DNA of 64,000 nucleotides. Source: a virus. Position numbers and translations under genes: made by a program. This document shows positions 1-64,000 of this stretch, piece by piece (position 1 is the stretch's first letter; each line of letters opens with the position of its first letter). The stretch is taken from positions 230,492 to 294,491 of IMG/VR virus record IMGVR_UViG_3300045988_171958; one strand, written 5' to 3'. Under the pieces are notes generated by a model, which was given only the letters and a program-made list of their open reading frames with translations, made no database searches and had not been told where the DNA came from.

Positions 1-3000
1 CGTTGAATAATGGGATAAGTACATGACCAACTGGATCACATTCTTCTACTTTGGTCTGAACATTATAGGATATCTTATATTCAGAAGACAACATATTTCT
101 TTCCCACTCATCCGTCTTCTCTAATCTATATAGATAGATATCTCTGTATTCAGAACTGTCATCCTTTTCTATTTTCATTACTTTATCATAGATGGTATCA
201 TCAAGTCTAGTAACATTTATGCTAAATACTATTTCATAAGAATTCACATCAAAGTCATCTTCATCACTATGGCGGAACTTCCATATTCCATTTCCTTTAT
301 ATTCTATTCTGTCATAGAAATAGTTGAATATTCTATAAGGGTTGTCAACTTTTTTACCTGAAATAGTTATCTGCTCTTCCATTCCATGAATGTTCTTCAA
401 CTTGGTATATGCATCTACTATCTGTATCTTATCATCAGAATCATTGGCCATAATTCTTTGCTTTACATACAAATAATCATACCAATTTTCTATTATATCA
501 ACCGGATAGTCATAATTATAGTCTTTACACAATTCATTATACCACCAATAAAGATGTTCTTTATTCAAGAACTTAGCCTTCATTCTTTTTATATAAGACA
601 ATCTTTCTTGAACCTTATCTTCTGATATGCCACTTTTTAACAATACTCTTCTGAAATTGTATACATCACACCATATTACATCAATATCCTTATCCTTATC
701 TTCATCATTCATTGTATCTCCATAAAAGTTCAATTCTGGATCTTTCTTTATGAATATGTTTGTTGCACATACTTCATTATCACCATATACTACTGGCATG
801 AATGTATATTTTGACTTAGAAGAGAGATGTTTTGTAAGATAATAACTAGTGTCTTTATATATGTTTTTCAATGCCATTCTGAAATTGTAAGCAGGTTTTC
901 CTACAACATTGAAATATGTTAAATCATAATTGTCTGCTTTTGAATTGCTTTTCAATCCAGTAAGATAGTAATAAGCTATCTGGTCGGTATCAGTAGCATC
1001 CAGCATCTTAATCCATTTTTCATTGAAGAATTCACCTTCTCTATATAAGTTGAATCCATATTGTGTATTTATTAGGGATGATGGTTGCAACAATATGTAT
1101 GAGTAACTGAAACCTTCTCTTCTATGAGATTCTATGTTTTCTTCAGGAATATAATAAGTGAACCCTACTTGATTTCTTATTTTCTTATCATTCTTAGAGG
1201 ATATGCAAATCTGCTTTACCATTGGATCTTGCCATATATCAAAATCAGTATACTGATACCAGTAGTAACTGTAAGGATTTTCCTTTTCTATAGAATATGT
1301 AGAAGTACTTCCAGTAATGTAATTCTCTAATGTATATGATAAGAATTTCTTGTTTGGATCAGTTATCAGATCATAAGTTGATATATCATATCCAGGAGCA
1401 AAAACATAAGATTGGTAATTCTTTCCATTTACAAAATCATCATTGTATGGATCTATAGGTGAACTTCCATTATGAACTTTGATACCATATTTGTAAGAAA
1501 CATAGCTAAGTGGACCACCAATCTTAATGTATGACAAATAAGATGAAGTGTCATCCACCATCATCTTCAATATGTGGATTGGGAGCATTTCATAGGAACT
1601 TGCTTTATAAGTGTTGATAATATCATCTATAGAATCAGAAGTAGTCAACTTATATATATTTTCACTTTTAAATAAATTGAATGCATCATTGAAAGTAGTA
1701 TTTGCAATTTCATGATTATATGAGAAATGAGCATAAGACAATTCATAAGATAATACATTTTCTAATTCTCTTATTGTATCATCATAATTATACCAGCTAT
1801 TTATGTCATCCATTGTAAACCCATAATCATTAATGTTCACATACCATTTTGAATATGAATATGAATTGTTAGGATCTATCTTTATGAATGTATCATTTAA
1901 CGACATTACTGCATTCTTTTCACTATCTGATGGATTTGTTGAAGTAAATGCTTCACAAGAAGCTTTAGCAATAGCATCACTATATAGCATTGAAGGCATG
2001 ATTACAGTATTGAACTTACAATTAGTTTCAAACTGGCTAGCCATGCTTGTAGATACAGTATAGTTAGCATGCTTCATGACATCATTAGCTACTGAAGTCT
2101 TTACAGAGAATCTTGGATTTACAAATACCCCAAACTTATCTATTTTTTCATTATCTTTAGTAAGTGCTTTATATATATGAGCAAGATTATGTAGAATGCC
2201 ATTATAATAGCATTCATCATTCATTACATTTTCCCAATGAGCACTATCTATCCAAGAACTATCATTTTCTGATATCTTACATAAGCTAAACCAATTATAA
2301 CCATACTTATTCATTATGTTTTCATAATTAGTTGTTATGTTTGAATATCTGTCATTATATTTGTCAATATCTTTTCCTAAAGGAAATATGAGTGAATAAT
2401 CTTCTGCTACAGATGATTTGCCAGATGATACTGTTTCACATATTCCTGAAACAGTATATGATGGTGTAGGAAATTCTCTATATAAGAGATTAGAATACTG
2501 GTTGTCGGAAAATGCAAAAGCAAGATTTATGATGTATGGATTTTCATCTGATGATGCTTGTAACTTCCATCTAGAATACATTTTGCTTATCTTATTAGAC
2601 AAAGAATATTTTTGCATTCTTGCTTCATGTAAGCTAGGATATTTGCTGTCCATTATATTTGGAACATTTCCAGGTATGTAGTTCATCAATCCGGTATTCT
2701 TATCCATTCTAAGGATACTCTGATTTAGTGTATCATAGTCACAACTCCAATCATACCAAGATATTCTGTTTCCATTTGATATGTAATATCCAGATACTTC
2801 AACTTGTGCACCTTTATATAATGTTTTCTCTGATTGGTCAAGTACTTTATCTAAATCAATACTGAAACACAATGGCAATACTTGTTTCATTGCAATATTC
2901 TTTCTTTTGAATTGTAATCCTAAAGAAAGATCAAAAAGATTTATAGTTGACATAGAGGATAGCATGTTACCTATTTCATTAGATATCGCGGTAGCTATGC

Positions 3001-3631
3001 CACCATGGTTCAAATCAATTCCATTGTATGTTGCATTTTTATTGTCAGCTGAAATATTTGCTACTTTAGAATCAATACAAGATTTATAAGAATCAAGATA
3101 ATGGAATAGATAGTTTCTCTTATCTTTTGAGTGATCCATTATATTGACTTTCATTCTCTTATACAGTTTTTTGTCTTTGTTGATGAATATCATATCTATA
3201 ATGAATGCATCAGGTAAGTCATTTGGATCATCTACATATATAGGTGCAAAAAATTCAAATTTATGGTTATTCTTCACATTCAATACTCTACTGCAACCCA
3301 TTTCCAAATCTATGTTTCTATCATAAATTGGATTTAACTTATCAAAATTCTGAACATTGGTTTCATCAAAAGACATTCCATTACTGAAGAAAACATTATT
3401 GTAATATTTATAGTATTCTTTCAGGTCATAAGAGTAGTTTGAAGATAGAAGATTAGCTTCTATTTTCTTATCATATATTGTATGAGACAATGGAGACAGC
3501 ACAGCACCTCTTACAAAGCAATCATATACATCATATTCTTTATCTGTTGATTTGATATAATCTGATGTTGTGCAAACTATTTTGACATTTCCACTATATG
3601 TAGGAATGACTCTTATTAATGGCTTTATCAT
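1..3631 (-). CDS. large virion-type protein, 3' end cut by window edge (at least ~1210 codons)
   Basis: My manual reverse-strand translation is open from ATG 3631-3629 (MIKPLIRVIPTYSGNVKIVCTTSDY...) to base 1. It is absent from the ORF track, presumably because no stop lies inside the window, and no other minus ORF is listed here. No motif recognised. Confidence 0.6.
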   Translation of the reverse strand, partial: MIKPLIRVIPTYSGNVKIVCTTSDYIKSTDKEYDVYDCFVRGAVLSPLSHTIYDKKIEANLLSSNYSYDLKEYYKYYNNVFFSNGMSFDETNVQNFDKLNPIYDRNIDLEMGCSRVLNVKNNHKFEFFAPIYVDDPNDLPDAFIIDMIFINKDKKLYKRMKVNIMDHSKDKRNYLFHYLDSYKSCIDSKVANISADNKNATYNGIDLNHGGIATAISNEIGNMLSSMSTINLFDLSLGLQFKRKNIAMKQVLPLCFSIDLDKVLDQSEKTLYKGAQVEVSGYYISNGNRISWYDWSCDYDTLNQSILRMDKNTGLMNYIPGNVPNIMDSKYPSLHEARMQKYSLSNKISKMYSRWKLQASSDENPYIINLAFAFSDNQYSNLLYREFPTPSYTVSGICETVSSGKSSVAEDYSLIFPLGKDIDKYNDRYSNITTNYENIMNKYGYNWFSLCKISENDSSWIDSAHWENVMNDECYYNGILHNLAHIYKALTKDNEKIDKFGVFVNPRFSVKTSVANDVMKHANYTVSTSMASQFETNCKFNTVIMPSMLYSDAIAKASCEAFTSTNPSDSEKNAVMSLNDTFIKIDPNNSYSYSKWYVNINDYGFTMDDINSWYNYDDTIRELENVLSYELSYAHFSYNHEIANTTFNDAFNLFKSENIYKLTTSDSIDDIINTYKASSYEMLPIHILKMMVDDTSSYLSYIKIGGPLSYVSYKYGIKVHNGSSPIDPYNDDFVNGKNYQSYVFAPGYDISTYDLITDPNKKFLSYTLENYITGSTSTYSIEKENPYSYYWYQYTDFDIWQDPMVKQICISSKNDKKIRNQVGFTYYIPEENIESHRREGFSYSYILLQPSSLINTQYGFNLYREGEFFNEKWIKMLDATDTDQIAYYYLTGLKSNSKADNYDLTYFNVVGKPAYNFRMALKNIYKDTSYYLTKHLSSKSKYTFMPVVYGDNEVCATNIFIKKDPELNFYGDTMNDEDKDKDIDVIWCDVYNFRRVLLKSGISEDKVQERLSYIKRMKAKFLNKEHLYWWYNELCKDYNYDYPVDIIENWYDYLYVKQRIMANDSDDKIQIVDAYTKLKNIHGMEEQITISGKKVDNPYRIFNYFYDRIEYKGNGIWKFRHSDEDDFDVNSYEIVFSINVTRLDDTIYDKVMKIEKDDSSEYRDIYLYRLEKTDEWERNMLSSEYKISYNVQTKVEECDPVGHVLIPLFN

Positions 3632-4007
3632 TAAAGTAGGACAATATTTGTTTTTCTGATATTTAAAAATTGACAATACTGTTTATTAATATTATTTAAC
3701 ATTTAAAATATGTCTGGTATCTATTTTTGTCTTTATTTTAATATAAGAAAATTAAAATTGAACTTTAAATGAAGTCACTCAAACTACATAGCGTCTCATC
3801 AGTGAAACAATCTTTTGGTTGCTTCTTATCTTGGTGCGGCAGTATGCCTTGTGGGTTTAGACATTCATAGTAAAGTTCGTGATAGAGGAATTGTATCTGA
3901 TCACGAATTAGTGAACGGAACAATTCTTATTTTATTAGATGAATATTGATTGAGAAGAAGTTCCGTATACAATTAGGAATTTTTTCTCATTTTTTGTATA
4001 TAAAAGT

Positions 4008-4036
4008 TTGAAATATTCCTTATAGATTCTATATTA
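4008..4036 (+). promoter_or_regulatory. sigma70-like promoter TTGAAA-N16-TATATT upstream of the tRNA array
   Basis: TTGAAAT at 4008-4014 and TTCTATATTA at 4027-4036. The same two-box pattern recurs upstream of at least 7 other plus-strand units. Confidence 0.5.
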
Positions 4037-4185
4037 TATATGTAATTACTTAATAAACAATTACAATACATGAAATAAGATCCAGAACTTAATACTTCTG
4101 AGTTGGTAGGTGACCAATAGCTTAAGGATATAAAGCAATTCATGCTAACAGGATTTTCTAGAGATCCGTAATTTGTTTATTAATT

Positions 4186-4258
4186 GGGTAAATAGCTCCA
4201 ATGGTAGAGCACTAGATTGAAGATCTAGGTGTTGTTGGTTCGAATCCATCTTTACCCA
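4186..4258 (+). tRNA. tRNA-Phe(GAA)
   Basis: Acceptor GGGTAAA/TTTACCC. Anticodon arm CTAGA-TTGAAGA-TCTAG. T-loop GGTTCGAATCC. Confidence 0.85.
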
Positions 4259-4270
4259 CAAAAATTATTT

Positions 4271-4344
4271 GGTTCTATAGCTCAGATGAATAGAGCAGGA
4301 TTCTTCTAAAATCCGGGTCATGGGTTTGAATCCCATTGGAACCA
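4271..4344 (+). tRNA. tRNA-Arg(TCT)
   Basis: Acceptor GGTTCTA/TGGAACC. D arm TAGCTCAGATGAATAGAGC. Anticodon arm GGATT-CTTCTAA-AATCC. Confidence 0.85.
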
Positions 4345-4374
4345 CTAATTAAGTTCTTTGAAATATTTATTTAA

Positions 4375-4460
4375 GTTCCATTAGCTCAGTTGGTTCCGTA
4401 AGGCTAGAGAGCATCCGACTTTTAATCGGAGGGTCACGGGTTCGAGCCCCGTATGGAACA
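4375..4460 (+). tRNA. tRNA-Lys(TTT) with enlarged D-loop; CCA encoded
   Basis: Acceptor GTTCCAT/ATGGAAC. Anticodon arm TCCGA-CTTTTAA-TCGGA. T arm ACGGG-TTCGAGC-CCCGT. D stem GCTC/GAGC encloses a 21-nt loop AGTTGGTTCCGTAAGGCTAGA. Followed by CCA. Confidence 0.65.
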
Positions 4461-4785
4461 CCATGGTAGTCAAGAGATCTCTGCTGAGAATGAATAAAGA
4501 ATGAGAAGCTCATCATCATTAACATCTGGATAATCAACAGATTTATGTGAATACCTCTGTTGGTCGTATGTAAGAGGTTTAATTTGGACAAGACCAAGAA
4601 TTACATAGACAACTTTGCATGGGCACCGGAAAAAGATCGAGAGATAATTAATGATGAATAACAAAGTTATTTAAACAAACCGTCCTAATTTGTTTGGTAA
4701 CAGGTTGTTATTGTTGAATCATATCATTGAAGTAGCTAATCAATTGAAGAAGGGAACAGCAATTGAAATACCAAATCCCTTGTAT

Positions 4786-4870
4786 GGAAGTATGGGTGAG
4801 TGGTTTAAACCAGCACACTGCTAACGTGCCGAACCTAAAGGTTCCGAAGGTTCGAATCCTTCTGCTTCCG
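4786..4870 (+). tRNA. tRNA-Ser(GCT), type II
   Basis: Acceptor GGAAGTA/TGCTTCC. Anticodon loop CTGCTAA. Long variable arm CGAACCTAAAGGTTCCG. T-loop GGTTCGAATCC. Confidence 0.75.
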
Positions 4871-4886
4871 CGAGAAATTTATGATT

Positions 4887-4974
4887 GGAAGTTTGGTAGA
4901 GTTGGTTTAATACATCAGTCTTGAAAACTGACGAACTGTAAAAAGTTCCGCAGGTTCGAATCCTGCAGCTTCCG
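4887..4974 (+). tRNA. tRNA-Ser(TGA), type II
   Basis: Acceptor GGAAGTT/AGCTTCC. Anticodon arm TCAGT-CTTGAAA-ACTGA. Long variable arm. T arm GCAGG-TTCGAAT-CCTGC. Confidence 0.8.
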
Positions 4975-4989
4975 CAAATGTATATATAA

Positions 4990-5060
4990 CTGCCATTGTC
5001 CGAGTGGTTAGGTGTAGGTCCGCAAAATCTACAACATTGGTTCGAATCCAATATGGCAGT
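4990..5060 (+). tRNA. tRNA-Cys(GCA)
   Basis: Acceptor CTGCCAT/ATGGCAG. Anticodon arm TAGGT-CCGCAAA-ATCTA. T arm ATTGG-TTCGAAT-CCAAT. Weak D stem. Confidence 0.7.
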
Positions 5061-5272
5061 CATTACATACAAGAACCAATAATGACATTGAAGTTCATTG
5101 AAAGAGATTGATACGTCGAGTGGACACCATATTCGCGATATAATGTTGCTCTCCTCAAATAGAAATATTAAGTGGATATATGCTGCAGTAAATATACCCA
5201 GTATAAGTTTTCTATGTTGTCTATAGATATCGATGGCTAAAAGGTCTATAGAAACTCTCGTTCTTGTATTTT

Positions 5273-5347
5273 GGTTCAATAGCTCAGTTGGTTTAGAGCG
5301 TCTGTTTTACAAGCAGAAGGTCCAAAGTTCGAATCTTTGTTGAACCA
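5273..5347 (+). tRNA. tRNA-Val(TAC)
   Basis: Acceptor GGTTCAA/TTGAACC. Anticodon arm TCTGT-TTTACAA-GCAGA. T-loop AGTTCGAATCT. Confidence 0.85.
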
Positions 5348-5420
5348 CATAATAAACCGGAGAACTAGCAGTGCCGTGAGAATAAGATCCGATTGCAAAG
5401 TCAACCCGGTTATAGTATAT

Positions 5421-5493
5421 GCAGATGTAGCTCAATGGTTAGAGTGCTTCCTTGCCATGGAAGAAGTTGTGAGTTCGATCCTCATCATCTGCT
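5421..5493 (+). tRNA. tRNA-Gly(GCC)
   Basis: Acceptor GCAGATG/CATCTGC with discriminator T. Anticodon arm CTTCC-TTGCCAT-GGAAG. Confidence 0.85.
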
Positions 5494-5503
5494 CAATATA
5501 TAT

Positions 5504-5581
5504 GCATCAGTGGTGTAGTTGGTGGTGCACATCTGGCTTCCAACCAGAAGGCTTTCGCGAGTTCGAATCTCGTCTGATGCT
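5504..5581 (+). tRNA. tRNA-Gly(TCC), slightly long variable region
   Basis: Acceptor GCATCAG/CTGATGC. Anticodon arm TCTGG-CTTCCAA-CCAGA. T arm GCGAG-TTCGAAT-CTCGT. About 8 nt between the anticodon and T arms. Confidence 0.75.
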
Positions 5582-5588
5582 CTAATAT

Positions 5589-5676
5589 CTAGGTGTACTC
5601 TAATTGGTCAGAGCCTTGATTTGGGATCAAGTGGATACTGATAAAGTGGATGCAGGTTCGAGTCCTGTCACCTAGA
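5589..5676 (+). tRNA. tRNA-Pro(TGG) with ~20-nt variable-region insertion
   Basis: Acceptor CTAGGTG/CACCTAG. D arm CTCT-AATTGGTC-AGAG. Anticodon arm CTTGA-TTTGGGA-TCAAG. T arm GCAGG-TTCGAGT-CCTGT. TGGATACTGATAAAGTGGAT lies between the anticodon and T arms. Confidence 0.6.
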
Positions 5677-5682
5677 CTATAT

Positions 5683-5756
5683 ACACCGATCAGTCAATTG
5701 GTTTAGGCTAGCAGTCTCCAAAATTGCTAATATTGGTTCGATTCCAGTTCGGTGTG
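5683..5756 (+). tRNA. tRNA-Trp(CCA); CCA encoded
   Basis: Acceptor ACACCGA/TCGGTGT. Anticodon arm GCAGT-CTCCAAA-ATTGC. T-loop GGTTCGATTCC. Followed by CCA. Confidence 0.8.
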
Positions 5757-5786
5757 CCAGTGTTTAATTTTAAATGTTGTTAATAT

Positions 5787-6191
5787 ATGAGTAACATGAG
5801 AAATAGAGCTTGGAGAAGAAAGAAGACTGAATCAAAATGGAATTCTCGTTGTAAGAAGTTCATGTTTGATAGTATTTTTAGAGATGGTGATAAAGAATAT
5901 TCATTCAACATAAGTGAAGGTAATGGCAAGAAAATCAGACGTACAATAATGATTCCTAATTTGAGAAGACCAACTTCATGGAAAGAAATGAAGAAACTTG
6001 ATCCGTGGGCTAGGTTTTTGAAGAATGGTTCTGGATATCGTACTTATATATCAGACCAGATGGATGCTAAGCGAAAAGTTAAGTTGCAACGTATCAACAA
6101 CAAGAAACTTATCAATGAAGGAATTCAGGAATATGATGACATATATGATGAAACTTTAGAAGATAATTTCTATCTTAATAATGTAGCATAA
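5787..6191 (+). CDS. hypothetical basic protein embedded in the tRNA array
   Basis: 134-aa ORF with Arg/Lys-rich N-terminus (RNRAWRRKKTESKWNSRCKKF). No motif recognised. Confidence 0.5.
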   Translation: MSNMRNRAWRRKKTESKWNSRCKKFMFDSIFRDGDKEYSFNISEGNGKKIRRTIMIPNLRRPTSWKEMKKLDPWARFLKNGSGYRTYISDQMDAKRKVKLQRINNKKLINEGIQEYDDIYDETLEDNFYLNNVA

Positions 6192-6202
6192 ATTATGTAC
6201 AT

Positions 6203-6274
6203 GGGTTCTTTCGTTCAATGGTAGGACAGGAGGTTGTGGTTCTCCTTATTAGAGTTCGATTCTCTAAGGAACCC
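6203..6274 (+). tRNA. tRNA-His(GTG) with G-1
   Basis: An extra 5' G faces discriminator C. Acceptor GGTTCTT/AGGAACC. Anticodon loop TTGTGGT. T arm TAGAG-TTCGATT-CTCTA. Confidence 0.8.
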
Positions 6275-6658
6275 CAAACGTGATCAGAATATACTGGTGA
6301 TTGGACAAAAACAATGTAGCTGAGAAGAGTAATGCAATAATACGCGTAAATAATTGCATGAAACATATAATAAGCGCGGATGAAAAAAGCCTTACCTATG
6401 GCCGCCTCCCTACATTTGTATTTTGAATGTCAATGAAACAATAAGTATAAGGTTTGGTAACGCTTATTAAATTAATTGGTTCATTCAAGTTCACTATGCA
6501 GTCTGGGCTTTATAGAGCCTTGTAGTTTAAAGCATCGTAAAACATTCTGGTTATAAGAGAATATATCACCCAAGCGAATTGTCATGAGATTCGTACACCT
6601 GCTTAAGATGGTTGAATTATGTGGGAAGTAATTCTATAAAATAGGGCATGCCCACAAT

Positions 6659-6732
6659 GGCGTAATAGCTCAGTTGATTAGAGCGCATCATTCATGCTGA
6701 TGAGGTCGTTGGTTTGAGTCCATCTTACGCCA
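6659..6732 (+). tRNA. tRNA-Met(CAT), elongator-like
   Basis: Acceptor GGCGTAA/TTACGCC. Anticodon arm CATCA-TTCATGC-TGATG. T-loop GGTTTGAGTCC. Confidence 0.8.
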
Positions 6733-6812
6733 CAGCTTAAACGGACCGAACTTAGTCTTTTATGCATCTTTTCTCTAGGGTAAGGTGTTAAACACCAAAA
6801 GAAAAGGCACCA

Positions 6813-6895
6813 GGGAATATGCTGTAATTGGTAGCCAGGCCAGACTTAGGATCTGGTGCTTCAATAGCGTGTGGGTTCGAGTCCCACTATTCCCA
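6813..6895 (+). tRNA. tRNA-Leu(TAG), type II
   Basis: Acceptor GGGAATA/TATTCCC. Anticodon arm CCAGA-CTTAGGA-TCTGG. Long variable arm. T arm GTGGG-TTCGAGT-CCCAC. Confidence 0.85.
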
Positions 6896-7158
6896 CAATC
6901 GTTGAAGTAATGTAGTTTATGAAAGTCTAACATTAGTAATGGAAACCTAATGGCCCTCTATGTTATCCTAAAGAGAATAAAGTACGATTAGTAAATGAGT
7001 TATGGATCTGTTTAAACAGATCGCTTCAGAACTTCTAAAGAAGTCAGTAAGTTAGATGAAACCACCATAATATAATATCTGGATAACTATATGTATGGAT
7101 AGGAATGAAGTTTTAGGTGCAGACACCGGTAGCGTCACCTTTTGTAATTCCTAGTATT

Positions 7159-7244
7159 GCTCCGATGTTGGAATTGGTAGACAAGATGGACTTAAAATCC
7201 ATTGGTCAGTGATGACCGTACGGGTTCGATCCCCGTTCGGAGTA
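7159..7244 (+). tRNA. tRNA-Leu(TAA), type II
   Basis: Acceptor GCTCCGA/TCGGAGT. Anticodon arm ATGGA-CTTAAAA-TCCAT. Variable arm TGGTCAGTGATGACCG. T-loop GGTTCGATCC. Confidence 0.8.
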
Positions 7245-7422
7245 CAAATTGATAGCAATCCTGAATAGAGAAGGAAGAAAGACGAGTTATGAAGGTAAGT
7301 ATGCTTAAAGCTGCACGTATAATGCAGTGCATACCAAGGATAAATAACTAAAACACACCATATAAACTCTACACGAAGGTCTGATGCAGGAAGTGCGCAC
7401 TTGCTATCAATTTATTTTTATT

Positions 7423-7506
7423 GCTTTCATGGCGGAATTGGTAGACGCAACTGTCTCAAAAACAGCTGATAGAAATATCATGAAGGTTCGAGTCCTTCTG
7501 GAAGTA
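7423..7506 (+). tRNA. tRNA-Leu(CAA), type II
   Basis: Acceptor GCTTTCA/TGGAAGT. Anticodon loop CTCAAAA. Variable arm TGATAGAAATATCATG. T-loop GGTTCGAGTCC. Confidence 0.75.
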
Positions 7507-7540
7507 CTTATTATTCAATTAAACAATTATTTTATTTTAC

Positions 7541-8542
7541 ATGAGATTACCTTTGGTGCCACTTTCAGAATGGGTATTGAATAGACAGAATGAATTTGAA
7601 TTAAAATTATTTGAATCATTCAGACAAGAATTCAATATAAGAGACAATGAAGAATTTAATATTTGTGAAAGATATGGGTCTTATGATGGACAAATGAAAT
7701 TCTGTAGAGACTTTGCAACAATGTTGTCAGAAGACATACAAGACAATCTTAATATGACTGATTTTAGATATGACTTAAATAAAGAAGAAATTAAAGATTA
7801 TTATAAAGGATTGTTTTTTGACAATATTCACTTGATATGTAATACAATGTGTCAGACAGGATATCAAGCAAGAAAATCTGAATATAATCCAAAAACCCTT
7901 ACATTTAAAGATGTATATATCTATATAAACATCAAGGAATACAATAAAGAAAAGGACATTACTGTTGCACTTACTCATGAGCTTACACATGCTTATGATG
8001 ATTGGAACAGACACTCAAAAGAAGGAGTTGAAACATTACTTGATATTGAGAAAAACACAGGATATGATAAATTAATTGATAAGATAAAGTCAAGTGATTT
8101 CAATGAAAAGATTGCATCTGAAATGATTTATACATTCACTTCAGTAGAAAAGAATGCTTACATGTCAGAATTGACCGCTGAAATAGAAAGTATAGGGGAA
8201 AAAATCAAAGATTATACATATATGGATGCGTTAAAAATATTTAAGAATTCAGATACATGGAAAAGATTCAATCAATTCAAAGAATATTTTATGTTGATGA
8301 ATAATGAAGAAAAGAAAGTATTGTGTGATGTATACAGAGAAATAAAGAAATCAAGCAATACAGACAATAAGATATTAAAACAATTGAAATATGATATACA
8401 AGAAACATTTGATAAGATGTGTACTATCATACCAAAGATTTACTATTATTACAAAGAAAAGTATTCAAATAAAGAAATAAAGAAAGAAAAAGTAAGTGAA
8501 TCAAGATTAAATAGAATAAAGAAAAGATTTAACATAATTTAA
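7541..8542 (+). CDS. putative zinc metallopeptidase (HExxH)
   Basis: 333-aa ORF containing VALTHELTHAYDDW (HExxH). Otherwise Lys/Glu-rich and helical-looking. Lies inside the tRNA array. Confidence 0.45.
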   Translation: MRLPLVPLSEWVLNRQNEFELKLFESFRQEFNIRDNEEFNICERYGSYDGQMKFCRDFATMLSEDIQDNLNMTDFRYDLNKEEIKDYYKGLFFDNIHLICNTMCQTGYQARKSEYNPKTLTFKDVYIYINIKEYNKEKDITVALTHELTHAYDDWNRHSKEGVETLLDIEKNTGYDKLIDKIKSSDFNEKIASEMIYTFTSVEKNAYMSELTAEIESIGEKIKDYTYMDALKIFKNSDTWKRFNQFKEYFMLMNNEEKKVLCDVYREIKKSSNTDNKILKQLKYDIQETFDKMCTIIPKIYYYYKEKYSNKEIKKEKVSESRLNRIKKRFNII

Positions 8543-8868
8543 CTAAATAATATTGTCCACTTTACTATTTATATATTATATTTAAATGAATAAATGAATA
8601 AAACAATGAGAACTATCACAAATACATATTATCAAATAATTGATGAACAGGCCATTGATAATCAACGAATGGTTTGCTCTTGTTTTGGTATATGTGAAAG
8701 TGATGAGATTGACTTTTAAATACGTCCTCCACTGTTTAAACATTCAACAATACAATCAAGACAAGAGCAATACAGAAATGTGTTGCTCTTTGTTGATTTA
8801 GCTTCAGCTGTACTGAAGCATGAAGTACTAAAAAAGTTGATAAAAAATGAAAATTTTTTGAAAGATCT

Positions 8869-8898
8869 TTGAAATACTGATAAATCAAATCTATATTA
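8869..8898 (+). promoter_or_regulatory. sigma70-like promoter TTGAAA-N17-TATATT
   Basis: CTTTGAAAT followed 17 nt later by CTATATTA, upstream of ORF 8944. Confidence 0.45.
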
Positions 8899-8943
8899 TA
8901 TATGTAAGTTATATAAAATATCACATTTAAAATTATAATTATT

Positions 8944-9165
8944 ATGACAAGATTAGAATCAAACATTAAGATATTGAATATTATAAAGCAACTTGCCTAT
9001 ATGTTTCCAGATATGAGATTCATTCAGTTGCTTACAACTGTTGATGCAATTCTTGGTACTGATCAGTTCTATGAGGAATCGGAAGTTACATTGAATAGAA
9101 TCAAAGAGAAAATTGAATATCAACAAAGAAGATATGGTAAGTTGACTGATATTGATATTAATTAG
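8944..9165 (+). CDS. hypothetical small protein
   Basis: 73-aa ORF preceded by a promoter-like motif. No motif recognised. Confidence 0.45.
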   Translation: MTRLESNIKILNIIKQLAYMFPDMRFIQLLTTVDAILGTDQFYEESEVTLNRIKEKIEYQQRRYGKLTDIDIN

Positions 9166-9176
9166 ATAATATAAAT

Positions 9177-9250
9177 GGCGCGTTCGACAAGTGGCCTAAG
9201 TCGCCAGTTTTTCACGCTGGTATTCACCGGTTCGAATCCGGTACGCGCTA
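9177..9250 (+). tRNA. tRNA-Glu(TTC)
   Basis: Acceptor GGCGCGT/ACGCGCT. Anticodon arm CCAGT-TTTTCAC-GCTGG. T arm ACCGG-TTCGAAT-CCGGT. Confidence 0.8.
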
Positions 9251-9261
9251 CGATAAATATT

Positions 9262-9344
9262 GGGTAGATAGATAAGTGGTTAAAATGGTTTGACTGTAAA
9301 TCAAATGGCTTCGGCCTTCGGGAGTTCGAATCTCTCTCTGCCCA
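9262..9344 (+). tRNA. tRNA-Tyr(GTA), type II
   Basis: Acceptor GGGTAGA/TCTGCCC. Anticodon arm TTTGA-CTGTAAA-TCAAA. Variable arm GGCTTCGGCC. T-loop AGTTCGAATCT. Confidence 0.85.
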
Positions 9345-9493
9345 CCGGGTCAAAAGAGCAAATGATAATCATGACAAAGTGATGTGTGAACAATTTAGAT
9401 ATAATCAACGCTTTACGTTGCTTGCAACTAAAGTTATTGTGAAAGCCACATAGGAGATTGATGTGCAGCTAACTGAGACTTTAATCAGTATTT

Positions 9494-9570
9494 GGAGTAT
9501 TAAGCCCTGTTGGTAAGGGAACTAGACTGTCACTCTAGTAAAACTAAGGGTTCGAGTCCCTTATGCTCCG
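9494..9570 (+). tRNA. tRNA-Asp(GTC)
   Basis: Acceptor GGAGTAT/ATGCTCC. Anticodon arm CTAGA-CTGTCAC-TCTAG. T arm AAGGG-TTCGAGT-CCCTT. Confidence 0.8.
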
Positions 9571-9579
9571 CAAATAGAT

Positions 9580-9651
9580 TGGACTATGGTGTAACTGGAA
9601 ACACTACAGATTTTGGTTCTGTCATTCGGAGTTCGAACCTCCGTGGTCCAA
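9580..9651 (+). tRNA. tRNA-Gln(TTG)
   Basis: Acceptor TGGACTA/TGGTCCA. Anticodon arm ACAGA-TTTTGGT-TCTGT. T arm CGGAG-TTCGAAC-CTCCG. Confidence 0.85.
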
Positions 9652-9657
9652 CAATTT

Positions 9658-9768
9658 AGGTGGTTATATCAGTTGGTTAACTTAGTTCTTGAACAGAACA
9701 TAAGTGATGTTCATTAGATAGCTTGCCTGATAAGCAAGAGGTCATAGGTTCAAGTCCTATATCACCTA
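9658..9768 (+). tRNA. tRNA-Ile(GAT)-like gene with ~37-nt hairpin insertion in the D-loop
   Basis: Acceptor AGGTGGT/ATCACCT. Anticodon arm CTTGC-CTGATAA-GCAAG. T arm ATAGG-TTCAAGT-CCTAT. D stem TATC/GATA encloses AGTTGGTTA plus an inserted hairpin ACTTAGTTC-TTGAACA-GAACATAAGT. Confidence 0.55.
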
Positions 9769-9777
9769 CAAGATTCT

Positions 9778-9808
9778 TTGAAATTTTGGATATAGTTATT
9801 CTATATTT
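9778..9808 (+). promoter_or_regulatory. sigma70-like promoter TTGAAA-N18-TATATT
   Basis: CTTTGAAAT then TTCTATATTT, immediately upstream of tRNA-Ile(TAT) and ORF 9907. Confidence 0.4.
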
Positions 9809-9821
9809 AATATAAATAAAT

Positions 9822-9895
9822 ACTCCAGTAACTCAGTTGGTTAGAGTGCTCGGCTTATACCCAAGTGGTCGGGGGTTCAAGTCCCTCCTGGAGTA
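9822..9895 (+). tRNA. tRNA-Ile(TAT)
   Basis: Acceptor ACTCCAG/CTGGAGT. D arm ACTC-AGTTGGTTA-GAGT. Anticodon loop CTTATAC (stem CTCGG/CCAAG with one C.A mismatch). T arm GGGGG-TTCAAGT-CCCTC. Confidence 0.7.
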
Positions 9896-9906
9896 CTATT
9901 AAATGT

Positions 9907-10530
9907 ATGGATTTAATAAAAAGTTATGCAAGTAAATGTTGTACAGGGCAAAAGAAAATAGCTTATTGTGTAGATTGTGGGAAAGAACTTATAATTTATA
10001 AAAGAGCTTCTTCAAAAACTTGTAGATGTGATAATTGCAGAAAAAACCGCATTAGACAAAAAAGACTACAATATAGATTAAATTTTTTAAATAATGATTA
10101 TGAAATTCATTTTGGTAGAAAATATTCAAAAGAAAGCTGGCTAGCATTACATAATGGTGGTTGTAAAGGAATACAACATCAAGGTGATTTAAGACGTAGT
10201 AAAAATGAAATAGAATTTTGTAAATTATGTGAAGAATATTTTAATAATGTTAAACATAATGAATGTATATTTAATGGATGGGATGCAGATATAATAATAG
10301 AAGATATAAAATTCGCGGTATTATGGAATGGTCCATGGCATTATAAACAAATTACGAAATCTCATTCAGTTAAGCAAATACAAAATAGGGATAAAATAAA
10401 GATAAAAGAAATTAAAGAATCTGGTTGGACACCTTATATTATAAAAGATATGGGTAAGGCAAATAAAGATTTTGTTAAAGAAAAATTTGATGAATTCTTG
10501 AAATATTTAAAAGAAAATACTATTATTTAA
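9907..10530 (+). CDS. putative homing endonuclease: N-terminal Cys4 zinc ribbon plus Vsr/PD-(D/E)xK-like nuclease core
   Basis: I moved the start to ATG 9907, because the track start 9865 overlaps tRNA-Ile. Motifs: CVDCG...CRCDNC, SKNEIEF, WDADIII, FAVLWNGPWHY (compare Vsr FVxGCFWH) and RDKIK...GW. Free-standing inside the tRNA array. Confidence 0.5.
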   Translation: MDLIKSYASKCCTGQKKIAYCVDCGKELIIYKRASSKTCRCDNCRKNRIRQKRLQYRLNFLNNDYEIHFGRKYSKESWLALHNGGCKGIQHQGDLRRSKNEIEFCKLCEEYFNNVKHNECIFNGWDADIIIEDIKFAVLWNGPWHYKQITKSHSVKQIQNRDKIKIKEIKESGWTPYIIKDMGKANKDFVKEKFDEFLKYLKENTII

Positions 10531-10546
10531 ATAGTTAATTATATAT

Positions 10547-10628
10547 CGTGGGTGAGTGAAACGGATATTTATAAATCACGTCGGTCTCATAAGCCGTACA
10601 ATAGTGGGTTCGACTCCCACACCCATCA
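10547..10628 (+). tRNA. tRNA-Met(CAT) second copy, enlarged D-loop, mismatched 1:72 pair
   Basis: Acceptor CGTGGGT/ACCCATC (C.C at 1:72, G.T at 2:71). D stem GTGA/TCAC with 16-nt loop. Anticodon loop CTCATAA. T arm GTGGG-TTCGACT-CCCAC. Confidence 0.55.
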
Positions 10629-10652
10629 CTAACAAAGAAATTCTAAACTTAA

Positions 10653-10725
10653 GGATCGATAGCTCAGTTGGTAGAGCAACTTGCTGTTAACAAGAAGGTC
10701 GTCAGTTCGAATCTGGCTCGGTCCG
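10653..10725 (+). tRNA. tRNA-Asn(GTT)
   Basis: Acceptor GGATCGA/TCGGTCC. D arm TAGCTCAGTTGGTAGAGC. Anticodon loop CTGTTAA. T-loop AGTTCGAATCT. Confidence 0.8.
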
Positions 10726-10922
10726 CAAACGGCAACGATTATTTAGAGGCGGCTTAACTGCTACTCGAATGTGATATGGGTTGGATAATCACCAACATGG
10801 TCAAGGACATGCACACTTCTTGATATTGACGCGACAAAACAAGATGAAGCCTAATATTACGGTGAAAGTCGAACTCTTTCTTGAATTCATCCTCTTTGTC
10901 AATTGATAGAATCCTTGAATTT

Positions 10923-10997
10923 GGGGTCAATAGCTCAGTTGACTAGAGCACTTGATTTGCATTCAAAAGGTCCAGGGTTTGAATCCCTGTGGCTCCA
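10923..10997 (+). tRNA. tRNA-Ala(TGC) with G3:U70
   Basis: Acceptor GGGGTCA/TGGCTCC gives a G3.T70 wobble. Anticodon loop TTTGCAT. T arm CAGGG-TTTGAAT-CCCTG. Confidence 0.85.
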
Positions 10998-11139
10998 CAA
11001 GTAATAGAGAGGACCTAGCATTTAACTAGGTGGTTGTTAGAGGTGTCAGTGCAATCTACAGGTACTCCTGATAGCTCAATGTATTACGAGAATATGGTCA
11101 TGATAGTTTGCACATCTGATGCCATATTTGATTTTATAT

Positions 11140-11212
11140 GCCATTATAGCTCAATTGGTAGAGCATCTGTCTTGTAAACAGAAGGTTATCGGATCATACC
11201 CGGTTAATGGCT
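11140..11212 (+). tRNA. tRNA-Thr(TGT), atypical T-loop
   Basis: Acceptor GCCATTA/TAATGGC. Anticodon arm TCTGT-CTTGTAA-ACAGA. T arm ATCGG-ATCATAC-CCGGT (non-canonical loop). Confidence 0.7.
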
Positions 11213-11233
11213 CAAATTATTTATGGAAAAGAA

Positions 11234-11259
11234 AAAGAGCATTCTTAAGAATGCTCTTT
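11234..11259. terminator. bidirectional palindromic terminator (CTTAAG apex)
   Basis: AAAGAGCATTCTTAAGAATGCTCTTT is a perfect palindrome flanked by A and T runs. It lies between the end of the tRNA array (+) and gene 11268 (-). Confidence 0.7.
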
Positions 11260-11267
11260 ATTTGTAT

Positions 11268-12125
11268 TTATTTATATGTATAAAATTGTACCCATTTATC
11301 TTTATCTTTCTTAACTTCTTCTATCAAATCCATAGCTTCATCAACCGCTTTGTTTATTGCTTTTGACAATTCTTTTGTCTCTAATGATTTATATGGGTCA
11401 TCATCGTAGCTAGCTGAACCTGGTTTACCAATATAAAGCTGCCAATCTCCATTTTCTTTCTTTTTACCTATTAAGAAATCTATTTCTATTCCAGCTTTCT
11501 TGTCCCTATGTACATATTCTATCTTAAGATATTTCTCACCTTCTTTCAAGTCTGTTACTTGCTTATCTGGGGCAGTAAATATCTTAAATTGAATCTCAGA
11601 ACGTTGCTTAGCTTTAGCATCATCTTTTGCTCCATCTTGACCTAATGCCGGACTACTATTATTTTCAGTATTTCCATCATCTCCTGTATCTGATGTTTCT
11701 TCTGAAGCCGCATCATCCATACCTTGACCTTCTTCTTCCTCTCCTTCTTCTAATACATACTTTATCTTATCTTTCCACGTCTTTCCTTCAACCATAGGGA
11801 TCATTGTTATCAAATTTATGGCTTCACAATATAATTTAGGATTCTCAATTATATTTTCTACTTTACTAGAAAGACTTTTCACTTTCTCTATATAATCATT
11901 ATTCTCTACAGTAAGTAGTATTGTAGAATCTGGGTTCACATAACACTCCACTGTAATAGAAGGACTATCATCATCTGACAAATACTTTAAATATTTGCCT
12001 TCATCTAGTATTCCTTCATATATAGTAGATCCAAACTTTTTCAATATGCAATTATGCTCCGTCATATATTTCCATATAGATGGAGCATTGTCATGTACAT
12101 AACGTAATGATACAAAATTTCTCAT
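11268..12125 (-). CDS. hypothetical protein with acidic Gly/Asp/Glu-rich linker
   Basis: 285-aa ORF downstream of the terminase gene. Central EEGEEEEGQGMDDAASEETSDTGDDG tract. No motif recognised. Confidence 0.6.
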   Translation of the reverse strand: MRNFVSLRYVHDNAPSIWKYMTEHNCILKKFGSTIYEGILDEGKYLKYLSDDDSPSITVECYVNPDSTILLTVENNDYIEKVKSLSSKVENIIENPKLYCEAINLITMIPMVEGKTWKDKIKYVLEEGEEEEGQGMDDAASEETSDTGDDGNTENNSSPALGQDGAKDDAKAKQRSEIQFKIFTAPDKQVTDLKEGEKYLKIEYVHRDKKAGIEIDFLIGKKKENGDWQLYIGKPGSASYDDDPYKSLETKELSKAINKAVDEAMDLIEEVKKDKDKWVQFYTYK

Positions 12126-12325
12126 AGTGTATTTTATATTCTATTTAAAAATTGCTAGACAATTTAGACTTTTGATTTCAATCAAATTAAAAATAAATTT
12201 ATCGGTACAATTGACCTACATCAATTAATTATGCGGTTTTCAAAAAATTCCTTTATTTTTATAACTGTTTTTTAAATTCAAATCTATATTTAATTTGAAT
12301 GATAAATATATCTAATGTGTTAATC

Positions 12326-12424
12326 ATGAAGATATTAAAGAAAATAGGAGATATCTATTTGAGAGTAATTGCATTATCAATATGTTACCCTTCAAATGAG
12401 ATGAATTATAAAAACAAAACATAA
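12326..12424 (+). CDS. micro-ORF 1 (32 aa, MKILKKIGDIY...)
   Basis: Below the ORF-track cutoff. First of three consecutive small ORFs with similar M-(K/R)-x-(L/M)-K-K-(I/L) starts, downstream of a TATATT box at 12285. Confidence 0.3.
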   Translation: MKILKKIGDIYLRVIALSICYPSNEMNYKNKT

Positions 12425-12428
12425 AAGG

Positions 12429-12527
12429 ATGAAAACTATGAAGAAGTTAATTAAGAAATTTTGGGATTCATATAAAGAAGCTATGTCCCTCTATGGTGAA
12501 GCAATCATCATGTCAAAATCAGTTTAA
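12429..12527 (+). CDS. micro-ORF 2 (32 aa, MKTMKKLIKKFWDSYKEAMSLYGEAIIMSKSV)
   Basis: AAGG 2-3 nt upstream of the ATG. Starts 4 nt after the micro-ORF 1 stop. Amphipathic basic peptide. Confidence 0.35.
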   Translation: MKTMKKLIKKFWDSYKEAMSLYGEAIIMSKSV

Positions 12528-12541
12528 ATTTAAATTAAAAA

Positions 12542-12652
12542 ATGAGAACTATGAAGAAAATTCTAAATGCTATCAAAAGAAACATGAAGGTATCTGCAGA
12601 ACTTGGTTTGATGAACTGCACTGGATCTATACCTTTGTGGGCAACAAAGTAA
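12542..12652 (+). CDS. micro-ORF 3 (36 aa, MRTMKKILNAIKRNMKVSAELGLMNCTGSIPLWATK)
   Basis: Its N-terminus is paralogous to micro-ORF 2. Followed by two hairpins (12678-12700 and 12709-12736). Confidence 0.35.
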   Translation: MRTMKKILNAIKRNMKVSAELGLMNCTGSIPLWATK

Positions 12653-12708
12653 CATTCGACATTTGAGATCCAAAATGCCAAAGGGGAATGGCTCCTTTGG
12701 TTGATGCT

Positions 12709-12736
12709 GACAGGACATTAAGTTCTGTCATTTTTT
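12709..12736 (+). terminator. rho-independent terminator
   Basis: GACAG-GACATTAAGTT-CTGTC followed by ATTTTTT. Preceded by a second hairpin CCAAAGG-N9-CCTTTGG. Confidence 0.5.
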
Positions 12737-12778
12737 GTATATTTCGAAGATTTTTATATAGATATTTTAACTTAAGGT

Positions 12779-13222
12779 ATGGACTTTTCTAAAATGACTG
12801 TATATATAAAGAAAGCAATAAAAGGTAATTTCTTCAGTAAGCTCATTCAACAGAATTCAGGATATAGCAGCAAAAGCTTCTTTCTAGTTGTTGTTACATT
12901 CATAGGTACTCTACTGCTTGCTGTACCAATATTCTCTCTTACTATAGAAGCTTGGTACAACCATACTATAACTACTGACTTGACAGCAATGGCAGCTTAT
13001 ATAACAGCAGTAGCAGCTGTATTCACATCAGTAGGTCTTACAAAAGTGTGGTCAGAAAAATATGAGCATAAACTTCCTGGTCCTGATGGAAAATTTGGAA
13101 CAAATGATGATATTATCATAAATGTTACAGATGAAGAATATAATAAAATATTAGATGTAATGAATAAGCAATGCAATCACCAGGATGGCGGCTGGGATGG
13201 CCAGGGAGCGGATAATTGCTAA
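12779..13222 (+). CDS. membrane protein (two predicted TM helices)
   Basis: 147-aa ORF with hydrophobic stretches FFLVVVTFIGTLLLAVPIFSL and MAAYITAVAAVFTSVGL. Its last ~14 codons are supplied by the GC-rich structured element. Confidence 0.55.
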   Translation: MDFSKMTVYIKKAIKGNFFSKLIQQNSGYSSKSFFLVVVTFIGTLLLAVPIFSLTIEAWYNHTITTDLTAMAAYITAVAAVFTSVGLTKVWSEKYEHKLPGPDGKFGTNDDIIINVTDEEYNKILDVMNKQCNHQDGGWDGQGADNC

Positions 13223-13266
13223 TAAGTATAATTTATCAGATGACCAAATTATCCGCCATCCTGGTG
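13178..13266 (+). promoter_or_regulatory. GC-rich structured inverted-repeat element, copy A
   Basis: 14-bp perfect arms CACCAGGATGGCGG / CCGCCATCCTGGTG. Inner alternative pairing GCGGATAATT / AATTATCCGC. Core CAGGGAGCGGATAATT is identical to copy B. T-rich tract follows. Confidence 0.55.
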
Positions 13267-13290
13267 AATATTTTATATCAAGAACTGAAG

Positions 13291-16089
13291 TTAGTTGAAT
13301 TGCCTGAATCTAGCTCTCAATGGATCTTGGTTATATTGTCCAGGCATATCATATATGCTTGGTTCATTTCCATATCCATTAGGTGATCCATAGAAATCAT
13401 TCATAGATGGCAATCCTTGTTGCATACCTGTATTGTACATTGTATACATGTTAGGTATACTGGTACTTGCATTACTTTGTGTTTCTCTATATATACTAGA
13501 AGATTCTGCAGCAGCAGTAGGTAAATTTCTGTTATCCAATGATACTGTTATCTGTTTCTCTTCTTTCTTCTTTTGCAATACATTAGACATCATATCTGCT
13601 ATCTTCTTAAGCATATCTAGTTTCTTCATTTCTGATTCTTCCTTTTCTATTTGTTCCCATTGTCCAGTAGCTTTCATCTCTATCTCCCACTCTTCCATGA
13701 AATCTTTATATTTTGTAGTATTCTTAAGAAGTGGAAGTTGTACAAAAGTCATTATCAAATCATCATGGCCGTATGCAGCAGCATAACTGCCATTTCCATT
13801 CTTATCTTCAAAATTCTCAAGCTCTGAAACAGTAAGCAAGTCTGTTATTATGACATCAAACTTCTCTAACATCATCTTAAGCAATGCACATGCAGATATC
13901 TTAGTAGCATGACTCAATCTGATACCTGGAATTGTCTTGCTGTTTTTGAATCCATTCAAATTAGCAATATTGTCTTCTTGACTGCCTTTCTTGTATCTTA
14001 TCAAATTAGCCAAGTCAAATTCACCTAATGGATTTACTTGCCATCTCCAACTTGCCTCTGGCATATATTCAGGTTCATTCAAATTCTTAAGATAGTTGTA
14101 GAATAAAGCACCATAAGTATTCCATTCTACTGACACTATAGTCTTATTAGGATTGAATAACTGTCCATACAATACCCAGAACTCTAAGCTAGCTTGTTCC
14201 AAATCTATAGTATTGCAATGCCAATATCCTATTTGTTCAAACTTATCTTTTCCTATTACTTCTATTATGTTGAATGTTGTAAAGTCATTACCACCACCTT
14301 CTGCTAAGTCAACTAATATGATGAACCATCCAATCTTCAAATAATGCAAGTCATAATCTTTCTTGAACTTAAATTCTGTCTTATGTAAGCTGAAATACCA
14401 ACTATCATCTGTAGGTGTCTCAAACAAGTAAGTCAAGTCTCTTATCTTTCCTAAGCATTCTCTTGATACAAGACATTTATCAGATGCAGAGAATTGTGTA
14501 CCATATTGATAGTAGAAAGCTTCTTCTGAACCTAAGACACCAACCATCATAGCTTTCCAAGCATTATCTCTCTTCTTCCAAATATGATTGTCAGGATCCC
14601 ATTGAGGAACTTGCCACCAATCTACTTTAAATGGAGCATACATAGACTTTCCTGTTTCTGCGGCATGCCATAGCTTATAGAACAAATTGAATCCATTTTG
14701 TGTTGACATGATACATATATTAGAGCTTGTATCTGCAGTAACAGTAGGAAGAATGTTGTTGTAGAACAATTCAACATCATTAGGTGGACACCAAGCAAAC
14801 TCATCAAGTATCAAGAAGTTTATTGTCTTACCAAGACCGGCAGTAGGAGAGAAAGCTTCAGTAGATATTGTAGAGTTGTTGTCAAAAGCTATCTCTGACT
14901 GATTCCACTTCAAAGTACCAAGCTTCAGATGGTAAGGAAGATACAGATACATATCTTTTATCTTCTTTATCAAATCTTGTCCTGCTGGACCAGACTTAGA
15001 AAGTATCAATGCATTTCTATCATTTCTGAACAATACTGACCAAAGACAGAATATTGCTGTAGTTGTTGAGTTGTGACTCAATATTCCATTAGTATAATAT
15101 CTGTGATAAGGATGTTCTACTGAAACATCACACATAGATACTTTTGTTTTAGATACTGAAACAGACTTTACCATAGATGGTCCTCTATCTGTCATTATTT
15201 TAGATAGGTTTTCAACAAGTTTATCAGCATATATTATATCTAAGTTTTCATCAAACAACATGTGTTTGTCTGCACATTCTATAGAATACCCATTTTCAAG
15301 GATTACCTTATATATTGCAAATGGCTTAGTATTGTAAATGTATGATATTGGTTGATATCCAACATCTGTCAATACTTTTATCCTATATTCAGAAATATCT
15401 ATTTCTTTAGTGGTTTTACAGTTATCTAAAAGTTCCTTATGAAATACAAAATTGTATTCTAACCAATCAACAACTTCTACTGCTTTATAGTTTTCTTTTT
15501 TATATAGATAATATTTCAGTTTCCAGAAAGCAGAGTTATCAAACAAGTTTTGAAATTCATAAAAAGGCAATTCAAACAAATAGTCAGATCCACTTTTTAC
15601 ATATTTGAAATTCTTAAAAAGATATGTGAATTTTTGTTTACCAAACTGAATACCATAATTGTTTATGAATGCATTAGTAAACAAAAACTTCACCGTTGTA
15701 TTTTGTAAAAGGCACTTTCCACTTTGTCTGCAACTTAAAAACAGGCTGAATCTGTTTTGTTGAAGATGTCTCATGTAATCTTCCTGATAGTCACGGAGTA
15801 TTACTGGTTGCAAACCAGTTGGGGTCATAAGATAGCATTTGGTAGCAAAGTACAATGGATCTTCCATACAATGCATATAATCTTCTATCTCTTCTTGTGT
15901 ACGCTTGAAGACCAGATCTGGCTTCAATAACTTAGTATTCTTACCAATAAAAGGGTTTGCTTTCAATGGCAAACCCTTCTTCATAGCATCTACAGCTTTC
16001 TCAAGTACTGAACAGCTCCAGATAACTGCTTCTGCCTCTTTTCCTCCTTTATCTCTCTTTACTGGATCAAATTCAAATTCTTTAGCCAT
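13291..16089 (-). CDS. terL: terminase large subunit, T4 gp17-like, interrupted by an intein
   Basis: Motifs recalled from gp17: LRDYQEDY, Walker A SCRQSGK/STTTAIF (split), FLILDEFAW, MSTQNGFNLFYKLW and YGHDDLIM. 932 aa including ~215 aa of intein. Confidence 0.85.
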   Translation of the reverse strand: MAKEFEFDPVKRDKGGKEAEAVIWSCSVLEKAVDAMKKGLPLKANPFIGKNTKLLKPDLVFKRTQEEIEDYMHCMEDPLYFATKCYLMTPTGLQPVILRDYQEDYMRHLQQNRFSLFLSCRQSGKCLLQNTTVKFLFTNAFINNYGIQFGKQKFTYLFKNFKYVKSGSDYLFELPFYEFQNLFDNSAFWKLKYYLYKKENYKAVEVVDWLEYNFVFHKELLDNCKTTKEIDISEYRIKVLTDVGYQPISYIYNTKPFAIYKVILENGYSIECADKHMLFDENLDIIYADKLVENLSKIMTDRGPSMVKSVSVSKTKVSMCDVSVEHPYHRYYTNGILSHNSTTTAIFCLWSVLFRNDRNALILSKSGPAGQDLIKKIKDMYLYLPYHLKLGTLKWNQSEIAFDNNSTISTEAFSPTAGLGKTINFLILDEFAWCPPNDVELFYNNILPTVTADTSSNICIMSTQNGFNLFYKLWHAAETGKSMYAPFKVDWWQVPQWDPDNHIWKKRDNAWKAMMVGVLGSEEAFYYQYGTQFSASDKCLVSRECLGKIRDLTYLFETPTDDSWYFSLHKTEFKFKKDYDLHYLKIGWFIILVDLAEGGGNDFTTFNIIEVIGKDKFEQIGYWHCNTIDLEQASLEFWVLYGQLFNPNKTIVSVEWNTYGALFYNYLKNLNEPEYMPEASWRWQVNPLGEFDLANLIRYKKGSQEDNIANLNGFKNSKTIPGIRLSHATKISACALLKMMLEKFDVIITDLLTVSELENFEDKNGNGSYAAAYGHDDLIMTFVQLPLLKNTTKYKDFMEEWEIEMKATGQWEQIEKEESEMKKLDMLKKIADMMSNVLQKKKEEKQITVSLDNRNLPTAAAESSSIYRETQSNASTSIPNMYTMYNTGMQQGLPSMNDFYGSPNGYGNEPSIYDMPGQYNQDPLRARFRQFN
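15070..15714 (-). mobile_element. intein (Hint domain) inserted in the TerL Walker A P-loop
   Basis: Residues 126-340: starts CLLQNTTVKF (block A Cys1). Block-B-like GYSIECADKHMLF. C-terminal VSMCDVSVEHPYHRYYTNGILSHN followed by the +1 Ser. Removal restores RQSGK-STTTA. Confidence 0.75.
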
Positions 16090-17026
16090 TTGGTGATATT
16101 CCTAATTTTCCTGCAAGCTTGAACAACTGTTTTTGAACAGCTGTCTTAGCTTTTTGTTTTGTCTTATTTGTTGATGTTCCTAGATCATTATATTGCTCTT
16201 TAGCTTTTTCTAATGTTGGATCAATAAGCTTTTTCTTCATTGTTGTAGCTGCAGCATAAGCAGAATTATTTACGGCCTCATCATAATGCTTCTGAACATC
16301 TTCCATCTTTTTGTCTGCATAATCAGACATATATGTTTTAGCACTATCAATAGCACTGTTTATTTGATTGTTTACCCATCCCGGACCTTGTATCATTAAA
16401 GCAGATATATCTTCACAATCTTTTTGAATAGATGATAATGTCTTATCTTTGAATTCATTAGCATCTTTAACAGCTTTCTTACACCAAGCTATTGCTTTCT
16501 TTGTTTTATTTTCTTTTTCCTTTTCTGCTTCTTTTTGAGCATGCTCTTCTGCTGGAGTACCCATCATTTCTTTCAAACGTTGTTGAAGTTCTTCTTTACA
16601 TTGTTCTGCAGCTATAGCAGTAGCTTTCTTAGTAACTTGTGCAGGAAATGATGCAACCATTCCAACTATCTTAGTACCCATTTTAGTAGTAAGTTGAACT
16701 CCATACGTTGTAAGTTCTCCAACTGCTTGCTTAGCAACATCTGCTGTTTGAAAAGCTCCTTGCATAGCAGCTAATCCAGCACCAACTAAGCTACCAGCCA
16801 TGCCACCTATCTGACTTCCAACTTTAGTTACTTCTTTAGTAGCAGTACTTTTGAGATCAGAGACCATAGACATAGTCTTGTCTTGTACAGCATCTGCCAA
16901 CTGTTTCAAATTGCCAGCTTCTATATCAATACCAGTAGCTGCAATAACTGAAGTTGCTTGTCCGGTCAAGAAATTCTGTCCATAATCAATGCATTTTGCT
17001 TGCATCTGTCCTGGTATTGCTCCCAT
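16082..17026 (-). CDS. hypothetical Ala/Gly/Lys-rich helical protein
   Basis: 314-aa ORF overlapping the terL start by 8 nt. Contains GGMAGSLVGAGLAAMQGAF and charged coiled-coil-like tracts. It occupies the position of a small terminase or scaffold, but no motif supports either. Confidence 0.55.
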   Translation of the reverse strand: MGAIPGQMQAKCIDYGQNFLTGQATSVIAATGIDIEAGNLKQLADAVQDKTMSMVSDLKSTATKEVTKVGSQIGGMAGSLVGAGLAAMQGAFQTADVAKQAVGELTTYGVQLTTKMGTKIVGMVASFPAQVTKKATAIAAEQCKEELQQRLKEMMGTPAEEHAQKEAEKEKENKTKKAIAWCKKAVKDANEFKDKTLSSIQKDCEDISALMIQGPGWVNNQINSAIDSAKTYMSDYADKKMEDVQKHYDEAVNNSAYAAATTMKKKLIDPTLEKAKEQYNDLGTSTNKTKQKAKTAVQKQLFKLAGKLGISPNG

Positions 17027-17028
17027 AT

Positions 17029-17718
17029 TTATTCACTTACAAATGATGTTTTTGAATTCATTTCATCTATGGTATCTGATATCGCTTTAGAACACTTCAA
17101 TATAGATGGACATAAACTTACAGTATAAGGATTTCCATTAGCTGCATTATTCAATTCATCTAATCCAGCCTTCAAATCTGACAACAATTTGTATAGTTTA
17201 TTTCCTCTAACTATTGGGTCTTCACATTTTTCTGTTAAACCAACAAATACTTTTGACCCTCTTATAGATATTTCAGTACCATTAGATTTGCTTTCTATAT
17301 CCCCGGCTTGATTTATCTGGGTTTGAGCATGTTCGCCTATTCTAGTTACAAATCCTTGGTTGCCTGTATAGAACATCTGAGCACCAACACTCTTACCAGA
17401 TCTTGACACTAATACATCATAATCAAAATCTTGTTGAGCAGCAGTAGTATTGATGTTTGTTTCCCACATTGTAATATAATAATATTCATATTCATTTGTG
17501 GAATCATGCAATATCCATACTTTTTGTCCCTCTATGCATTTAGAGACACGTTGATATCCTGATCCACTTGTAAATGGAGCAATCCAAAACATATCTTCTT
17601 CATGCATAGAGGCATTATTAAACCAACCAGGAACTACAGCTTTGATTCGACCCATTTTCTTTGGATCATCAGCAGTCACTACAACTCCAGGTCTTATTTC
17701 ACAATTACTCAGTTTCAT
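17029..17718 (-). CDS. putative baseplate spike OB-fold protein (gpV / gp5 N-domain-like)
   Basis: IRPGVVVTADDPKKMGRIKAVVPGW...MFWIAPF...GQKVWIL resembles the phage_base_V signature G-V-x-DP-x-GR-hK-V-x-P...W..P...G..V. Confidence 0.45.
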   Translation of the reverse strand: MKLSNCEIRPGVVVTADDPKKMGRIKAVVPGWFNNASMHEEDMFWIAPFTSGSGYQRVSKCIEGQKVWILHDSTNEYEYYYITMWETNINTTAAQQDFDYDVLVSRSGKSVGAQMFYTGNQGFVTRIGEHAQTQINQAGDIESKSNGTEISIRGSKVFVGLTEKCEDPIVRGNKLYKLLSDLKAGLDELNNAANGNPYTVSLCPSILKCSKAISDTIDEMNSKTSFVSE

Positions 17719-18439
17719 CTGATAAATTATCTATATCATCTTTAGAGAAGATAATGGTAAACTTACCCTTTTCCATTTTCTCTTTATATCTATTTTGTCC
17801 AAATGTTTTATCACAACCAAGACATACTGCTTTGACAACTTTCTTACCAACAACAAACAATGATGGGAAAAGTGTTACTGTATCACCTTCATTATCATAA
17901 ATGAACCAAGAATCTCCTTCATCAATTGCTGCATTAAATTCTTTTTCAAATTTACCACATATATCTTTTACTTGATCTATAACATCATCTGTTATTCCAA
18001 CTTTCTTAATATATTCATTCTTTGATATTTCAGCCTTCATGTGTGCCTTGAACATACCAATAATTTCTTTTGGATCTTTATTAGACCAATTTTCTTTATT
18101 GAATATTTTATGGAAATCAGCATTTGATGATGCATAATCTATAGGGGTTATTTCAAACAAATCTTTTGTATTGCGAACTCCTCTTCTTCTTATCTGTCCA
18201 TTATCTATAATCTTGGATAAAGCTTCCAAGTTAGATTTTTCAGTACCAGTTGTTGAAATCACATATAATGACTTGTTAGTACCAAGTACTTTCTTTACGG
18301 ATCTGTTCCATTTTGTGATTCTTGTCTTCTTCAAACCAATGTTTGTAAATATTGGTGTTAAATCACCTACTTCTTTTGCATTTCCTGTAATATCTGACTT
18401 AGATATTGATTCTTCTATAAATTCTACTAATGATTTCAT
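17705..18439 (-). CDS. hypothetical protein with CTS-like N-terminal tag (MKSLVEFIEE)
   Basis: 244-aa ORF directly downstream of the portal gene. Its N-terminus matches the shared tag family. Confidence 0.6.
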   Translation of the reverse strand: MKSLVEFIEESISKSDITGNAKEVGDLTPIFTNIGLKKTRITKWNRSVKKVLGTNKSLYVISTTGTEKSNLEALSKIIDNGQIRRRGVRNTKDLFEITPIDYASSNADFHKIFNKENWSNKDPKEIIGMFKAHMKAEISKNEYIKKVGITDDVIDQVKDICGKFEKEFNAAIDEGDSWFIYDNEGDTVTLFPSLFVVGKKVVKAVCLGCDKTFGQNRYKEKMEKGKFTIIFSKDDIDNLSDETE

Positions 18440-18454
18440 TTGACTTTTTATATT

Positions 18455-20239
18455 TTACATTTCTCCAGATCCGCCTTCAGCTGAATTGTCCGGTTGTACA
18501 TCTCCCATCATTTCTGAATCTCCTCCAGCATCTTCTGATCCATCATTTTCCATTCCTGCATCTTCTGAATCTGAATCCATTCCTGACATTTCTTCTTCAC
18601 CATTCTCTTCTTCCTCAGATTCTGCATCACCCTTTTCTTGCTTCTCTAACCATTTGCATTTTTGGTTGTATTCAAAATCAGCATCAGACATCTTCAGATA
18701 TCTTTCAAGTAAGAATCTCATAGAGAAATAGCTATCTTCATTTCCTTCAGCATCAGTTGTAGTGAATGTATCTTTAAGCATACCAATTGTTTCAAGACGT
18801 TTGTTGGTAACTTCAAGATCCATCATTTCAGTAAATTGATTGTAAGAATTGTATCTGAATATGATAGCATCCAATACTCTCTTGTCATTCTTCATCTCTG
18901 GAATTGAGAGAGCAACTTGAATCTGAATAGGTTTGATGATTACCATAGAGAATACATTTCTAAGTCTGTCAACAAATCTACCAAAGTTTATTTCATCTCT
19001 AAGAGTTTGAGTTGGATCAGTTCCAAACCAAGCAGCAGCATTTTCTTTGTCAAATCTGCTTTCTGGTATCTTAGACATCTTATATAGCTTAGAAAGATAG
19101 TACTTAAGCTGTTCACTATCATTAAGGCTTGGACCTTGGTCAACAAGTGTCTCTATTTCCGGCTTACCATTTTCATTTTCAGGCATCCAATATTCTTTAT
19201 TGAATGGAAGATTAGTTCTGCCATTTACTTTAAGTTCACCAGTTTCTGTATTGAAGTCTATATCTTCTTTATATCTAGCCATAGCAGAATTCAGAGTCTG
19301 CATACCTTTTGCTCTGTTCATACCAGCTACAGGTATAGTGAACATTGTCTTAAAGCTGGCTTGAGTTACAGTCCAGATAAGTTGTGCTTGCTCTATGATT
19401 CTGTATATGTTGAATGGTCGAATCAGACGTTCAAGATATGATTGTCTATCTATTACTCCACTATCTTCATACTTGATATATATTACTTGAGAATCAAGCA
19501 TGATACGTTCCTGTCCAATCACATCTTTGAACTGTACCCAATATTGTATGCCATTGTCAATAACACGAGTAATAGTAGCTGGATCTATAGGAATGATACC
19601 AATGATTGTATGAGGGTTTTCTATGTTGTCATATACAATTTCATAAGCTATTACTCCATCTATCAGCCATCTTTTGAATTGGTCCCAAGCTTTGTTTTTC
19701 CAATCAAGAAGCATATATATCTTATAGAAGGTTGTATCTACACAGTTCTTTATCTCTTCTATATGATTTTCATTCAATTGTTGCAGTACACTTGGTTCAA
19801 TATAAGGTTCTCCAATATAGACATCATTATCATCATAAACTATACATTCGTTAGCCATGATATCCAATATATCTTCTATTTCTGGATTCATAGCCATCTT
19901 TCTCAGAACATCTCTTTTCTGTTCAAGAGTCTTTTCTCTAAATGGTTTGTCTTCTTCTGGCTTCTGCTTCCAGTTATCCATTATACCAGCATACAAGTTA
20001 GAAGTCATTACTCCAATATCTTTAGGTTGCATCAACTTGTCTGCTGGTACCGCTTTCATGTTCTTTATAACATCAGAAGTCCAGTTCATACCATAATGAC
20101 TGAGCTTATACAGAATTTTTGCAAGATGACCAGGTTCTCTTACCTGCATCTGGTTTTGCTGTATAGGCATCATATCATTAGCTTGTTCATATATAGTTTT
20201 ATTTCCTTCTAATACGTTACTTAAGTTACCAAATATCAT
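18455..20239 (-). CDS. portal protein, T4 gp20-like
   Basis: Stretches colinear with gp20 as I recall it: NPEIEDILDIMANECIVYDD, FKRWLIDG, SYLERLIRPFNIYRIIEQAQLIW, KEYWMPENENGKPEIETL and RDEINFGRFVDRL. Acidic C-terminal tail. Confidence 0.8.
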   Translation of the reverse strand: MIFGNLSNVLEGNKTIYEQANDMMPIQQNQMQVREPGHLAKILYKLSHYGMNWTSDVIKNMKAVPADKLMQPKDIGVMTSNLYAGIMDNWKQKPEEDKPFREKTLEQKRDVLRKMAMNPEIEDILDIMANECIVYDDNDVYIGEPYIEPSVLQQLNENHIEEIKNCVDTTFYKIYMLLDWKNKAWDQFKRWLIDGVIAYEIVYDNIENPHTIIGIIPIDPATITRVIDNGIQYWVQFKDVIGQERIMLDSQVIYIKYEDSGVIDRQSYLERLIRPFNIYRIIEQAQLIWTVTQASFKTMFTIPVAGMNRAKGMQTLNSAMARYKEDIDFNTETGELKVNGRTNLPFNKEYWMPENENGKPEIETLVDQGPSLNDSEQLKYYLSKLYKMSKIPESRFDKENAAAWFGTDPTQTLRDEINFGRFVDRLRNVFSMVIIKPIQIQVALSIPEMKNDKRVLDAIIFRYNSYNQFTEMMDLEVTNKRLETIGMLKDTFTTTDAEGNEDSYFSMRFLLERYLKMSDADFEYNQKCKWLEKQEKGDAESEEEENGEEEMSGMDSDSEDAGMENDGSEDAGGDSEMMGDVQPDNSAEGGSGEM

Positions 20240-20279
20240 GTATCTTACATTACTATTGCTTATATAAAAATATAGAGAA

Positions 20280-20310
20280 TTGAAATTACAACCTATTGAT
20301 TTCTATATTA
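20280..20310 (+). promoter_or_regulatory. sigma70-like promoter TTGAAA-N18-TATATT
   Basis: ATTGAAAT then TTCTATATTA, upstream of ATG 20347. Confidence 0.45.
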
Positions 20311-20346
20311 CTTTATATTACAAAACAAATAATATATCATAATAAA

Positions 20347-21243
20347 ATGAGTGGAAATTTATTTCAACAAGGAAAATATAAAGCAGAACCTATCAAATCA
20401 GAAGTAGCACCATTATTACAACAATTAGTGATAAAAGAATTGTTAGATAATTATCCTGATATGGAATACTGTTGCATTGGATCCATAGGTAAGAAGAAAG
20501 ATGGAGAATATAATGGAGATATAGATATTGCTATAAAAACAGAAAGTATAGAAGAACTAGAAAATATGATAACCAAAGTATTCTCTTATACAGAAAGTGT
20601 TACAAGCAAATCTTATTTCATAGTATCTATGCTTTATCCTTATAAGGACCCATTAGATGATGACAAGCTAAAGTTTGCTGCAGTTGACTTTATGATGATG
20701 AAAGACAAAGAATACACTGAATTCAGATATTACTGTCCTGATTATAGAAAAGATGAGTCAAAGTATAAAGTTGGTGTAAAGATAATGTGGGCAAATACTA
20801 TATTGAACCATACAAAAGAGAGATTGAATGGAGTAGATTTGTCAAAGAACCAAATGGGTTCATTCAGATTTGTACCAACTGGATTATATCAAACGATATT
20901 CAATGTTGATACATTTGAAGTAATATCAAACAAATTCATTACAACAAATGTTGATGAAATAGTAAATATGGTTTTTGATGATAGTGATAGAAGTCATTTC
21001 AACTCAGTAGAAACCTTATGGGAAGGTATTCATTCAGAACATTATAAATATCCAGAAGAAGTAAAAATTCTAGAAGCTAGATTGATGATAAATAGCTATA
21101 GAAAGGGATGGAAAGAGATTATAGATTCAGGAGATTTCAAAATGAAATATTGGACTAAAGAAGATATTTATAAGATGATAGAACCTTATAAATTGGAAAG
21201 AAACATAAACAAATATTTAGATGTAAAGAATGGAATCCTATAG
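20347..21243 (+). CDS. Pol-beta superfamily nucleotidyltransferase
   Basis: I moved the start to ATG 20347, because the TTG at 20296 lies in the promoter. Motif IGSIGKKKDGEYNGDIDIAI fits hG[GS]-x9-13-DhDh. The stop TAG sits in the loop of a palindromic terminator. Confidence 0.55.
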   Translation: MSGNLFQQGKYKAEPIKSEVAPLLQQLVIKELLDNYPDMEYCCIGSIGKKKDGEYNGDIDIAIKTESIEELENMITKVFSYTESVTSKSYFIVSMLYPYKDPLDDDKLKFAAVDFMMMKDKEYTEFRYYCPDYRKDESKYKVGVKIMWANTILNHTKERLNGVDLSKNQMGSFRFVPTGLYQTIFNVDTFEVISNKFITTNVDEIVNMVFDDSDRSHFNSVETLWEGIHSEHYKYPEEVKILEARLMINSYRKGWKEIIDSGDFKMKYWTKEDIYKMIEPYKLERNINKYLDVKNGIL

Positions 21244-21258
21244 GATTCCATTCTTTTT
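21225..21258. terminator. bidirectional palindromic terminator
   Basis: AAAGAATGGAATCC-TATA-GGATTCCATTCTTT plus T run, between convergent genes. Confidence 0.65.
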
Positions 21259-21262
21259 GTAT

Positions 21263-21991
21263 TTAATCATAAGAAGAGTCCTCTTTATCTTGCCAATCAT
21301 CAGGTAAGTTTAAAATATCTGTCCAACCAAGCATTATATCAATAATACTACTACCAGGACCATCCCAATAAAGATCATCATCTGTGTATTCATCATTCAT
21401 TACATTATCCATGAATTCATCACTATCATAGAATTTCTCACCACTTTTTCTAGCATATTTTACAGCATCTTTAATATTGTCAAATGATTTAACTATATAG
21501 CTAGCATCAAAGTCTTCATAGTCAAAATACGCAGAACCTAAAAGACCAAGCAAGTCTGATAGTGTACCAATATGCAAACATTGATGATATTCATCTTTGT
21601 AAATATAGAATTTTGCCTTAGGAACTTTGACATCTTTCCATTTTACAAATTTAAATGCTCCATCATCACTGCCACTTGTAATTTGTTTTAATACTGGGAA
21701 TTTGATTGTACTTACTTTAGAAGCTGGTTCCGCTTTTGCAAGAGCTTTCATAGCTGGATTATTAGCTGTCATATCTTTGACAGTAGCAACTACTTTACCA
21801 CAGTTCTTAGCATCAGGACCAGGTTTCCAACCTTTAAGCTCCTTTTCAAGAGCCTTACCAGCAGCAACAGCAAATCGGTTTGCTTGTGAATTTCTACCTT
21901 TCTCTCTGGCAGCCTTTGAAGCACGACCAAGCAATTCAGAACTAAGCTCCATAATCAATGCTTCATTCAAATACTGACTTAAATTTTTCAT
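21263..21991 (-). CDS. hypothetical protein with CTS-like tag (MKNLSQYLNE)
   Basis: 242-aa ORF with basic Ala/Lys-rich N-half and acidic C-half. A single minus-strand gene between plus-strand islands. Confidence 0.55.
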   Translation of the reverse strand: MKNLSQYLNEALIMELSSELLGRASKAAREKGRNSQANRFAVAAGKALEKELKGWKPGPDAKNCGKVVATVKDMTANNPAMKALAKAEPASKVSTIKFPVLKQITSGSDDGAFKFVKWKDVKVPKAKFYIYKDEYHQCLHIGTLSDLLGLLGSAYFDYEDFDASYIVKSFDNIKDAVKYARKSGEKFYDSDEFMDNVMNDEYTDDDLYWDGPGSSIIDIMLGWTDILNLPDDWQDKEDSSYD

Positions 21992-22036
21992 TATGAATTT
22001 TTGTTTATATAAACTTTATAAATAATAATAAGTTTT

Positions 22037-22107
22037 TTGAAATTTTTTATGTTTGTTCTAAATTTATTTGCAACAAGATTGAAATAAATCAAGATTGTTC
22101 TATATTA
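22037..22107 (+). repeat. duplicated promoter cassette, copy 1 (partner 57018-57088)
   Basis: About 70 nt nearly identical, including the exact run TCTAAATTTATTTGCAACAAGATTGAAATAAATCAAGATTGTTCTATATTA. Carries TTGAAA (22079) and TATATT (22101). Confidence 0.8.
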
Positions 22108-22146
22108 GATTCGTTCAAAATAAGAAGTTTAATTTAAATATTGATA

Positions 22147-22533
22147 ATGATTATGAAGAAGTTTTTTGTTACTTTTATTTTCTGTGTAGTATCTGTTATA
22201 TCATTTGCTAACACTCCTACATATTTTGTAAAGAACATTGATACAGAAAATATGCCTATCATGGATCTTGAATCACAAGAAAATACAGAATACTGGGTAT
22301 CAATGTTCAAATTTGTTCAAGCTGCACAGAAATCAAATGCAACTAAAATGGTAATCAAATATGATGGAAAATGGAAGTATGTAATTCCATCTTCTGAAGC
22401 CCTTATTCAGTTGGATATCATTATTTCTCATTTATGTTCTGGTAGTTCCGTTAAGAATGGTACATTTGAAAAAGGAATGAAAGAAGCTTTTGAAATAGCA
22501 AAGAAGGATAAATTGATTATTTCTGTACGTTAA
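22147..22533 (+). CDS. secreted protein (signal peptide)
   Basis: MIMKKFFVTFIFCVVSVISFANTP is a typical signal sequence. Start ATG 22147 or 22153 is preferred over TTG 22141. Confidence 0.55.
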   Translation: MIMKKFFVTFIFCVVSVISFANTPTYFVKNIDTENMPIMDLESQENTEYWVSMFKFVQAAQKSNATKMVIKYDGKWKYVIPSSEALIQLDIIISHLCSGSSVKNGTFEKGMKEAFEIAKKDKLIISVR

Positions 22534-22582
22534 CTTAATGCATTCACTAGGTTCTATAGGGTTCTCCTGTTAAGTGCCTGGG

Positions 22583-22653
22583 TCACACAGGGAGCGGATA
22601 ATTATGATTCAGTATATTCTATCAGCTAAGATAATTTTAACGTCCCTGTGTGA
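22583..22653 (+). promoter_or_regulatory. GC-rich structured inverted-repeat element, copy B
   Basis: 11-bp arms TCACACAGGGA / TCCCTGTGTGA. Core CAGGGAGCGGATAATT and AGTATA-TT-TATCAG are shared colinearly with copy A. T-rich tract follows. Intergenic. Confidence 0.55.
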
Positions 22654-22708
22654 ATGTTTTTGTTCAACATCTATTGAACTATTTTTAAATAACCAAAGAA
22701 ATACGAAC

Positions 22709-23977
22709 ATGAATTATTCATTTTTAAATAATTTTCAACCATTTGTTGTAAAGTTCATAGATGATATTTGCATACCTAAATCTTGTAGAGGAAAATATCT
22801 TCTATGTATAAATGCAATGGGTATCAAATGGTTTGAAGAAAATTACATAACACTAGAATACGGTGATGGTTTTATTGAAGGTGAGGTTCTAGGTCCTAAG
22901 TATCTGATGCTTGAGGATAGTGGAGCTAACAAGTTTGACATGCCTAGAATTTATGTACCAATTACAAAGGAGTTGATTGATAATGATACTTCAGAATTAG
23001 GAAAATTCTTAATTAAAGCACTTACAGACAATAGTGTATATGGTACTGGTATAGAAGGTTTTAGACCTAGTAAAAACTATTACTTGAATGAAACATTATA
23101 CAAATGGTGTACTAGAACAAAAGACCATACTGGTAATGATATTCAATCATTAGCAGAAGAAGATGATGACATATATTTACCCGACTATCTCTATTATGAT
23201 AGAGAAAATGACAAACCTAAAATAACATCATATTTTGAAGAATTGTCTGATAATGAGAAGAAAAGCATTGACTTGAATTTCTTCTTCAATAAGAATGAAA
23301 TATCAGATTTGAAGTTTACTGAAGATGATTTCTATTTCTTTCCACAAACTTTCTTCAAAATCATATTAAAGTATACAACTATAACAGAAGAAAACAGACA
23401 GGCAGTACCAAATAATGTTTATGATGTTGTACAGAAGTATTTTGTTAATCATAAAAATGATGAAGCAACAAAACTGTTACAGACTATCATGAATACCAGT
23501 ACAGATGGTACTGATTTGCCTTCTACTATTTCTACTTGCAATTCTTGTACTAACCAATATAATCTATTAAGTGGAAGTTCAAATATAGGTGAAAAGAGTT
23601 GTCTAGAAAAGTATAGAGATGCTATGGATTCATGGTTGAAGATCATGTTGGGTGATTTAGTATATTACAATTCTTGGATGACAGTAAATGAGAACAATAC
23701 TAAATATCCTAATTATGATTTGATAGATTTGTTGATAGAATTTCTGAATGAATATATCAAGTACAACAACTTCCCATCCAAAGAACAGAATAGCATAACT
23801 AATTTCAATTGCCCATCATTAGATAGTTCTTATGATGATAGTGATTGTATTAAAAGTACAATCATGAACTATATTAAAGTTCTAGAATGGGTAAAGAAAT
23901 GTGAAACTGTAAAGAACAGAAATAAAATAAAGGTATATGGTAGAGATTTTGCTAATTACCTTTTAACATATTTTTAA
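22709..23977 (+). CDS. hypothetical protein
   Basis: I moved the start to ATG 22709, because the track N-terminus is read through the structured element. 422 aa, Cys-containing, no motif recognised. Confidence 0.6.
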   Translation: MNYSFLNNFQPFVVKFIDDICIPKSCRGKYLLCINAMGIKWFEENYITLEYGDGFIEGEVLGPKYLMLEDSGANKFDMPRIYVPITKELIDNDTSELGKFLIKALTDNSVYGTGIEGFRPSKNYYLNETLYKWCTRTKDHTGNDIQSLAEEDDDIYLPDYLYYDRENDKPKITSYFEELSDNEKKSIDLNFFFNKNEISDLKFTEDDFYFFPQTFFKIILKYTTITEENRQAVPNNVYDVVQKYFVNHKNDEATKLLQTIMNTSTDGTDLPSTISTCNSCTNQYNLLSGSSNIGEKSCLEKYRDAMDSWLKIMLGDLVYYNSWMTVNENNTKYPNYDLIDLLIEFLNEYIKYNNFPSKEQNSITNFNCPSLDSSYDDSDCIKSTIMNYIKVLEWVKKCETVKNRNKIKVYGRDFANYLLTYF

Positions 23978-23999
23978 ATTAACGTTAATTAAAACATAT

Positions 24000-24389
24000 A
24001 TGAAAAGTTTAGTAGAAACATTGAATGAATCACTAAATATCAATGAAAGTAAAGAAAAGATGCTTAGATTCGAATTTGGTGACCTAGATCATGCAGATGA
24101 GACTATCAAATCTATTGAAGATCTTGCTAATAAGAATTCTGTGTATTCAGAAAAAATTGATGGTGGTATCAAGATTAAAGCTAATGATTCCAATAAGGAT
24201 AAGTTAGATTCTATCCAAGATGTACTTCAACAATATGTACAGAAAATGCAGGATGATGATAAAGCAAATCAAGATGATGTAAAGTCATTAGCAAATCAAT
24301 TGAATAAGTTGAGTGACTTTATTGAATCAGAAGATGACGATGATAAAGAAGATAAAGAAAATAAAGAAGATAATGAAGAAGGAGAATAA
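24000..24389 (+). CDS. small highly acidic protein with CTS-like tag (MKSLVETLNE)
   Basis: 129 aa. The C-terminal third is almost entirely Asp/Glu/Lys (SEDDDDKEDKENKEDNEEGE). Confidence 0.6.
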   Translation: MKSLVETLNESLNINESKEKMLRFEFGDLDHADETIKSIEDLANKNSVYSEKIDGGIKIKANDSNKDKLDSIQDVLQQYVQKMQDDDKANQDDVKSLANQLNKLSDFIESEDDDDKEDKENKEDNEEGE

Positions 24390-24410
24390 GAATTAAAATA
24401 TTCAAAATGA

Positions 24411-24443
24411 AAAATGGGAAGAACTTAAGTTCTTCCCATTTTT
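24411..24443. terminator. bidirectional palindromic terminator (CTTAAG apex)
   Basis: AAAATGGGAAGAACTTAAGTTCTTCCCATTTT between convergent genes. Confidence 0.7.
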
Positions 24444-24445
24444 AT

Positions 24446-25564
24446 TTATTTTTTACTTTCATCACTTTCGATAATGAATGTTGTTTTATCATCTTTATCA
24501 GATTTTGCTATATTTTCATATTTAGTCATATTACCACTCCAAAGATAAGATATATCTTTAGATGTTGAACCAGTTCGGTTCAATACATAAGGTAAATTAT
24601 TCAACTTACTTACTGTTTTCAGTAAATAAGAAAGCTTTTTTAATATTGAAGCAGAATCTTCAAGTTTTTCTCCTTCATTCCAAACATAAGAAGTATTAGG
24701 AAATTCTGTTGATTTCCAATTTTTCAATTTATCTACTTCATCTAACAAATATTCAAATGATACAGGAATATATTCATAATTGTATTCATCATCATGTGTT
24801 ATGCTAGGATCCAAATATTTATTTACATTGCCAATCTGAGCTTTGTATGACAAAACACCTTTAGGACTAACTTTGTCCATTTTTCCAACAAAATATAATG
24901 GTCTTGGATTTGGACCACTTACTTTTTTACTAGCTCTAATAAAATATGTTGTTTTATCATAATCAATAACTATTGGTGTATATGTATAACCAATTGTTTC
25001 TACATATTTACCAAGGTCACTAAATTGTGTACTGAAATTTTTAGATAGTGTAAGTGATCTTGAATGACAATAATCTCGATATCTTGATGGAATATCTGAA
25101 CTGATATCAAAATAATTCTTATCAATATCATTAAATGGTGGAGTCAATGCAACTGGTATACCATAAGCATCTGTAGCTACTAAGTCAAATTCACCAGTAT
25201 CTTTATATGCATTAGATGAAGTATATACATAAGTGTAAGCGTTATTGTACAATTGTGTATCCCCATAACTATACTGTCCATTATTATCTCTATCTATATA
25301 AGCAACATTAGCAATGTAATTGTAAGTTGTATATTCATCAGGTATTTGAGGGGCACATATCATGAATGAGTTTGCAATCTTAGTACCCATTCCATTATTT
25401 GTAGCAGTTGTAGTACCATTTCCACCTGTATCTGAACTTCCAGTACGATATATCTTATCTAATGATGATAGCAACTTAAACGGAGCATTTGTCACTATTA
25501 CATTAAAGTCCTTACCTGTTTGGGCTAAATTTCCTATATGTGAAGATACTAAATTATTATCCAT
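24446..25564 (-). CDS. fibre/receptor-binding-type structural protein
   Basis: 372 aa, last gene of the long minus-strand operon, Asn/Tyr/Thr-rich. Its C-terminal YLWSGN...TTFIIESD motif is shared with the C-terminus of ORF 30997. Confidence 0.5.
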   Translation of the reverse strand: MDNNLVSSHIGNLAQTGKDFNVIVTNAPFKLLSSLDKIYRTGSSDTGGNGTTTATNNGMGTKIANSFMICAPQIPDEYTTYNYIANVAYIDRDNNGQYSYGDTQLYNNAYTYVYTSSNAYKDTGEFDLVATDAYGIPVALTPPFNDIDKNYFDISSDIPSRYRDYCHSRSLTLSKNFSTQFSDLGKYVETIGYTYTPIVIDYDKTTYFIRASKKVSGPNPRPLYFVGKMDKVSPKGVLSYKAQIGNVNKYLDPSITHDDEYNYEYIPVSFEYLLDEVDKLKNWKSTEFPNTSYVWNEGEKLEDSASILKKLSYLLKTVSKLNNLPYVLNRTGSTSKDISYLWSGNMTKYENIAKSDKDDKTTFIIESDESKK

Positions 25565-25570
25565 TTTGAT

Positions 25571-26350
25571 TTATTCTTTTGTGATTGATTCTCTATCAGA
25601 AGATTTGTTACCTAATGATTTTGGATGTAAACAAACATCTTGTTTGAATTTACCAATTATACTATCATTCCTAGATTCAGTTCTTTCATCAATTTGAGGA
25701 TATGATGTTGATAATTTAAGGGAAAACTCTATTGATTTCTGATTAGTATCAGAACTAGTCATATCTATCTTATTGATTTGTATAGATTGTTCTGTTGGCC
25801 AATCTAAAGAACATTTTATTGTTTGTCCTAAATAAGTTATTCTGAAGTATTTGTTGAATACTAACTTATCAATTATTTCTTGCAACAATACTACAGATTC
25901 ATTGAAATTAGATAGAACATATCTTAGCTTTAATGTTACTTCTAATGGTAATCGACGCATTTCTGCATTCATACCAACTATTTCATTTCCAACTATTCTT
26001 TCATAAACACCTCTAACATAAGGTTGTGTAAGCTCTTCTAATGGTATGCTTACATTATCCATTTCAACAATACATCTTGGCATTTTCATATAAATCTGGT
26101 CTTCTCCAGATACTTCATTCAAACTATATTTATATCCATTGCTTTCTATATACATATAAGAAGATCCTGTGTTGAATATGAAATGATTGATAGGTTTATC
26201 ATATAACACTATATTTCTAGTAAGCCAAGATAAGGCACCCTTTATCAATATTGAGAAGAATCGTTCATCTCTATCAAAGAGATTGTCAAATTTCTCAACA
26301 TTCCAAGGATGTTTCCATTTTTCTGTGGTTTTGTTAACTAGATTCTGCAT
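25571..26350 (-). CDS. virion structural protein (baseplate/tail, unassigned)
   Basis: 259-aa ORF tightly packed in the structural operon. No motif recognised. Confidence 0.5.
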   Translation of the reverse strand: MQNLVNKTTEKWKHPWNVEKFDNLFDRDERFFSILIKGALSWLTRNIVLYDKPINHFIFNTGSSYMYIESNGYKYSLNEVSGEDQIYMKMPRCIVEMDNVSIPLEELTQPYVRGVYERIVGNEIVGMNAEMRRLPLEVTLKLRYVLSNFNESVVLLQEIIDKLVFNKYFRITYLGQTIKCSLDWPTEQSIQINKIDMTSSDTNQKSIEFSLKLSTSYPQIDERTESRNDSIIGKFKQDVCLHPKSLGNKSSDRESITKE

Positions 26351-26437
26351 ATTTAAAAATAGAAATGTTTATGAACTTATTTCACACATATTCTATATTT
26401 ACTATAAATGATAGAATAAACATATACAATAACTATA

Positions 26438-26851
26438 ATGTTTACAAAAGAAGAAATAAAGAATGCCGCACAAAATATAGTAAATCTTTCTAATGAAGAT
26501 CCAGAAGAAATCTATGTTACCAAGTGGAATATTGAAAACAAGTTAAAAGAAAAAGATCCATCATATACAAAGAAGACATTAGCAAAGTTTATTAGTGACT
26601 TGCATTTTGGAAAATTTATCTTTGTACATAATGGATCTAGCTTACCATTTTCTATATATGAAGGTTATATGTTTGTTGCAACAGAATCAAATGATTTTAC
26701 ATATTTTATAAATTCACTATCAAAATTAGATTATGATCTGAATAATTTACAAAAATATGACTATATGAAATTACTTGATTCAACACCTTATGATAGTGAC
26801 TATTTCTTGATAGATGGTGTATTGATGATTTCAGACAGATTAAAATTGTAA
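26438..26851 (+). CDS. hypothetical protein, plus-strand island inside the structural operon
   Basis: 137-aa ORF with an upstream TTCTATATTT box (26391). Its 3' end overlaps the convergent gene 26840 by 12 nt. Confidence 0.5.
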   Translation: MFTKEEIKNAAQNIVNLSNEDPEEIYVTKWNIENKLKEKDPSYTKKTLAKFISDLHFGKFIFVHNGSSLPFSIYEGYMFVATESNDFTYFINSLSKLDYDLNNLQKYDYMKLLDSTPYDSDYFLIDGVLMISDRLKL

Positions 26852-28303
26852 GAAATTCTTAACACCATTTTTCCAAAGGTCTTTGTAAGCTTTCTTAGCA
26901 TTTTTACCAATACTTTTGAATGTTGAACCAACATTAGCTGCTTCACCATAAAGGTTACCAAGACCTGCACTACCATCGATAAGCATCATAGCAGCAGATA
27001 TAGTAGATTCTGATGCATCAACTAACGTCTTATAAGTTTGACTTGCAGGATTGTAATAGTATTTATTATCTATTGCATACTGCATCATCTTATGACGTTT
27101 GTTTTCATGGTCATCAGATTCAGGATTTGTAGTACCACCAGAATTAATTCCATTCACATTTACATCACCCAAATTAACTGTATTAGGATCTTTATCAAGG
27201 TGTTTTTCACGATTATCTATATCAGGGTCACCTTTCTTTCCACTCAACACATAACTACTAATTCCATTTTGACTCCATAAGAATCCAGAATCACCAAACA
27301 ATACTTTTGCAAATTCATTTTGATTATGTTGGTATACACGATCATATTTTATCTTGAACGTTGGGGTAGATTGGAATGGAGTCTGATTTGAAAATGATTG
27401 TGGAAGCATTGTATTTAAAGTAGAATAATCTATTTCACAACCCTGAAAAGAAAACAATTTGAATGACATTCTATCCGTCATGTTAGCACTATTGAGATTC
27501 TTATATACAGTTGTTCTTCCTTTCAAATCTCTGGTAGAAGTTTGCAGATATCTTATTGGGGATTGAAATACAACAACATCTAAATCAAATTTTCTTAGAT
27601 TTTCTGGTAATATTTCTTTTTGGTTTATAGCATCATAAGCTGCATATTTATAGAAATCCATTAAAGTAAGTAAACGTAAATCAGTTGCTTCTTCTGAACA
27701 TTCTATTTCTATAGATTTTTCTGCTGTCAGATTATCTAAATTCATATTCAAAGCATTATTTACATCTTTTACTGATTTGAAGAACCAAGGAGCATTAGAA
27801 GATATGTAGCTTAATGATCGTACAAACTTTATCAAAGACTTTTTTCTAGCCATCATATTATCATTATATTTATAAAAATTTCTATCAAGATATTGTATAG
27901 CAGTGTTGTTTGCTGCAAATTTCTTACCATTAGAAGATTGCATAATACCACCTAACAAACCATAAGATGTATCAAACTTAAAGAATAATTTAAAGTATAG
28001 CCAAGCTGGTTGAGTTGCAATAGAATCTAATCCTTTCTGAAAACTTACTCGTTCATTTATGAAATCTTTATAACCCCAAGCAGGAACATCAAGTAATGTT
28101 TGATCAGTATTAGCGTCTCTAGAAGATATAGTGCCAGAGCCATCATATTCCACTTGCTCATCAGGTACAACTTTGTTTGCTTTTAATGGACCTTTATAAT
28201 CTAAAGTATTTTGCTGAGGTTTTTTTTCATATCCATCAGAACCATTCCCAGTAGATGAAACACCTTTACCTAATCCTCCTAATAATTTTGATAGAATTGA
28301 CAT
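26840..28303 (-). CDS. virion structural protein (unassigned)
   Basis: 487-aa ORF with Gly-rich N-terminus. No motif I can assign. I considered the major capsid protein but cannot support it. Confidence 0.5.
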   Translation of the reverse strand: MSILSKLLGGLGKGVSSTGNGSDGYEKKPQQNTLDYKGPLKANKVVPDEQVEYDGSGTISSRDANTDQTLLDVPAWGYKDFINERVSFQKGLDSIATQPAWLYFKLFFKFDTSYGLLGGIMQSSNGKKFAANNTAIQYLDRNFYKYNDNMMARKKSLIKFVRSLSYISSNAPWFFKSVKDVNNALNMNLDNLTAEKSIEIECSEEATDLRLLTLMDFYKYAAYDAINQKEILPENLRKFDLDVVVFQSPIRYLQTSTRDLKGRTTVYKNLNSANMTDRMSFKLFSFQGCEIDYSTLNTMLPQSFSNQTPFQSTPTFKIKYDRVYQHNQNEFAKVLFGDSGFLWSQNGISSYVLSGKKGDPDIDNREKHLDKDPNTVNLGDVNVNGINSGGTTNPESDDHENKRHKMMQYAIDNKYYYNPASQTYKTLVDASESTISAAMMLIDGSAGLGNLYGEAANVGSTFKSIGKNAKKAYKDLWKNGVKNFLQF

Positions 28304-28321
28304 GATTTTAATTTTATTTAT

Positions 28322-28840
28322 TTATTGATTTGAAAGATAAGTAAATGTTCCTGATAATGTGCAATCCAATGACATATTTGTATTGCCATTTATTCTTGAG
28401 AATGGAACTTCAAATTCTACTTGGGTAAATTTTGACTTCATCTTAACGATACCTAATACATAATTGATACTTACTATTTCAGCATCTTTTAAAGTATCTT
28501 CATCTATCATCAAGTCGGTATATGATTCTGAGTTTTTCTTAGAAAACTGTACTACTTTATCCCAGTATTCTTTTATATTTACTATCTTCTTTTCAAATGG
28601 ATATTCTTTAGAAGTAAGCATAATACGAGGAGATGTTTTCCAATTCTTATCTTTAATTGGTTTAATATCCCATCTATAGTATCTCTGATGATCCGTTAAA
28701 AAATCAGAAATTGATTTTTTCAACATTTGGTTGTAAATATCATTAACTTTATCATTTATGTAATCAGAAGTTGAAACTAAAGTATCATCAGATACTATTA
28801 TTTGCTTATATATTTCAGAAGAATTGTTTATGTTTTTCAT
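28322..28840 (-). CDS. virion structural protein (unassigned)
   Basis: Start ATG 28840 (MKNINNSSE) is preferred because it abuts the upstream stop at 28842-28844. 172 aa. Confidence 0.5.
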   Translation of the reverse strand: MKNINNSSEIYKQIIVSDDTLVSTSDYINDKVNDIYNQMLKKSISDFLTDHQRYYRWDIKPIKDKNWKTSPRIMLTSKEYPFEKKIVNIKEYWDKVVQFSKKNSESYTDLMIDEDTLKDAEIVSINYVLGIVKMKSKFTQVEFEVPFSRINGNTNMSLDCTLSGTFTYLSNQ

Positions 28841-28841
28841 T

Positions 28842-30446
28842 TTAAGTATTGTTATATGATTTAGGAACAGAATCACTGTTTATATAACCAGGTATAATAT
28901 CTCTTCTTATGAGGTATATTTTTTGAATGATTTCATGTTCTTCATTCTTTACATCATATTCAAATGACATACCATCAATATAATAAACACCAGATACGGA
29001 TAAGTTTATGAATCCAAGAGTTGAATCTTCAAACATTTTTTCCAATTCAACACTAGATGGGTTAGGCATTTCAGATTTATCTCCACTTAAATTATGCCAG
29101 TTTTGCCACATCTGTCGTTTACCTAATTCTGTATATTCAAATATTGCTAAATTTATGAGAGTTCCTCGTTGAAGACCGAAATTTGGCTTTGCCAACTTTA
29201 CTTCCAATGTCTTAGCTCTCATTTTCCTGAAATAATTGTCATGAATCATTTTTTGTTTCAGAACTGGAGTATTGTGATCTTCTGGGTCACCATATTCATA
29301 TCCAGAAAAAACAGTATTTCTAAATCGACATGCATTGTTTACTGTATCATTTACGGATGTTCCATGGAATTTCATATTAGTAGTATTGAGGGCATCATTT
29401 CCAGTTCCAGAAGTTGGAGAACCAATCGTGTATTCATTCATGTTTCCATGCTCCATTATATCTTTGTTGTTTACTCTCCACTTCCAAGATGATACAAGAT
29501 AGTTGCCAAGCTCAGGCATTCTCTTATAGTTAGTAAGCAATCGATGTGCCATACCATGTTGCATATCTTCTTTTATGTCATCATCTGTAAATCCAAGACC
29601 ACTAACAGGATGTATTCCAAGGTCATTTGGAGTTATCTTTTCGGTCATAACCCAAGAAAAGTTTACAACTACTAAATAACGATAAAGATCTACCCAACAA
29701 TCAAATACACTATTTTCATCTAATCCACCAAATGCAACATGTTTCTGTATAGCTTCTGTATAAGTTTCACTTCTTATTATTCTTGTCTTATCATCTTTTA
29801 TTTCTTTTACTTTATCTGTAGCGGCAAATCCCAAACCACATTCAGTAACTGCAACGTAATGTAAGAATTCATAAGTAGTAGGGTATTTGTTTGGACCAAG
29901 TTGACAGTATTTTGCAGAACATCCTGGAGTTGGCCAAGGATTGAATGTAATTTGCTTTGTCATTTTTTGACGTAAAGACAACAAATGATATTCACCATAA
30001 TATACTATCTGATCAGCATGATATTCCACTTTACTAACATAGAAATCTATAGAAATAGGTTTGTAGGCACCATCAACAGAATCTGTCATTACTATAGTCA
30101 TATTAGAAGACATAGAAGCAGTTTCCATCAACTCTTCACTTTTTTCTTGTTGGGATATGATGACTTTACAAGTTGGAATAAACTTATCATAATCAATATG
30201 TACATATTTTATAGAATTTCTAAGAATTACTTTATTGTCTATTCTTATGATAGGTATTCTTGGACCTTCTAACTTTACAACATTTATTGGTTGATTATTT
30301 ATACCAAGTCCTGAAGATTTTATGTCTTGAGATTCATTGAATTTTACTACAGCGTTTTTCTTAACTGATGGATCATGCCTTACTATTGGGTCCAATTTAT
30401 TTACATTTGGACTCAATGGTTGATATAGCTCTTTCAAATCTTCCAT
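28842..30446 (-). CDS. candidate baseplate hub protein (gpD/gp27-like by position)
   Basis: 534 aa, immediately downstream of the LysM/gpX-like gene as in P2 X-D. The N-terminal RIPIIRIDNKVILRNSIKYVHIDYD pattern is reminiscent of gpD. Weak. Confidence 0.35.
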   Translation of the reverse strand: MEDLKELYQPLSPNVNKLDPIVRHDPSVKKNAVVKFNESQDIKSSGLGINNQPINVVKLEGPRIPIIRIDNKVILRNSIKYVHIDYDKFIPTCKVIISQQEKSEELMETASMSSNMTIVMTDSVDGAYKPISIDFYVSKVEYHADQIVYYGEYHLLSLRQKMTKQITFNPWPTPGCSAKYCQLGPNKYPTTYEFLHYVAVTECGLGFAATDKVKEIKDDKTRIIRSETYTEAIQKHVAFGGLDENSVFDCWVDLYRYLVVVNFSWVMTEKITPNDLGIHPVSGLGFTDDDIKEDMQHGMAHRLLTNYKRMPELGNYLVSSWKWRVNNKDIMEHGNMNEYTIGSPTSGTGNDALNTTNMKFHGTSVNDTVNNACRFRNTVFSGYEYGDPEDHNTPVLKQKMIHDNYFRKMRAKTLEVKLAKPNFGLQRGTLINLAIFEYTELGKRQMWQNWHNLSGDKSEMPNPSSVELEKMFEDSTLGFINLSVSGVYYIDGMSFEYDVKNEEHEIIQKIYLIRRDIIPGYINSDSVPKSYNNT

Positions 30447-30450
30447 AAAA

Positions 30451-30930
30451 TTAATAAATCAATAAATTTGTATCACCTACTTGTACATAATTATGGTCAA
30501 ATACTGTTGCTTCATTTGGTGATCGTTTTTCATCTTTATTCTTTTTGAATGTTTGTGTTCTATTAAGTAAAGATGAAGATGTAGAAGCTAGTCCATCCAT
30601 ATTGGTTTTTACAACTTTTGTAAATCTATCTATAAATTCAGGTTGTGGACATATCAAAACATTTCCTTCCATCAATTCAAAAGGATTTGATATTCCATTT
30701 ATCTTACATAATATATCAGCATATTCATCTGAATGATAAAGAACAAATGATATTAAATCTGGTCTAGCAATATATTCTTTTGATACTTCAACTATTGTAT
30801 ATGCATTCGAGAAATCAATAGTATCATCAAATGTCTTTACCAATAAATCCTTTACTCTTTCTATTGTACCATCAGAAAACTTGTATTCTAATTCAGGTTT
30901 TTGTTTTATCAATCCGTAATTAAGTGGCAT
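30451..30930 (-). CDS. LysM-domain tail/baseplate protein (P2 gpX-like)
   Basis: YTIVEVSKEYIARPDLISFVLYHSDEYADILCKINGISNPFELMEGNVLICP fits the LysM / tail protein X pattern. Confidence 0.5.
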   Translation of the reverse strand: MPLNYGLIKQKPELEYKFSDGTIERVKDLLVKTFDDTIDFSNAYTIVEVSKEYIARPDLISFVLYHSDEYADILCKINGISNPFELMEGNVLICPQPEFIDRFTKVVKTNMDGLASTSSSLLNRTQTFKKNKDEKRSPNEATVFDHNYVQVGDTNLLIY

Positions 30931-30961
30931 GTGTTAAAATTCATATCTCCTTATACAAAAA

Positions 30962-30992
30962 TAAAAAGAGGAATTCAGCTGAATTCCTCTTT
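30962..30992 (-). terminator. palindromic terminator
   Basis: AAAGAGGAATTCAGCTGAATTCCTCTTT, with a T run on the minus-strand transcript. Confidence 0.6.
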
Positions 30993-30996
30993 GATA

Positions 30997-31878
30997 TTAG
31001 TTTGATATAATGAATGTTGTATTTTCTGGTTTTGAGGTTAATAAATTGAATTCACCTAATGTACCTGTCCATAAATATGTCGCTTTATTTAAACCATCAT
31101 CCTTTTGTACACCATTTTCAACATAAATACCAGATCTCCACATTACTCTATTTTCAAGATTTTTTAATCTATTCATAATAGAATTGTATTGATCTGCGGT
31201 AACTATACCTGCTAATTCTGCATTTCCAACACCATTATTATCTTTATCATGTTTTATAGTAGTACCACTATTCAATACTGGTATGTTGATACTGCTATCA
31301 GGTTTGTCTCCATAATGGGTATATGATAATGTTACGGTACTTGCATTATTTGTATATTTGAATCCCTGTGTCCAACCAGTATAAGTATGATTGTCGGAAC
31401 CATCTACAGTAATGCTATGGATATTATCATAAACATTATCTTTATTCATATACTGGGTTGAACTAGCACCATCTTCATTTATCAATGATTTGATATTTGT
31501 CTTTGACCAGCCTGGTTTGTCGGTATTATGTGTTTTAAAATTACCACTGTTATCCCAATTTACCAACATATAATAACCTCTTTCAGGTTTATCTTCTACA
31601 TACCATAATTGTCCTATAGCATCTGATCCTTTTCCTGATTTATCTGCATAACACTCTTGAGATAATATGAATTTTGGTATCTTATATAAATCATTTAAAC
31701 TCTTAACAGTATGATGTCCAGCTACCCAATTCATATTAGTAATTGCTGTAGTGGTTTCATCAGATGGTACTAATTTAGCATTTCTATCCAAAAATGTTTC
31801 TTCTTTACCAACTATGGTTCCACTGGTACCATTTATTTTTTTAATGTCTAGATCTCTATTTGTTTCTATTCTTCCCAT
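30997..31878 (-). CDS. fibre-type structural protein
   Basis: 293 aa, following the giant fibre genes. C-terminus YLWTGTLGEFNLLTSKPENTTFIISN is shared with ORF 24446. Confidence 0.5.
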   Translation of the reverse strand: MGRIETNRDLDIKKINGTSGTIVGKEETFLDRNAKLVPSDETTTAITNMNWVAGHHTVKSLNDLYKIPKFILSQECYADKSGKGSDAIGQLWYVEDKPERGYYMLVNWDNSGNFKTHNTDKPGWSKTNIKSLINEDGASSTQYMNKDNVYDNIHSITVDGSDNHTYTGWTQGFKYTNNASTVTLSYTHYGDKPDSSINIPVLNSGTTIKHDKDNNGVGNAELAGIVTADQYNSIMNRLKNLENRVMWRSGIYVENGVQKDDGLNKATYLWTGTLGEFNLLTSKPENTTFIISN

Positions 31879-31889
31879 TATTAACCTAA

Positions 31890-34800
31890 TTAAGATATTG
31901 TTATTGACATATTAGCAGAACCAACATTAGACCTATATATATAATATTGTTGTGGTAATCCTGCTCCATTTATATATTTAAAGGTTTCAGTTTTTACTCC
32001 ATTTTTTTCAATTGTTACTTGTATAAATGATGAAGTAATAATTTCTACTCCGTTTTTCTTTATTTGAGATATTTTTCCCCAGTTTGTAGGAAATGCCATA
32101 AAGAAACAATGATTAGAATCAGACAAATAATCTATATTCCAATTTTTTGAATATATTGCTTTGCTATGCCTTCCTAAATGATTATTTTCGTCTATTTTTA
32201 CCACAGACTCTTTTTTGTCTTTTAAATTTCCAAGATTATTATATAATGCCTCATTTAATTCTTGCATTGTACATATACCATAAAATAATAATCTATATGT
32301 GGACCAATTAACAAAACAAGATGTGTTATCTTCACCAGACGCAGGAACAATAGAACCTAAGTGTTTAGTACCATCTGAACTTGCAGCATAATCATCAGGA
32401 TATCCGGAAATGATAAGACCGCGTTTCTTTGCGAAAATAGTTTGATAACATACTTCTCCACCACCTCCGTTTAATATTGGTGATGACCAAACATCAGAAT
32501 TAGTATTTACTGCAGGTAATTTTTTATCCCATGCACCATCACATCTTTCTGGTTCCTTTTGATTATCTACAGTCCATTTCCATGTACCAGACCATTTTGG
32601 TCTGAAACCATATTCTATCTGTAAATTAGTAATATTATTTGATTTATGTACAATATTTGCTAATTTATAACTAGTTATACCATCATTTTTAAATACTTGC
32701 CATGAACCAGTTGAAATTTGTATTCCTGCAATCTGTTTGTCACCTTCCCATATAGAGTCAAGTCTGGCCTTATCTCTTGCCGACATAAGGCCTGCTATAC
32801 CAGAATTATCATTTTCTAATGCACCTGGGATTGCTTGTGGTAATACTAAAGTATAAGTATTATTTAACCAAACATTATGTTTTTCAACATTATTATCTAT
32901 ATAAGTTTGTTTAAATACTTGTGTAGTATAATGTAATGTATAGCTTACTGGTGTATAAGTGAATGGATCTATAGACTTTGTAAAATAAGTACCAGTACCA
33001 AAAGTATCGAACTTATCATTCATAGTATTATACAAATAAGTATAGCTATTTCTGTACATATTATATGTTACAACAGTTGACCATGACTTATGGTTGATCT
33101 CCTTATCATCCTTATAAATACCAGGATCATAATCATGAGCATACACATAAGTATCATTACTAAAATAACCTACACCATTTTTTCCATCTTCAGTCTCACT
33201 TTGACCAATCCAGAATGCATTCTTTCTACTAATTTGCGGTTTTCCTTCATCATCTTTATAAGGACCTACTCCAATACCAACGGCAAAGTAACTTTTTTTA
33301 TCTTCATTATATTTACCAACAGTGGTATTTGTATATGATGAAACTTTTATTCCTTGTCCTAAACCTATACTATAGTTACCATTAATGACTGTATTTGTCT
33401 TATCTCCTATATAAGCATGTACAGTTTCTATATAAGCACTTCTTGTATGTAATCTAGTATCATGAGTATCATCCGTATAAGCATTAATATTACCTGATAC
33501 AACTTGTGTTATTTTTTCTCCAGTTATTTTTTCAGTTTTTCCTCCTGAACTTACAATCAAGCTATCATGCTTACCTACTGTAACAGATCTTTCATTAGTT
33601 ATAGATTCAGTATGTACTCCACCTGTAGTTATATTTACATTAGCTTCGTTAGTTACATTAACATTATTTGCCGTTATATTAGTTCTAATACCTTTGACTA
33701 TATCATCCTTATTAGATGAAGTATATGCATAAGATGTACCGTATGTAATTATCTTAACTTCAGATTGTTGTTCAACATCTTGTTTTTTATCATTTTTTAC
33801 AATTGTTCCATTAGTTATATTGACATTACCAACTGTTATATTAGTTCTAATACCTTTGACTATATCATCCTTATTAGATGAAGTATATGCATAAGATGTA
33901 CCGTATGTAATTATCTTAACTTCAGATTGTTGTTCAACATCTTGTTTTTTATCATTTTTTACAATTGTTCCATTAGTTATATTGACATTACCAACTGTGG
34001 CAATTTCTCTATTACCTTCTGTCGTATTTGTTATGTTACCATGAACATAAATATAAGAATTTTCATAAGTATAACTAGTATAATTATCCTTATTGATTTT
34101 TGTTACGGCCCCAGTAATATCTTCAGTAAGTGTTCCTTTAGCCGTTACAGACTTATTACCAATATTTTCATCATATTTTGTACTTGCATTAAGACTTATA
34201 CTTGGAGAAGTCAAATCTCCTTTAGTAGTAGAAGTTACATAGAAATTAGTACCTTTATTTCCTTCTTGATCTTTACCTATGAAAGTATTTTTAGCACCCT
34301 TAAAATATGCATCTGTACTAGACTTAATACATAATTCATTAGTTACATGAATATGAGTTTTATTTAAGTCTAAATTAGTACTACCAGATGTTATGTTTAA
34401 AGAGCCTGTATTTAAATTAGTATTTCCTGTAACTTTTATAGTTGAATTTCCTGTTACATTTTCATTATTTGTATTAGTTGTCTTATTTGATATAGTACTA
34501 TTTTCATTTATAGTATTACCTTTTATAGTTGTTGTAGCAGAAGTACCACCATGAACAGGTTGCCCAATATAAGTATGTCTTCTACCATATACATAAGATA
34601 CATCAGAACTTATATCAACATAAGTACCATCTTTTGTTGCATCACCATGAATACATATTTTGGGAGCAGATAAATATACACTATTATCTGATCTTTCAGT
34701 TATAGATCCATTTACAAAAGTCTCTAAAGCTTTATTTACATAAACATAATTACCATCATAAGCATAACATGACTTAAATCCACTAACAGTAGAAATAAAT

Positions 34801-36938
34801 GTTGAACCATAACCTTCATAAGCAGCACCAGTAGTTCTAGTATCAGAAGTACCATTGAATCTATTTGTAGTATTACCATTTACAGTGATATTACAAGTAT
34901 TATTTTTGTTTGCCGTACCTATTGTTTGTGTATAGTTACCTTTTACAACTTCTGTATGGTTTCCATCTACTGTAGTTTTGAAATATCCTGTATTATGGTT
35001 AGTAGTATTTGGTCCTTCAATATTTATATCACCATTGTGATAGATACCTACAACATTATGACGCTTATCATCTGCAGTACCATTACCTATTGTAAACAAA
35101 GTACCACTATTTCCTGTATCAGTATTTTTTGGATCAGATACATTGTACTTACCTTGTGCATGTTCTGATTCATTGTTTGCTATAGTATAAGAACCTTCTG
35201 CATGAGCTGCAGTAGCATTAGTACCGGTTATGCTACCTTGTCCTTCTGCATGAGAAGCTAAACCATTAGTTGTGGTAACAATACCTTCGGTATGTGACTG
35301 ATCACTACTTGCATTAGTACCATAACCTTCAGCATGACTATCATGGTTATTAGCTTTTGATTCATGACCTTGAGCTAATGAATATTCACCTTTTGCTACT
35401 GTTCCTAAACCAATAGCAACACTACCTTTACCAGTAGCTTTACTATAGTTCATAGCAACAGATCCTTCACCTTCTGCTGTACCATTATTCATAGCAGTAG
35501 ACTTTACTCCTGAAGCAGAACTTGCATTCATAGCTACAGAATTTGTTCCTGATGCAGTACTTGCATTAGTAGCTAATGATTGTTGACCAGTAGCATGACC
35601 TTTTATTAATGCCATAGCACCTTGTCCTGTTTCAGCTATAGAACCTTGTCCAATAGCCACACTATCTGTTGATTTCGCAGTACCTTGTATAGAAACAGAA
35701 TTAGATCCAGAAGCAGTACCATCTAATGATATTGAATTATCACCAGATGCAGTACCAGTAAAAGCAATAGAATTAGACCCGGAAGCAGTACCTTTTACAG
35801 CAACAGAATTATCACCAGAAGCAGTTCCAGAAACTAATGCAACACTATTTACACCAGAGGCTAATGTTCCCTTTATACCATGAGCAAATGAATTGATACC
35901 ACCAGCAGTTGCTTCACCTCCTGAATGAGAATTCTTTCCGTTTGCATAAGAACTGTTCTCTGCATGGGCATTCACACCTTTAGTATAAGAACCAGTACCT
36001 TCAGCATGAGAATTATCTGCATTACTATGTACATAAGTAGAATTACCTTCGGTATGAGCATTTACTGCAGAAACTGTAGTAGTAGTACCTTCCGCATGTC
36101 CTGCATTAAATAGTACTTTATTTTTATATCCTTCTACATGAGCATATTCACCAGATACAATATTTTCTCTACCTTCAGCATGAGAATCATTACCAGATAC
36201 TGTATTTCTGTGACCTTCAGCGTGTGCATGTAAAGCATTTACTGTATTACTTAAGCCTTCACCATGAGATGCTTCACCATTTACTGTAGTAAGCTTTCCT
36301 TCAGCATGAGAAAAGTTACCAATAGCTACATTATTTGTATAGTCATTGAATATTTCAGCATAAGAAGTAGTAGGAAAATAAGTACCATCAGGAAGTTCTT
36401 TCTTTTCATAAGAATATTCTTTAGACTTAGTATAGCTATCATACCAATGACCTACGCCAGTATAGTAAGTACCAAGCTGTGTTTTACGAACAAAATCTTT
36501 ATCGAGAGTATAGTCCATCTCTTGCTTAAGCACTATTCTATCTGCATAATATGTATTAGGATTACCATCAGGAACAAAACCATATTTATTTTTGGCAGTA
36601 CCTCTTCCTTTATCTGTACCTTTATAGGATACATACCAAGGACCCTTCATATCTATAGTTTCTAGTACTTTATTACCTTCATCATCTTTAGTATAATTAC
36701 TATCTTTTCTCTTATCATCTTCATTTACATAAGGAACTGAAGTAATTAATCCCACATAATAGTTACCAGATCCACCATTATTTGTACCAATTTTATATGA
36801 TACTGTTCTTTGGTTCAATTCCCAAAGTAAATCGGTATAAGAATAATTCAATTGAGTTGCATCAATTGGTTCTCGGTTACCTCTACCTAACAAGCTACCC
36901 CATGTAAGTGCGGTTGTTCCTATTGGTTTTACTGCCAT
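31890..36938 (-). CDS. giant tail fibre/adhesin with YadA-head-like repeats
   Basis: 1682 aa. Residues ~205-600 carry degenerate SHAEG / NSVA(I/V)G / GTASG repeats (35141-36326). The N-terminal domain is paralogous to ORF 37025 (YYADRI...QLGT.YTGVG.W...EIFNDY). Confidence 0.75.
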   Translation of the reverse strand: MAVKPIGTTALTWGSLLGRGNREPIDATQLNYSYTDLLWELNQRTVSYKIGTNNGGSGNYYVGLITSVPYVNEDDKRKDSNYTKDDEGNKVLETIDMKGPWYVSYKGTDKGRGTAKNKYGFVPDGNPNTYYADRIVLKQEMDYTLDKDFVRKTQLGTYYTGVGHWYDSYTKSKEYSYEKKELPDGTYFPTTSYAEIFNDYTNNVAIGNFSHAEGKLTTVNGEASHGEGLSNTVNALHAHAEGHRNTVSGNDSHAEGRENIVSGEYAHVEGYKNKVLFNAGHAEGTTTTVSAVNAHTEGNSTYVHSNADNSHAEGTGSYTKGVNAHAENSSYANGKNSHSGGEATAGGINSFAHGIKGTLASGVNSVALVSGTASGDNSVAVKGTASGSNSIAFTGTASGDNSISLDGTASGSNSVSIQGTAKSTDSVAIGQGSIAETGQGAMALIKGHATGQQSLATNASTASGTNSVAMNASSASGVKSTAMNNGTAEGEGSVAMNYSKATGKGSVAIGLGTVAKGEYSLAQGHESKANNHDSHAEGYGTNASSDQSHTEGIVTTTNGLASHAEGQGSITGTNATAAHAEGSYTIANNESEHAQGKYNVSDPKNTDTGNSGTLFTIGNGTADDKRHNVVGIYHNGDINIEGPNTTNHNTGYFKTTVDGNHTEVVKGNYTQTIGTANKNNTCNITVNGNTTNRFNGTSDTRTTGAAYEGYGSTFISTVSGFKSCYAYDGNYVYVNKALETFVNGSITERSDNSVYLSAPKICIHGDATKDGTYVDISSDVSYVYGRRHTYIGQPVHGGTSATTTIKGNTINENSTISNKTTNTNNENVTGNSTIKVTGNTNLNTGSLNITSGSTNLDLNKTHIHVTNELCIKSSTDAYFKGAKNTFIGKDQEGNKGTNFYVTSTTKGDLTSPSISLNASTKYDENIGNKSVTAKGTLTEDITGAVTKINKDNYTSYTYENSYIYVHGNITNTTEGNREIATVGNVNITNGTIVKNDKKQDVEQQSEVKIITYGTSYAYTSSNKDDIVKGIRTNITVGNVNITNGTIVKNDKKQDVEQQSEVKIITYGTSYAYTSSNKDDIVKGIRTNITANNVNVTNEANVNITTGGVHTESITNERSVTVGKHDSLIVSSGGKTEKITGEKITQVVSGNINAYTDDTHDTRLHTRSAYIETVHAYIGDKTNTVINGNYSIGLGQGIKVSSYTNTTVGKYNEDKKSYFAVGIGVGPYKDDEGKPQISRKNAFWIGQSETEDGKNGVGYFSNDTYVYAHDYDPGIYKDDKEINHKSWSTVVTYNMYRNSYTYLYNTMNDKFDTFGTGTYFTKSIDPFTYTPVSYTLHYTTQVFKQTYIDNNVEKHNVWLNNTYTLVLPQAIPGALENDNSGIAGLMSARDKARLDSIWEGDKQIAGIQISTGSWQVFKNDGITSYKLANIVHKSNNITNLQIEYGFRPKWSGTWKWTVDNQKEPERCDGAWDKKLPAVNTNSDVWSSPILNGGGGEVCYQTIFAKKRGLIISGYPDDYAASSDGTKHLGSIVPASGEDNTSCFVNWSTYRLLFYGICTMQELNEALYNNLGNLKDKKESVVKIDENNHLGRHSKAIYSKNWNIDYLSDSNHCFFMAFPTNWGKISQIKKNGVEIITSSFIQVTIEKNGVKTETFKYINGAGLPQQYYIYRSNVGSANMSITIS
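33673..33996 (-). repeat. perfect 2 x 162-bp in-frame tandem duplication within the fibre gene
   Basis: 33673-33834 is identical to 33835-33996 by direct reading. It duplicates 54 aa (VGNVNITNGTIVKNDKKQDVEQQSEVKIITYGTSYAYTSSNKDDIVKGIRTNIT). Confidence 0.9.
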
Positions 36939-36990
36939 AATATCTTATATTAGAAATGTTCTTTTGTATTATATAAAAATATTCATCAAT

Positions 36991-37016
36991 AAAAAAGAGA
37001 AGCTTAAGCTTCTCCT
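36991..37016 (-). terminator. terminator (CTTAAG apex)
   Basis: GAGAAGC-TTAA-GCTTCTC followed by a U run on the minus transcript, between the two fibre genes. Confidence 0.6.
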
Positions 37017-37024
37017 TCTAGTAT

Positions 37025-40000
37025 TTATTTTCTTTCAAATGCAAATCCCCAAGTTCCTTTAGTAATATCACCTGGTGCACATACTGCAACTATATGATAT
37101 CTCAATCCACTAGGATTTATTGGGTTATCTGTAGTAAACTCATACTTTTCACGTCCAGTATTTGTTGTACTTAATGCATCACCATTATCATTATCAGATG
37201 CTGGAGTTCTAACACCTGTATCAAGAGCAGATTCGACATTCATCTGGTTTTTGTAATACATATAGAATCCATCAGGTACAGCAGAACTATTATGCTTACA
37301 AAGTTTGTATATATTAGTTGGATATGCAAACCAGCAAGTTTTAACAGATCTGCTTATTGATGCATTAGATTGCTGTGTTTTCCCAGAAGCTGCTTGTAAA
37401 TTACCATATAAATGACCATGGTCTATATCACCATTAGATCTTCCAACAGCAGCATTCTTCTTACCTAAGAATTCATTTTGTGTCCATTTTTTCCATAATG
37501 GATTAGGTTTACGAACACCATTTTCCATTATATAAGGAACGTCATTTGTAGTACCATAGTATATTCTATATCTTGCTGTCAAAGTAAAAGATGCAGATGA
37601 ATATGAAGGTAATTCAGTAAATTTATCATAAGGTGCGGCACCATCATCAGGTATATATGTTGCTTTTTCCATAAGTTGTTGAAAATACATTTGAGTTGCT
37701 GGATTAAATATATATGAATATGCTGTCCAAACAGTAAATTTACCTTCCCTATCAAGCTTTATTTTATCTGATATTGTACTTCTTGTCGAATATAATCCTG
37801 TTCTATAATCAGTTTTACCAATTTCGTCAAAAGCGCCTCTATTATCCACAGCATTACAGTATGAACTATAATAAGCTAAATTGTATGAATTAGCATAATC
37901 ATAAGGAGGTACCCAATTGAATTTATGATAAGGGTCTTTTGCTCCGGTATCATTCAAATATATATAATTAGGATCTGTAACATCTTCATTGTTTGCTACT
38001 AATCTCTTAGGCCAGTATTTAGCTGTATCACTCTTCATACCGGCAAGCAATTCTTTATTATGTATTACTTTATCAAATTTTTGGGCTGATATATTAGAAT
38101 TATTTGGTAATTTAAAGTAAGTTATTTCTCTTACACCTGTAGAATAACCTAACATATTTCCTAATGAAGTACCATATATAGGGTCTATGTTTTCTGGTTT
38201 ATCAACACCAACATTAAATGCTCTAAATTGTATTTCAAAACTAGTTGTAGCACCTACTTCACAAATACCATCAGAATTCTGACTATTTTGGAAATATGAC
38301 CATCCAACACTATCATTAGAAATAACTGCATTTGCAATTCTATTTCCAGTATACCAAATAGCATATTGTAAGCTAGGTCTGTAATACTTAGGTTGTACAA
38401 GCAATGCTCTCATAACTGTGGTTAGATATGCTGTTGGACCTAATGAATTTACATAGCTATAAGATGTTGGGGCTACAACTTCACCACCTACTATCATACC
38501 ACCATCATAATACATCTGTCCATTCTTTCGAATATCCATGATGTTATGGCGAGAATTTTCTTTTACATAATTACCGGCATAACTATAAATAGGTTCCTTT
38601 TCACTATTTTCGCCTATTTTCTTTTTGTATAAAGTACTAGGACCCTTTGTTGTATCTCCAGTTCCACCATTTCCAATACTGAAAATAGTTTCATAACTGG
38701 ATTCATAAAAACCAACAGTAGTTGTATTATTAGTACCATCTATTCCAATAGGATATCTACCTGGTAAGTATTTGTTATTTACACGGGCAAATTCATTAGG
38801 AATCTTATTAGTATCATTGTTTTCTACTAAGAAACCATTAGCAGAATAATATGATCTGTTGTATGTACCATGTCCTACTTCTGTCTTATTCTTAGATACT
38901 GTATAGAAACCATCAGTAGAAGAGTAAGATCCTCTCGCTATAGTACCAACACCACTTGAATGTGAGAATTCTCCATAAGATGATGTATTGTTTCCTTCTG
39001 ATATAGAACCTATACCATTAGCATAAGTTGATACACCAAAAGAAGAAGAGAAATTAGATTGTGCTGTTGTCCTATTACCACTAGCAAATGATCCTTCTCC
39101 ATTAGCATAAGTTGATACACCTTGTGAATGTGATGATTGTCCTATTGCCTTAGTATGTTCACCTTCGGCATGACTGTATCTATAAGCAATGGTTTCAATA
39201 CCTTCTGTATGTGATGATTGTCCTATTGCTTTAGTACGTTCACCTTCAGCATGAGATGAAGTAGATTCTGCTATTGTATTGTTACCTTCAGCATGAGAAT
39301 ACTGTCCATTTGCATGGGTAACATTACCTTCTGCATGGGATCCAGATCCTGAAGCATAAGTACCATTACCTTCAGCATGACCATATTCAGCCGTTGTATA
39401 AGATCCATTACCTTCAGCATGACCACCTATTGCATTTGAAGTAACATAAGTTTTATAACCTTCAACATGGCTATAGTTAGAATTAGCTCTGCCATATCCA
39501 CCTTCAGCATGAGATGCAATGTTGTAAGCTGATGTATAAGTACCTTCTGCATGTGTACTTGTTCCAGCTGACATTGTTCTGCTACCTTCAGCATGGGCAT
39601 AAGTACCTTTTGCATAAGAGAAATTACCTTCAGCATGACTGTATTCATAAGCATTAGTTTCAATACCTTCTGCATGTCCTCCAGTACCAGTTGTTACTGT
39701 ATTTACTCCTTCTACATGGGAAAATGAACCCATTGCTTTACCGCTACCTTCAGCATGTGCATAATTAGCGGTTTCTGTTATCTGAGCATTGTTTTCTGCA
39801 TGGGAATATGTACCTAATACTGTAGATTTGTTTTCTGCATGAGAATAAGATCCCAAATCGGTATTTGTAGCTGAACCTGTAACAGAAGACCCTTCGGTAT
39901 GGGAATATTTACCATAAGCTTTAGATTCTTTACCTTCAGCATGAGCACCTTGACCACCAGATATAGAATCTTCACCTTCAGCAACAGAATAATTAGCATT

Positions 40001-40900
40001 AGCTATTGTTTTACTACCAGTTGCAAATGCACCAATACCATAAGATGATGTATTTGTACCAGTAGCAAAACCAGCCTTAGCATAAGTTGATTTTCCTATA
40101 GCTATACCATTTTCAAAAGCAACAGAATCAACACCATGTACAAATGCATTGTTTCCAAGTGCTTTAGAATTAGATCCACCAACATGGGACGATGTCGCAG
40201 ATATTGCTTGGTTTGAATGACCTTCAACATGTGAATAGCTTGAATTTATTGCTGAATTTGATTCACCTTCTACATGTGAATAGGAGGCATTATTGGAAGA
40301 AGTATTGCTTGCTCCTTCTACATGACTAAAATCACTACCACCAGTATTCTTATATCCTTCTATATGGGTAAATGATCCAGCTAATGTATTGGACTTACCT
40401 TCAATATGAGACATTATTGGTGATTCACCTTTAAGATTATTTGTTATCTTGTAAGTGTTATAGTCATTGAATATTTCATTGTAAGCTAATGAACCCCTAT
40501 CCTCTGTTGCATCTGGCCATTTACCAACACCAGTATATGATGTACCTAATTGCTTCTTTTTTACAAATTCTCTCTGTAGGAAAGTATTAGTATAAGTAGC
40601 AGTCATGATTCTATCAGCATAATAAGAAACATCACTATTACCTTCATTCTTTATTAAGAAAGGAGTATAATAATCTGATTGTTTTTCCCCATTTGGTATT
40701 GTTTCAGGTCCTTGAGTTACAACAATTTGACCCTTATATATAGATGAAGTACTAGTCCTCATCTCTTCTTTCAAAGAATCATAACTTGAAGGAAGAGAAG
40801 ATTCATCCAATGGTTGCTTAGTGTTTCTTCTCATTGAGAATGCAACATCTACAACTCTTCCTTTTGTATCATATACTTGAGATGGAATTTTATTACCCAT
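37025..40900 (-). CDS. giant tail fibre/adhesin with SHAEG-type repeats
   Basis: 1291 aa. Residues ~164-665 (38906-40411) are about 14-aa repeats (YSHAEGxxTxAxGxx). The C-terminal ~600 aa is non-repetitive. Confidence 0.75.
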   Translation of the reverse strand: MGNKIPSQVYDTKGRVVDVAFSMRRNTKQPLDESSLPSSYDSLKEEMRTSTSSIYKGQIVVTQGPETIPNGEKQSDYYTPFLIKNEGNSDVSYYADRIMTATYTNTFLQREFVKKKQLGTSYTGVGKWPDATEDRGSLAYNEIFNDYNTYKITNNLKGESPIMSHIEGKSNTLAGSFTHIEGYKNTGGSDFSHVEGASNTSSNNASYSHVEGESNSAINSSYSHVEGHSNQAISATSSHVGGSNSKALGNNAFVHGVDSVAFENGIAIGKSTYAKAGFATGTNTSSYGIGAFATGSKTIANANYSVAEGEDSISGGQGAHAEGKESKAYGKYSHTEGSSVTGSATNTDLGSYSHAENKSTVLGTYSHAENNAQITETANYAHAEGSGKAMGSFSHVEGVNTVTTGTGGHAEGIETNAYEYSHAEGNFSYAKGTYAHAEGSRTMSAGTSTHAEGTYTSAYNIASHAEGGYGRANSNYSHVEGYKTYVTSNAIGGHAEGNGSYTTAEYGHAEGNGTYASGSGSHAEGNVTHANGQYSHAEGNNTIAESTSSHAEGERTKAIGQSSHTEGIETIAYRYSHAEGEHTKAIGQSSHSQGVSTYANGEGSFASGNRTTAQSNFSSSFGVSTYANGIGSISEGNNTSSYGEFSHSSGVGTIARGSYSSTDGFYTVSKNKTEVGHGTYNRSYYSANGFLVENNDTNKIPNEFARVNNKYLPGRYPIGIDGTNNTTTVGFYESSYETIFSIGNGGTGDTTKGPSTLYKKKIGENSEKEPIYSYAGNYVKENSRHNIMDIRKNGQMYYDGGMIVGGEVVAPTSYSYVNSLGPTAYLTTVMRALLVQPKYYRPSLQYAIWYTGNRIANAVISNDSVGWSYFQNSQNSDGICEVGATTSFEIQFRAFNVGVDKPENIDPIYGTSLGNMLGYSTGVREITYFKLPNNSNISAQKFDKVIHNKELLAGMKSDTAKYWPKRLVANNEDVTDPNYIYLNDTGAKDPYHKFNWVPPYDYANSYNLAYYSSYCNAVDNRGAFDEIGKTDYRTGLYSTRSTISDKIKLDREGKFTVWTAYSYIFNPATQMYFQQLMEKATYIPDDGAAPYDKFTELPSYSSASFTLTARYRIYYGTTNDVPYIMENGVRKPNPLWKKWTQNEFLGKKNAAVGRSNGDIDHGHLYGNLQAASGKTQQSNASISRSVKTCWFAYPTNIYKLCKHNSSAVPDGFYMYYKNQMNVESALDTGVRTPASDNDNGDALSTTNTGREKYEFTTDNPINPSGLRYHIVAVCAPGDITKGTWGFAFERK

Positions 40901-40930
40901 TTTGTTGGCTATTTAATATATTCGATTTAG

Positions 40931-42688
40931 TTAAAAATTGACTTCTAAAGTCATAGTATCTGCAAACATTGTGTATTCAACATTTTCTAAATAGAATGTT
41001 TTGTATTGTGTTCCGTTGTATACATACTTATCAGAAATATGTTTTTTCAACATTACTGAATTTATCTCAGTTATATCATTTTCAATTCCGGAATTCCAAG
41101 ATTTCATTATTATTCTTGAATTGTCAAATAATGCACCTGGTAAAGCAACCCAAATAATATATTGTCCTGCTAAATTATTTATCTTAAGTGAACCAGTAGA
41201 TTCTTTTGAATCAATCAATTTGTTTGATTGTCCACTAAGACCATTTGCCGTTACTGGAGCGCTTTGATTTGTTATACCCCAGAATACTTTAAATGAGAAT
41301 TTCTTACCTATTTTTGGGAAATCAGTTTTTTCAGTAAGTCCTTCTGCAAATGCATGATCTGTATCTTGTATGTTCAAACTTTTAAGCTGTGGGTACAAAT
41401 TTACATTAGCTTTGCCATGACTGAACTGATATTTCATATTAGAATTCAATATGAATTCTTTATTTATCAAGTCCAATGCTTCTGCTTTAGTAGTAGGATT
41501 CTTTGATATAGTAGATATTGAATTCAACAATCCAGTAACATTATTCAATCCATTTGATAGAGAAGCTGTATTCTTCAATATAGAATTTTCAAATACCATT
41601 GTTGTTGAAGAAGCATCATTTAATGATATATCCAATCCAATTGTATCTAAATTCACTTTTGAATTATACTCAATTGCTTCATTAGTCCAATTTTCTAATG
41701 AAACATCATTTATGACTATATTATTCAATACAGGTTTCTTATATGGATATGGTTCTATCAACAAATTCAAAAGTTTATCCAATGGGGTATTCTTCCATTT
41801 TTCTCCAGTGCATACTTGGAAAGAATTCAAAGATACTTGTCCACCTTCATAAGTTGATGTTCCATAATAAGTATAAGTACCTGTATTTGTTATTGGGTTT
41901 CCGCTATCATCATAAGTTATATATTCATAAGTACCTTCATACGTCTTAGATTTATCAACATATTCATAAGTTGAATTTTCAGTTATGTAAGTATATCGCT
42001 TTCCTCCATCTGTTATTTCATCTTCTCTCTTAACAGAATACTTATCAATATTCTGAATTTTAGCAAGAGTTGCCATGTGATTTTCTCTATCATTCTTCAA
42101 GAAATTCTTTATTTCATCTAAAGAATCCAAGAAATCTGGGGCACCACCAATAATTCTATCTACCCAATATTTTGTATATGTATAGCAATTTTCTTTGGCA
42201 GTTGCTACATAGGTATATGTGTCTTCTTTGTATTTATTGAGTTTTACATCAATATTCCCAATATCAACTTTTATGCCATTTATATCCTTATTTATTTTAG
42301 TGAATTGTTCAGATGCATAAGTATAGAGATTATTATAACAAGTATCTGTATAGTTATGATTATGTTTCAACCACATTTCTACAGATCTTGGGTTATCTAT
42401 GGTTTCTACTACATCTTCTTCAGGAGAAAAGTAAGACATTCCAAATGTTTGACTGAATATTGGATTATATGACATTGCAATCCATTCAGCATTGTTCATG
42501 TTTTCTTCCTTTTCTAATCCCCATCCACTGGCAATCAAGTTACCACGTAGCCATAGAGAAGTTCTCTTATGGTTGTTTGATAAGTTGCTAGACAGAACTA
42601 TGAGTGAACCAGTTCTGTTTAGCATCTTAGGTATCTTAGTTGATGATGAAGTAATGAAACTTACTTTATTATATTCTGAAATTGCCAT
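40931..42688 (-). CDS. tail/fibre-associated structural protein
   Basis: 585-aa ORF adjacent to the fibre genes, Asn/Thr/Tyr-rich. No motif recognised. Confidence 0.5.
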   Translation of the reverse strand: MAISEYNKVSFITSSSTKIPKMLNRTGSLIVLSSNLSNNHKRTSLWLRGNLIASGWGLEKEENMNNAEWIAMSYNPIFSQTFGMSYFSPEEDVVETIDNPRSVEMWLKHNHNYTDTCYNNLYTYASEQFTKINKDINGIKVDIGNIDVKLNKYKEDTYTYVATAKENCYTYTKYWVDRIIGGAPDFLDSLDEIKNFLKNDRENHMATLAKIQNIDKYSVKREDEITDGGKRYTYITENSTYEYVDKSKTYEGTYEYITYDDSGNPITNTGTYTYYGTSTYEGGQVSLNSFQVCTGEKWKNTPLDKLLNLLIEPYPYKKPVLNNIVINDVSLENWTNEAIEYNSKVNLDTIGLDISLNDASSTTMVFENSILKNTASLSNGLNNVTGLLNSISTISKNPTTKAEALDLINKEFILNSNMKYQFSHGKANVNLYPQLKSLNIQDTDHAFAEGLTEKTDFPKIGKKFSFKVFWGITNQSAPVTANGLSGQSNKLIDSKESTGSLKINNLAGQYIIWVALPGALFDNSRIIMKSWNSGIENDITEINSVMLKKHISDKYVYNGTQYKTFYLENVEYTMFADTMTLEVNF

Positions 42689-42707
42689 TTATTCAATTGT
42701 TTATATT

Positions 42708-45700
42708 TTACTTCATTGATATTACTTCATCATTAAATGTATTATCTGAATTAGAAGACATATCTATATTTTCTGATGACATATCATAGTTTCCTACAAA
42801 TTCAATCATATAATGATAAGGGTCTCTTATAAGTGAATTTCTCAAATCAAAATACAAAGACTTTACTATGGAATTACTGTTTGAATTCGTATAATATTCA
42901 AATTCTATAGGTATGGACAAGTTTTCACCAACTTCAATATATTTAGAAGCTTTATCTTCTCCACTGGTAAGTATAGTATCTAATGAAAGCAAAGATGGAT
43001 AGACAAATCCACCAACAAAACTGTTTTGAGATGAGAAGTTTCTTATACTTCCACCTTCACTGATGAATGAACTGAATGTTGTACTATTTGTAAGATATTC
43101 ATAATTAGCATTATCATTGTTTGAAGAAACCTTTACAATATCTTCATATCGCATCAACCAGTTATTGTCATTAGATAAACCATAATTATACCAAGAAGAA
43201 TTAGACTTTACCATATCAACATATATAGAATCTGTTGTCTTATTTTCTGTTGTAGAAAGTTCATTCAATCTAGATGTATATTCTAACAATTTCTTATAAT
43301 CTACACCTTCTTTAGAATTTATGTTGTCAAAAACAAGTCCTTTCCATTTTACACTACTTGTACTTATAGTAGAAGAATGTAATGAACCTTGTCTTGGTCT
43401 GTATCCTAACAACACTTGTCTGTTGTTTATTCCAATGTAGTTAGAAGGAGTTATTTGATATTCCAACTTATTTCCATTTGAAACATTTGTTTCATCTTTA
43501 CTATTCTGTTCGGTAGTTGAGAAATATATAGAAGATCCATTCCAAGCGGAATTCTCTCTAAAGTAAATCCATTGTCCAAGATACTGTGCACATATCTTAT
43601 TGTTTACTAACATTGGTACTCTTTCAAAGTTAGCTAAGTTTGAATTGTAAGAATCTACATTACAGTTTATCAATGGAGTATTTGTATTGCCAGGGAATAT
43701 GCTGTAAAGATTCAATCTGACATCACCAGTATTCTTTATTACAATATTCATATTTTTCTTAATGAATATATCAGAAATATGATTGATGTTATATATGTTT
43801 ACTGAATTCTTTGTATTAGGTGACAACAATATAGAATAATCATCATAAGTCAAATATACTTCAAACTTACTATTTGATTCATTATCTATCAAAGTCTTCC
43901 ATTTTTCAACATTACTATTTATATCATTAAGCTTATCCTTCAACGATATCATCTTATTTTCTGATGTGTTGAAACCTGAATATATGTTTTCTGGTGTATG
44001 GAAGAACGTTTGATCCGAACTTATTACTTTATCTTGTATGTGCTCTGTATATCCATCATCTATCAAGGTTTTTGAGAATGATGAAGTAACTGTATCTTTA
44101 TCATTTTCTGTAAGTATAGTTGTCAAATCTATATTAGACTTATACTGTGATGGGAATACAACTGTCTTTTCATCACTCCAAGGAGTATATATAGAAATGA
44201 ATGGTTGTCCAATATTGAGCTTATATCTTACTCTTATGATTACATCTTCACCTTGCTGTATTGGAATATCAATTTGATTCCACTTAATAATGTTATCAGT
44301 TGTAGAATAATCAACAAAATCTACACCGACAGAATTGTCAAATACTAGTTTTCTTTGTCTATCTATATTATCTAATCTATTCCAATCAGTAAAAGTAGAA
44401 GAATCTATAGATATAAGTTGGTTGTTTTCTTTATTTGTTGATTTGTATTTATATTCAACATCACAACCAATTATCTCTACATCTATTCCATTACCTATTG
44501 AAGAAATAAGTTGAGAAAGATATTTTACGTCTGTTACTCCTCTTACTCTATATTTTACTTCATTTCCAGTAACATCCAAATCTGTAGACTTTATGTTTAT
44601 TTCATCTACTATAGAATTCAACTGTGATTGAAGATGAGTCTTTTCCGTATATAGAGAATTTAGCTGTGTCTTAAGTGAGTTTTGAGTTACTGTTATCTCT
44701 TTAGAGAAATCAGTAGTCATGAGCTTGTTTGTCACCTCGTTGATTTCTGATTGCTTAGCAGATATTTGCTGTTGAAAATCATTCTTAGAAGCATGTAAGC
44801 TCTTTATCTCTTCATTACTTGTATCATCTACCAAATGCTTATTGATTGGTACAACTTGCAATATGTTTTCAGTATCAAATGTATTAGATACTGCTATTTG
44901 CATATCATCAGAATCCTGTAATGATTCCAATTGTGCCATAGTAAAGTTGCTTATTTGTGGATAAGCTGTATTTGTTATACCAAGAATCAAATCACCAATG
45001 TTTGTACAATATTTCTTATAGTATTTCAGATAAGAAAGATTGTTACCATATTCATCTTGTACAAAATTACCACCGGCATCTTTTACATAGATAGAATTTA
45101 GATCACAAAACAATGGAGTAGACCAAGAAGATCTGGTATTGTTTGATACAGCAGATAAGAATACTATGATATATTGGTTTTCCTCTAATGGTATCTCTAC
45201 ATAATGATAGTCAGAATAATTGTTGTTGTATATAGAGAAAATCATATCAGTATTTTCTTCTGTAGTTTGCAATGCTGTATGGCCTGAAGTTTCTTCTATC
45301 TCTATCTGCATATTTGAATAATCTACATTCTTTACTTTCCATGTAGTAGATTGTCCTTTCATACATAAGAAATCTCCGGCTTTCAATTGATAAGAAATAG
45401 TTGAATCTTCTGAATTGAAATATTCAAATGTATCTAAATTCAAAATATAAGAAAGCTTTGAACCAACAGAAACAGCATGTGGATTATCATTTCCTAATTC
45501 TTCTTTTGTTGGAATAGACTCTATTCTGAATGCACTTCTATATCTTTCCTGCTTAATAGGAATATCAAGTTCACTATCATATTCTTCATAATCATTTCCC
45601 TTTGTATACCCATATAAAGCAGTCTTTATATCTTCATAAGAAGAATATCCAGATAAAACGTTGTACATATCATAATCATATATCACTATCTTTTTCATCA

Positions 45701-46145
45701 TCATTGAAGATATGATATCTGACATGTTTGGAACATTTACTTTCAAATAAGTCTTAGGAGAAACTAAGTCTTTTAAGAAATTGTTGTCTTTAAATAATGC
45801 AATAGGATTTGCAGATTCCAATTTAGGTGTAGAAGGAGAAATTCCATTCTTAACCATCTTTATCTTATACAAGTCATTTGTTGACTCTAACCAAGCTTCA
45901 CCAGAATTTGGAAGTTCTATTAATGAAGATAATGAAGAATCCAACTGCTCTATCTTATTGTCAAGATATAAGAATGATGGTATTCTTAAAGTTTCCCTTT
46001 CACCCTGAGGGTTTGTTACCACTAAAGATATTTGACTATCTCTAGTGGACAAACTTTGGGTCATTGCTTTTATCATATCATAGCATTGTATGTACATGCC
46101 ATGGAGTTTTGTATAGTACTCTTTTATAGAATTGTTAGTTATCAT
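42708..46145 (-). CDS. large structural protein with central coiled-coil segment
   Basis: 1145 aa. Heptad-like region KSLHASKNDFQQQISAKQSEINEVTNKL...LQSQLNSIVDEINIKS. Baseplate or tail role inferred from position only. Confidence 0.5.
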   Translation of the reverse strand: MITNNSIKEYYTKLHGMYIQCYDMIKAMTQSLSTRDSQISLVVTNPQGERETLRIPSFLYLDNKIEQLDSSLSSLIELPNSGEAWLESTNDLYKIKMVKNGISPSTPKLESANPIALFKDNNFLKDLVSPKTYLKVNVPNMSDIISSMMMKKIVIYDYDMYNVLSGYSSYEDIKTALYGYTKGNDYEEYDSELDIPIKQERYRSAFRIESIPTKEELGNDNPHAVSVGSKLSYILNLDTFEYFNSEDSTISYQLKAGDFLCMKGQSTTWKVKNVDYSNMQIEIEETSGHTALQTTEENTDMIFSIYNNNYSDYHYVEIPLEENQYIIVFLSAVSNNTRSSWSTPLFCDLNSIYVKDAGGNFVQDEYGNNLSYLKYYKKYCTNIGDLILGITNTAYPQISNFTMAQLESLQDSDDMQIAVSNTFDTENILQVVPINKHLVDDTSNEEIKSLHASKNDFQQQISAKQSEINEVTNKLMTTDFSKEITVTQNSLKTQLNSLYTEKTHLQSQLNSIVDEINIKSTDLDVTGNEVKYRVRGVTDVKYLSQLISSIGNGIDVEIIGCDVEYKYKSTNKENNQLISIDSSTFTDWNRLDNIDRQRKLVFDNSVGVDFVDYSTTDNIIKWNQIDIPIQQGEDVIIRVRYKLNIGQPFISIYTPWSDEKTVVFPSQYKSNIDLTTILTENDKDTVTSSFSKTLIDDGYTEHIQDKVISSDQTFFHTPENIYSGFNTSENKMISLKDKLNDINSNVEKWKTLIDNESNSKFEVYLTYDDYSILLSPNTKNSVNIYNINHISDIFIKKNMNIVIKNTGDVRLNLYSIFPGNTNTPLINCNVDSYNSNLANFERVPMLVNNKICAQYLGQWIYFRENSAWNGSSIYFSTTEQNSKDETNVSNGNKLEYQITPSNYIGINNRQVLLGYRPRQGSLHSSTISTSSVKWKGLVFDNINSKEGVDYKKLLEYTSRLNELSTTENKTTDSIYVDMVKSNSSWYNYGLSNDNNWLMRYEDIVKVSSNNDNANYEYLTNSTTFSSFISEGGSIRNFSSQNSFVGGFVYPSLLSLDTILTSGEDKASKYIEVGENLSIPIEFEYYTNSNSNSIVKSLYFDLRNSLIRDPYHYMIEFVGNYDMSSENIDMSSNSDNTFNDEVISMK

Positions 46146-46197
46146 CAGTTGATTTCTTCTTTAATATATCCTTATACTTAAAAATACTTTTATCTGC

Positions 46198-48090
46198 TTA
46201 ACCTTCACGTTGAACCCACTGAAGTTGCAGACCTTCAATAGAGGCTTCAAGATAAGATACTTGATATGTTATTTGATTTTTGAAATCCATTATGTCGGTT
46301 CGAAATGTGTCAAGATTGTAAGCTGTCAAAACTGAACCAACAGCAGATTCTAATGAAGTTACTCTTTCACTTAGCTTATTCATTATCTTTGACATATCAA
46401 CAAACTTATCTAATACTTCATTTTGTCTAGATAATATCTGAGCAAATGTACAATAAGCTTCCTTCTTCGCATCATTTGTTATTTCACTAGGCATGTAGTC
46501 AGAAGTAGGAAATGGTTTAAACTGACTAGATAATGATAAAGACCAAGATGGAGAGAATCCAGTTGACAAATCAGACTTCAAAGTTACAAATTGCGGGCCA
46601 GAGAACCAAATACCTAATGGCATATTCTTAACACACATTTCTTTGTCTTCATCTTCATTAGTCAAATTCAAATGATCTGAAGATTCAACATTAGTAGAAT
46701 TTGTATTGTAGTTCATATCTACTAAATCGAATAATGGAATAAGCAAGTTGAATGATACTTCATTCCATTCTTTCACATCATTATGGTTTGTAAAAGATAT
46801 TTCTTTCAAAGGTGAAGTCAATTCATAATAATGAGTACCATTTTCATAATTGTCATATTCTGGTTTCAAATCTTCTACATAATGTGGACCTATATATTCT
46901 TCTTTTATTTCAGATGCTTTTATTATATCTTCCAAAGTCTTTACATATTCTGGAATTTGCTTATCTGCTTCTGGTACCATCATAATATAAGTATTGTAAT
47001 CATCAGTATCACCAGTAGAGATATTGTGTGTTCTCTTGAATTTTATCTGTTCTTCTGTACTGAGCTTACTATATAAATTAGTATATAAATTATTAGATGC
47101 AACAGGGTTTATAGAAACTGTATTCTTTTCATCTTTATCAAAATCTAATTCTTTTACATATTCTGATTTTGTGGTAAACCAACCATGTAAATATCTCTCA
47201 CTATTATAATTGTTCAATACATTTTCTTTAGTATCATCACCATCAACTGGAGCCAAAGACATTGTATAATTGCTATCACTTACTATAGTACCGGATTTGA
47301 ATGATCTGGTATCTACTACACAAATAGTGTCAGAAAATGTTCCATTCCAATCTTGTTCTGTGATATCACCTACATAGTTTATCTTAATGGATGAATCAAA
47401 TGCCTGTAAAGTTTCTAATAAGTAATTCAATGGAAGCAATACAGATTCTTGATTCATATCTTTACTTACACAAAAATCTCTTAAAGAAGCTAACTTATTT
47501 TCATAGTAAGTTACTAACTTGTTTATCAACTGTTGCTTATTCCAAATGAATGTACTCAATTCATCTTCTTTAGTGATAAATGTTGGATCATCTTTATAGT
47601 CAAGCAAAACTTTTTCTATAGTAATAGAATAAGGAGAATTTACATTGTTTGACTTTTCAGAAAGCTTAGTATGCTTAGTATCATTTCTATATGTTATCAA
47701 TGTTGTTTTAGAAAGCGTTGTATTCATTAAGAATTCCATTTGACTTTCTTTGATTGACATACCAGCTTTATATTCAGTTCCAAGACTATCAACATATATC
47801 TTATTTATATTTGTACTATCTTGAATTACATAGTTTTCAAATACATTTGTCTTAAGTGTATAAGAGACGTTCTTTGTATCTAATATGGTTGTTTTCCACT
47901 TATTGTAGGATTCTATTGCAAAATCTCTTGAATTAAGCTTTGGCATACTGATACATAAGAAAGTAGAAGGATATATCTTGTTATCAGTAGACATCAAATT
48001 AGCAGTCAAAGATTCTGTATAGTTAGAGAAAGTCAAGAAACTAGAATCTTGACTTGCTGATTTATAAAATAGATTAGTTTTTCTTTTCAT
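46198..48090 (-). CDS. structural protein, first gene of the long minus-strand operon
   Basis: ATG 48090 (MKRKTNLFYKSAS) is preferred over TTG 48108. 630 aa with a helical C-terminus. No motif recognised. Confidence 0.5.
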   Translation of the reverse strand: MKRKTNLFYKSASQDSSFLTFSNYTESLTANLMSTDNKIYPSTFLCISMPKLNSRDFAIESYNKWKTTILDTKNVSYTLKTNVFENYVIQDSTNINKIYVDSLGTEYKAGMSIKESQMEFLMNTTLSKTTLITYRNDTKHTKLSEKSNNVNSPYSITIEKVLLDYKDDPTFITKEDELSTFIWNKQQLINKLVTYYENKLASLRDFCVSKDMNQESVLLPLNYLLETLQAFDSSIKINYVGDITEQDWNGTFSDTICVVDTRSFKSGTIVSDSNYTMSLAPVDGDDTKENVLNNYNSERYLHGWFTTKSEYVKELDFDKDEKNTVSINPVASNNLYTNLYSKLSTEEQIKFKRTHNISTGDTDDYNTYIMMVPEADKQIPEYVKTLEDIIKASEIKEEYIGPHYVEDLKPEYDNYENGTHYYELTSPLKEISFTNHNDVKEWNEVSFNLLIPLFDLVDMNYNTNSTNVESSDHLNLTNEDEDKEMCVKNMPLGIWFSGPQFVTLKSDLSTGFSPSWSLSLSSQFKPFPTSDYMPSEITNDAKKEAYCTFAQILSRQNEVLDKFVDMSKIMNKLSERVTSLESAVGSVLTAYNLDTFRTDIMDFKNQITYQVSYLEASIEGLQLQWVQREG

Positions 48091-48124
48091 TTGAATTAAA
48101 AAATACAACTTCTGTTATATAAAA

Positions 48125-48153
48125 ATTGAAATTTCTAAATAAGTTTCTATATT
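48125..48153 (+). promoter_or_regulatory. sigma70-like promoter TTGAAA-N16-TATATT
   Basis: ATTGAAAT then TTCTATATTA in the divergent intergenic region, 25 nt before ATG 48178. Confidence 0.5.
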
Positions 48154-48177
48154 ATATCTGAACAAAATATTATAGTT

Positions 48178-48633
48178 ATGAACAAAAGATATATTACAAG
48201 TTATGTGTTTGAAAAAGTTAGTAATCCAGAAAATGGAACAACTAAAGTTAATGTTCAATGGACAATTGACTTTAGCAGACTTCCTAACATGGTATTTTTG
48301 CTAGACTTTCTTTCAAATATTTTAACTAATGAAGATTTCAATAATATTGACCCATCACTTCAGTATTGGGACCATCGATATCATACATTTTCATTTGTTA
48401 CTACTGCTTCTTCTAAAGTATCAGAGAAAGATACATACAATAAAGATACTGGTTATCAAATTGCTTTGATGAAAAATCAGAAGAAAGCAATGCATACTTA
48501 CAATAAGTTGATTAATGTTATAAATAGTAAAATCAATAAGTATTTTAGGAAACCATTGGAAAGAATTGAAATTAAGAATGATTTTGATATTATTGATTTG
48601 CATATGAGATTAGATGAATATAAACACAAATAA
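48178..48633 (+). CDS. hypothetical protein
   Basis: 151-aa ORF, first gene of the plus-strand block. Confidence 0.5.
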   Translation: MNKRYITSYVFEKVSNPENGTTKVNVQWTIDFSRLPNMVFLLDFLSNILTNEDFNNIDPSLQYWDHRYHTFSFVTTASSKVSEKDTYNKDTGYQIALMKNQKKAMHTYNKLINVINSKINKYFRKPLERIEIKNDFDIIDLHMRLDEYKHK

Positions 48634-48641
48634 AATTAAAC

Positions 48642-49394
48642 ATGTTAGGAGATAGACCATTAGTAATTTATGATGTTGAGACAACTGGTCTTGACAAGTC
48701 AAAAGATCAGATTATTCAAATTGCATTAGTAAAATATGATTGGAATATAAAGAAAATCATTGATAGTAAGAATTATTATATTCAACCAGAAGGTAGTTAT
48801 TCTATTCCTATTGGTGCTTATATGGTACATCATATTAATGCAGAATTCTTGAAAGATAAACCACATTTTAGAGAAGTTGCAAGTGAAATTTTTGATTTCT
48901 TTACAGGATGTGATATCGTAACATATAATGGATGTTCATTTGATAATGCTATATTGACAGAAGAATTTTCTAGATGTGGTATCTTGTTTGATGTACGAAC
49001 TTGTGACAATTATGATTGTTTCTATGAAGAGAAACGTATCAATGGAAATCGATTAGGTGATACATTCAAACGTTATTATGGAAAGACAATGGATGAATGT
49101 GGTTTAAATGCTCATGATGCTTTATCTGATGTAAAAGCAACTGCAGCTATTTTTGTAAAACAGCAAGAAGCACATCCTTATGAACCAGAAGAAATTCTTA
49201 CTATTGATAATGTAGTAGCTATGCAAGAATTCAATGGCAAGATAGTTCCATGTTTTACATTAGGAAAGTATAGAGGATTGGGAGTTGAATTTGTAGCAGG
49301 TTTCGACCAAGGTTATATTGCTTGGGCAATTGGTGATACTAGTAAGTTTGTTCCATCAACTAAAGAATATTTAAAGAAGTTTTTAAAAGTTTAA
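48642..49394 (+). CDS. DEDDh 3'-5' exonuclease (DnaQ/DexA-like)
   Basis: Exo I VIYDVETTGL, Exo II YNGCSFDNAIL, Exo III HDALSDVKATAAIF. Confidence 0.8.
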   Translation: MLGDRPLVIYDVETTGLDKSKDQIIQIALVKYDWNIKKIIDSKNYYIQPEGSYSIPIGAYMVHHINAEFLKDKPHFREVASEIFDFFTGCDIVTYNGCSFDNAILTEEFSRCGILFDVRTCDNYDCFYEEKRINGNRLGDTFKRYYGKTMDECGLNAHDALSDVKATAAIFVKQQEAHPYEPEEILTIDNVVAMQEFNGKIVPCFTLGKYRGLGVEFVAGFDQGYIAWAIGDTSKFVPSTKEYLKKFLKV

Positions 49395-49405
49395 AATTTA
49401 TTAAA

Positions 49406-49900
49406 ATGATTGTAGAAATTAAGAAGACAGAAGATGGTTTTTTTGATTTTCCATCTATGGTAAAGGAAGCAATGTTAAAGGGTGACAAGTTTGCTTTGAT
49501 GACATTCCGACAGATTATGTCTCGAATTATGGAATTCAAGACACAGGAAGTAAAAGAAGGTCAGCCTCGTCCGGTATATGATTTGGCAACAGAGAAGAAG
49601 TTGCTTGAAACTGTACAGAAAGAGTTAAAGAAGGATGTTGAGATTTATTTGAATATCAATACAGCAAAATCTATTGCTAATGCTTCTGAGTCACAGAATC
49701 AGCTCAATATTGTGAATGAGCTTCTTCCAAAGCCAGCTTCAGATGATGAAATCAATGAAGGTGTAGCAGATTGGGTAATCAAGTATGGAGAAATCACTTC
49801 TAAGGATATGAAGGCAGTAATCAATCATGTTGTTGCTGGACACCCAAATGCTCGTAAGTCAGATATTGCTAGAATTGTAAAGTCAAACATTAAAAAGTAA
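49406..49900 (+). CDS. YqeY/GatB C-terminal-domain-like protein
   Basis: 164 aa. MVKEAMLKGDKFALMTFRQI and LLPKPASDDEINEGVADWV...ITSKDMKAVINHV...DIARIVKSNI parallel bacterial YqeY as recalled (YLP.QLS.EE....V......G....KDMG.VM). Confidence 0.55.
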   Translation: MIVEIKKTEDGFFDFPSMVKEAMLKGDKFALMTFRQIMSRIMEFKTQEVKEGQPRPVYDLATEKKLLETVQKELKKDVEIYLNINTAKSIANASESQNQLNIVNELLPKPASDDEINEGVADWVIKYGEITSKDMKAVINHVVAGHPNARKSDIARIVKSNIKK

Positions 49901-49906
49901 AATAAG

Positions 49907-50698
49907 ATGAAAAGTAGAACTATTTTGAAGTATCAGTATGATGAGATTGGAACTTTCTTGTGTAATACATATATTGAGAAAAATCATTTAATGGAAAAGA
50001 AAGCAGAAGCTCAAAAGAAGATTTCTGATTTAATGGCTGAGAATTTACCAGATATTGTAAAGCAGGCATATAAACAATATCCAGATTATTTTGAGTTGAA
50101 GAAACGAAGTTTCTATGACATCGCTAGATTTGTTGATGCAAATACTTCACAATATGATCCAGAGCAACCAGGTGCATTGGGTAAGATAGAAAGTAAAAAG
50201 AAGAATTATAGTCCAGAATCTATTGAGTTTGCTAACTATATTTATGATTCATTGAATAAGCTTGATCTTGTAAAGTATTCTGGTTCAAGTTACTTTGGGT
50301 ATAGTACTAGCAAATATAATGTCTTTAATTTTGACTTCATTGGTCTTGAAATCAGCAAGAGTTGTGATACCGGCAACAATCGTTATTACAATAGTCGAGA
50401 TGATGTAGATGTAATTGCAAAGTATGCGTTGAATCATCCTGAAGTGAAGAAAATTTTCTTGAATTACTTTATTGAAACAATGAAGTATTTGAAGTTCAAG
50501 AAGGATATTTCTTGTGCATTCTCTACTATCACTACTACTAATATGCTTAAGAATGAAATTCCTGAAGCTTATGACTTCTTCTATAAGAAGTATGGTAAAG
50601 AGTATGAGAAGCAGGATAGTTATGAGAAGGATCGTAAGAAGGCAGAGAAGAAAGCCCAGTGTGATAAGATTGAAGGTCTTCGTGCAGCTATTTCATAA
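49907..50698 (+). CDS. hypothetical protein
   Basis: 263-aa ORF. No motif recognised. Confidence 0.5.
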   Translation: MKSRTILKYQYDEIGTFLCNTYIEKNHLMEKKAEAQKKISDLMAENLPDIVKQAYKQYPDYFELKKRSFYDIARFVDANTSQYDPEQPGALGKIESKKKNYSPESIEFANYIYDSLNKLDLVKYSGSSYFGYSTSKYNVFNFDFIGLEISKSCDTGNNRYYNSRDDVDVIAKYALNHPEVKKIFLNYFIETMKYLKFKKDISCAFSTITTTNMLKNEIPEAYDFFYKKYGKEYEKQDSYEKDRKKAEKKAQCDKIEGLRAAIS

Positions 50699-50728
50699 AG
50701 TCTAAATTGGTTTAACCAATTTTTAAAT

Positions 50729-51028
50729 ATGAAAACACTCTCGAAATTATTAGAAGAAAAAATGATCCAGTCTAATCCAGACAAATTGGATATGGACTGG
50801 ATCAATAATGATAGACCAGTTATTACAAAGTCTGGTTATGAAGTAAAGATAGATTCAGTAGATTATAAAGAAATACCAAACCAGTTACACGGTAAAGTAT
50901 TCTTTTCAGAAGGACCTGTTGATGGATGGGTATGGGATGAAACTGGTAAATGCATTACTTGTAAAGACAGATATGGTAATGGATATAGACCAGGTGATGA
51001 TGAAACGTTGTTGAAGAATAATGATTAA
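50729..51028 (+). CDS. hypothetical small protein with CTS-like start (MKTLSKLLEE)
   Basis: 99-aa ORF. Confidence 0.45.
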   Translation: MKTLSKLLEEKMIQSNPDKLDMDWINNDRPVITKSGYEVKIDSVDYKEIPNQLHGKVFFSEGPVDGWVWDETGKCITCKDRYGNGYRPGDDETLLKNND

Positions 51029-51165
51029 TTTCTTAAATAATTTAACAATCATTAACATAATATTACTGAACTTTTACATAATCAAATACTATATTATATA
51101 TGTATGATAAATGAATATCATACATAACATAATAAATTATTAACCCTTTAAATTAAATCTTTTTA

Positions 51166-52254
51166 ATGAGTAAAGAAACAAAAACAAAAAATCTCATTGG
51201 TGCTCGAGTAGATGAGAATGACATTTTGAATTCAATGTTTACAAACGACAAGGATCGAATTAAGTTCAATTCACGAGCATTTGCGACAATGTCTATTGCG
51301 AAAGCATTTGCAAAGACTTACGGTATTGAATTGTCTGAAGATGCAAAGAAAGATAAGGCAATGAATACTGTTACTAATATCGAAGTTGGTCAACTTTATC
51401 TTGGTGAAGTTAAAGAGTTTGACAAGAATGTTTTGACATTCACTATTCCTGGTGTTAAGGAAGAGCTTATTTGTAAAGAGAATTTCAATTCTTGTATTGA
51501 TGCAATTCGTAACTATCTCATGACACATAACAACCAGTTGATGTTTGAGGTACGTGAGAAGAAAGACAACACTTACATTGTATCTGTTTCTAATGGTTAT
51601 TTCCGTTATTGGATGCATCAGATTGAGAATGATATTCAGAAGGAAACACCTATTCCAGTTCATATTGATGAGGTAGTCAAAGGTGGATTTATTGCTCATG
51701 TCAATATTAATCCATTGGTTGATCTTACAGGTAAAGAGTATGTCAATTCGGTATTCATTCCTGGTTCACAGATTGTATTGAATATTGAAAAGGACTTTGA
51801 TAAGTGGGTAAATCAGGATATTGATATTATTCCACAGAAGGTAGTTGACTTCAAACGTGATTATGCTACTGGATGTATTGAGAAGTCTATTGTTGGTTCA
51901 CGTAAGCGATTGCTTCAGCTTGATGGTTATCAGAATTTGTATGACTTGTGGTTGAAAGAACGTCTTGCAAAGAAGAATGATAATGTTACTTATGAACGCC
52001 CTGTTTTGGATGGACATGTTACAGGTATCATTAATTCAGCTAAGAAGCAAGGTGTGTTTATTGAACTTGATGGTTTGAATATTACAGGTTTGATGCCAAT
52101 AGATCCTAACAAGTTGCTTGATTTCCATCCAGGTGATCCTATTAATGTTAAAATTAAGGAGTTTGAAGTTCAAGATGGTAAAGATGCATTTAAGACTACA
52201 CGAAAAGGTCGAGTAGTTGTTTGCAACACACGCCCAGTATTTGAACTTGCTTAG
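51166..52254 (+). CDS. multi-S1/OB-domain RNA-binding protein (ribosomal protein S1-like architecture)
   Basis: Three S1-like units: VGQLYLGEVKEFDKNVLTFTIPG, VHIDEVVKGGFIAHVN...VFIPGSQI, and LDGHVTGIINSAKKQGVFIELDGLNITGLMP...PGDPINVKIKEF. Confidence 0.5.
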   Translation: MSKETKTKNLIGARVDENDILNSMFTNDKDRIKFNSRAFATMSIAKAFAKTYGIELSEDAKKDKAMNTVTNIEVGQLYLGEVKEFDKNVLTFTIPGVKEELICKENFNSCIDAIRNYLMTHNNQLMFEVREKKDNTYIVSVSNGYFRYWMHQIENDIQKETPIPVHIDEVVKGGFIAHVNINPLVDLTGKEYVNSVFIPGSQIVLNIEKDFDKWVNQDIDIIPQKVVDFKRDYATGCIEKSIVGSRKRLLQLDGYQNLYDLWLKERLAKKNDNVTYERPVLDGHVTGIINSAKKQGVFIELDGLNITGLMPIDPNKLLDFHPGDPINVKIKEFEVQDGKDAFKTTRKGRVVVCNTRPVFELA

Positions 52255-52269
52255 AACTTGTTTAAATAG

Positions 52270-52304
52270 AAAATGGTGAAATTCTTAAGAATTTCACCAT
52301 TTTT
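52270..52304. terminator. bidirectional palindromic terminator (CTTAAG apex)
   Basis: AAAATGGTGAAATTCTTAAGAATTTCACCATTTT between convergent genes. Confidence 0.7.
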
Positions 52305-52310
52305 GTTTTA

Positions 52311-52645
52311 TTATCCTCTCATAAAATCATTATATGATATAATTGTTGGGCCAAGTTTGATAGTATTGCCTTTTCCTCTAATAACAATATCAAATTCACC
52401 AACATCACCATCATCTTTCGAAGTTACAGTTAAACCATCTGTCTTCTTAAGCCAAGCAATAGCAGCTTTTCCTGTAGTTAAAGGTTTTGAATAAACCCAA
52501 CCATCATCAATAGCATCAATCAATTCTGATTCATCGATAGGATCATCACTACCTTCACCGAGTAAAAATCTTAATACATCTGTACCTTTTTGATTTTTTA
52601 GTACTTCCTTAGATTCTGTCAATAAGGATTCTAATAAACTTTCAT
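52311..52645 (-). pseudogene. CTS-tagged small gene disrupted by 1-nt deficit in an A-run (or TTG-initiated at 52622)
   Basis: ATG 52645 reads ATGAAAGTTTATTAG (stop). With A4 instead of A3 it would read MKSLLESLLTESKEVLKNQ..., joining track ORF 52311-52622. The paralogous junction at 53178 has ATGAAAAGT. Confidence 0.5.
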
Positions 52646-52706
52646 ATATATTCTTTTTTTTTGTTACATACTAGAACCATCTGTTCTGGTTATTCCTAAG
52701 TTAGAG
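52629..52706 (-). repeat. duplicated gene-junction segment, copy 1 (partner 53161-53243)
   Basis: About 59 nt identical apart from one T/A-run indel. It spans the CTS start, a T9/A9 tract and the GGTTCTAGTATGTAA gene end. Flanks are diverged. Confidence 0.8.
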
Positions 52707-52795
52707 TTTGAACAGCAATAATGTAATATTTTTCCGGCATTCTCATATTCTGCTTAATAATTTCTACAAATACCTTTGCGGCTTTTTACTTTATC
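52664..52795 (-). pseudogene. decayed partial duplicate of gene 53197-54321
   Basis: 52711-52795 aligns with ~53690-53772 (DKVKAAK.F.EI.KQNMRMPE.YY) with a frameshifting extra A. 52664-52710 aligns with the C-terminus (TRTDGSSM stop). About 450 nt is deleted internally. Confidence 0.6.
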
Positions 52796-52800
52796 ATTAT

Positions 52801-53178
52801 TTAGTTAGATGGTTTCAATGTGGCACTTGTTGGATTAAAGTTAAAATTAATTGTACCAAATTTCTTATCTTTAATAGTAAATTGTGCAGTAAAACCATAT
52901 TTAGCTTCATCAAATTTAACAGATATTGGTTGATTAAAGTTTGATTGAATGATCGATGCTAAACCATCCTGATCATAATCTTTATGTGTTAGTTTTTTAA
53001 TAGTATTATTAAGTTCTACATCATCCAATAAATCACCACATCTTGGTGCTAAATCTCCGTCTTTTGCAAGATCATCGCAATCTTCATCAAAATACCAATT
53101 GAAAAAATCTTTTACTGTAGATTTTACTGTTCTTGATTCAAATAATGCGATATTTAAACTTTCTAATAAACTTTTCAT
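52801..53178 (-). CDS. hypothetical protein with CTS-like tag (MKSLLESLNIALFE)
   Basis: 125-aa ORF. Confidence 0.55.
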   Translation of the reverse strand: MKSLLESLNIALFESRTVKSTVKDFFNWYFDEDCDDLAKDGDLAPRCGDLLDDVELNNTIKKLTHKDYDQDGLASIIQSNFNQPISVKFDEAKYGFTAQFTIKDKKFGTINFNFNPTSATLKPSN

Positions 53179-53196
53179 ATATATTCTTTTTTTTTG

Positions 53197-54321
53197 TTAC
53201 ATACTAGAACCATCTGTTCTCATAATTCCTGAGTTAGATAGAGAATTATCTGCTTGATTAGCAGCTACTTGTGATGGTTTATCAGTTCTTTGAGGTGTAT
53301 TGATACCTTGTCCATTATCATCTTTATTCTTTTGCTCAGTATCTTGATCTTTATTATTTTCTTGGCCATTATCATTATTCTCATCTTTATTATCAGAATT
53401 ATCAGAGTCTGATTTCAAATCATCTGCAGTACTTGGATCTTCAGCTATAGTAAAGCAACAAGCATCACCAGTTCTTCTTACACCGATGAATCCAAGCATG
53501 TCATCAATAACTCCTTTCAATTCTTGATCCATTCCATTTGGATTATCAGCATCATTTACCCAGATACCATTATCACCTAAACCATAAATATTTACCAGGG
53601 TTTTTGTAACAGTAGCTGTCTTACCAAATGGTTTTCTTACATCGTGTTTGTAACGTAAAGCAACTGATTCATTGCCATCTTCATCACGAACCGCAGTTAT
53701 ATAATAATTCTCTGGCATTCTCATATTTTGCTTAAGAATTTCTGCAAATGCCTTAGCTGCTTTTACTTTATCGTTACTTGCTAACAACTGTCTTATATCT
53801 TTCTTGGTTGTATCTTCAATTTCTTGATCCGGTTGCCATGCATCTTCCTTTATCTCACCAAACTGATTATATTCTATATCACCAATATGTAGTTGTTTTT
53901 GTTCATGGCAAGCAATCTTTGGTAATGATTCACATGAACTATTATCACATGGCCCATTATATCCATAAGATTGCTGAATATCTGAAGGACAAAAATATAA
54001 GAAATATTCTTCACCAACAGGAACAATCTTTATGCATGACAAACCTTGCATTGATACATAAGTGAAAAGAGAAGTTCTGTCATTCCATACATTTGTATAT
54101 ATGGCAGTTCTAACATCTTCTTCAGAATGCCATAATGATGATGTACATTTTAAAGAGAAATTATCTTCTGCCTTTGTAACAACCATAGAAAGTTGAGATG
54201 AAAAGAAATTTCTTACATTTGTTACTATATTATCCACAGGAGTCAAATGATTAGTTACACCAACCTTATTTCCCAATGGTTGGTTATCAAATGACTCCTT
54301 TATCATTGACAATGTCTTCAT
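53197..54321 (-). CDS. hypothetical protein with CTS-like tag (MKTLSMIKE), Asn/Asp/Gln-rich C-terminal tail
   Basis: 374-aa ORF with low-complexity tail DSDNSDNKDENNDNGQENNKDQDTEQKNKDDNGQ. Confidence 0.55.
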   Translation of the reverse strand: MKTLSMIKESFDNQPLGNKVGVTNHLTPVDNIVTNVRNFFSSQLSMVVTKAEDNFSLKCTSSLWHSEEDVRTAIYTNVWNDRTSLFTYVSMQGLSCIKIVPVGEEYFLYFCPSDIQQSYGYNGPCDNSSCESLPKIACHEQKQLHIGDIEYNQFGEIKEDAWQPDQEIEDTTKKDIRQLLASNDKVKAAKAFAEILKQNMRMPENYYITAVRDEDGNESVALRYKHDVRKPFGKTATVTKTLVNIYGLGDNGIWVNDADNPNGMDQELKGVIDDMLGFIGVRRTGDACCFTIAEDPSTADDLKSDSDNSDNKDENNDNGQENNKDQDTEQKNKDDNGQGINTPQRTDKPSQVAANQADNSLSNSGIMRTDGSSM

Positions 54322-54347
54322 TTATTGAATTTCGTTGAAATTTATAG

Positions 54348-55835
54348 TTAAAAATATATTCTACTGTTTTTTGGTGGATTTACTTTATAATATAAGTCCA
54401 TGCTAGTAAGTTGCTTTCCAATTGTTGTTTCTTTATCTGGATATCCCCGATAAAGCTTGTTTTGCATATATTCCTCTAATGAATTGCAACCAACATAATT
54501 ATGTAAGCAACATACTTCTTCTGGAATTTCTTTAGAATCTATATAATACAAAGGAGTTTCTCTAGTAAAGTTTCTGATAGGTAATCCACACTTCATTATT
54601 GTTTTGAAAGCATTATTCTGATAAGAAGATCTGTTACCATCATTGTATACTATAATGCTCTTTATCTTCAGTATTTTAGAATCAATATTGTCTTGTATAG
54701 TTTTTCTTAATGAACTGCAATTGATTTCTTCATCCCCATCTATGAATATGCAATGGGTAAAGTCATTCAGATAATTATTGTAAACATCACTATAAGCTTC
54801 AGATAATATTTCATGTTCTCCTCTATATTTAGAAATCAATTCTACATTAGAAAAATCAAGAATATCTTTAGGATCCTCTCCAGATATATCATTATTGTCA
54901 ATAACAAAAACTTTAGAAACACCAGAAGATATTATCTTAGAAATTTGTTCATTCAAATGATAGTTTTCATTCTTAACTATCATTATAGCAGCTATCTTTA
55001 TCTTATTCACATGAGGTAAATTAGATTGATAACCTATTCTTTCTGATAGATATTCATTCTCATTCTTTATTTCACATTCTGATATGACATCTATATCTTT
55101 AAAATCATCAAGAATATTTTGCCAAAATCTTATATTCTTATCAAAAGCATGAATAAACAGTGGCAACTTATGCTTTGTCATTTCATAAACAATATCTGCA
55201 TTCATATCATAAGCAAATGAGGTAGCAACATCAAAATTTGGTTTTCTGAAATCCCAAAGCATTGGCACTAACTGAGCAAAGTACAAATCTTCATATATAG
55301 AATACATGTTGCTGTTCATTCTGTTATGCTTATCAATATCTTCTTTATTCTCTCTAATGAATTCTCCAGTTGGATCAGTTACTTCTATCATAGTAGAAAT
55401 ATTTCTTAAGCTAACTCCCCCGTTACCAACAGCAGGAACATTGAACCATCTTGCATTCTGTGCTATGATAGGTGCACCAATATAGTCATAATTCATATCA
55501 ATATATTCTTTAAGACTTCCTCCAATACAATATCCATCAGTTTGATATATCAAAGCATATTCATGTTCTTTGAAAGTATTCCAAAATTCATAACTTTCAA
55601 GAAGATTAGAATAAGATAAAGTTGATAAGAAATAATCATAAGAGAATGGTCTCAATATTACATCATGGTCAACATATCTTTTCCATTCTGCTGTACCTAA
55701 ATTTTCTGGATATATGAAATAGACTTCATAATCAGAAAAATCCTTCAAGTTTTTTGACAATGATTCAAGACTGAACTTATCTAATAATCCAGGAGTTTCT
55801 TTATATATTGGTATGATAATGCAATTTTTTTTCAT
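54348..55835 (-). CDS. two-domain putative glycosyltransferase (DUF5672-like N-domain + GT2-like C-domain)
   Basis: N-half: YDYIGAPII...AVGNGGVSLRN matches the DUF5672 signature as recalled. C-half: IAAIMIVKNENYHL...VFVIDNNDISGED...IFIDGDEE is a GT-A-like nucleotide-binding and DxD pattern. Confidence 0.5.
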   Translation of the reverse strand: MKKNCIIIPIYKETPGLLDKFSLESLSKNLKDFSDYEVYFIYPENLGTAEWKRYVDHDVILRPFSYDYFLSTLSYSNLLESYEFWNTFKEHEYALIYQTDGYCIGGSLKEYIDMNYDYIGAPIIAQNARWFNVPAVGNGGVSLRNISTMIEVTDPTGEFIRENKEDIDKHNRMNSNMYSIYEDLYFAQLVPMLWDFRKPNFDVATSFAYDMNADIVYEMTKHKLPLFIHAFDKNIRFWQNILDDFKDIDVISECEIKNENEYLSERIGYQSNLPHVNKIKIAAIMIVKNENYHLNEQISKIISSGVSKVFVIDNNDISGEDPKDILDFSNVELISKYRGEHEILSEAYSDVYNNYLNDFTHCIFIDGDEEINCSSLRKTIQDNIDSKILKIKSIIVYNDGNRSSYQNNAFKTIMKCGLPIRNFTRETPLYYIDSKEIPEEVCCLHNYVGCNSLEEYMQNKLYRGYPDKETTIGKQLTSMDLYYKVNPPKNSRIYF

Positions 55836-55853
55836 TTTTAAATATTGTTAATT

Positions 55854-56492
55854 TTAGGGTTTGAAGTGTCTCCAATAAGTCATTATATTAGTAAGAGTAT
55901 CCTTTGAAAAATGACCTTCTGTGTACATACCTGTTGGTAATAATCTTGTAGGTATGATATGAGTTTGGCTTCTCAACATAGGTATGTACATTCTTACTGC
56001 AAAACCTATTTTATATTTCTTACATAATCTCTTAAGTACTGGCCAATTGATGTATTTATTTACTTTATGTACAGGTTCATTGAATTGCAATTGATAATAT
56101 TGTTTGAATACTTCATATATTGAATTCATTACACGTGTTCTTGCAAATGGTGGAAAGTAATGGATATTTACACCAATCTCACGAATATTATTCTTTTTGT
56201 CTTTTGCTAAACCAAAAAATACAGTCATAGGAGTTTTGTCATAATACTCCAAATCTTCTGCTGTCTTAGGTGTGGCATAATTGAATACTACTATCTGTCC
56301 AGGAAGAATATACTTAGTAGTAGCTTTAGTATTTATGAGAATTTCTCTATAAGCTAAACGAGAACGCAAATTGATAGGTCTTCGTTTTAATGGGTGTTCA
56401 TTAACAGCATCATCTAACCTAAAATTCTTAATTTCTTCTTGTTGATATATCCAATTATCTATTTGTTGTAATCGTTGATTCTGTGTAGGCAT
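55854..56492 (-). CDS. hypothetical protein; positional candidate for gp2-like DNA end protector
   Basis: 212 aa, immediately downstream of the gp4-like gene (T4 genes 2 and 4 are adjacent). GVNIHYFPPFAR is vaguely gp2-like from memory. Weak. Confidence 0.3.
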   Translation of the reverse strand: MPTQNQRLQQIDNWIYQQEEIKNFRLDDAVNEHPLKRRPINLRSRLAYREILINTKATTKYILPGQIVVFNYATPKTAEDLEYYDKTPMTVFFGLAKDKKNNIREIGVNIHYFPPFARTRVMNSIYEVFKQYYQLQFNEPVHKVNKYINWPVLKRLCKKYKIGFAVRMYIPMLRSQTHIIPTRLLPTGMYTEGHFSKDTLTNIMTYWRHFKP

Positions 56493-56510
56493 TTAAATTA
56501 TAAAATAAAT

Positions 56511-56963
56511 TTACTGGAAGAAACGTTCTGTTACCAATATGAATTTCATATTATGTTCTTTAGCAAAGGTCATACAAGCTTTCCATTTGTCACAATTCTT
56601 TATCCATTGTTCTTTTAACCAAACAGAATCTTGTGGTCTAGGTTTCTTAGTTTGAGCATAAGGTTTTACTTCTACTATTGTCTGATGACCATCAGCATTC
56701 TCTATAATGAAATCTGGATAATAGTTTGCCATACCTTTCTTTAATCTGCTATAATATGGTATGGCTAAAGATTCAGATACCCATCCAGTAATGCTAGATT
56801 GATTTTCTACATATTGAATGAACTTCATTTCCAACCCAGATCTTGCAATTACTGGCTCTTTTTCCTTGCATTTTTTGAATTTTTCTGGTGAGATGAGTGT
56901 TTGATGGTAGTAACTGTTCTTTCTTGGTTTTACATTTTTTATGAAGTTATCTGACTTTGCCAT
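56511..56963 (-). CDS. head completion nuclease, T4 gp4-like (PD-(D/E)xK)
   Basis: 150 aa, the same size as gp4. Motifs SGLEMKF, ...IPYYS..., YYPDFIIEN...IVEVKPYAQT and KWKACMTFAKEHNMKFILVTE. Confidence 0.6.
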   Translation of the reverse strand: MAKSDNFIKNVKPRKNSYYHQTLISPEKFKKCKEKEPVIARSGLEMKFIQYVENQSSITGWVSESLAIPYYSRLKKGMANYYPDFIIENADGHQTIVEVKPYAQTKKPRPQDSVWLKEQWIKNCDKWKACMTFAKEHNMKFILVTERFFQ

Positions 56964-57017
56964 ATATTAATATAGTAACTTTATTATTAAAAATTCACAT
57001 TTTGGTTTGAATTTTAT

Positions 57018-57088
57018 TTGAAATTTTTTAGTTTGTTTCTAAATTTATTTGCAACAAGATTGAAATAAATCAAGATTGTTCTATATTA
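57018..57088 (+). repeat. duplicated promoter cassette, copy 2 (partner 22037-22107)
   Basis: See copy 1. TTGAAA at 57060 and TATATT at 57082. The downstream ORF also begins MIMIM. Confidence 0.8.
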
Positions 57089-57118
57089 TACATGTCAATA
57101 AAATATTAATAATTTAAA

Positions 57119-57430
57119 ATGATTATGATTATGAATACAAATACAAATAATATTATCAAGGTGAACATTCATGTTTTAAACAAATTTACTAACAAACATG
57201 AAATTGTTAAAGTTTCTGTAAGAGCTAATAGTGTTATGGAACTTTGTGAAAGACTTGCCGGAGTAAATGGAAGAAATCTTCACTATCTTCTTGCTAGACC
57301 AGAGCTTTTTAACAGAACAAGATATTTCTTTTCATGCTTTACTAAAGCATTTAAGAATTACCTTTATTATGAAAAGGAAATGGGACCATGCCACAGATTT
57401 GAATATGACGGAATCAGTCTTGATAAGTAA
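57119..57430 (+). CDS. hypothetical small protein
   Basis: 103-aa ORF behind the duplicated promoter. Confidence 0.5.
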   Translation: MIMIMNTNTNNIIKVNIHVLNKFTNKHEIVKVSVRANSVMELCERLAGVNGRNLHYLLARPELFNRTRYFFSCFTKAFKNYLYYEKEMGPCHRFEYDGISLDK

Positions 57431-57463
57431 GTATCAATTATTAATAAAACAAAATATTTTTGA

Positions 57464-59014
57464 ATGAAGTCATTATTGTCAATGATATTTGAAGCTGGTA
57501 TACCATCAAAGATTATCAAGAAGAAAACAAATATCATAAAGAGAACAAATCAATATAATTTTGGTGATAAGAATGATACTGTATCTGGTACATATAACCA
57601 AGAAGATGAATATTTTAAGAATAATTCACAAGGTTATATCATAGATAGGAAAACAGGTACTAAACATGATGTAGTTGATGCATCATATAATAGTGATAGT
57701 GGTGCCATAGCGGGTGGTGCTATAAATTGGGTTCTCTATATTTCAAATGTTGGCCCTATTAAGAAATTGAAAGTATCAGGTTATCAAGGTATCATGTCAA
57801 GCCCATCAACAATTACTGCTAGTCATATCATAAGTCATATTAGTGATGGATATTATCTGGAAGATTATCTTGCAATTCATAAAAGGGATATTGCTAAAGG
57901 TGATAGAGATAAGATATCAGATATCATAAGTAATGGTAATGCTGATGCAAAGTCTTACAGAGATGCTAAAGAATCTAGAATGCAAGAAAAGAAAGTAAAG
58001 TTCTTTCAAAATTATGGTTGCTTAAGCAGATCATTTGGACATGTTGGATTTATTGTAAAAGATGATGGTACAGTTAAGTTATATCAGAATACACTTTTAG
58101 CACATAATTCATTGAAGTCTAAAGAAAGTGATTCATATAATGCTAGATATGTAGACAATCCAAATAGTAAATCTGTTGCTGAGGCTGCAACCAATACAGC
58201 TGCTGAAAATGTTGCAGAATTGTTGAAGCAAGAAATCAATCCTGATTTGAAGGAACTTAAGGGTATAAGTGGTATTGTTGCATTCAAGAAGAAAAGAGAT
58301 TCAGGTGAATTAGAAGATATTACTTATGAGCAAATTTTCTATAATATCAAATCTAAGAAATTTGTCATGCTTAATAATCTTGGTGAATATGATTTGATGG
58401 GAAATACTACAAGGTTTAATCCAAAAGAATCTACAGTAGAAGTTGTACCTTACATTCAAAAATTGAATATCCCAACAGATAGTAGTACATCAGAATTTGG
58501 TAAGGATTTGAAGCTTAAAGCGGTTAAAGAATGGGACAAGTCAAGAAAGAAAGGTAGAAGAGAATATATTGATGCAAACTACAGAAAATTCTTAAATGCT
58601 TTTAATGGAGTTCAAACTAAAGGTAAAGCACAGTCTAAAGCACGTGATGAGTATGATGAAGAAACTGAAAGTAAGAAGAAAGGATATTTGCCATTTGAAT
58701 TCTATGCTCAGTTCTGTAAAGGTGGTAAAGTTGTAGGTATAGATAAAGATGATAAGATTGAAAAAGCCAAAGATAAAGCTGCAGTAAAAACAAAGACAAT
58801 TAAAGGCGGTCAAGAAAAGATGGATGCTTGGCATAATGGCACTCGTAAACAGAATGTAAAGAGTTGTTCAGATGATAAGCTTAAAGCATATTATAAGATT
58901 TGTATAGATTCTGGTTACAGGGAGGAAGCTGAAAAGTTAAGAAGTGAAGCTGATTCTCGTGGTTTGAAGTTGAATGAATCAATATCACTTAGTACTTATG
59001 CTGAATTATTTTAA
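57464..59014 (+). CDS. hypothetical protein with CTS-like tag (MKSLLSMIFE)
   Basis: 516-aa ORF with Lys-rich C-terminal third. No motif recognised. Confidence 0.6.
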   Translation: MKSLLSMIFEAGIPSKIIKKKTNIIKRTNQYNFGDKNDTVSGTYNQEDEYFKNNSQGYIIDRKTGTKHDVVDASYNSDSGAIAGGAINWVLYISNVGPIKKLKVSGYQGIMSSPSTITASHIISHISDGYYLEDYLAIHKRDIAKGDRDKISDIISNGNADAKSYRDAKESRMQEKKVKFFQNYGCLSRSFGHVGFIVKDDGTVKLYQNTLLAHNSLKSKESDSYNARYVDNPNSKSVAEAATNTAAENVAELLKQEINPDLKELKGISGIVAFKKKRDSGELEDITYEQIFYNIKSKKFVMLNNLGEYDLMGNTTRFNPKESTVEVVPYIQKLNIPTDSSTSEFGKDLKLKAVKEWDKSRKKGRREYIDANYRKFLNAFNGVQTKGKAQSKARDEYDEETESKKKGYLPFEFYAQFCKGGKVVGIDKDDKIEKAKDKAAVKTKTIKGGQEKMDAWHNGTRKQNVKSCSDDKLKAYYKICIDSGYREEAEKLRSEADSRGLKLNESISLSTYAELF

Positions 59015-59044
59015 ATTAAATAAAATTAATATATATATATAAAA

Positions 59045-59377
59045 ATGAAATCTATAGTAGAATCTATTAATGAAGCTAAAAATTTTTTCTTTGCTTTGGT
59101 TGTAAAATCTTCTGATGATAAAGTTAAAATATTTAGTGTGAAGACAAACTATAATGGGGTAGATGATTTTGCTTCAGATATAGCAGCAAATGACGATGAT
59201 GCAGATACAATTGAATCTTGGTTCAATGTAGGTGTACAGTATTCTCGTTATGATGGTTTTAATGATAAGTTCAAGAAATTTCTTGAAGGTGTAAAAGTAA
59301 CAAAGGATAATTTCTATACTATTATGCCTATTCAAAATCTGAAGACAAAACCTAATGGAGTTTACAATTTTAATTAA
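59045..59377 (+). CDS. hypothetical small protein with CTS-like tag (MKSIVESINE)
   Basis: 110-aa ORF. Confidence 0.55.
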   Translation: MKSIVESINEAKNFFFALVVKSSDDKVKIFSVKTNYNGVDDFASDIAANDDDADTIESWFNVGVQYSRYDGFNDKFKKFLEGVKVTKDNFYTIMPIQNLKTKPNGVYNFN

Positions 59378-59431
59378 TAAACGAATATGAAAGACGAAAT
59401 TGATTTTTAAACAAATTAAACTTTAAAATAA

Positions 59432-59803
59432 ATGAAATCAATAAGTGATTTTTTAGTAAATGAATCAAATAATAAAAATGGATATGTAGTTTGTTATGGT
59501 GAATCACGTGATGATGAATTAGATGCTCTATTGATAGAAACTGATTATAATTTGGATAAGATGGGAGATCTTATTTATAAGGGCAATTCTAATGGAGATT
59601 TAGCTAAGTCATACTTCAAATCATTATTGAATAGCGGTTTAAGTTCTAGTGCACCTAATAGAAATCTATATTCAGATGGATTCATTAAATATCTTAAAGA
59701 TAATGGCATTACAAATGATTATATAGTTTCTATAATGACACTTAAATCATATTTGCAGTATTTTAAGAAAATGCCTAAGTCAGGAACAGAATTTAATCTT
59801 TAA
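59432..59803 (+). CDS. hypothetical small protein with CTS-like tag (MKSISDFLVNE)
   Basis: 123-aa ORF. The overall shape resembles ORF 59045 (both are ~110-125 aa, with ...NGV/GITND... then Y..I/IMP/T). Confidence 0.55.
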   Translation: MKSISDFLVNESNNKNGYVVCYGESRDDELDALLIETDYNLDKMGDLIYKGNSNGDLAKSYFKSLLNSGLSSSAPNRNLYSDGFIKYLKDNGITNDYIVSIMTLKSYLQYFKKMPKSGTEFNL

Positions 59804-59807
59804 TATA

Positions 59808-59842
59808 TAAAGCACTATGAATGAAATATTTCATGGTGCTTT
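59808..59842 (+). terminator. rho-independent terminator
   Basis: AAAGCACTATGAA-TGAAATA-TTCATGGTGCTTT (one G.T pair) followed by a T run. Confidence 0.6.
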
Positions 59843-59908
59843 TCTATTTTTAATATAAGAATACCAATGTTCGGTATTCGGAAATATATCTAAACACGTA
59901 TAACATTA

Positions 59909-60529
59909 ATGAAAAAGAAAATCCTTTTAACATTAATGTCATTGTTTTTAGTGGTTTCTACTCCTTCTGGTGCTGAAGAACATGGATTGGCAAAACATGT
60001 GACTGGTACTGTAAAGGTTGAACATGTCGAAAAAGTGGATTCAGCGCAAGCTGTTTTCATGAACAAGAAAATTGCCCTTGAAAATTGTAAAGTTGTATTA
60101 ACAAGTGAAGTTGAAGAGTATATTAGAAAAAATACTACAAGAAAATTTGACAGAGACATTAGTAGCCACATTGTAAAGGAGTGCCTTGACAATGACATTG
60201 ACATTTGCTTTGCATTAGCACAAGCACAGAACGAAACTTGTTTTGGAACAACAGGTATTGGTAAATCAAGAAAAAGTATGTATGGTGTATACAAGACTTA
60301 TAAGCATCGAAATCATTCTACTACTGCTTATATTGATTTATTGAAAAGAAAATACCTAGGAAAAAAGAAAACAGTTCACCACTTAATGAACAATTTCGTT
60401 AACTTAAATGGTCATCGTTACTCATCTAATAAGAATTATGAAAGAGAATTGAAAAGAACTTATGAGTGTATAAAGAAAAAAACAAAAATATTCAAATTAC
60501 AAAATGAATGCAATAAGCTCATGGAATAA
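59909..60529 (+). CDS. secreted peptidoglycan hydrolase candidate (glucosaminidase/FlgJ-like motif)
   Basis: Signal peptide MKKKILLTLMSLFLVVSTPSGA. FALAQAQNETCFGTTGIGKSRKSMYGVYK resembles the A.A.LESG.G...N.FG.K glucosaminidase signature. Confidence 0.4.
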   Translation: MKKKILLTLMSLFLVVSTPSGAEEHGLAKHVTGTVKVEHVEKVDSAQAVFMNKKIALENCKVVLTSEVEEYIRKNTTRKFDRDISSHIVKECLDNDIDICFALAQAQNETCFGTTGIGKSRKSMYGVYKTYKHRNHSTTAYIDLLKRKYLGKKKTVHHLMNNFVNLNGHRYSSNKNYERELKRTYECIKKKTKIFKLQNECNKLME

Positions 60530-61232
60530 AAAGTTGGGACAAATGGTCCTAACTTTCGTACGCAATCACAAGAGAATATTGATAGAAGTTTTCTCAGTGG
60601 TTGCATTTTTTGTATTTATAACTTTGTCAATCAATAAATGCACTTATTACAAAAATGTAAATGATAAGAATATTATAGCACTTACTGATTCTGTAAAGTA
60701 TTATAAAGGTAAGTATGGTAATGAAGTAGCAAAGAAGACAATGATAGAAACTGATTGCAAGAACTTGCAGAACATCAATGATTCTCTATATAGAATGATA
60801 CAAAGTATGCAAGTAAAGAAACCAGATATAGTAATAGGAGGATCATCATCAATAGATAATGGTAAGCATGATACTGTATATATACCTACTGCCACTGAAA
60901 TAACTTCTAAGAATATATATAGGAAGTTTGATTTTTCTAACCAGTACAGAGAACTTACAGGTAATGTAAATTATACTAATGATACTTTAGGATTGCACAT
61001 AGAAAAAGACAGAATACAGTTCAAGTATGCATTAGCTATCAAAGATAATGCTGTATATATGACTTCGGACAATCCTTATGTAAAGTTCAATTCAATAACC
61101 GGGTTAACAATACCTAAGCAAAAGAAAGAAAAGAAATTTGGAATAGGTCCATCCATATTTGGAGGATATAGCAATAAAGGATTTGTTTATGGTGGTGGAA
61201 TAGGATTGCAATATAATTTCATAAATTTTTGA
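60504..61232 (+). CDS. membrane-anchored protein with OMP-like C-terminal signature (spanin/lysis accessory candidate)
   Basis: N-terminal TM segment ILIEVFSVVAFFVFITLSI. C-terminus GGGIGLQYNFINF has alternating hydrophobic residues and a terminal Phe. Overlaps the upstream gene by 26 nt. Confidence 0.4.
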   Translation: MNAISSWNKKLGQMVLTFVRNHKRILIEVFSVVAFFVFITLSINKCTYYKNVNDKNIIALTDSVKYYKGKYGNEVAKKTMIETDCKNLQNINDSLYRMIQSMQVKKPDIVIGGSSSIDNGKHDTVYIPTATEITSKNIYRKFDFSNQYRELTGNVNYTNDTLGLHIEKDRIQFKYALAIKDNAVYMTSDNPYVKFNSITGLTIPKQKKEKKFGIGPSIFGGYSNKGFVYGGGIGLQYNFINF

Positions 61233-61239
61233 AAATATC

Positions 61240-61268
61240 TTGAAATTTTTTGATTTGATTCTATATTA
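61240..61268 (+). promoter_or_regulatory. sigma70-like promoter TTGAAA-N16-TATATT
   Basis: CTTGAAAT then TTCTATATTA, upstream of ATG 61297. Confidence 0.45.
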
Positions 61269-61296
61269 ATCATGTCAAATAATAAATATTAAAATT

Positions 61297-61566
61297 ATGA
61301 ATATTATAAATATTATGAGTTTCTTTAGTATTACAATGTTTATCTTTTTAGGTTTTGTAGTTGTACTTATGATAGATATAATCATAGATAAATACTTTAA
61401 ACATTATGATAGTAGTACCAGAAATACTTTCTATTGTACTAAACAGACTTTAGCAAAGCGAAGAATGCAGAAAGATCCTTGGATTTGGTATGGTACTTAT
61501 GTTGATAAATATGGTCATAAGAAATGGTTCAAGGAAGCTGCAAGAAAGAGATTTATTGTTGATTAA
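61297..61566 (+). CDS. small single-TM membrane protein (holin-like candidate)
   Basis: 89 aa. N-terminal hydrophobic MSFFSITMFIFLGFVVVLMIDIII followed by a basic tail. Confidence 0.4.
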   Translation: MNIINIMSFFSITMFIFLGFVVVLMIDIIIDKYFKHYDSSTRNTFYCTKQTLAKRRMQKDPWIWYGTYVDKYGHKKWFKEAARKRFIVD

Positions 61567-61629
61567 TCAAACAAGTATTGAAATTAAGAGATTAATAACA
61601 TCACTGAAGTGATATTAAGAACAGAAGTT

Positions 61630-61929
61630 ATGGAACAGAATATTGTAAAGACTGGTTTGACAAGAAGTAAGAATTGTAAGAAGGCAATAGCTACATATCC
61701 TAATTATCGAGTTTTTTGGAGATCTGGATTCGCTTATCGTGGCGCTGGAGAACGTGAAATCAAACGAGAAGGACAACGTAAGATTTTATGTCCTGGTGGA
61801 TTTTTCTTAGGAACATTTGATGATGAACTTCAGCTCTGCTTTGATTGGGCTTGTGCACAAGATATGGTTATCGATCATGATAAGAAGGAGATTCATATCA
61901 ATGGATTTAGTGAAAATGATATGTATTAG
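61630..61929 (+). CDS. hypothetical small protein
   Basis: ATG 61630 (MEQNIVKTG) is preferred over GTG 61609. Confidence 0.45.
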   Translation: MEQNIVKTGLTRSKNCKKAIATYPNYRVFWRSGFAYRGAGEREIKREGQRKILCPGGFFLGTFDDELQLCFDWACAQDMVIDHDKKEIHINGFSENDMY

Positions 61930-61940
61930 ATGATTAGAAT

Positions 61941-62135
61941 ATGGAAAAGAAAGTTTATGTATACCCAAACCCAGTAAATGGTGAATTCATCAAGAATATT
62001 CTCCCATTACTTAAGAAGTATAAAGTAAAAGAAAAAGATATTGATACTATTGCTCTGTCTGTTGAAGAATCTTATCATATTGGGTGGTCAAGCGGATATC
62101 ATGATTGTGAAATGGATATTGATGAATCTATATAA
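61941..62135 (+). CDS. hypothetical small protein
   Basis: 64-aa ORF, tightly packed. Confidence 0.4.
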   Translation: MEKKVYVYPNPVNGEFIKNILPLLKKYKVKEKDIDTIALSVEESYHIGWSSGYHDCEMDIDESI

Positions 62136-62147
62136 GAATTTAATAAT

Positions 62148-62612
62148 ATGGACTTGATGGACATTTATAATATAAACAAAAAGTTAGCACAAGAAAAATT
62201 GAATTCAGATAAGCCAATCAAATGGATTGCTATTTATAATAATAGTAAATTAGAAATCAGAGCAGGTTATGTTTTGTACCATAAAGATCTTCGTAAGAAG
62301 GATGAACCATTACCTATTGGTGGTGGAATATTGAAAATAGAAAGTCAATCTGATGCAACTTGGAAGCTATCACTTGGTGGTAAGTCTGATGATTTTGGTG
62401 CTTGTGATTTGCTTTCATTTAAGAATGAGGATATTGACTTATATCCATTGATTGATTTCTTATGTTGGACATTATATTTTGATGAATATGTAAAACCATT
62501 TGATGTTGATATCAGATTCTATCCATATTTTGTAAAGAGCTTACCTAGCACTGATGAATTCAATTTGACTGATACATTCAGAAAGCAATACGAAAAATAT
62601 CTAGATGTTTAA
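62148..62612 (+). CDS. hypothetical protein
   Basis: 154-aa ORF. Confidence 0.5.
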   Translation: MDLMDIYNINKKLAQEKLNSDKPIKWIAIYNNSKLEIRAGYVLYHKDLRKKDEPLPIGGGILKIESQSDATWKLSLGGKSDDFGACDLLSFKNEDIDLYPLIDFLCWTLYFDEYVKPFDVDIRFYPYFVKSLPSTDEFNLTDTFRKQYEKYLDV

Positions 62613-62615
62613 TAG

Positions 62616-63029
62616 ATGAGTAGAAAGATAGAATTTCAAGACTTGAAGTTTGTTTGCGGATGCAAAATATTGTCGCCTAAAGGTTATTCTGCAATCACAT
62701 TATTTGGTACAGTGTATACAAGAAAGAGTGCAGATGTAGTTTGGAGATATCTTCAGACGAATAGAGGTAGGATTTGGGCACATCATGAAGCAATACATAT
62801 CTATCAGGCAGATACATTTGCTTATATGAAATGGTTTTGGTTTTATTTTATATATATTTGTGAGTTCTTGAAGGCTTGGCCATTCTTCATGTCTTGGAAG
62901 CAAGCATATAAGACAATCGTATTTGAATATGAAGCATATATGAAACAAGATGATTTGTATTATGTAAAATCAGCTTGGTGGGATTATATACGTACAAATA
63001 AAGTAAGAAAAACAATATCGTTCGGTTAA
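62616..63029 (+). CDS. hypothetical protein with HExxH motif
   Basis: WAHHEAIHIYQ (HExxH) followed by an aromatic-rich hydrophobic stretch. Confidence 0.4.
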   Translation: MSRKIEFQDLKFVCGCKILSPKGYSAITLFGTVYTRKSADVVWRYLQTNRGRIWAHHEAIHIYQADTFAYMKWFWFYFIYICEFLKAWPFFMSWKQAYKTIVFEYEAYMKQDDLYYVKSAWWDYIRTNKVRKTISFG

Positions 63030-63061
63030 TTATTTTTAATCATAAAAAAAAAAATAGTTTT

Positions 63062-63466
63062 ATGAAAAGTCTAGTAGAATGTCTGTTAGAAGAAGGTCTT
63101 GTCAAATTTGACAATAAAGAAATTGTTTCCAAAGAAGAAGCATTTAATTTATTAAGTACTAAAAAAGGTTATCATTTAGCATTTAAAGGTGTTAAATTTG
63201 ATAGTGGTGTCTTTTATATGTTAAAAGGTAAGAAAGGACAACTTGAAATATATAAATCTACTGATAATCATGACAAACCATGTTTTAATTGGTATTGTGC
63301 TGTTGGTGGTAATGATGATAGTGGATTTTTATGTTATTTAGATGCAGTGAAGTCTATTGATGAATTATTTAGCAAACTCATTGATAAATCTGTAGTTGTA
63401 TCAATTGTAAATACACCTAGTCTAGCAAAAGCAAAAGATTCTGATAAAATTGAGATATATCATTAA
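63062..63466 (+). CDS. hypothetical small protein with CTS-like tag (MKSLVECLLEE)
   Basis: 134-aa ORF preceded by an A11 tract. Confidence 0.55.
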   Translation: MKSLVECLLEEGLVKFDNKEIVSKEEAFNLLSTKKGYHLAFKGVKFDSGVFYMLKGKKGQLEIYKSTDNHDKPCFNWYCAVGGNDDSGFLCYLDAVKSIDELFSKLIDKSVVVSIVNTPSLAKAKDSDKIEIYH

Positions 63467-63475
63467 TAATATTGA

Positions 63476-63943
63476 ATGAATCTTAAGTTAATAAGAAAAT
63501 GGAAAAAAGAAGGATATACTATCGGGCAGCTTTACGTTGATGGTGTATTCTTTTCTAATACAATAGAAGATAAAGACAGAGGTCTTAATCAGAATATGAC
63601 TAAAGAAAAGATCCTGTTCATGAAGAAGCCTGGTATTACTGCAATTCCTACAGGTACTTATGAAATTGTATTGAATGTACAAAGTCCTAAGTATAAGAAA
63701 TCTAAGACAATGATGCAATTTTGTCAAGCATACATGCCTAGATTGTTGAATGTACCAGGTTATGATGGTGTATTGATACATCCAGGTAATTCCGCATCAG
63801 ATACAGAAGGTTGCATCATCCCAGGAAAGAATGATAAAGTGGGGTTGGTAAGTAATTCTACTAACTACTTTAAAGAACTTTACAATAAGATGAAGATTGC
63901 AAGCAAAAGTAGAGGAGAGAAGATTACTATAGAAATCATTTAA
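63476..63943 (+). CDS. DUF5675-like protein; possible YkuD-type (His...Gly-Cys) cell-wall peptidase
   Basis: GVLIHPGNSASDTEGCIIPG resembles the H-x-G...(S/T)-x-G-C catalytic motif of L,D-transpeptidase-fold enzymes. Confidence 0.4.
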   Translation: MNLKLIRKWKKEGYTIGQLYVDGVFFSNTIEDKDRGLNQNMTKEKILFMKKPGITAIPTGTYEIVLNVQSPKYKKSKTMMQFCQAYMPRLLNVPGYDGVLIHPGNSASDTEGCIIPGKNDKVGLVSNSTNYFKELYNKMKIASKSRGEKITIEII

Positions 63944-64000
63944 AATAATGAACATCACTTTCAGTTCTGCTCAAGAACTAAAGTTAATGAACATCACTTT

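Follow-up and report, generated by a model that had tools for sequence, protein, structure and literature searches.

What does a phage gain from carrying, in a single locus, tRNA genes for all 20 amino acids? The question is raised by a 64-kb stretch of viral DNA (the window), in which ARAGORN and Rfam RF00005, the latter at its gathering threshold, identified an identical set of 25 tRNA genes on the + strand between positions 4186 and 11213 and no further tRNAs elsewhere in the window. The lowest-scoring of these genes reaches 35.0 bits in Rfam and the highest 73.4, where 29 bits is the threshold, and ARAGORN made no calls on 50 dinucleotide-preserving shuffles of the array region. With the addition of one non-canonical CAU tRNA, the locus is a genuine cluster of 26 tRNA genes, all on the same strand and interspersed with four small ORFs (Table 1). 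The carrier is a common human-gut phage, tailed and of roughly 290 kb, with T4-like packaging and portal genes: near-identical contigs of 247–296 kb come from human-gut metagenomes, and the large terminase subunit and a T4-like portal protein (Pfam Portal_T4, E = 2.6e-77) are encoded 2–9 kb from the array, which has syntenic counterparts in 13 related genomes. Such arrays are already known from jumbo phage XacN1, with 56 tRNAs for all 20 amino acids (PMC5852040), from huge phages, with up to 67 tRNAs (PMC7162821), and from Lak phages, with 24–56 (PMC8346664). Beyond these, the present locus offers a tRNA-Lys(UUU) whose D-loop bears a conserved hairpin, a long variable arm on tRNA-Pro, single-gene swaps and a Vsr-like homing-endonuclease gene.

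Table 1. Features of the tRNA array and its surroundings (positions in the window; bits are Rfam RF00005 scores)
Feature	Position	Strand	Basis
Promoter-like site (TTGAAA, 16-18 nt, TATATT/TATTAT), upstream of first tRNA	4008..4037	+	consensus scan
tRNA-Phe(GAA); G37 in anticodon loop	4186..4258	+	ARAGORN; 64.2 bits
tRNA-Arg(TCT), decodes AGA/AGG	4271..4344	+	ARAGORN; 59.1 bits
tRNA-Lys(TTT); 21-nt D-loop, encoded CCA	4375..4463	+	44.2 bits; orthologue alignments, pair counts
tRNA-Ser(GCT)	4786..4870	+	ARAGORN; 51.6 bits
tRNA-Ser(TGA)	4887..4974	+	ARAGORN; 58.3 bits
tRNA-Cys(GCA); C33 in anticodon loop	4990..5060	+	ARAGORN; 47.7 bits
tRNA-Val(TAC)	5273..5347	+	ARAGORN; 73.4 bits
tRNA-Gly(GCC)	5421..5493	+	ARAGORN; 66.6 bits
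tRNA-Gly(TCC); variable loop 8 nt	5504..5581	+	ARAGORN; 57.6 bits
tRNA-Pro(TGG); 20-nt variable region	5589..5676	+	ARAGORN; 50.8 bits
tRNA-Trp(CCA); CCA encoded	5683..5759	+	ARAGORN; 48.1 bits
134-aa ORF inside array	5787..6191	+	no family match (Pfam, PHROG scans)
tRNA-His(GTG); encoded G-1 (6203) opposite C73	6203..6274	+	ARAGORN; 49 bits
tRNA(CAT), elongator type (G1-C72); unusual G37, C38	6659..6732	+	ARAGORN; 62.4 bits
tRNA-Leu(TAG)	6813..6895	+	ARAGORN; 55.4 bits
tRNA-Leu(TAA)	7159..7244	+	ARAGORN; 53.8 bits
tRNA-Leu(CAA); only in part of the relatives	7423..7506	+	ARAGORN; 51.3 bits
333-aa ORF with HExxH motif	7541..8542	+	weak sub-threshold matches, peptidases M76 and M91
Terminator-like hairpin followed by T run, within array	8763..8790	+	signal scan
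73-aa ORF within strain-exchanged block	8944..9165	+	
tRNA-Glu(TTC)	9177..9250	+	ARAGORN; 55.3 bits
tRNA-Tyr(GTA)	9262..9344	+	ARAGORN; 53.1 bits
tRNA-Asp(GTC)	9494..9570	+	ARAGORN; 37.2 bits
tRNA-Gln(TTG)	9580..9651	+	ARAGORN; 53.3 bits
tRNA-Ile(GAT), D-loop interrupted	9658..9768	+	35.0 bits; alignment with canonical orthologues
tRNA-Ile(TAT), decodes AUA; 99-100% conserved in relatives	9822..9895	+	ARAGORN; 64.7 bits
207-aa zinc-ribbon and Vsr-like endonuclease, homing-endonuclease-like mobile gene	9907..10530	+	AlphaFold2, Foldseek
Non-canonical tRNA, CAT anticodon	10547..10628	+	21 bits (sub-threshold); homologue comparison
tRNA-Asn(GTT)	10653..10725	+	ARAGORN; 64.3 bits
tRNA-Ala(TGC), G3:U70	10923..10997	+	ARAGORN; 51.8 bits
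tRNA-Thr(TGT), final gene of array	11140..11212	+	ARAGORN; 66.3 bits
Bidirectional terminator-like hairpin at array end	11234..11259	.	signal scan

The anticodon assignments are those of a preliminary description made from the sequence by eye, and the calls uphold its statements that all 20 amino acids are covered (here by the 25 above-threshold tRNAs), that 13 anticodons begin with T and that suppressor anticodons (CTA, TCA, TTA) are absent. Its reading of the ORFs in the standard code is likewise sound: such ORFs take up 94% of positions 11268–64000, with stops TAA (47), TAG (4) and TGA (1). The description also saw a bias to A/U-ending codons, of which the T-starting anticodons are real but the bias is not required. 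The set is laid out parsimoniously, with about one tRNA per codon box and only Gly(GCC) and Leu(CAA) in addition; G34 serves the NNY boxes, and U34 serves NNR and four-codon boxes, so that U34 is the expected choice and no bias in itself.

Compared with the codon usage of the phage, the array could decode nearly everything. Of 18,377 phage codons, standard wobble alone accounts for 84.9%, a share that rises to 99.4% if U34 decodes whole four-codon boxes, with CGN (0.6% of codons) as the only codons left without a phage decoder. The phage has a G+C content of 30% and favours certain rare-type codons, each of which has a dedicated phage tRNA: ATA and AGA are strongly preferred, at 53% of Ile and 73% of Arg codons, and TTA and TTG together account for 65% of Leu; AUU and AUC, decoded by Ile(GAT), make up 47% of Ile codons. 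Counting against codon supply, 15% of the codons (NNY in six four-codon boxes) are decoded only if U34 accepts a pyrimidine at the third position or if host tRNAs take over.

On these grounds we consider it likely that the array is a phage tRNA cluster that boosts the supply of decoders for phage codons. It would be transcribed into a few polycistronic RNAs from phage promoter-like sites, of which a consensus scan found, besides that preceding the first tRNA, others at 8869–8897, 9778–9807 and 10498–10526; their action as promoters is suggested by sequence resemblance, and sub-clusters of genes are bracketed by promoter-like and terminator-like sites. Three exact copies of TCTTTGAAAT are present in the window, all of them on the + strand and within the array. 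Host RNase P and 3'-end nucleases would then cut the transcripts to tRNAs, a CCA-adding enzyme would complete the 23 of 25 that do not encode CCA (Lys and Trp do), and host synthetases would charge them, the identity elements being kept in Pro (C1-G72 and A73) and, as the preliminary description had noted, in His (G-1) and Ala (G3:U70). The products would provide more decoders for AT-rich phage codons (ATA, AGA, TTA, GAA, AAA and so on) and might permit efficient phage protein synthesis despite a host tRNA pool that is ill-matched, depleted or cleaved, a mismatch in codon usage between phage and host being assumed here.

Whether this amounts to substantial independence from the host tRNA pool, as had been proposed, is another matter. 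The near-full decoding capacity partly supports the proposal; against it stand the 15% of codons that call for pyrimidine reading by U34 or for host tRNAs, the interrupted Ile(GAT), the mostly unencoded CCA, the incomplete sets of relatives and the failure to find a synthetase. Since about 35 proteins of the window (roughly two-thirds of its ORFs), when scanned against Pfam and PHROG, included no aminoacyl-tRNA synthetase and no enzyme that adds CCA or modifies tRNA, charging and maturation probably remain host-dependent, as judged from the window proteins of a genome of about 290 kb.

Several of the tRNAs have extra loops that are unusual and conserved. In tRNA-Lys(TTT), ARAGORN and Rfam call only 4393–4463; the true start is 4375, a model in which 99.6–100% of cells are paired in orthologue alignments, and the start at 4393 was rejected because that shorter model pairs only 79.6% of cells in its acceptor helix. 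The enlarged D-loop holds a CC-GUAA-GG mini-hairpin (4396–4403) whose sequence is constant even where compensatory substitutions have altered the acceptor, anticodon and T stems, and the insert with its exact flanks was found in no tRNA of 185,579 species genomes searched. The variable region of tRNA-Pro(TGG) forms a short stem-loop (5632–5651); a variant in loci L055 and L056 has compensatory changes in this stem and in the anticodon stem, and the gene is missing from L002, L004 and L005. The count of 26 genes given previously holds at threshold for 25. The remaining one, the second CAT gene, reached 21 bits (E = 1.2) in a permissive Rfam search and has a 16-nt D-loop, C1xC72, U27xU43 and U31.G39. 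Its minimum-energy fold is a cloverleaf, which is kept by compensatory changes in three stems among homologues in four other phage lineages (Lak-C1, L058, L063 and L065), and we therefore accept it as a real, if non-canonical, tRNA. The fourth case, tRNA-Ile(GAT), has a 37-nt D-loop insertion (about 9677–9713) that is not in the canonical 75-nt orthologues of L001, L004 and L005 and is present in all eight human-gut loci L031–L038; the tools detect only the 3' part (9702–9768), the score is 35.0 bits versus 69.1 for the L005 orthologue, and the minimum-energy fold is not a cloverleaf. This interruption counts against codon supply, as does the dispensability of several members in close relatives. 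The low score of tRNA-Asp(GTC) is shared by its L005 orthologue (37.3 bits).

Completeness of the set is not conserved among close relatives, some of which, within the stretches fetched, are without Pro, Leu(CAA), Ile(GAT), Gly or Ala. Many members of the array, namely Phe, Val, both Gly, Asp, Gln and Ile(TAT), never vary. Single genes are moreover exchanged for same-anticodon alleles, 61–67% identical, between almost identical strains, whose remaining differences are 12 isolated positions in 7.5 kb; codon supply alone does not predict such swapping. Near-identical or sister strains carry other alleles of Ser(TGA) (67% identical), Glu(TTC) (~63%) and Asn(GTT) (61–69%), and a block at 8956–9365, to which the 73-aa ORF belongs, is exchanged between strains. 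The Glu gene is 88% identical to a Lak-C1 tRNA, and Prevotella Lak phages have both tRNA and endonuclease sequences in common with this phage.

This turnover could be read as diversifying selection if the array served mainly in anti-defence, supplying replacement tRNAs that host tRNA-cleaving immune nucleases (candidate classes are PrrC, PARIS AriB, retron PtuAB, Septu and VapC) do not recognise, a role compatible with codon supply that we regard as possible, if rather unlikely. The Lys hairpin, the Pro variable arm, the enlarged D-loop of the CAU tRNA and the anticodon-loop bases G37 of Phe, G37/C38 of Met and C33 of Cys would then be anti-determinants. The constancy and singularity of the Lys insert fit this idea, as do the precedents that PARIS targets tRNA-Lys(UUU) and is evaded by phage T5 through a variant tRNA-Lys (PMC11464382), and that anticodon-loop changes in phage tRNAs are located at nuclease cleavage sites (PMC10264068). 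Known escape mutations, however, sit in the anticodon stem-loop and not in the D-loop, the invariant members are many, and the swapping could come simply from recombination between phages that circulate together, with the homing endonuclease promoting it.

Another reading would make the array largely an evolutionary by-product, a hotspot of recombination and homing-endonuclease activity in which tRNA genes pile up, are traded and decay, many of them are neutral or decaying, and completeness is incidental. The endonuclease gene in the array lends itself to this view. Its AlphaFold2 model (pLDDT 89) matches Vsr best in Foldseek (1cw0_A, E = 1.1e-3, probability 1.0, and 1vsr), members of its family bear zinc-finger and NUMOD3 modules, and the Lak-C1 homologue is 58.6% identical; the gene has a second copy in L031, L034, L035 and L036, is missing from L003 and L004, and in some relatives a copy takes the place of the 333-aa ORF. 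In phage T4, the homing endonuclease SegB drives inheritance of the tRNA region (PMC2330249). Also in favour of this reading are Ile(GAT), which besides its insertion here has an internal deletion in L003 and is missing from L002, the variable presence of Pro, Leu(CAA), Gly and Ala, and a second Lys gene in L004 with extra bases within the anticodon loop. We nevertheless find this explanation improbable: 24 of 25 genes combine high covariance scores with intact cloverleaves, the anticodons closely fit phage codon usage without redundancy, non-canonical members are maintained via compensatory substitutions, and replacement genes keep the same anticodon, which points to selection on decoding capacity.

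A last reading would treat the extra sequences of Lys, Ile(GAT), Pro and the CAU tRNA as introns, removed after transcription to leave canonical tRNAs. Introns are stated for Lak megaphage tRNAs (PMC8346664, methods), and in the related locus L046 a Lys gene is split in the anticodon loop by an insertion encoding an HNH-motif ORF. We nevertheless consider this reading very unlikely. The inserts, of 13–37 nt, occur in D-loops or variable loops, away from bacterial group I tRNA intron sites, and a permissive Rfam search of 3400–11600 gave no match to any intron family. In Lys, a conserved GNAA mini-hairpin makes up the insert, at a D-loop position that normally tolerates extra bases, and the Pro insert stem is kept by compensatory change as in a true variable arm. 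To the left of the array, positions 1–3684 seem free of ORFs but are in fact a single long minus-strand ORF that leaves the window.

ARAGORN, run over the whole window, placed 25 tRNA genes in the interval 4186–11213, every one of them on the + strand and with the anticodon listed in the preliminary description, and found no tRNA outside that interval. The Rfam tRNA model RF00005 returned the identical 25 genes at 35.0–73.4 bits against a gathering threshold of 29, and 50 dinucleotide-preserving shuffles of the array region gave no ARAGORN call. The earlier count of 26 genes stands for these 25 by two tools, whereas the remaining gene, read there as a second tRNA-Met and treated here as a CAU tRNA, falls below threshold; with it, the locus is a phage tRNA array of 26 same-strand genes inside 7 kb (Table). 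The ARAGORN anticodons cover all 20 amino acids, 13 of them start with T, and the suppressor anticodons CTA, TCA and TTA are all missing, while direct reading of the sequence upheld the two identity elements that had been pointed out, G-1 on His (base 6203, opposite C73) and G3:U70 on Ala. Standard-code ORFs, likewise as described, cover 94% of 11268–64000 and end in TAA 47 times, in TAG four times and in TGA once; the genetic code of the phage is the standard one. An alternative code in the ORF-poor left flank (1–3700) was considered and discarded, as the flank is taken up by a single ORF on the minus strand that exceeds 1,200 codons and continues beyond the window edge. Suppressor tRNAs, mostly CTA and with TTA in L009, are present in the syntenic tRNA arrays of more distant relatives with terminases 55–62% identical (L009, L010, L011, L014, L016 and L017) and in the array of L022, a contig retrieved separately. 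Recoding of stop codons is thereby suggested for the wider clade, though not for the phage of the window.

Features of the tRNA array and its surroundings, in window coordinates
Feature	Position	Strand	Remarks
Structured ORF-free spacer	3700–4185		fold z = -4.4
Candidate small RNA or leader	3760–3985	+	between divergent large gene and first tRNA
Promoter-like sites	4008, 8869, 9778, 10498	+	
TTGAAA sites	4008, 10498		similar to the decamer
Decamer TCTTTGAAAT	4355, 8866, 9775	+	
-10-like elements (end)	4037, 8897, 9807, 10526	+	
tRNA-Phe	4186–4258	+	unusual G37 in anticodon loop
tRNA-Lys(UUU)	4375–4463	+	full-length gene
tRNA-Cys	4990–5060	+	unusual C33 in anticodon loop
tRNA-Pro(UGG)	5589–5676	+	long variable arm
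CAT tRNA	6659–6732	+	anticodon loop with unusual G37 and C38
333-aa ORF	7541–8542	+	HExxH motif; weak sub-threshold matches to peptidases M76 and M91; variable presence
Spacer	8543–8943		24% G+C; fold z = -3.5; strong terminator-like hairpin 8763–8790; promoter-like site 8869
73-aa ORF	8944–9165	+	
tRNA-Ile(GAT)	9658–9768	+	D-loop insertion
207-aa ORF	9907–10530	+	putative Vsr-like homing endonuclease
CAU tRNA	10547–10628	+	non-canonical
Putative terminator	11234–11259		
Large terminase subunit	13291–16089	-	right of array
T4-type portal	18455–20239	-	right of array
RNase T / DEDDh-type 3'-5' exonuclease	48642–49394	+	Pfam RNase_T, E = 1e-24

The carrier phage has nothing close to it in the GenBank phage set, where the best terminase match, at 32% identity, is LR756500, a 462-kb uncultured huge phage, and DNA matches are tRNA-sized pieces only, mostly from Lak megaphages of Prevotella. 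Its close relatives in IMG/VR, with terminases 95–97% identical, measure 167–283 kb and more distant ones reach 435 kb; relatives include viral contigs of 148–283 kb and human-gut contigs of 247–296 kb. A protein encoded in the array recurs with 100% identity on 17 contigs, the longest of 295,536 bp, which include several human-gut datasets, and the human-gut locus L033 matches the window at 99.95%. The matching human-gut contigs and the identical array protein indicate that the window is part of a jumbo phage, some 290 kb in size, that is prevalent in the human gut. Sequences in common with Lak phages hint at a host among the Bacteroidota, for example Prevotella, and are the only pointer to one.

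The anticodon set was compared with codon counts from 52 window ORFs (18,377 codons). Third positions are T in 43% and A in 36%. The codons that the phage favours are precisely the ones for which the array provides a tRNA of their own, among them ATA (53% of Ile codons), AGA (73% of Arg), TTA plus TTG (65% of Leu) and GAA (87% of Glu), and no array tRNA decodes CGN, which accounts for 0.6% of all phage codons. The set follows a rule of one tRNA per codon box, with Gly(GCC) and Leu(CAA) as additions, and includes 13 of the 14 possible sense anticodons with U in the first position (U34), UCG being the sole absentee. The 13 anticodons starting with T had been read as a bias to A/U-ending codons; the count is correct, but it does not amount to a separate bias, because the parsimonious one-per-box design requires them. 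Two-codon NNY boxes are served by universal G34 tRNAs despite their preference for T-ending codons (76–89% in five of six boxes, 59% for Phe). Minimal tRNA sets in which U34 reads all four codons of a box are found in Mollicutes and organelles. By its anticodons the array resembles them: four-codon boxes have a single U34 tRNA apiece, AUA has its own tRNA-Ile(UAU), the total comes to some 25 species and the genome is AT-rich; in contrast to those sets, it is viral, has host tRNAs also within reach and contains no CGN decoder.

With standard wobble the set can read 84.9% of the phage codons, a figure that rises to 99.4% if U34 reads whole four-codon boxes, so that 15% of the codons hang on U34 reading pyrimidine-ending codons. 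Substantial independence from the host tRNA pool, as originally proposed, is thus supported only partly. Set against the 99.4% are the encoding of CCA by Lys and Trp only, the state of the Ile(GAT) gene, and the fact that no synthetase, CCA-adding enzyme or modification enzyme was found among some 35 window proteins scanned, roughly two-thirds of the ORFs. In the stretches fetched from relatives, moreover, Pro is missing from L002, L004 and L005, Leu(CAA) from most, and Gly, Ala or Ile(GAT) from some, which indicates that completeness of the set is not conserved. The window also encodes an RNase_T protein, for which DNA or RNA 3' ends are conceivable substrates and a link to tRNA maturation is speculative.

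Several of the tRNAs are non-canonical. Both ARAGORN and Rfam call tRNA-Lys in truncated form (4393–4463, 44.2 bits), whereas orthologues and more distant homologues place its true start at 4375 and give it a 21-nt D-loop, AGUUGG-UUCC-GNAA-GGCU-AGA. Under the full-length model, 99.6% of the cells are paired in an alignment of 11 distinct sequences with five different acceptor stems, 14 pairs have changed on both sides, and none of 500 shuffles was as good, compared with an acceptor helix just 79.6% paired under the truncated model; orthologue alignments and pair counts favour the full-length gene with a D-loop insert, and the truncated model was rejected. When the eight bases flanking the GNNA core were left free in the search, solely UUCC and GGCU flanks came back, and all four versions of the GNAA loop were found. 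The hairpin pattern occurs in no tRNA among 185,579 species genomes, and a bacterial origin was dismissed, the one match being a chance occurrence within a G+C-rich coding region. ARAGORN labels the Lys homologues 'Ser(aga)', undetermined or truncated Lys; since standard finders mis-handle several array tRNAs, this one among them, the numbers of phage tRNAs and the amino-acid coverage tallied for gut viromes are probably distorted. On a related 184-kb contig (L046, 280–900), a hairpin-bearing tRNA-Lys(UUU) gene is interrupted after the CTTT of the anticodon loop by an insertion that encodes an ORF with an HNH motif; this is possibly an intron, or else a homing-endonuclease insertion.

The CAU tRNA scores 21 bits (E = 1.2) in a permissive Rfam search, under the threshold of 29, and was still missed by ARAGORN with its threshold lowered. 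Its minimum-energy fold is a cloverleaf, and it has homologues in the Prevotella phage Lak-C1 and three further viral lineages. Across five homologues the acceptor, anticodon and T stems are kept via compensatory substitutions, as counted by script on hand-parsed segments, MAFFT having misaligned the 3' ends, and the family conserves a 14–16-nt D-loop, a CUCAUAA anticodon loop and a U31.G39 pair. Given the compensated stems and the cloverleaf fold, we accept the gene as a genuine, if non-canonical, tRNA. A role as initiator tRNA-fMet is not supported, as its anticodon stem (UxU, C-G, G-C, G-C, U.G) lacks the initiator's three consecutive G:C pairs and position 1:72 is mismatched in only two of the five homologues (C1xC72 in the window and C1xA72 in L063, with U1-A72 in Lak-C1, L058 and L065). 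In L006, L003 and L004 the slot is occupied by different CAU tRNAs with C1xA72.

The bacterial class II tRNAs, which have a long variable arm, are those for Leu, Ser, Tyr and Sec. In the window, tRNA-Pro(UGG) has a 20-nt variable region with a stem of 3–4 bp, a class II-type arm in the sense of a stem-loop of more than 10 nt. Two compensatory pairs are seen against a diverged copy in other gut contigs, and the arm's stem is kept in L055 and L056 via an A-U to G-C change. As the isotype lies outside the classical class II set, tRNA-Pro counts as a variant, with no membership of Leu, Ser or Tyr. Other isotypes that are normally short-armed have long arms in the arrays of related gut huge phages (L008, L009, L012, L014, L018, L024, L052 and L060) and of Lak-C1 (L057), namely Thr (84–85 nt), Asn (87–88), Trp (81–91), initiator-like Met (85–86) and Arg(UCU) (89).

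Compared with its canonical orthologues in L001, L004 and L005, which are 75 nt long, tRNA-Ile(GAT) has 37 extra nucleotides inserted in the D-loop, and a truncated ARAGORN call at 9702–9769 was rejected for the full-length gene on the basis of orthologue alignments. The gene scores 35.0 bits in the window, as against 69.1 for the uninterrupted orthologue, which alone is canonical, and with the insert the cloverleaf is lost from the minimum-energy fold; the window copy is probably impaired. The insert is present in all eight human-gut loci L031–L038 and is fixed in the human-gut sub-lineage, and the slot has an internal deletion in L003 and is empty in L002. That the insert is a repeated mobile element was dismissed, as it occurs just once in the window and IMG/VR contains nothing that matches it exactly. 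Among the loci compared, a small and related set, the insert is invariably accompanied by the endonuclease allele of the window. tRNA 'introns' are mentioned for Lak phages (PMC8346664); the inserts found here, 13–37 nt long, are not recognisable introns by Rfam, with no intron family among its matches at E up to 5 in region 3400–11600.

The alignments indicate that the array is a mosaic. Outside two replaced blocks, 8956–9365 (small ORF, Glu, Tyr) and 10549–10637 (the CAU tRNA slot), the window and human-gut locus L037 show 12 isolated differences in 7.5 kb, and the blocks replaced relative to L031, also from human gut, are 4872–4975 (Ser-TGA) and 10631–10724 (Asn). The incoming tRNA genes have the same anticodon and are just 61–67% identical, in genomes that are about 99.8% identical outside these one- to two-gene blocks. 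Among the 13 genomes compared, roughly one slot in two comes in at least two allele classes, and the slots for Phe, Val, both Gly, Asp, Gln and Ile(TAT) are invariant.

A plausible agent of these swaps is the 207-aa ORF. Pfam, PHROG and PDB sequence searches with the array ORFs yielded nothing above threshold, and this protein is identified solely by structure prediction: a confident AlphaFold2 model (pLDDT 89) has as its best Foldseek matches Vsr structures (1cw0_A, E = 1.1e-3, probability 1.0; 1vsr, TM 0.55). At sequence level 3r3p, a mobile intron protein, is a weak match (E = 0.096), and family members bear zinc-finger and NUMOD3 DNA-binding modules, so that predicted structure and modular domains agree with a Vsr-like (PD-(D/E)xK) homing endonuclease. 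The gene also shows the presence/absence polymorphism and spread between genomes expected of one: it is absent in L003 and L004, has a second copy in L031, L034, L035 and L036, and has a homologue, 58.6% identical, in the tRNA region of the unrelated Lak-C1 (L057, 1501–1910), adjoining the same CAU tRNA and near a Glu tRNA 88% identical to that of the window. The family comprises 926 clusters at 50% identity. We regard the product as a predicted zinc-ribbon and Vsr-like endonuclease, putatively of homing type. The tRNA cluster of T4 holds the homing endonuclease SegB (PMC2330249; PMC13096335), and the two loci are alike in that a free-standing endonuclease gene sits among the phage tRNA genes and that related phages exchange sequence at the cluster with particular frequency, although SegB is of the GIY-YIG type and the window protein has a predicted Vsr-like fold and a zinc ribbon. 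In some sister strains the second endonuclease copy stands in place of the 333-aa ORF.

The best-supported explanation of the array is that it would supply decoders matched to an AT-rich genome. Transcription would start at a small number of promoter-like sites of the phage and stop at a terminator downstream of the last tRNA (Table), and host enzymes would process and charge the products. Codon supply does not explain the allele swapping or the conserved structural marks. Both fit a newer view, in which phage tRNAs stand in for host tRNAs lost to immune nucleases (PMC10264068, PMC11464382, PMC11555353), and it is possible, if on balance somewhat unlikely, that replacing destroyed host tRNAs is a main or additional role here. 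Nuclease-resistant phage tRNAs are known, including the T5 tRNA-Lys that counters PARIS (PMC11464382) and anticodon-loop variants (PMC10264068). Like the former, the window tRNA-Lys(UUU) is phage-encoded and structurally unlike cellular tRNA-Lys, and like the latter, several window anticodon loops have unusual bases; unlike in T5, the distinguishing feature is a 13-nt D-loop hairpin insert and not a change in the anticodon stem. A more elaborate scenario, which we consider unlikely, would make the array more than a codon-supply device, namely a fast-evolving anti-defence locus. Jumbo and mega phages of the gut would then draw on a common stock of structurally marked tRNAs that escape the tRNA-cleaving immune nucleases of their hosts (Lys(UUU) with its sequence-conserved GNAA D-loop hairpin, Pro(UGG) with its long arm and the CAU tRNA with its 14–16-nt D-loop), and the putative Vsr-like homing endonuclease would help single-gene swaps to spread these alleles among genomes that otherwise hardly differ.

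Jumbo, huge and Lak phages with arrays for all 20 amino acids are already on record (PMC5852040, PMC7162821, PMC8346664), and the window adds another large and widespread phage with its own near-complete decoder set. Xanthomonas phage XacN1 has 56 tRNAs for all 20 amino acids (PMC5852040) and huge phages have up to 67 (PMC7162821); the window shares with them a large tailed-phage genome, a same-strand cluster of many tRNAs covering all amino acids and tRNA sequences distinct from cellular ones. It differs in having a smaller set free of redundancy, at about one tRNA for each codon box, in that the array adjoins the terminase and portal module and does not lie in terminal repeats, and in that no synthetase is found among the genes scanned. 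With the Lak megaphages, Prevotella phages that carry 24–56 tRNAs including CTA and TTA suppressors (PMC8346664), it has in common the human gut, AT-richness, tRNAs with extra segments, the 88%-identical Glu(TTC), the non-canonical CAU tRNA and the Vsr-like endonuclease gene. Unlike them, it has no suppressor and uses the standard code, its genome is about 290 kb as against 540 kb, and its terminase has no close match to any Lak record.

In the limited literature that could be searched, we found no description of a conserved tRNA-Lys D-loop hairpin, enlarged D-loops in phage tRNAs, a long-armed tRNA-Pro, the CAU tRNA family or cassette-like tRNA swaps between near-identical strains. The three non-canonical designs, conserved in divergent gut phages, are candidates for exploring the limits of D- and variable-loop expansion in bacterial translation, as well as candidates for protection against tRNA-targeting immunity, and the gene-by-gene allele replacement amounts to a natural experiment on selection for phage tRNA sequence beyond the anticodon.

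As to the spacers, the decamer TCTTTGAAAT occurs exactly three times in the 64 kb, always on the + strand of the array. Its second and third copies, and likewise the TTGAAA sites, precede a TATATT/TATTAT element at promoter spacing. The first copy, just 11 nt ahead of the Lys gene, accompanies the hairpin-bearing Lys cassette and is missing from L005. Most ORF-free spacers have unremarkable fold z-scores, and the idea that they are hidden structured RNAs or tRNA remnants was rejected; a permissive Rfam search returned the CAU tRNA only. The two exceptions to unremarkable folding are listed in the Table. Within the first of them, the ORF-free stretch before the first tRNA folds far better than its shuffles on the + strand (z = -4.0, none of 200 as good) but not on the minus strand (z = -1.9). 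It has no Rfam match, its fold is kept in close relatives with a few one-sided pair changes, in an alignment informative for five close sequences, and it may be a small RNA or leader of an unknown kind. In some relatives (L005 10001–13991, L007, L009 and L036 10548–13939) the terminase match extends over 3.5–4.0 kb, as against 2.8 kb, or else falls into two ORFs, one of 738 and one of 392 aa, which suggests that the terminase gene of some strains carries an intron, intein or endonuclease insertion.

Follow-up and report, generated by a model that had tools for sequence, protein, structure and literature searches.

A short N-terminal tag on eleven largely unrelated proteins of a large phage is probably a T4-type capsid-targeting sequence

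Why should eleven phage proteins with different bodies begin alike? The question arose from a sequence-only reading of the window, the whole 64,000-nucleotide stretch of viral DNA analysed here, in which eleven ORFs were proposed to carry a T4-like capsid-targeting tag. All 11 N-termini were confirmed at the coordinates and strands first reported, and are listed below with a slash at the end of the tag; ORFs are named by the coordinate of their start.

17705..18439, minus strand: tagged ORF, 244 aa, MKSLVEFIEE/S
21263..21991, minus strand: tagged ORF, 242 aa, MKNLSQYLNE/A
24000..24389, plus strand: tagged ORF, 129 aa, MKSLVETLNE/S
50729..51028, plus strand: tagged ORF, 99 aa, MKTLSKLLEE/K
52311..52645, minus strand: tagged ORF, broken, intended N-terminus MKSLLESLLTE/S
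52801..53178, minus strand: tagged ORF, 125 aa, MKSLLESLNIALFE/S
53197..54321, minus strand: tagged ORF, 374 aa, MKTLSMIKE/S
57464..59014, plus strand: tagged ORF, 516 aa, MKSLLSMIFE/AGIPSK
59045..59377, plus strand: tagged ORF, 110 aa, MKSIVESINE/A
59432..59803, plus strand: tagged ORF, 123 aa, MKSISDFLVNE/S, with Val, not Leu or Ile, at P3
63062..63466, plus strand: tagged ORF, 134 aa, MKSLVECLLEE/G

The description of these N-termini as near-identical was too strong; they have in common a pattern, M-K-[STN]-[LI]-x3-[LIM]-x-E, and tag length ranges over 9-14 residues. The L/I-x-E ending claimed for them holds for most tags and fails for that of 59432, whose V-N-E counts against a T4-type capsid-targeting sequence (CTS), as does an aromatic residue at position 7 in just 3 of the 11 tags. 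The residue following the final Glu, a feature unused in the earlier reading, was Ser, Ala or Gly in 10 of the 11 (background 18.9%, P = 5e-7), the exception being the Lys of 50729. All-versus-all BLASTP of the tag-stripped bodies gave no matches except a marginal one between 59045 and 59432 (E 0.002 in a tiny database), in agreement with the claim that the bodies are unrelated. The break in 52645, noted before as a frameshift, is a 1-nt deletion in an A-run after the ATG (ATGAAAGT versus the intact ATGAAAAGT); two other assemblies, L210 and L211, hold an intact version of 111 aa that begins MKSLLESLLTESKE. The 53178 ORF was also present on contig CACVDK010000001.1.

Starts of the form MK[ST][LI] were found in 9 of the 49 window ATG-ORFs of at least 60 aa versus 0.34 expected, an expectation that already includes the high Lys frequency at position 2, and at 0 of 356 internal Met sites in the window. 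The full pattern occurs in 10 intact genes and the frameshifted copy, making 11. Such starts might reflect a nucleic-acid or translation feature, for example a preferred A/U-rich start region in a non-Shine-Dalgarno host or an RNA operator bound by a translational repressor like T4 RegA. The window genes are indeed without Shine-Dalgarno sequences, Lys (AAA) occupies position 2 in 33%, and the tags show somewhat higher identity at third codon positions (0.48 vs 0.35). However, identity at codon positions 1 and 2 is higher (0.56), and the synonymous variety reported earlier was found again, with Ser alternating between the AGY and TCN families (AGT, TCA or TCT), Lys encoded by AAA or AAG, and Leu by TTA, TTG, CTA or CTC. 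Upstream DNA is unconserved, identity over 30 nt being 0.41 for tagged and 0.37 for untagged genes, and the conserved Glu and small next residue are features of the protein. Because 38 of the 49 genes are without the tag, it is no general start-region preference, an outcome that the sequence-only reading had named among its refutations, and we regard a translation feature as very improbable.

Conservation of the tag was followed in relatives of the window phage, where the scan that had been suggested found many further tagged genes. Across related contigs the tag was present on 56 of 1352 genes versus 8 of 8651 internal Met sites, with the consensus MK[STN][LI]x[QE][YF][IL]xE[AS], and it was retained in orthologues at 20-31% identity. 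Homologues of 18439, to 49% identity, retain MKSLVEFI[TEA]E[SA], and one that is 20.6% identical (L012) begins MKSLTQYIAES. Orthologues of 24000 (26-31% identity) begin MKSLLQFIKEA or MKTLVEYIKEA, and a distant homologue of 21991 (L024) begins MNGLQEYLLEK. For the 516-aa protein, 61 homologues were found; the 45 that were aligned (22-95% identity) retain [LIFY]xE, then Ala or Ser, then xKxPS, with the Glu at least 90% conserved and a pre-sequence of 5-13 residues. In an AF2 model of this protein (pLDDT 82) residues 1-10 scored below 50, a helix was predicted at 4-11, and a fold search with the model gave no match. Two sub-clade variants without Glu at position 10 (MKSLxESLFD..., MKTLxESIIGRKG) count against a T4-type CTS, as does the absence of tags within 41 kb around the head genes of LR756500 and Lak-B4.

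The same data bear on a relic of common ancestry, in which fast-diverging paralogues produced by local duplication would share an N-terminus with no role in targeting or cleavage. Duplicated upstream DNA of ~45 nt is common to 52645 and 53178, the 59045/59432 similarity could be read in this way, and relatives contain tandem duplicates and arrays of tagged genes, including tandem copies of 21991 in L006, L008 and L010. Nevertheless, the tag is kept where the bodies are 20-30% identical or have no detectable resemblance, a small residue follows the Glu in 10 of 11 tags, the same positional logic recurs in phages PAU, MA9V-1 and T4, and the tag tracks T4 head genes across the viral collection described below. 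A relic is thus, in our judgement, highly unlikely.

The T4 CTS is MKTYQEFIAE (PMC8442874); in that of IPIII, the residues important for targeting are 4 and 7, and those important for processing are 8 and 10 (PMC9026906). The clade consensus agrees with MKTYQEFIAE at all four of these residues, and the T4 sequence fits the regular expression derived from the window clade. Positions left free by the search pattern also converge on the T4 residues, with Tyr or Phe at position 7 in 35 of 47 and Gln, Glu or Asp at position 6 in 30 of 47. N-termini of gp22, gp24, gp67, gp68 and Inh were read from the T4 record and those of the internal proteins (IPs) from the literature; those of gp22, gp24, gp67 and Inh end in similar motifs. 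The shared N-terminus is probably a T4-type CTS, a 9-14-residue amphipathic propeptide. The computational checks suggested with the earlier reading all favoured it, and none of its computational refutations was borne out; it gained from the tag's specificity and conservation, from the fit of the T4 CTS to the consensus, and from the protease and head-gene association. Further genes of the window are as follows.

13291..16089, minus strand: large terminase subunit, 932 aa, matching PHROG terminase families
18455..20239, minus strand: T4 gp20-type portal protein, 594 aa, phrog_213, E 3.6e-75
55854..56492, minus strand: T4 gp2-type DNA end protector, PF26869 Phage_T4_gp2
56511..56963, minus strand: 150-aa protein, PF08722 Tn7_TnsA-like_N

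The T4-type portal and the terminase of the sequence-only reading were both recovered by these matches. The portal protein gave tblastn matches in huge phages, PAU, PTm1 and Lak, and its own N-terminus, MIFGNLSNVLE/G, has a cleavage-like motif. The gp2-type gene, whose product is 29% identical to the PTm1 DNA end protector, is a head-module marker adjoining the tag-rich region. The 150-aa protein could be the 'gp4' (head completion) named before; its N-terminus resembles that of PAU gp134, a protein annotated as head completion protein.

A gp21-like protease and a scaffold, to be looked for elsewhere in the genome, were read in contigs 90-96% DNA-identical to the window rather than on its own contig. 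The protease (501-525 aa) matched Peptidase_S77 (PF03420, 42.4 bits, cutoff 27) and aligned to T4 gp21 over the catalytic His and Ser motifs (E 6e-8). Its C-terminal half is scaffold-like, with YSPEVQKWIVE[QN] repeated seven times and 21 [LI]xE sites, and in these near-identical relatives its gene immediately precedes one for a Gp23-type capsid protein.

A viral collection was scanned with a stricter T4-like motif, Phe/Tyr-Ile being set at positions 7-8. Of the matches listed, 121 of 126 begin ORFs of at least 50 aa, and T4 gp13-gp24 genes were present at 43 of the 120 loci listed. A control motif with Lys and Glu swapped gave 31 matches, of which none was N-terminus-like; 2 of 31 were followed by an ORF of at least 50 aa, and T4 genes were present at 2 of the 31 loci. 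This co-occurrence with T4-type head genes and the residue-by-residue match to the T4 CTS speak against a destination other than the capsid, such as the membrane, secretion or another phage-built compartment. Short N-terminal signals often act in localisation, but nothing in the data pointed directly to another destination; the tag is acidic and amphipathic, without a hydrophobic core, lipobox or transmembrane segment, and we give another destination next to no probability.

The motif ATTTTTA was found in 12 of 48 upstream windows versus 2 for its reverse complement (shuffle mean 2.5), evidence that consists of a 7-mer in AT-rich DNA. It precedes the portal gene, four tail or other structural-module genes and five tagged genes, including the following.

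20265..20271, minus strand: ATTTTTA promoter-like motif, 32 nt upstream of the portal gene
23970..23976, plus strand: ATTTTTA motif, 30 nt upstream of tagged ORF 24000
54349..54355, minus strand: ATTTTTA motif, 34 nt upstream of tagged ORF 54321
59403..59409, plus strand: ATTTTTA motif, 29 nt upstream of tagged ORF 59432
63032..63038, plus strand: ATTTTTA motif, 30 nt upstream of tagged ORF 63062

The motif at 54349..54355 would serve the 54321-53178 gene pair. A strand-specific motif common to tagged, portal and tail genes counts for the CTS reading, and the tagged proteins would be made alongside virion proteins.

Are the tagged proteins then cargo, or accessories of the prohead core or scaffold that enter by the tag and are afterwards degraded or expelled? 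As assembly factors they would be neither delivered cargo nor anti-defence proteins. The 18439 gene, whose product gave no match in Pfam, PHROG and PDB searches, follows the portal gene at a distance of 15 nt, the place that gp67/gp68 take in T4; marine T4-like contigs repeatedly encode a 106-aa protein that starts MKSFKQFISES between gp20 and gp21. A PAU ORF annotated 'scaffolding' is tagged and the T4 gp22 N-terminus is similar. Most tagged proteins are acidic, as are T4 core proteins, a property that counts against a T4-type CTS when compared with the basic T4 internal proteins. The 24000 product is very acidic (pI 4.28, Asp+Glu 28.7%), and the C-terminus of the 54321 protein is acidic and of low complexity, while the 516-aa protein is basic (pI 9.2). 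Against accessories, the bodies contain internal [LI]xE sites about as often as chance would give (1-4 per protein where 0.4-4.5 are expected, versus 21 in the scaffold-like region), so that no wholesale degradation is predicted. Polymorphism of the loci, which had been proposed, points the same way, and at least one gene is dispensable: variants L002 and L004 have lost 57464 by deletion, and an extra tagged gene occurs in relatives. Among relatives, tagged proteins also have DUF285 domains and weak matches to sigma-70 or HAD. We consider it unlikely that the set as a whole consists of such accessories.

With the tag read as a CTS, it would dock tagged proteins on the scaffolding core during prohead assembly, and the gp21-family protease (Peptidase_S77) would cut [LIVF]-x-E sites on the C-terminal side of the Glu, where a small residue follows. 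The freed peptide would exit the capsid, and the mature protein would remain inside with the DNA. Some tagged proteins probably enter the host at infection, as T4 internal proteins do; others, for example the acidic 129-aa protein and the product of the post-portal gene, may be core components like T4 gp67/gp68. Core binding, cleavage, capsid retention and injection are inferred here, and the host is probably a member of the Bacteroidota. If T4's capsid-loading label is carried by 11 otherwise unrelated proteins, the tag could be used to predict what such uncultured phages package and probably inject.

Sphingomonas phage PAU and Chryseobacterium phage MA9V-1 are cultured relatives by portal (33% identity), and they have the kind of tag seen in the window, on unrelated ORFs clustered round their portal, protease and capsid genes; our literature search found no paper describing these tags. 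The consensus is lineage-specific, being a 9-residue tag with the ending L-[YF]-E in PAU and MK[NT]F..FINEA in MA9V-1. In PAU at least 17 ORFs begin MK[ST][LI]xxL[YF]E[SA], among them the 'scaffolding' ORF and two annotated 'internal capsid protein' (GenBank notes), and the protease ends KKLYES; PAU gp70, also annotated 'internal capsid protein', lacks the tag, which counts against the CTS reading. The MA9V-1 capsid protein propeptide has WSEFINE/A, the same ending as the MA9V-1 tags.

The cleavage motif of phiKZ-like giants is S/A/G-x-E. In these phages (phiKZ gp175, SPN3US gp245, 201phi2-1) a diverged gp21-like protease cuts after the Glu of a short motif and many internal head proteins are processed, their propeptides being thought to target the prohead (PMC5694885); all cuts follow a Glu (PMC9026906). 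Their propeptides are usually long (~80-130 residues), in contrast to the short shared tag here, and these phages fall outside the T4 gp23/gp20 sequence family. Encapsulin cargo-loading peptides are likewise short terminal addresses that send diverse cargo inside an HK97-fold shell, but they are usually C-terminal, bind the shell protein itself and are not removed by a protease, and neither DNA nor injection is involved.

N-termini of this kind occur on roughly ten T4 proteins (IPs, Alt, gp22, gp24, gp67, gp68, Inh), and it is uncertain whether the present set is expanded relative to these. The window phage, which is uncultured, is a distant relative of T4 with a genome of ~294 kb; its lineage differs in having the protease fused to a scaffold-like repeat region, its tagged proteins are mostly acidic, not basic, tag length is variable (9-14 residues) and position 7 is often non-aromatic in the window phage itself. 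Both phages have a ~10-residue N-terminal tag on unrelated proteins, ending [LI]-x-E before a small residue and encoded in polymorphic loci; T4 and the window clade have the pattern M-K-[ST]-hydrophobic-x-[EQ]-[FY]-[IL]-x-E in common, and the window lineage shares with T4 a protease of the gp21 family, capsid and portal proteins of the gp23 and gp20 types, and a gp2 homologue.

Eleven ORFs of the window, named here by start coordinate (18439(−), 21991(−), 24000, 50729, 52645(−), 53178(−), 54321(−), 57464, 59045, 59432 and 63062), begin with a shared N-terminus, roughly M-K-[STN]-[LI]-x3-[LIM]-x-E and called the tag below. All eleven lie where the sequence-only reading had placed them, and its observation was confirmed with minor corrections. 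The full pattern, including an MKN variant, is carried by ten intact genes; in the eleventh, 52645(−), one A is missing from ATGAAAAGT, which causes a frameshift, and the gene is intact in other assemblies. MK[ST][LI] starts were found in 9 of the 49 ATG-ORFs of at least 60 aa right of position 12700, against 0.34 expected (a figure that already allows for Lys at position 2 in 33% of genes), and at 0 of 356 internal Met sites of the window. The codons for Ser (AGY/TCN switch), Leu and Lys differ among the tags, as had been claimed in favor of conservation at the protein level, and the DNA upstream of tagged genes is no more similar than that upstream of untagged genes. Ser, Ala or Gly directly follows the last Glu of the tag in 10 of 11 cases (background 18.9%, P = 5e-7), a feature not used in the first reading. 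The enrichment, the absence at internal Met, the codon variety, the unlike upstream DNA and the small residue after Glu together showed that the tag is real, specific to N-termini and under selection at the protein level. The bodies behind it are unrelated, as proposed: BLASTP of the tag-less proteins gave no mutual similarity, save for a marginal 59045/59432 pair.

A general start-region preference, which the sequence-only reading had named as its alternative, was rejected as the source of the tag, since 38 of the 49 genes do not carry it. An RNA operator and a DNA-level recombination cassette were considered as causes of the shared N-terminus and rejected, as was a secretion signal as its role.

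The window is part of NCBI contig CACVDK010000001.1 (GCA_902729945.1, 293,853 bp); record coordinates equal window coordinates minus 2935, and window positions 1–2935 wrap to the end of the linear record. Its GC content is ~30%, Shine-Dalgarno sequences are absent from its genes, and positions 1–4000 hold only short ORFs (≤87 aa). The features located were as follows.

4186–11213 (+): 25 tRNA genes, with a few ORFs between them (e.g. 7541–8542, 9865–10530)
13291–16089 (−): large terminase, 932 aa (PHROG terminase families)
18455–20239 (−): gp20-type portal (phrog_213, E 3.6e-75)
52646–52800 and 53179–53240 (−): duplicated junction
within the window: gp2-type DNA end protector (PF26869)
adjoining the gp2-type gene: 150-aa protein with a TnsA-like N-terminal domain (PF08722)

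When 20 kb of the window was compared with GenBank phages by megablast, no nucleotide-level match appeared, and the closest GenBank phages by portal share just 29–36% identity; these neighbors are the uncultured huge phages LR756500–LR756504, Sphingomonas PAU, Tenacibaculum PTm1, Chryseobacterium MA9V and the Lak megaphages. The terminase is of unusual length, with one PHROG family covering residues 67–793 and others matching two separate stretches, and the split matches and the length suggest that it may carry an inserted element, e.g. an intein or homing endonuclease. The portal itself begins with a cleavage-type motif at residues 9–12 (MIFGNLSNVLE↓G, the arrow marking the predicted cut) and may also shed a short propeptide. 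A 57-aa ORF built of three tandem MNITF(S/G)SAQELKL repeats lies immediately beyond the window on the right (10473–10646 of the related locus L001).

The tags are 9–14 aa long. The claimed L/I-x-E ending holds for ten of them; the remaining one ends in V-N-E. Position 4 is L or I in 11/11 tags and position 8 in 10/11, while Glu occupies position 10 in seven and position 9, 11 or 14 elsewhere. Position 7 is aromatic in 3/11 window tags, compared with Y or F in 35 of 47 tags of the clade. Genetic work on the capsid-targeting sequence (CTS) of the T4 internal protein IPIII has shown that residues 4 and 7 determine targeting and residues 8 and 10 processing (PMC9026906). Helical hydrophobic moments of the tags range from 0.29 to 0.65, the T4 CTS having 0.44. 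In the AF2 model of the 516-aa protein (57464–59014 (+), pLDDT 82), residues 1–10 have pLDDT <50 and a short helix is predicted at residues 4–11, ahead of the well-modelled body.

A portal scan of viral contigs gave 41 loci with portal identities of 37–99%, six of them colinear with the window at 90–96% DNA identity. Orthologues were found to retain the tag despite diverged bodies. Members of the 24000 family that are 26–31% identical start MKSLLQFIKEA or MKTLVEYIKEA; in the 18439 family, MKSLVEFI[TEA]E[SA] persists in members as little as 49% identical, and a homologue sharing only 20.6% identity with the 18439 protein starts MKSLTQYIAES. Homologues of the 516-aa protein numbered 61, and 45 of them were aligned (22–95% identity to it). 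Their pre-sequences are 5–13 residues long (MRITE↓A, MKLFE↓A, MKDLKYILLFE↓A, MKSLLSMIFE↓A), all 45 end in [LIFY]-x-E before Ala/Ser, followed by a conserved xKxPS, and the Glu is conserved in at least 90% of the aligned members. A variable pre-sequence with a fixed Glu is what a conserved protease site would produce.

Across all related loci, MK[STN][LIVMFY]xxx[LIVMF]xE starts 56 of 1352 distinct genes versus 8 of 8651 internal Met sites. At the positions left free by this pattern, 47 distinct clade tags have Gln/Glu/Asp at position 6 in 30 cases and Ala/Ser/Gly at position 11 in 27. More distant loci carry a 13-residue version, MKN[LI]K[TS]F[EQ]xF[IV]NE[SA]. Two further variants were noted. 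Arrays of small genes in two related loci (L041 14163–15678 and 17987–18394; L042 14927–16054) start MK[TS][LI]xESIIG[RK][KR]GS, with L-x-E at positions 4–6 only and no Glu at position 10. The second, MKSLxESLFD(x)E, has Asp at position 10 (loci L031, L033–L035, L038 and L142); in T4, Asp at CTS position 10 blocks processing and not targeting.

All viral contigs were scanned with a DNA pattern for M-K-[ST/…]-[LF]-x-x-[FY]-I-x-E-[AS] (Lys as AAA, Glu as GAA), a stricter, T4-like form with Phe/Tyr-Ile at positions 7–8; a looser pattern fits all 11 window tags. The strict motif was found at no fewer than 120 loci, averaging ~9 kb. Among the 126 matches listed, 121 begin an ORF of 50 aa or more, and upstream of 109 the frame stays open for no more than 15 codons; T4 gp13–gp24 homologues are present in 43 of the 120 loci listed. 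A control pattern of the same base composition, with Lys2 and Glu10 swapped, gave 31 matches collection-wide, two with a downstream ORF of at least 50 aa and none N-terminus-like, and T4 genes were present at 2/31 loci. Compared with this control, the strict motif is a marker of where genes of T4-superfamily phages begin. Many of the listed environmental T4-like contigs encode, between gp20 and gp21, a 106-aa protein that begins MKSFKQFISES (e.g. L241 10332–10652). The gp20–gp21 interval is the position of gp67/gp68 in T4, and the window mirrors this arrangement with a tagged gene just after its portal. One locus, L223, encodes MKTFQEFIAEA, nearly the T4 CTS itself.

Among the named phages, PAU has at least 16 ORFs starting MK[ST][LI]xxL[YF]E[SA] in the 41 kb around its portal, protease and capsid genes (locus L217, PAU 88356–129858), and one more was found in PAU 1–50 kb (locus L221, 9332), for a total of at least 17. 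Their bodies are unrelated, and they include an annotated ‘scaffolding’ protein and two with the GenBank note ‘internal capsid protein’. These notes are a hint, and the only pointer, that tagged proteins are present in virions; PAU gp70, which has the same annotation, is untagged. The PAU protease ends in KKLYES. No publication was found describing the PAU tags. Next to the portal gene of MA9V-1, two ORFs open with MKNFFSFINE↓A and MKTFTCFINE↓A, and the capsid protein of this phage (locus L219, 26063–27784) has WSEFINE↓A at residue 24; through this shared ending the tag terminus is tied to the site of capsid-maturation cleavage. The 29 kb of PTm1 examined held two weak candidates only, MKKLYDHISENLVTE and (M)RKLYSVISENFIVE. 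No tags were found in the 41 kb around the head genes of LR756500 and Lak-B4, so the feature is patchy.

The protease and capsid protein of PTm1 had no tblastn match in the window, which places those genes outside it. Searching related loci by protease-domain alignment returned other lineages only, and a capsid-protein alignment search found the protease/capsid locus in near-identical contigs. A Peptidase_S77 domain (PF03420, 42.4 bits, cutoff 27) is N-terminal in a 525-aa protein of one such relative (L156; 501 aa in other variants), and is also present in P0195 and many variants on ~290–298 kb contigs with 90–96% DNA identity to the window. The window contig’s own protease cluster was not singled out among the protease matches; P0195 sits on sibling contigs. 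The domain is 27% identical to T4 gp21 over 112 residues (E 6e-8), covering LGEL(N/E)HP and (V/I)SSR(G/A)LGS. A Gp23-type capsid gene (PF07068, 110.9 bits) directly follows the protease gene, an arrangement that recurs on many of the ~290–298 kb contigs. The sequence-only reading had named the lack of a prohead protease as a refutation, which does not hold for this lineage, since a gp21-family gene is present in relatives 90–96% identical; as read there, the lineage of the window phage encodes a predicted gp21-family prohead protease. No gp22 homologue was identified. The C-terminal ~350 aa of the protease protein are acidic and helical, with seven copies of YSPEVQKWIVE[QN] and 21 [LI]xE sites. 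Inside the tagged bodies [LI]xE sites occur at chance level, so that the bodies would survive the protease, unlike this scaffold-like region. In the lineage capsid protein, motifs of the cleavage type lie at residue 18 (MLTE) and residue 42 (AMFE↓A), positions conserved across the clade, and in T4 the first motif of the capsid protein is likewise present (WKPLLE).

The ten intact tagged proteins gave nothing above threshold against PHROGs and Pfam, the four largest had no match in a PDB sequence search, and Foldseek of the 516-aa AF2 model against PDB and BFVD returned nothing below E 0.1. These family, PDB and fold searches linked none of the window’s tagged proteins to a known anti-defence protein by homology or fold, and an anti-defence role for them is speculation. 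Tagged proteins of relatives include strong DUF285 (BspA-like repeat) matches (L141 2926–4610 (−), E 5e-81; L152 285–1067, E 1e-55). Larger ones have weak, sub-threshold matches to sigma-70 regions 2/4, HAD hydrolases and RNA ligase; the sigma-70 region 2/4 matches include a 462-aa protein starting MKSFTEQILEN (L042 16057–17445 (−)). PAU gp1, annotated as a sigma factor, is noted as an ‘internal capsid vertex protein’.

The heptamer ATTTTTA occurs in 12 of 48 upstream windows, compared with 2 windows for the reverse complement and an average of 2.5 after shuffling, and is thus strand-specific. It lies 29–42 nt upstream of the start of the portal gene, three large tail genes, the 150-aa gene next to gp2 and tagged genes 24000, 54321, 59432 and 63062, and merely 10–18 nt upstream of genes 259 and 636 and tagged gene 50729. 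It is often followed by TATAA or similar (e.g. 20265–20271 (−), 23970–23976 (+)), and may be the late promoter of the window phage. Other tagged genes closely trail genes preceded by ATTTTTA, which weakly suggests that tagged genes may be co-expressed with virion genes.

Tagged loci differ between strains. The 516-aa gene is mostly missing in two assemblies (L002 4972–5560 and L004 74–662, compared with window 57119–59014), where a 64-aa ORF identical to the C-terminus of the 516-aa protein remains; this deletion argues that the gene is dispensable in natural populations. Three close relatives have an extra tagged gene, MKSLLEYITED (68–102 aa; L008 11804–12010, L009 11803–12111, L010 11804–12085), which separates the portal gene from the orthologue of the 244-aa gene 18439, and three relatives carry the 21991 gene in duplicate. 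Upstream of 52645 lies a duplicate of the last ~10 codons of the 374-aa gene 54321(−) (ending GIMRTDGSSM and stop), an A-rich spacer and the tag start, and the repeat upstream of 52645/53178 resembles a junction for the recombination or duplication of tagged-gene cassettes. Some variants have an IS605 OrfB/TnpB-type gene (PF01385, PF07282; L002 957–2171, L210 3576–4790) as an insertion separating the 495-aa DUF5672 gene from the 374-aa tagged gene.

The proposed T4-type capsid targeting is well supported by this comparative evidence. Judged from sequence, the shared N-terminus is probably a capsid-targeting propeptide of the T4 type, removed by a gp21-family protease, and we infer that the tagged proteins would be packaged, cleaved and injected. 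A distant, uncultured large phage here has the system already known from T4, which according to the scans is widespread across the T4 superfamily. Evenly balanced, in our judgement, is the broader proposition that the T4 CTS is an ancient T4-superfamily address label, whose sequence has been kept all the way from T4 to huge uncultured phages with Bacteroidota-type hosts. If this were true, the packaged, probably injected, proteins of phages that resist cultivation could be listed by searching for an N-terminal motif, and in such large phages the packaged set would amount to a polymorphic arsenal of orphans, possibly with sigma-like factors and DUF285 repeat proteins. For the majority of genes in huge uncultured phages no function is known, and a label for the capsid interior offers a cheap, testable way of picking the proteins carried in, which are the first effectors and act before any phage gene is expressed. 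In T4, these include anti-restriction factors. A T4 cargo-loading signal conserved far outside the T-even phages also bears on the evolution of head assembly, and suggests that T4-style protein-packaging vectors are feasible in other phage chassis, including gut Bacteroidota phages.

T4 internal proteins (e.g. IPI*) are small, basic, DNA-associated proteins that leave the capsid together with the DNA and act against host defence. In contrast, nine of the eleven tagged proteins of the window are acidic (pI 4.3–6.3) and only the 516-aa protein is basic (pI 9.2). The sequence-only reading had called the tagged set expanded; this is not established relative to T4, which has about ten N-termini of the CTS kind, our census having covered the window, 10 kb rightward and the protease/capsid locus of relatives, about a third of the genome and partly via near-identical relatives. 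In the T4 record, gp22 (MLKEQLIAE↓A), gp24 (MAKINELLRE↓S), gp67 (MEGLIE↓A) and Inh (MIDKDYIAE↓L) have N-termini with similar endings. The CTS has been proposed in the literature to let T4-like phages load varied proteins, and CTS-like sequences have been noted in T-even relatives; no paper was found extending CTS loading to huge phages of this group. The T4 internal proteins are cut once beside the CTS, MKTYQEFIAE, and foreign CTS fusions are packaged (PMC8442874). This CTS itself satisfies the pattern derived from the clade of the window phage, and its residues 4, 7, 8 and 10 are the conserved positions of the clade tag.
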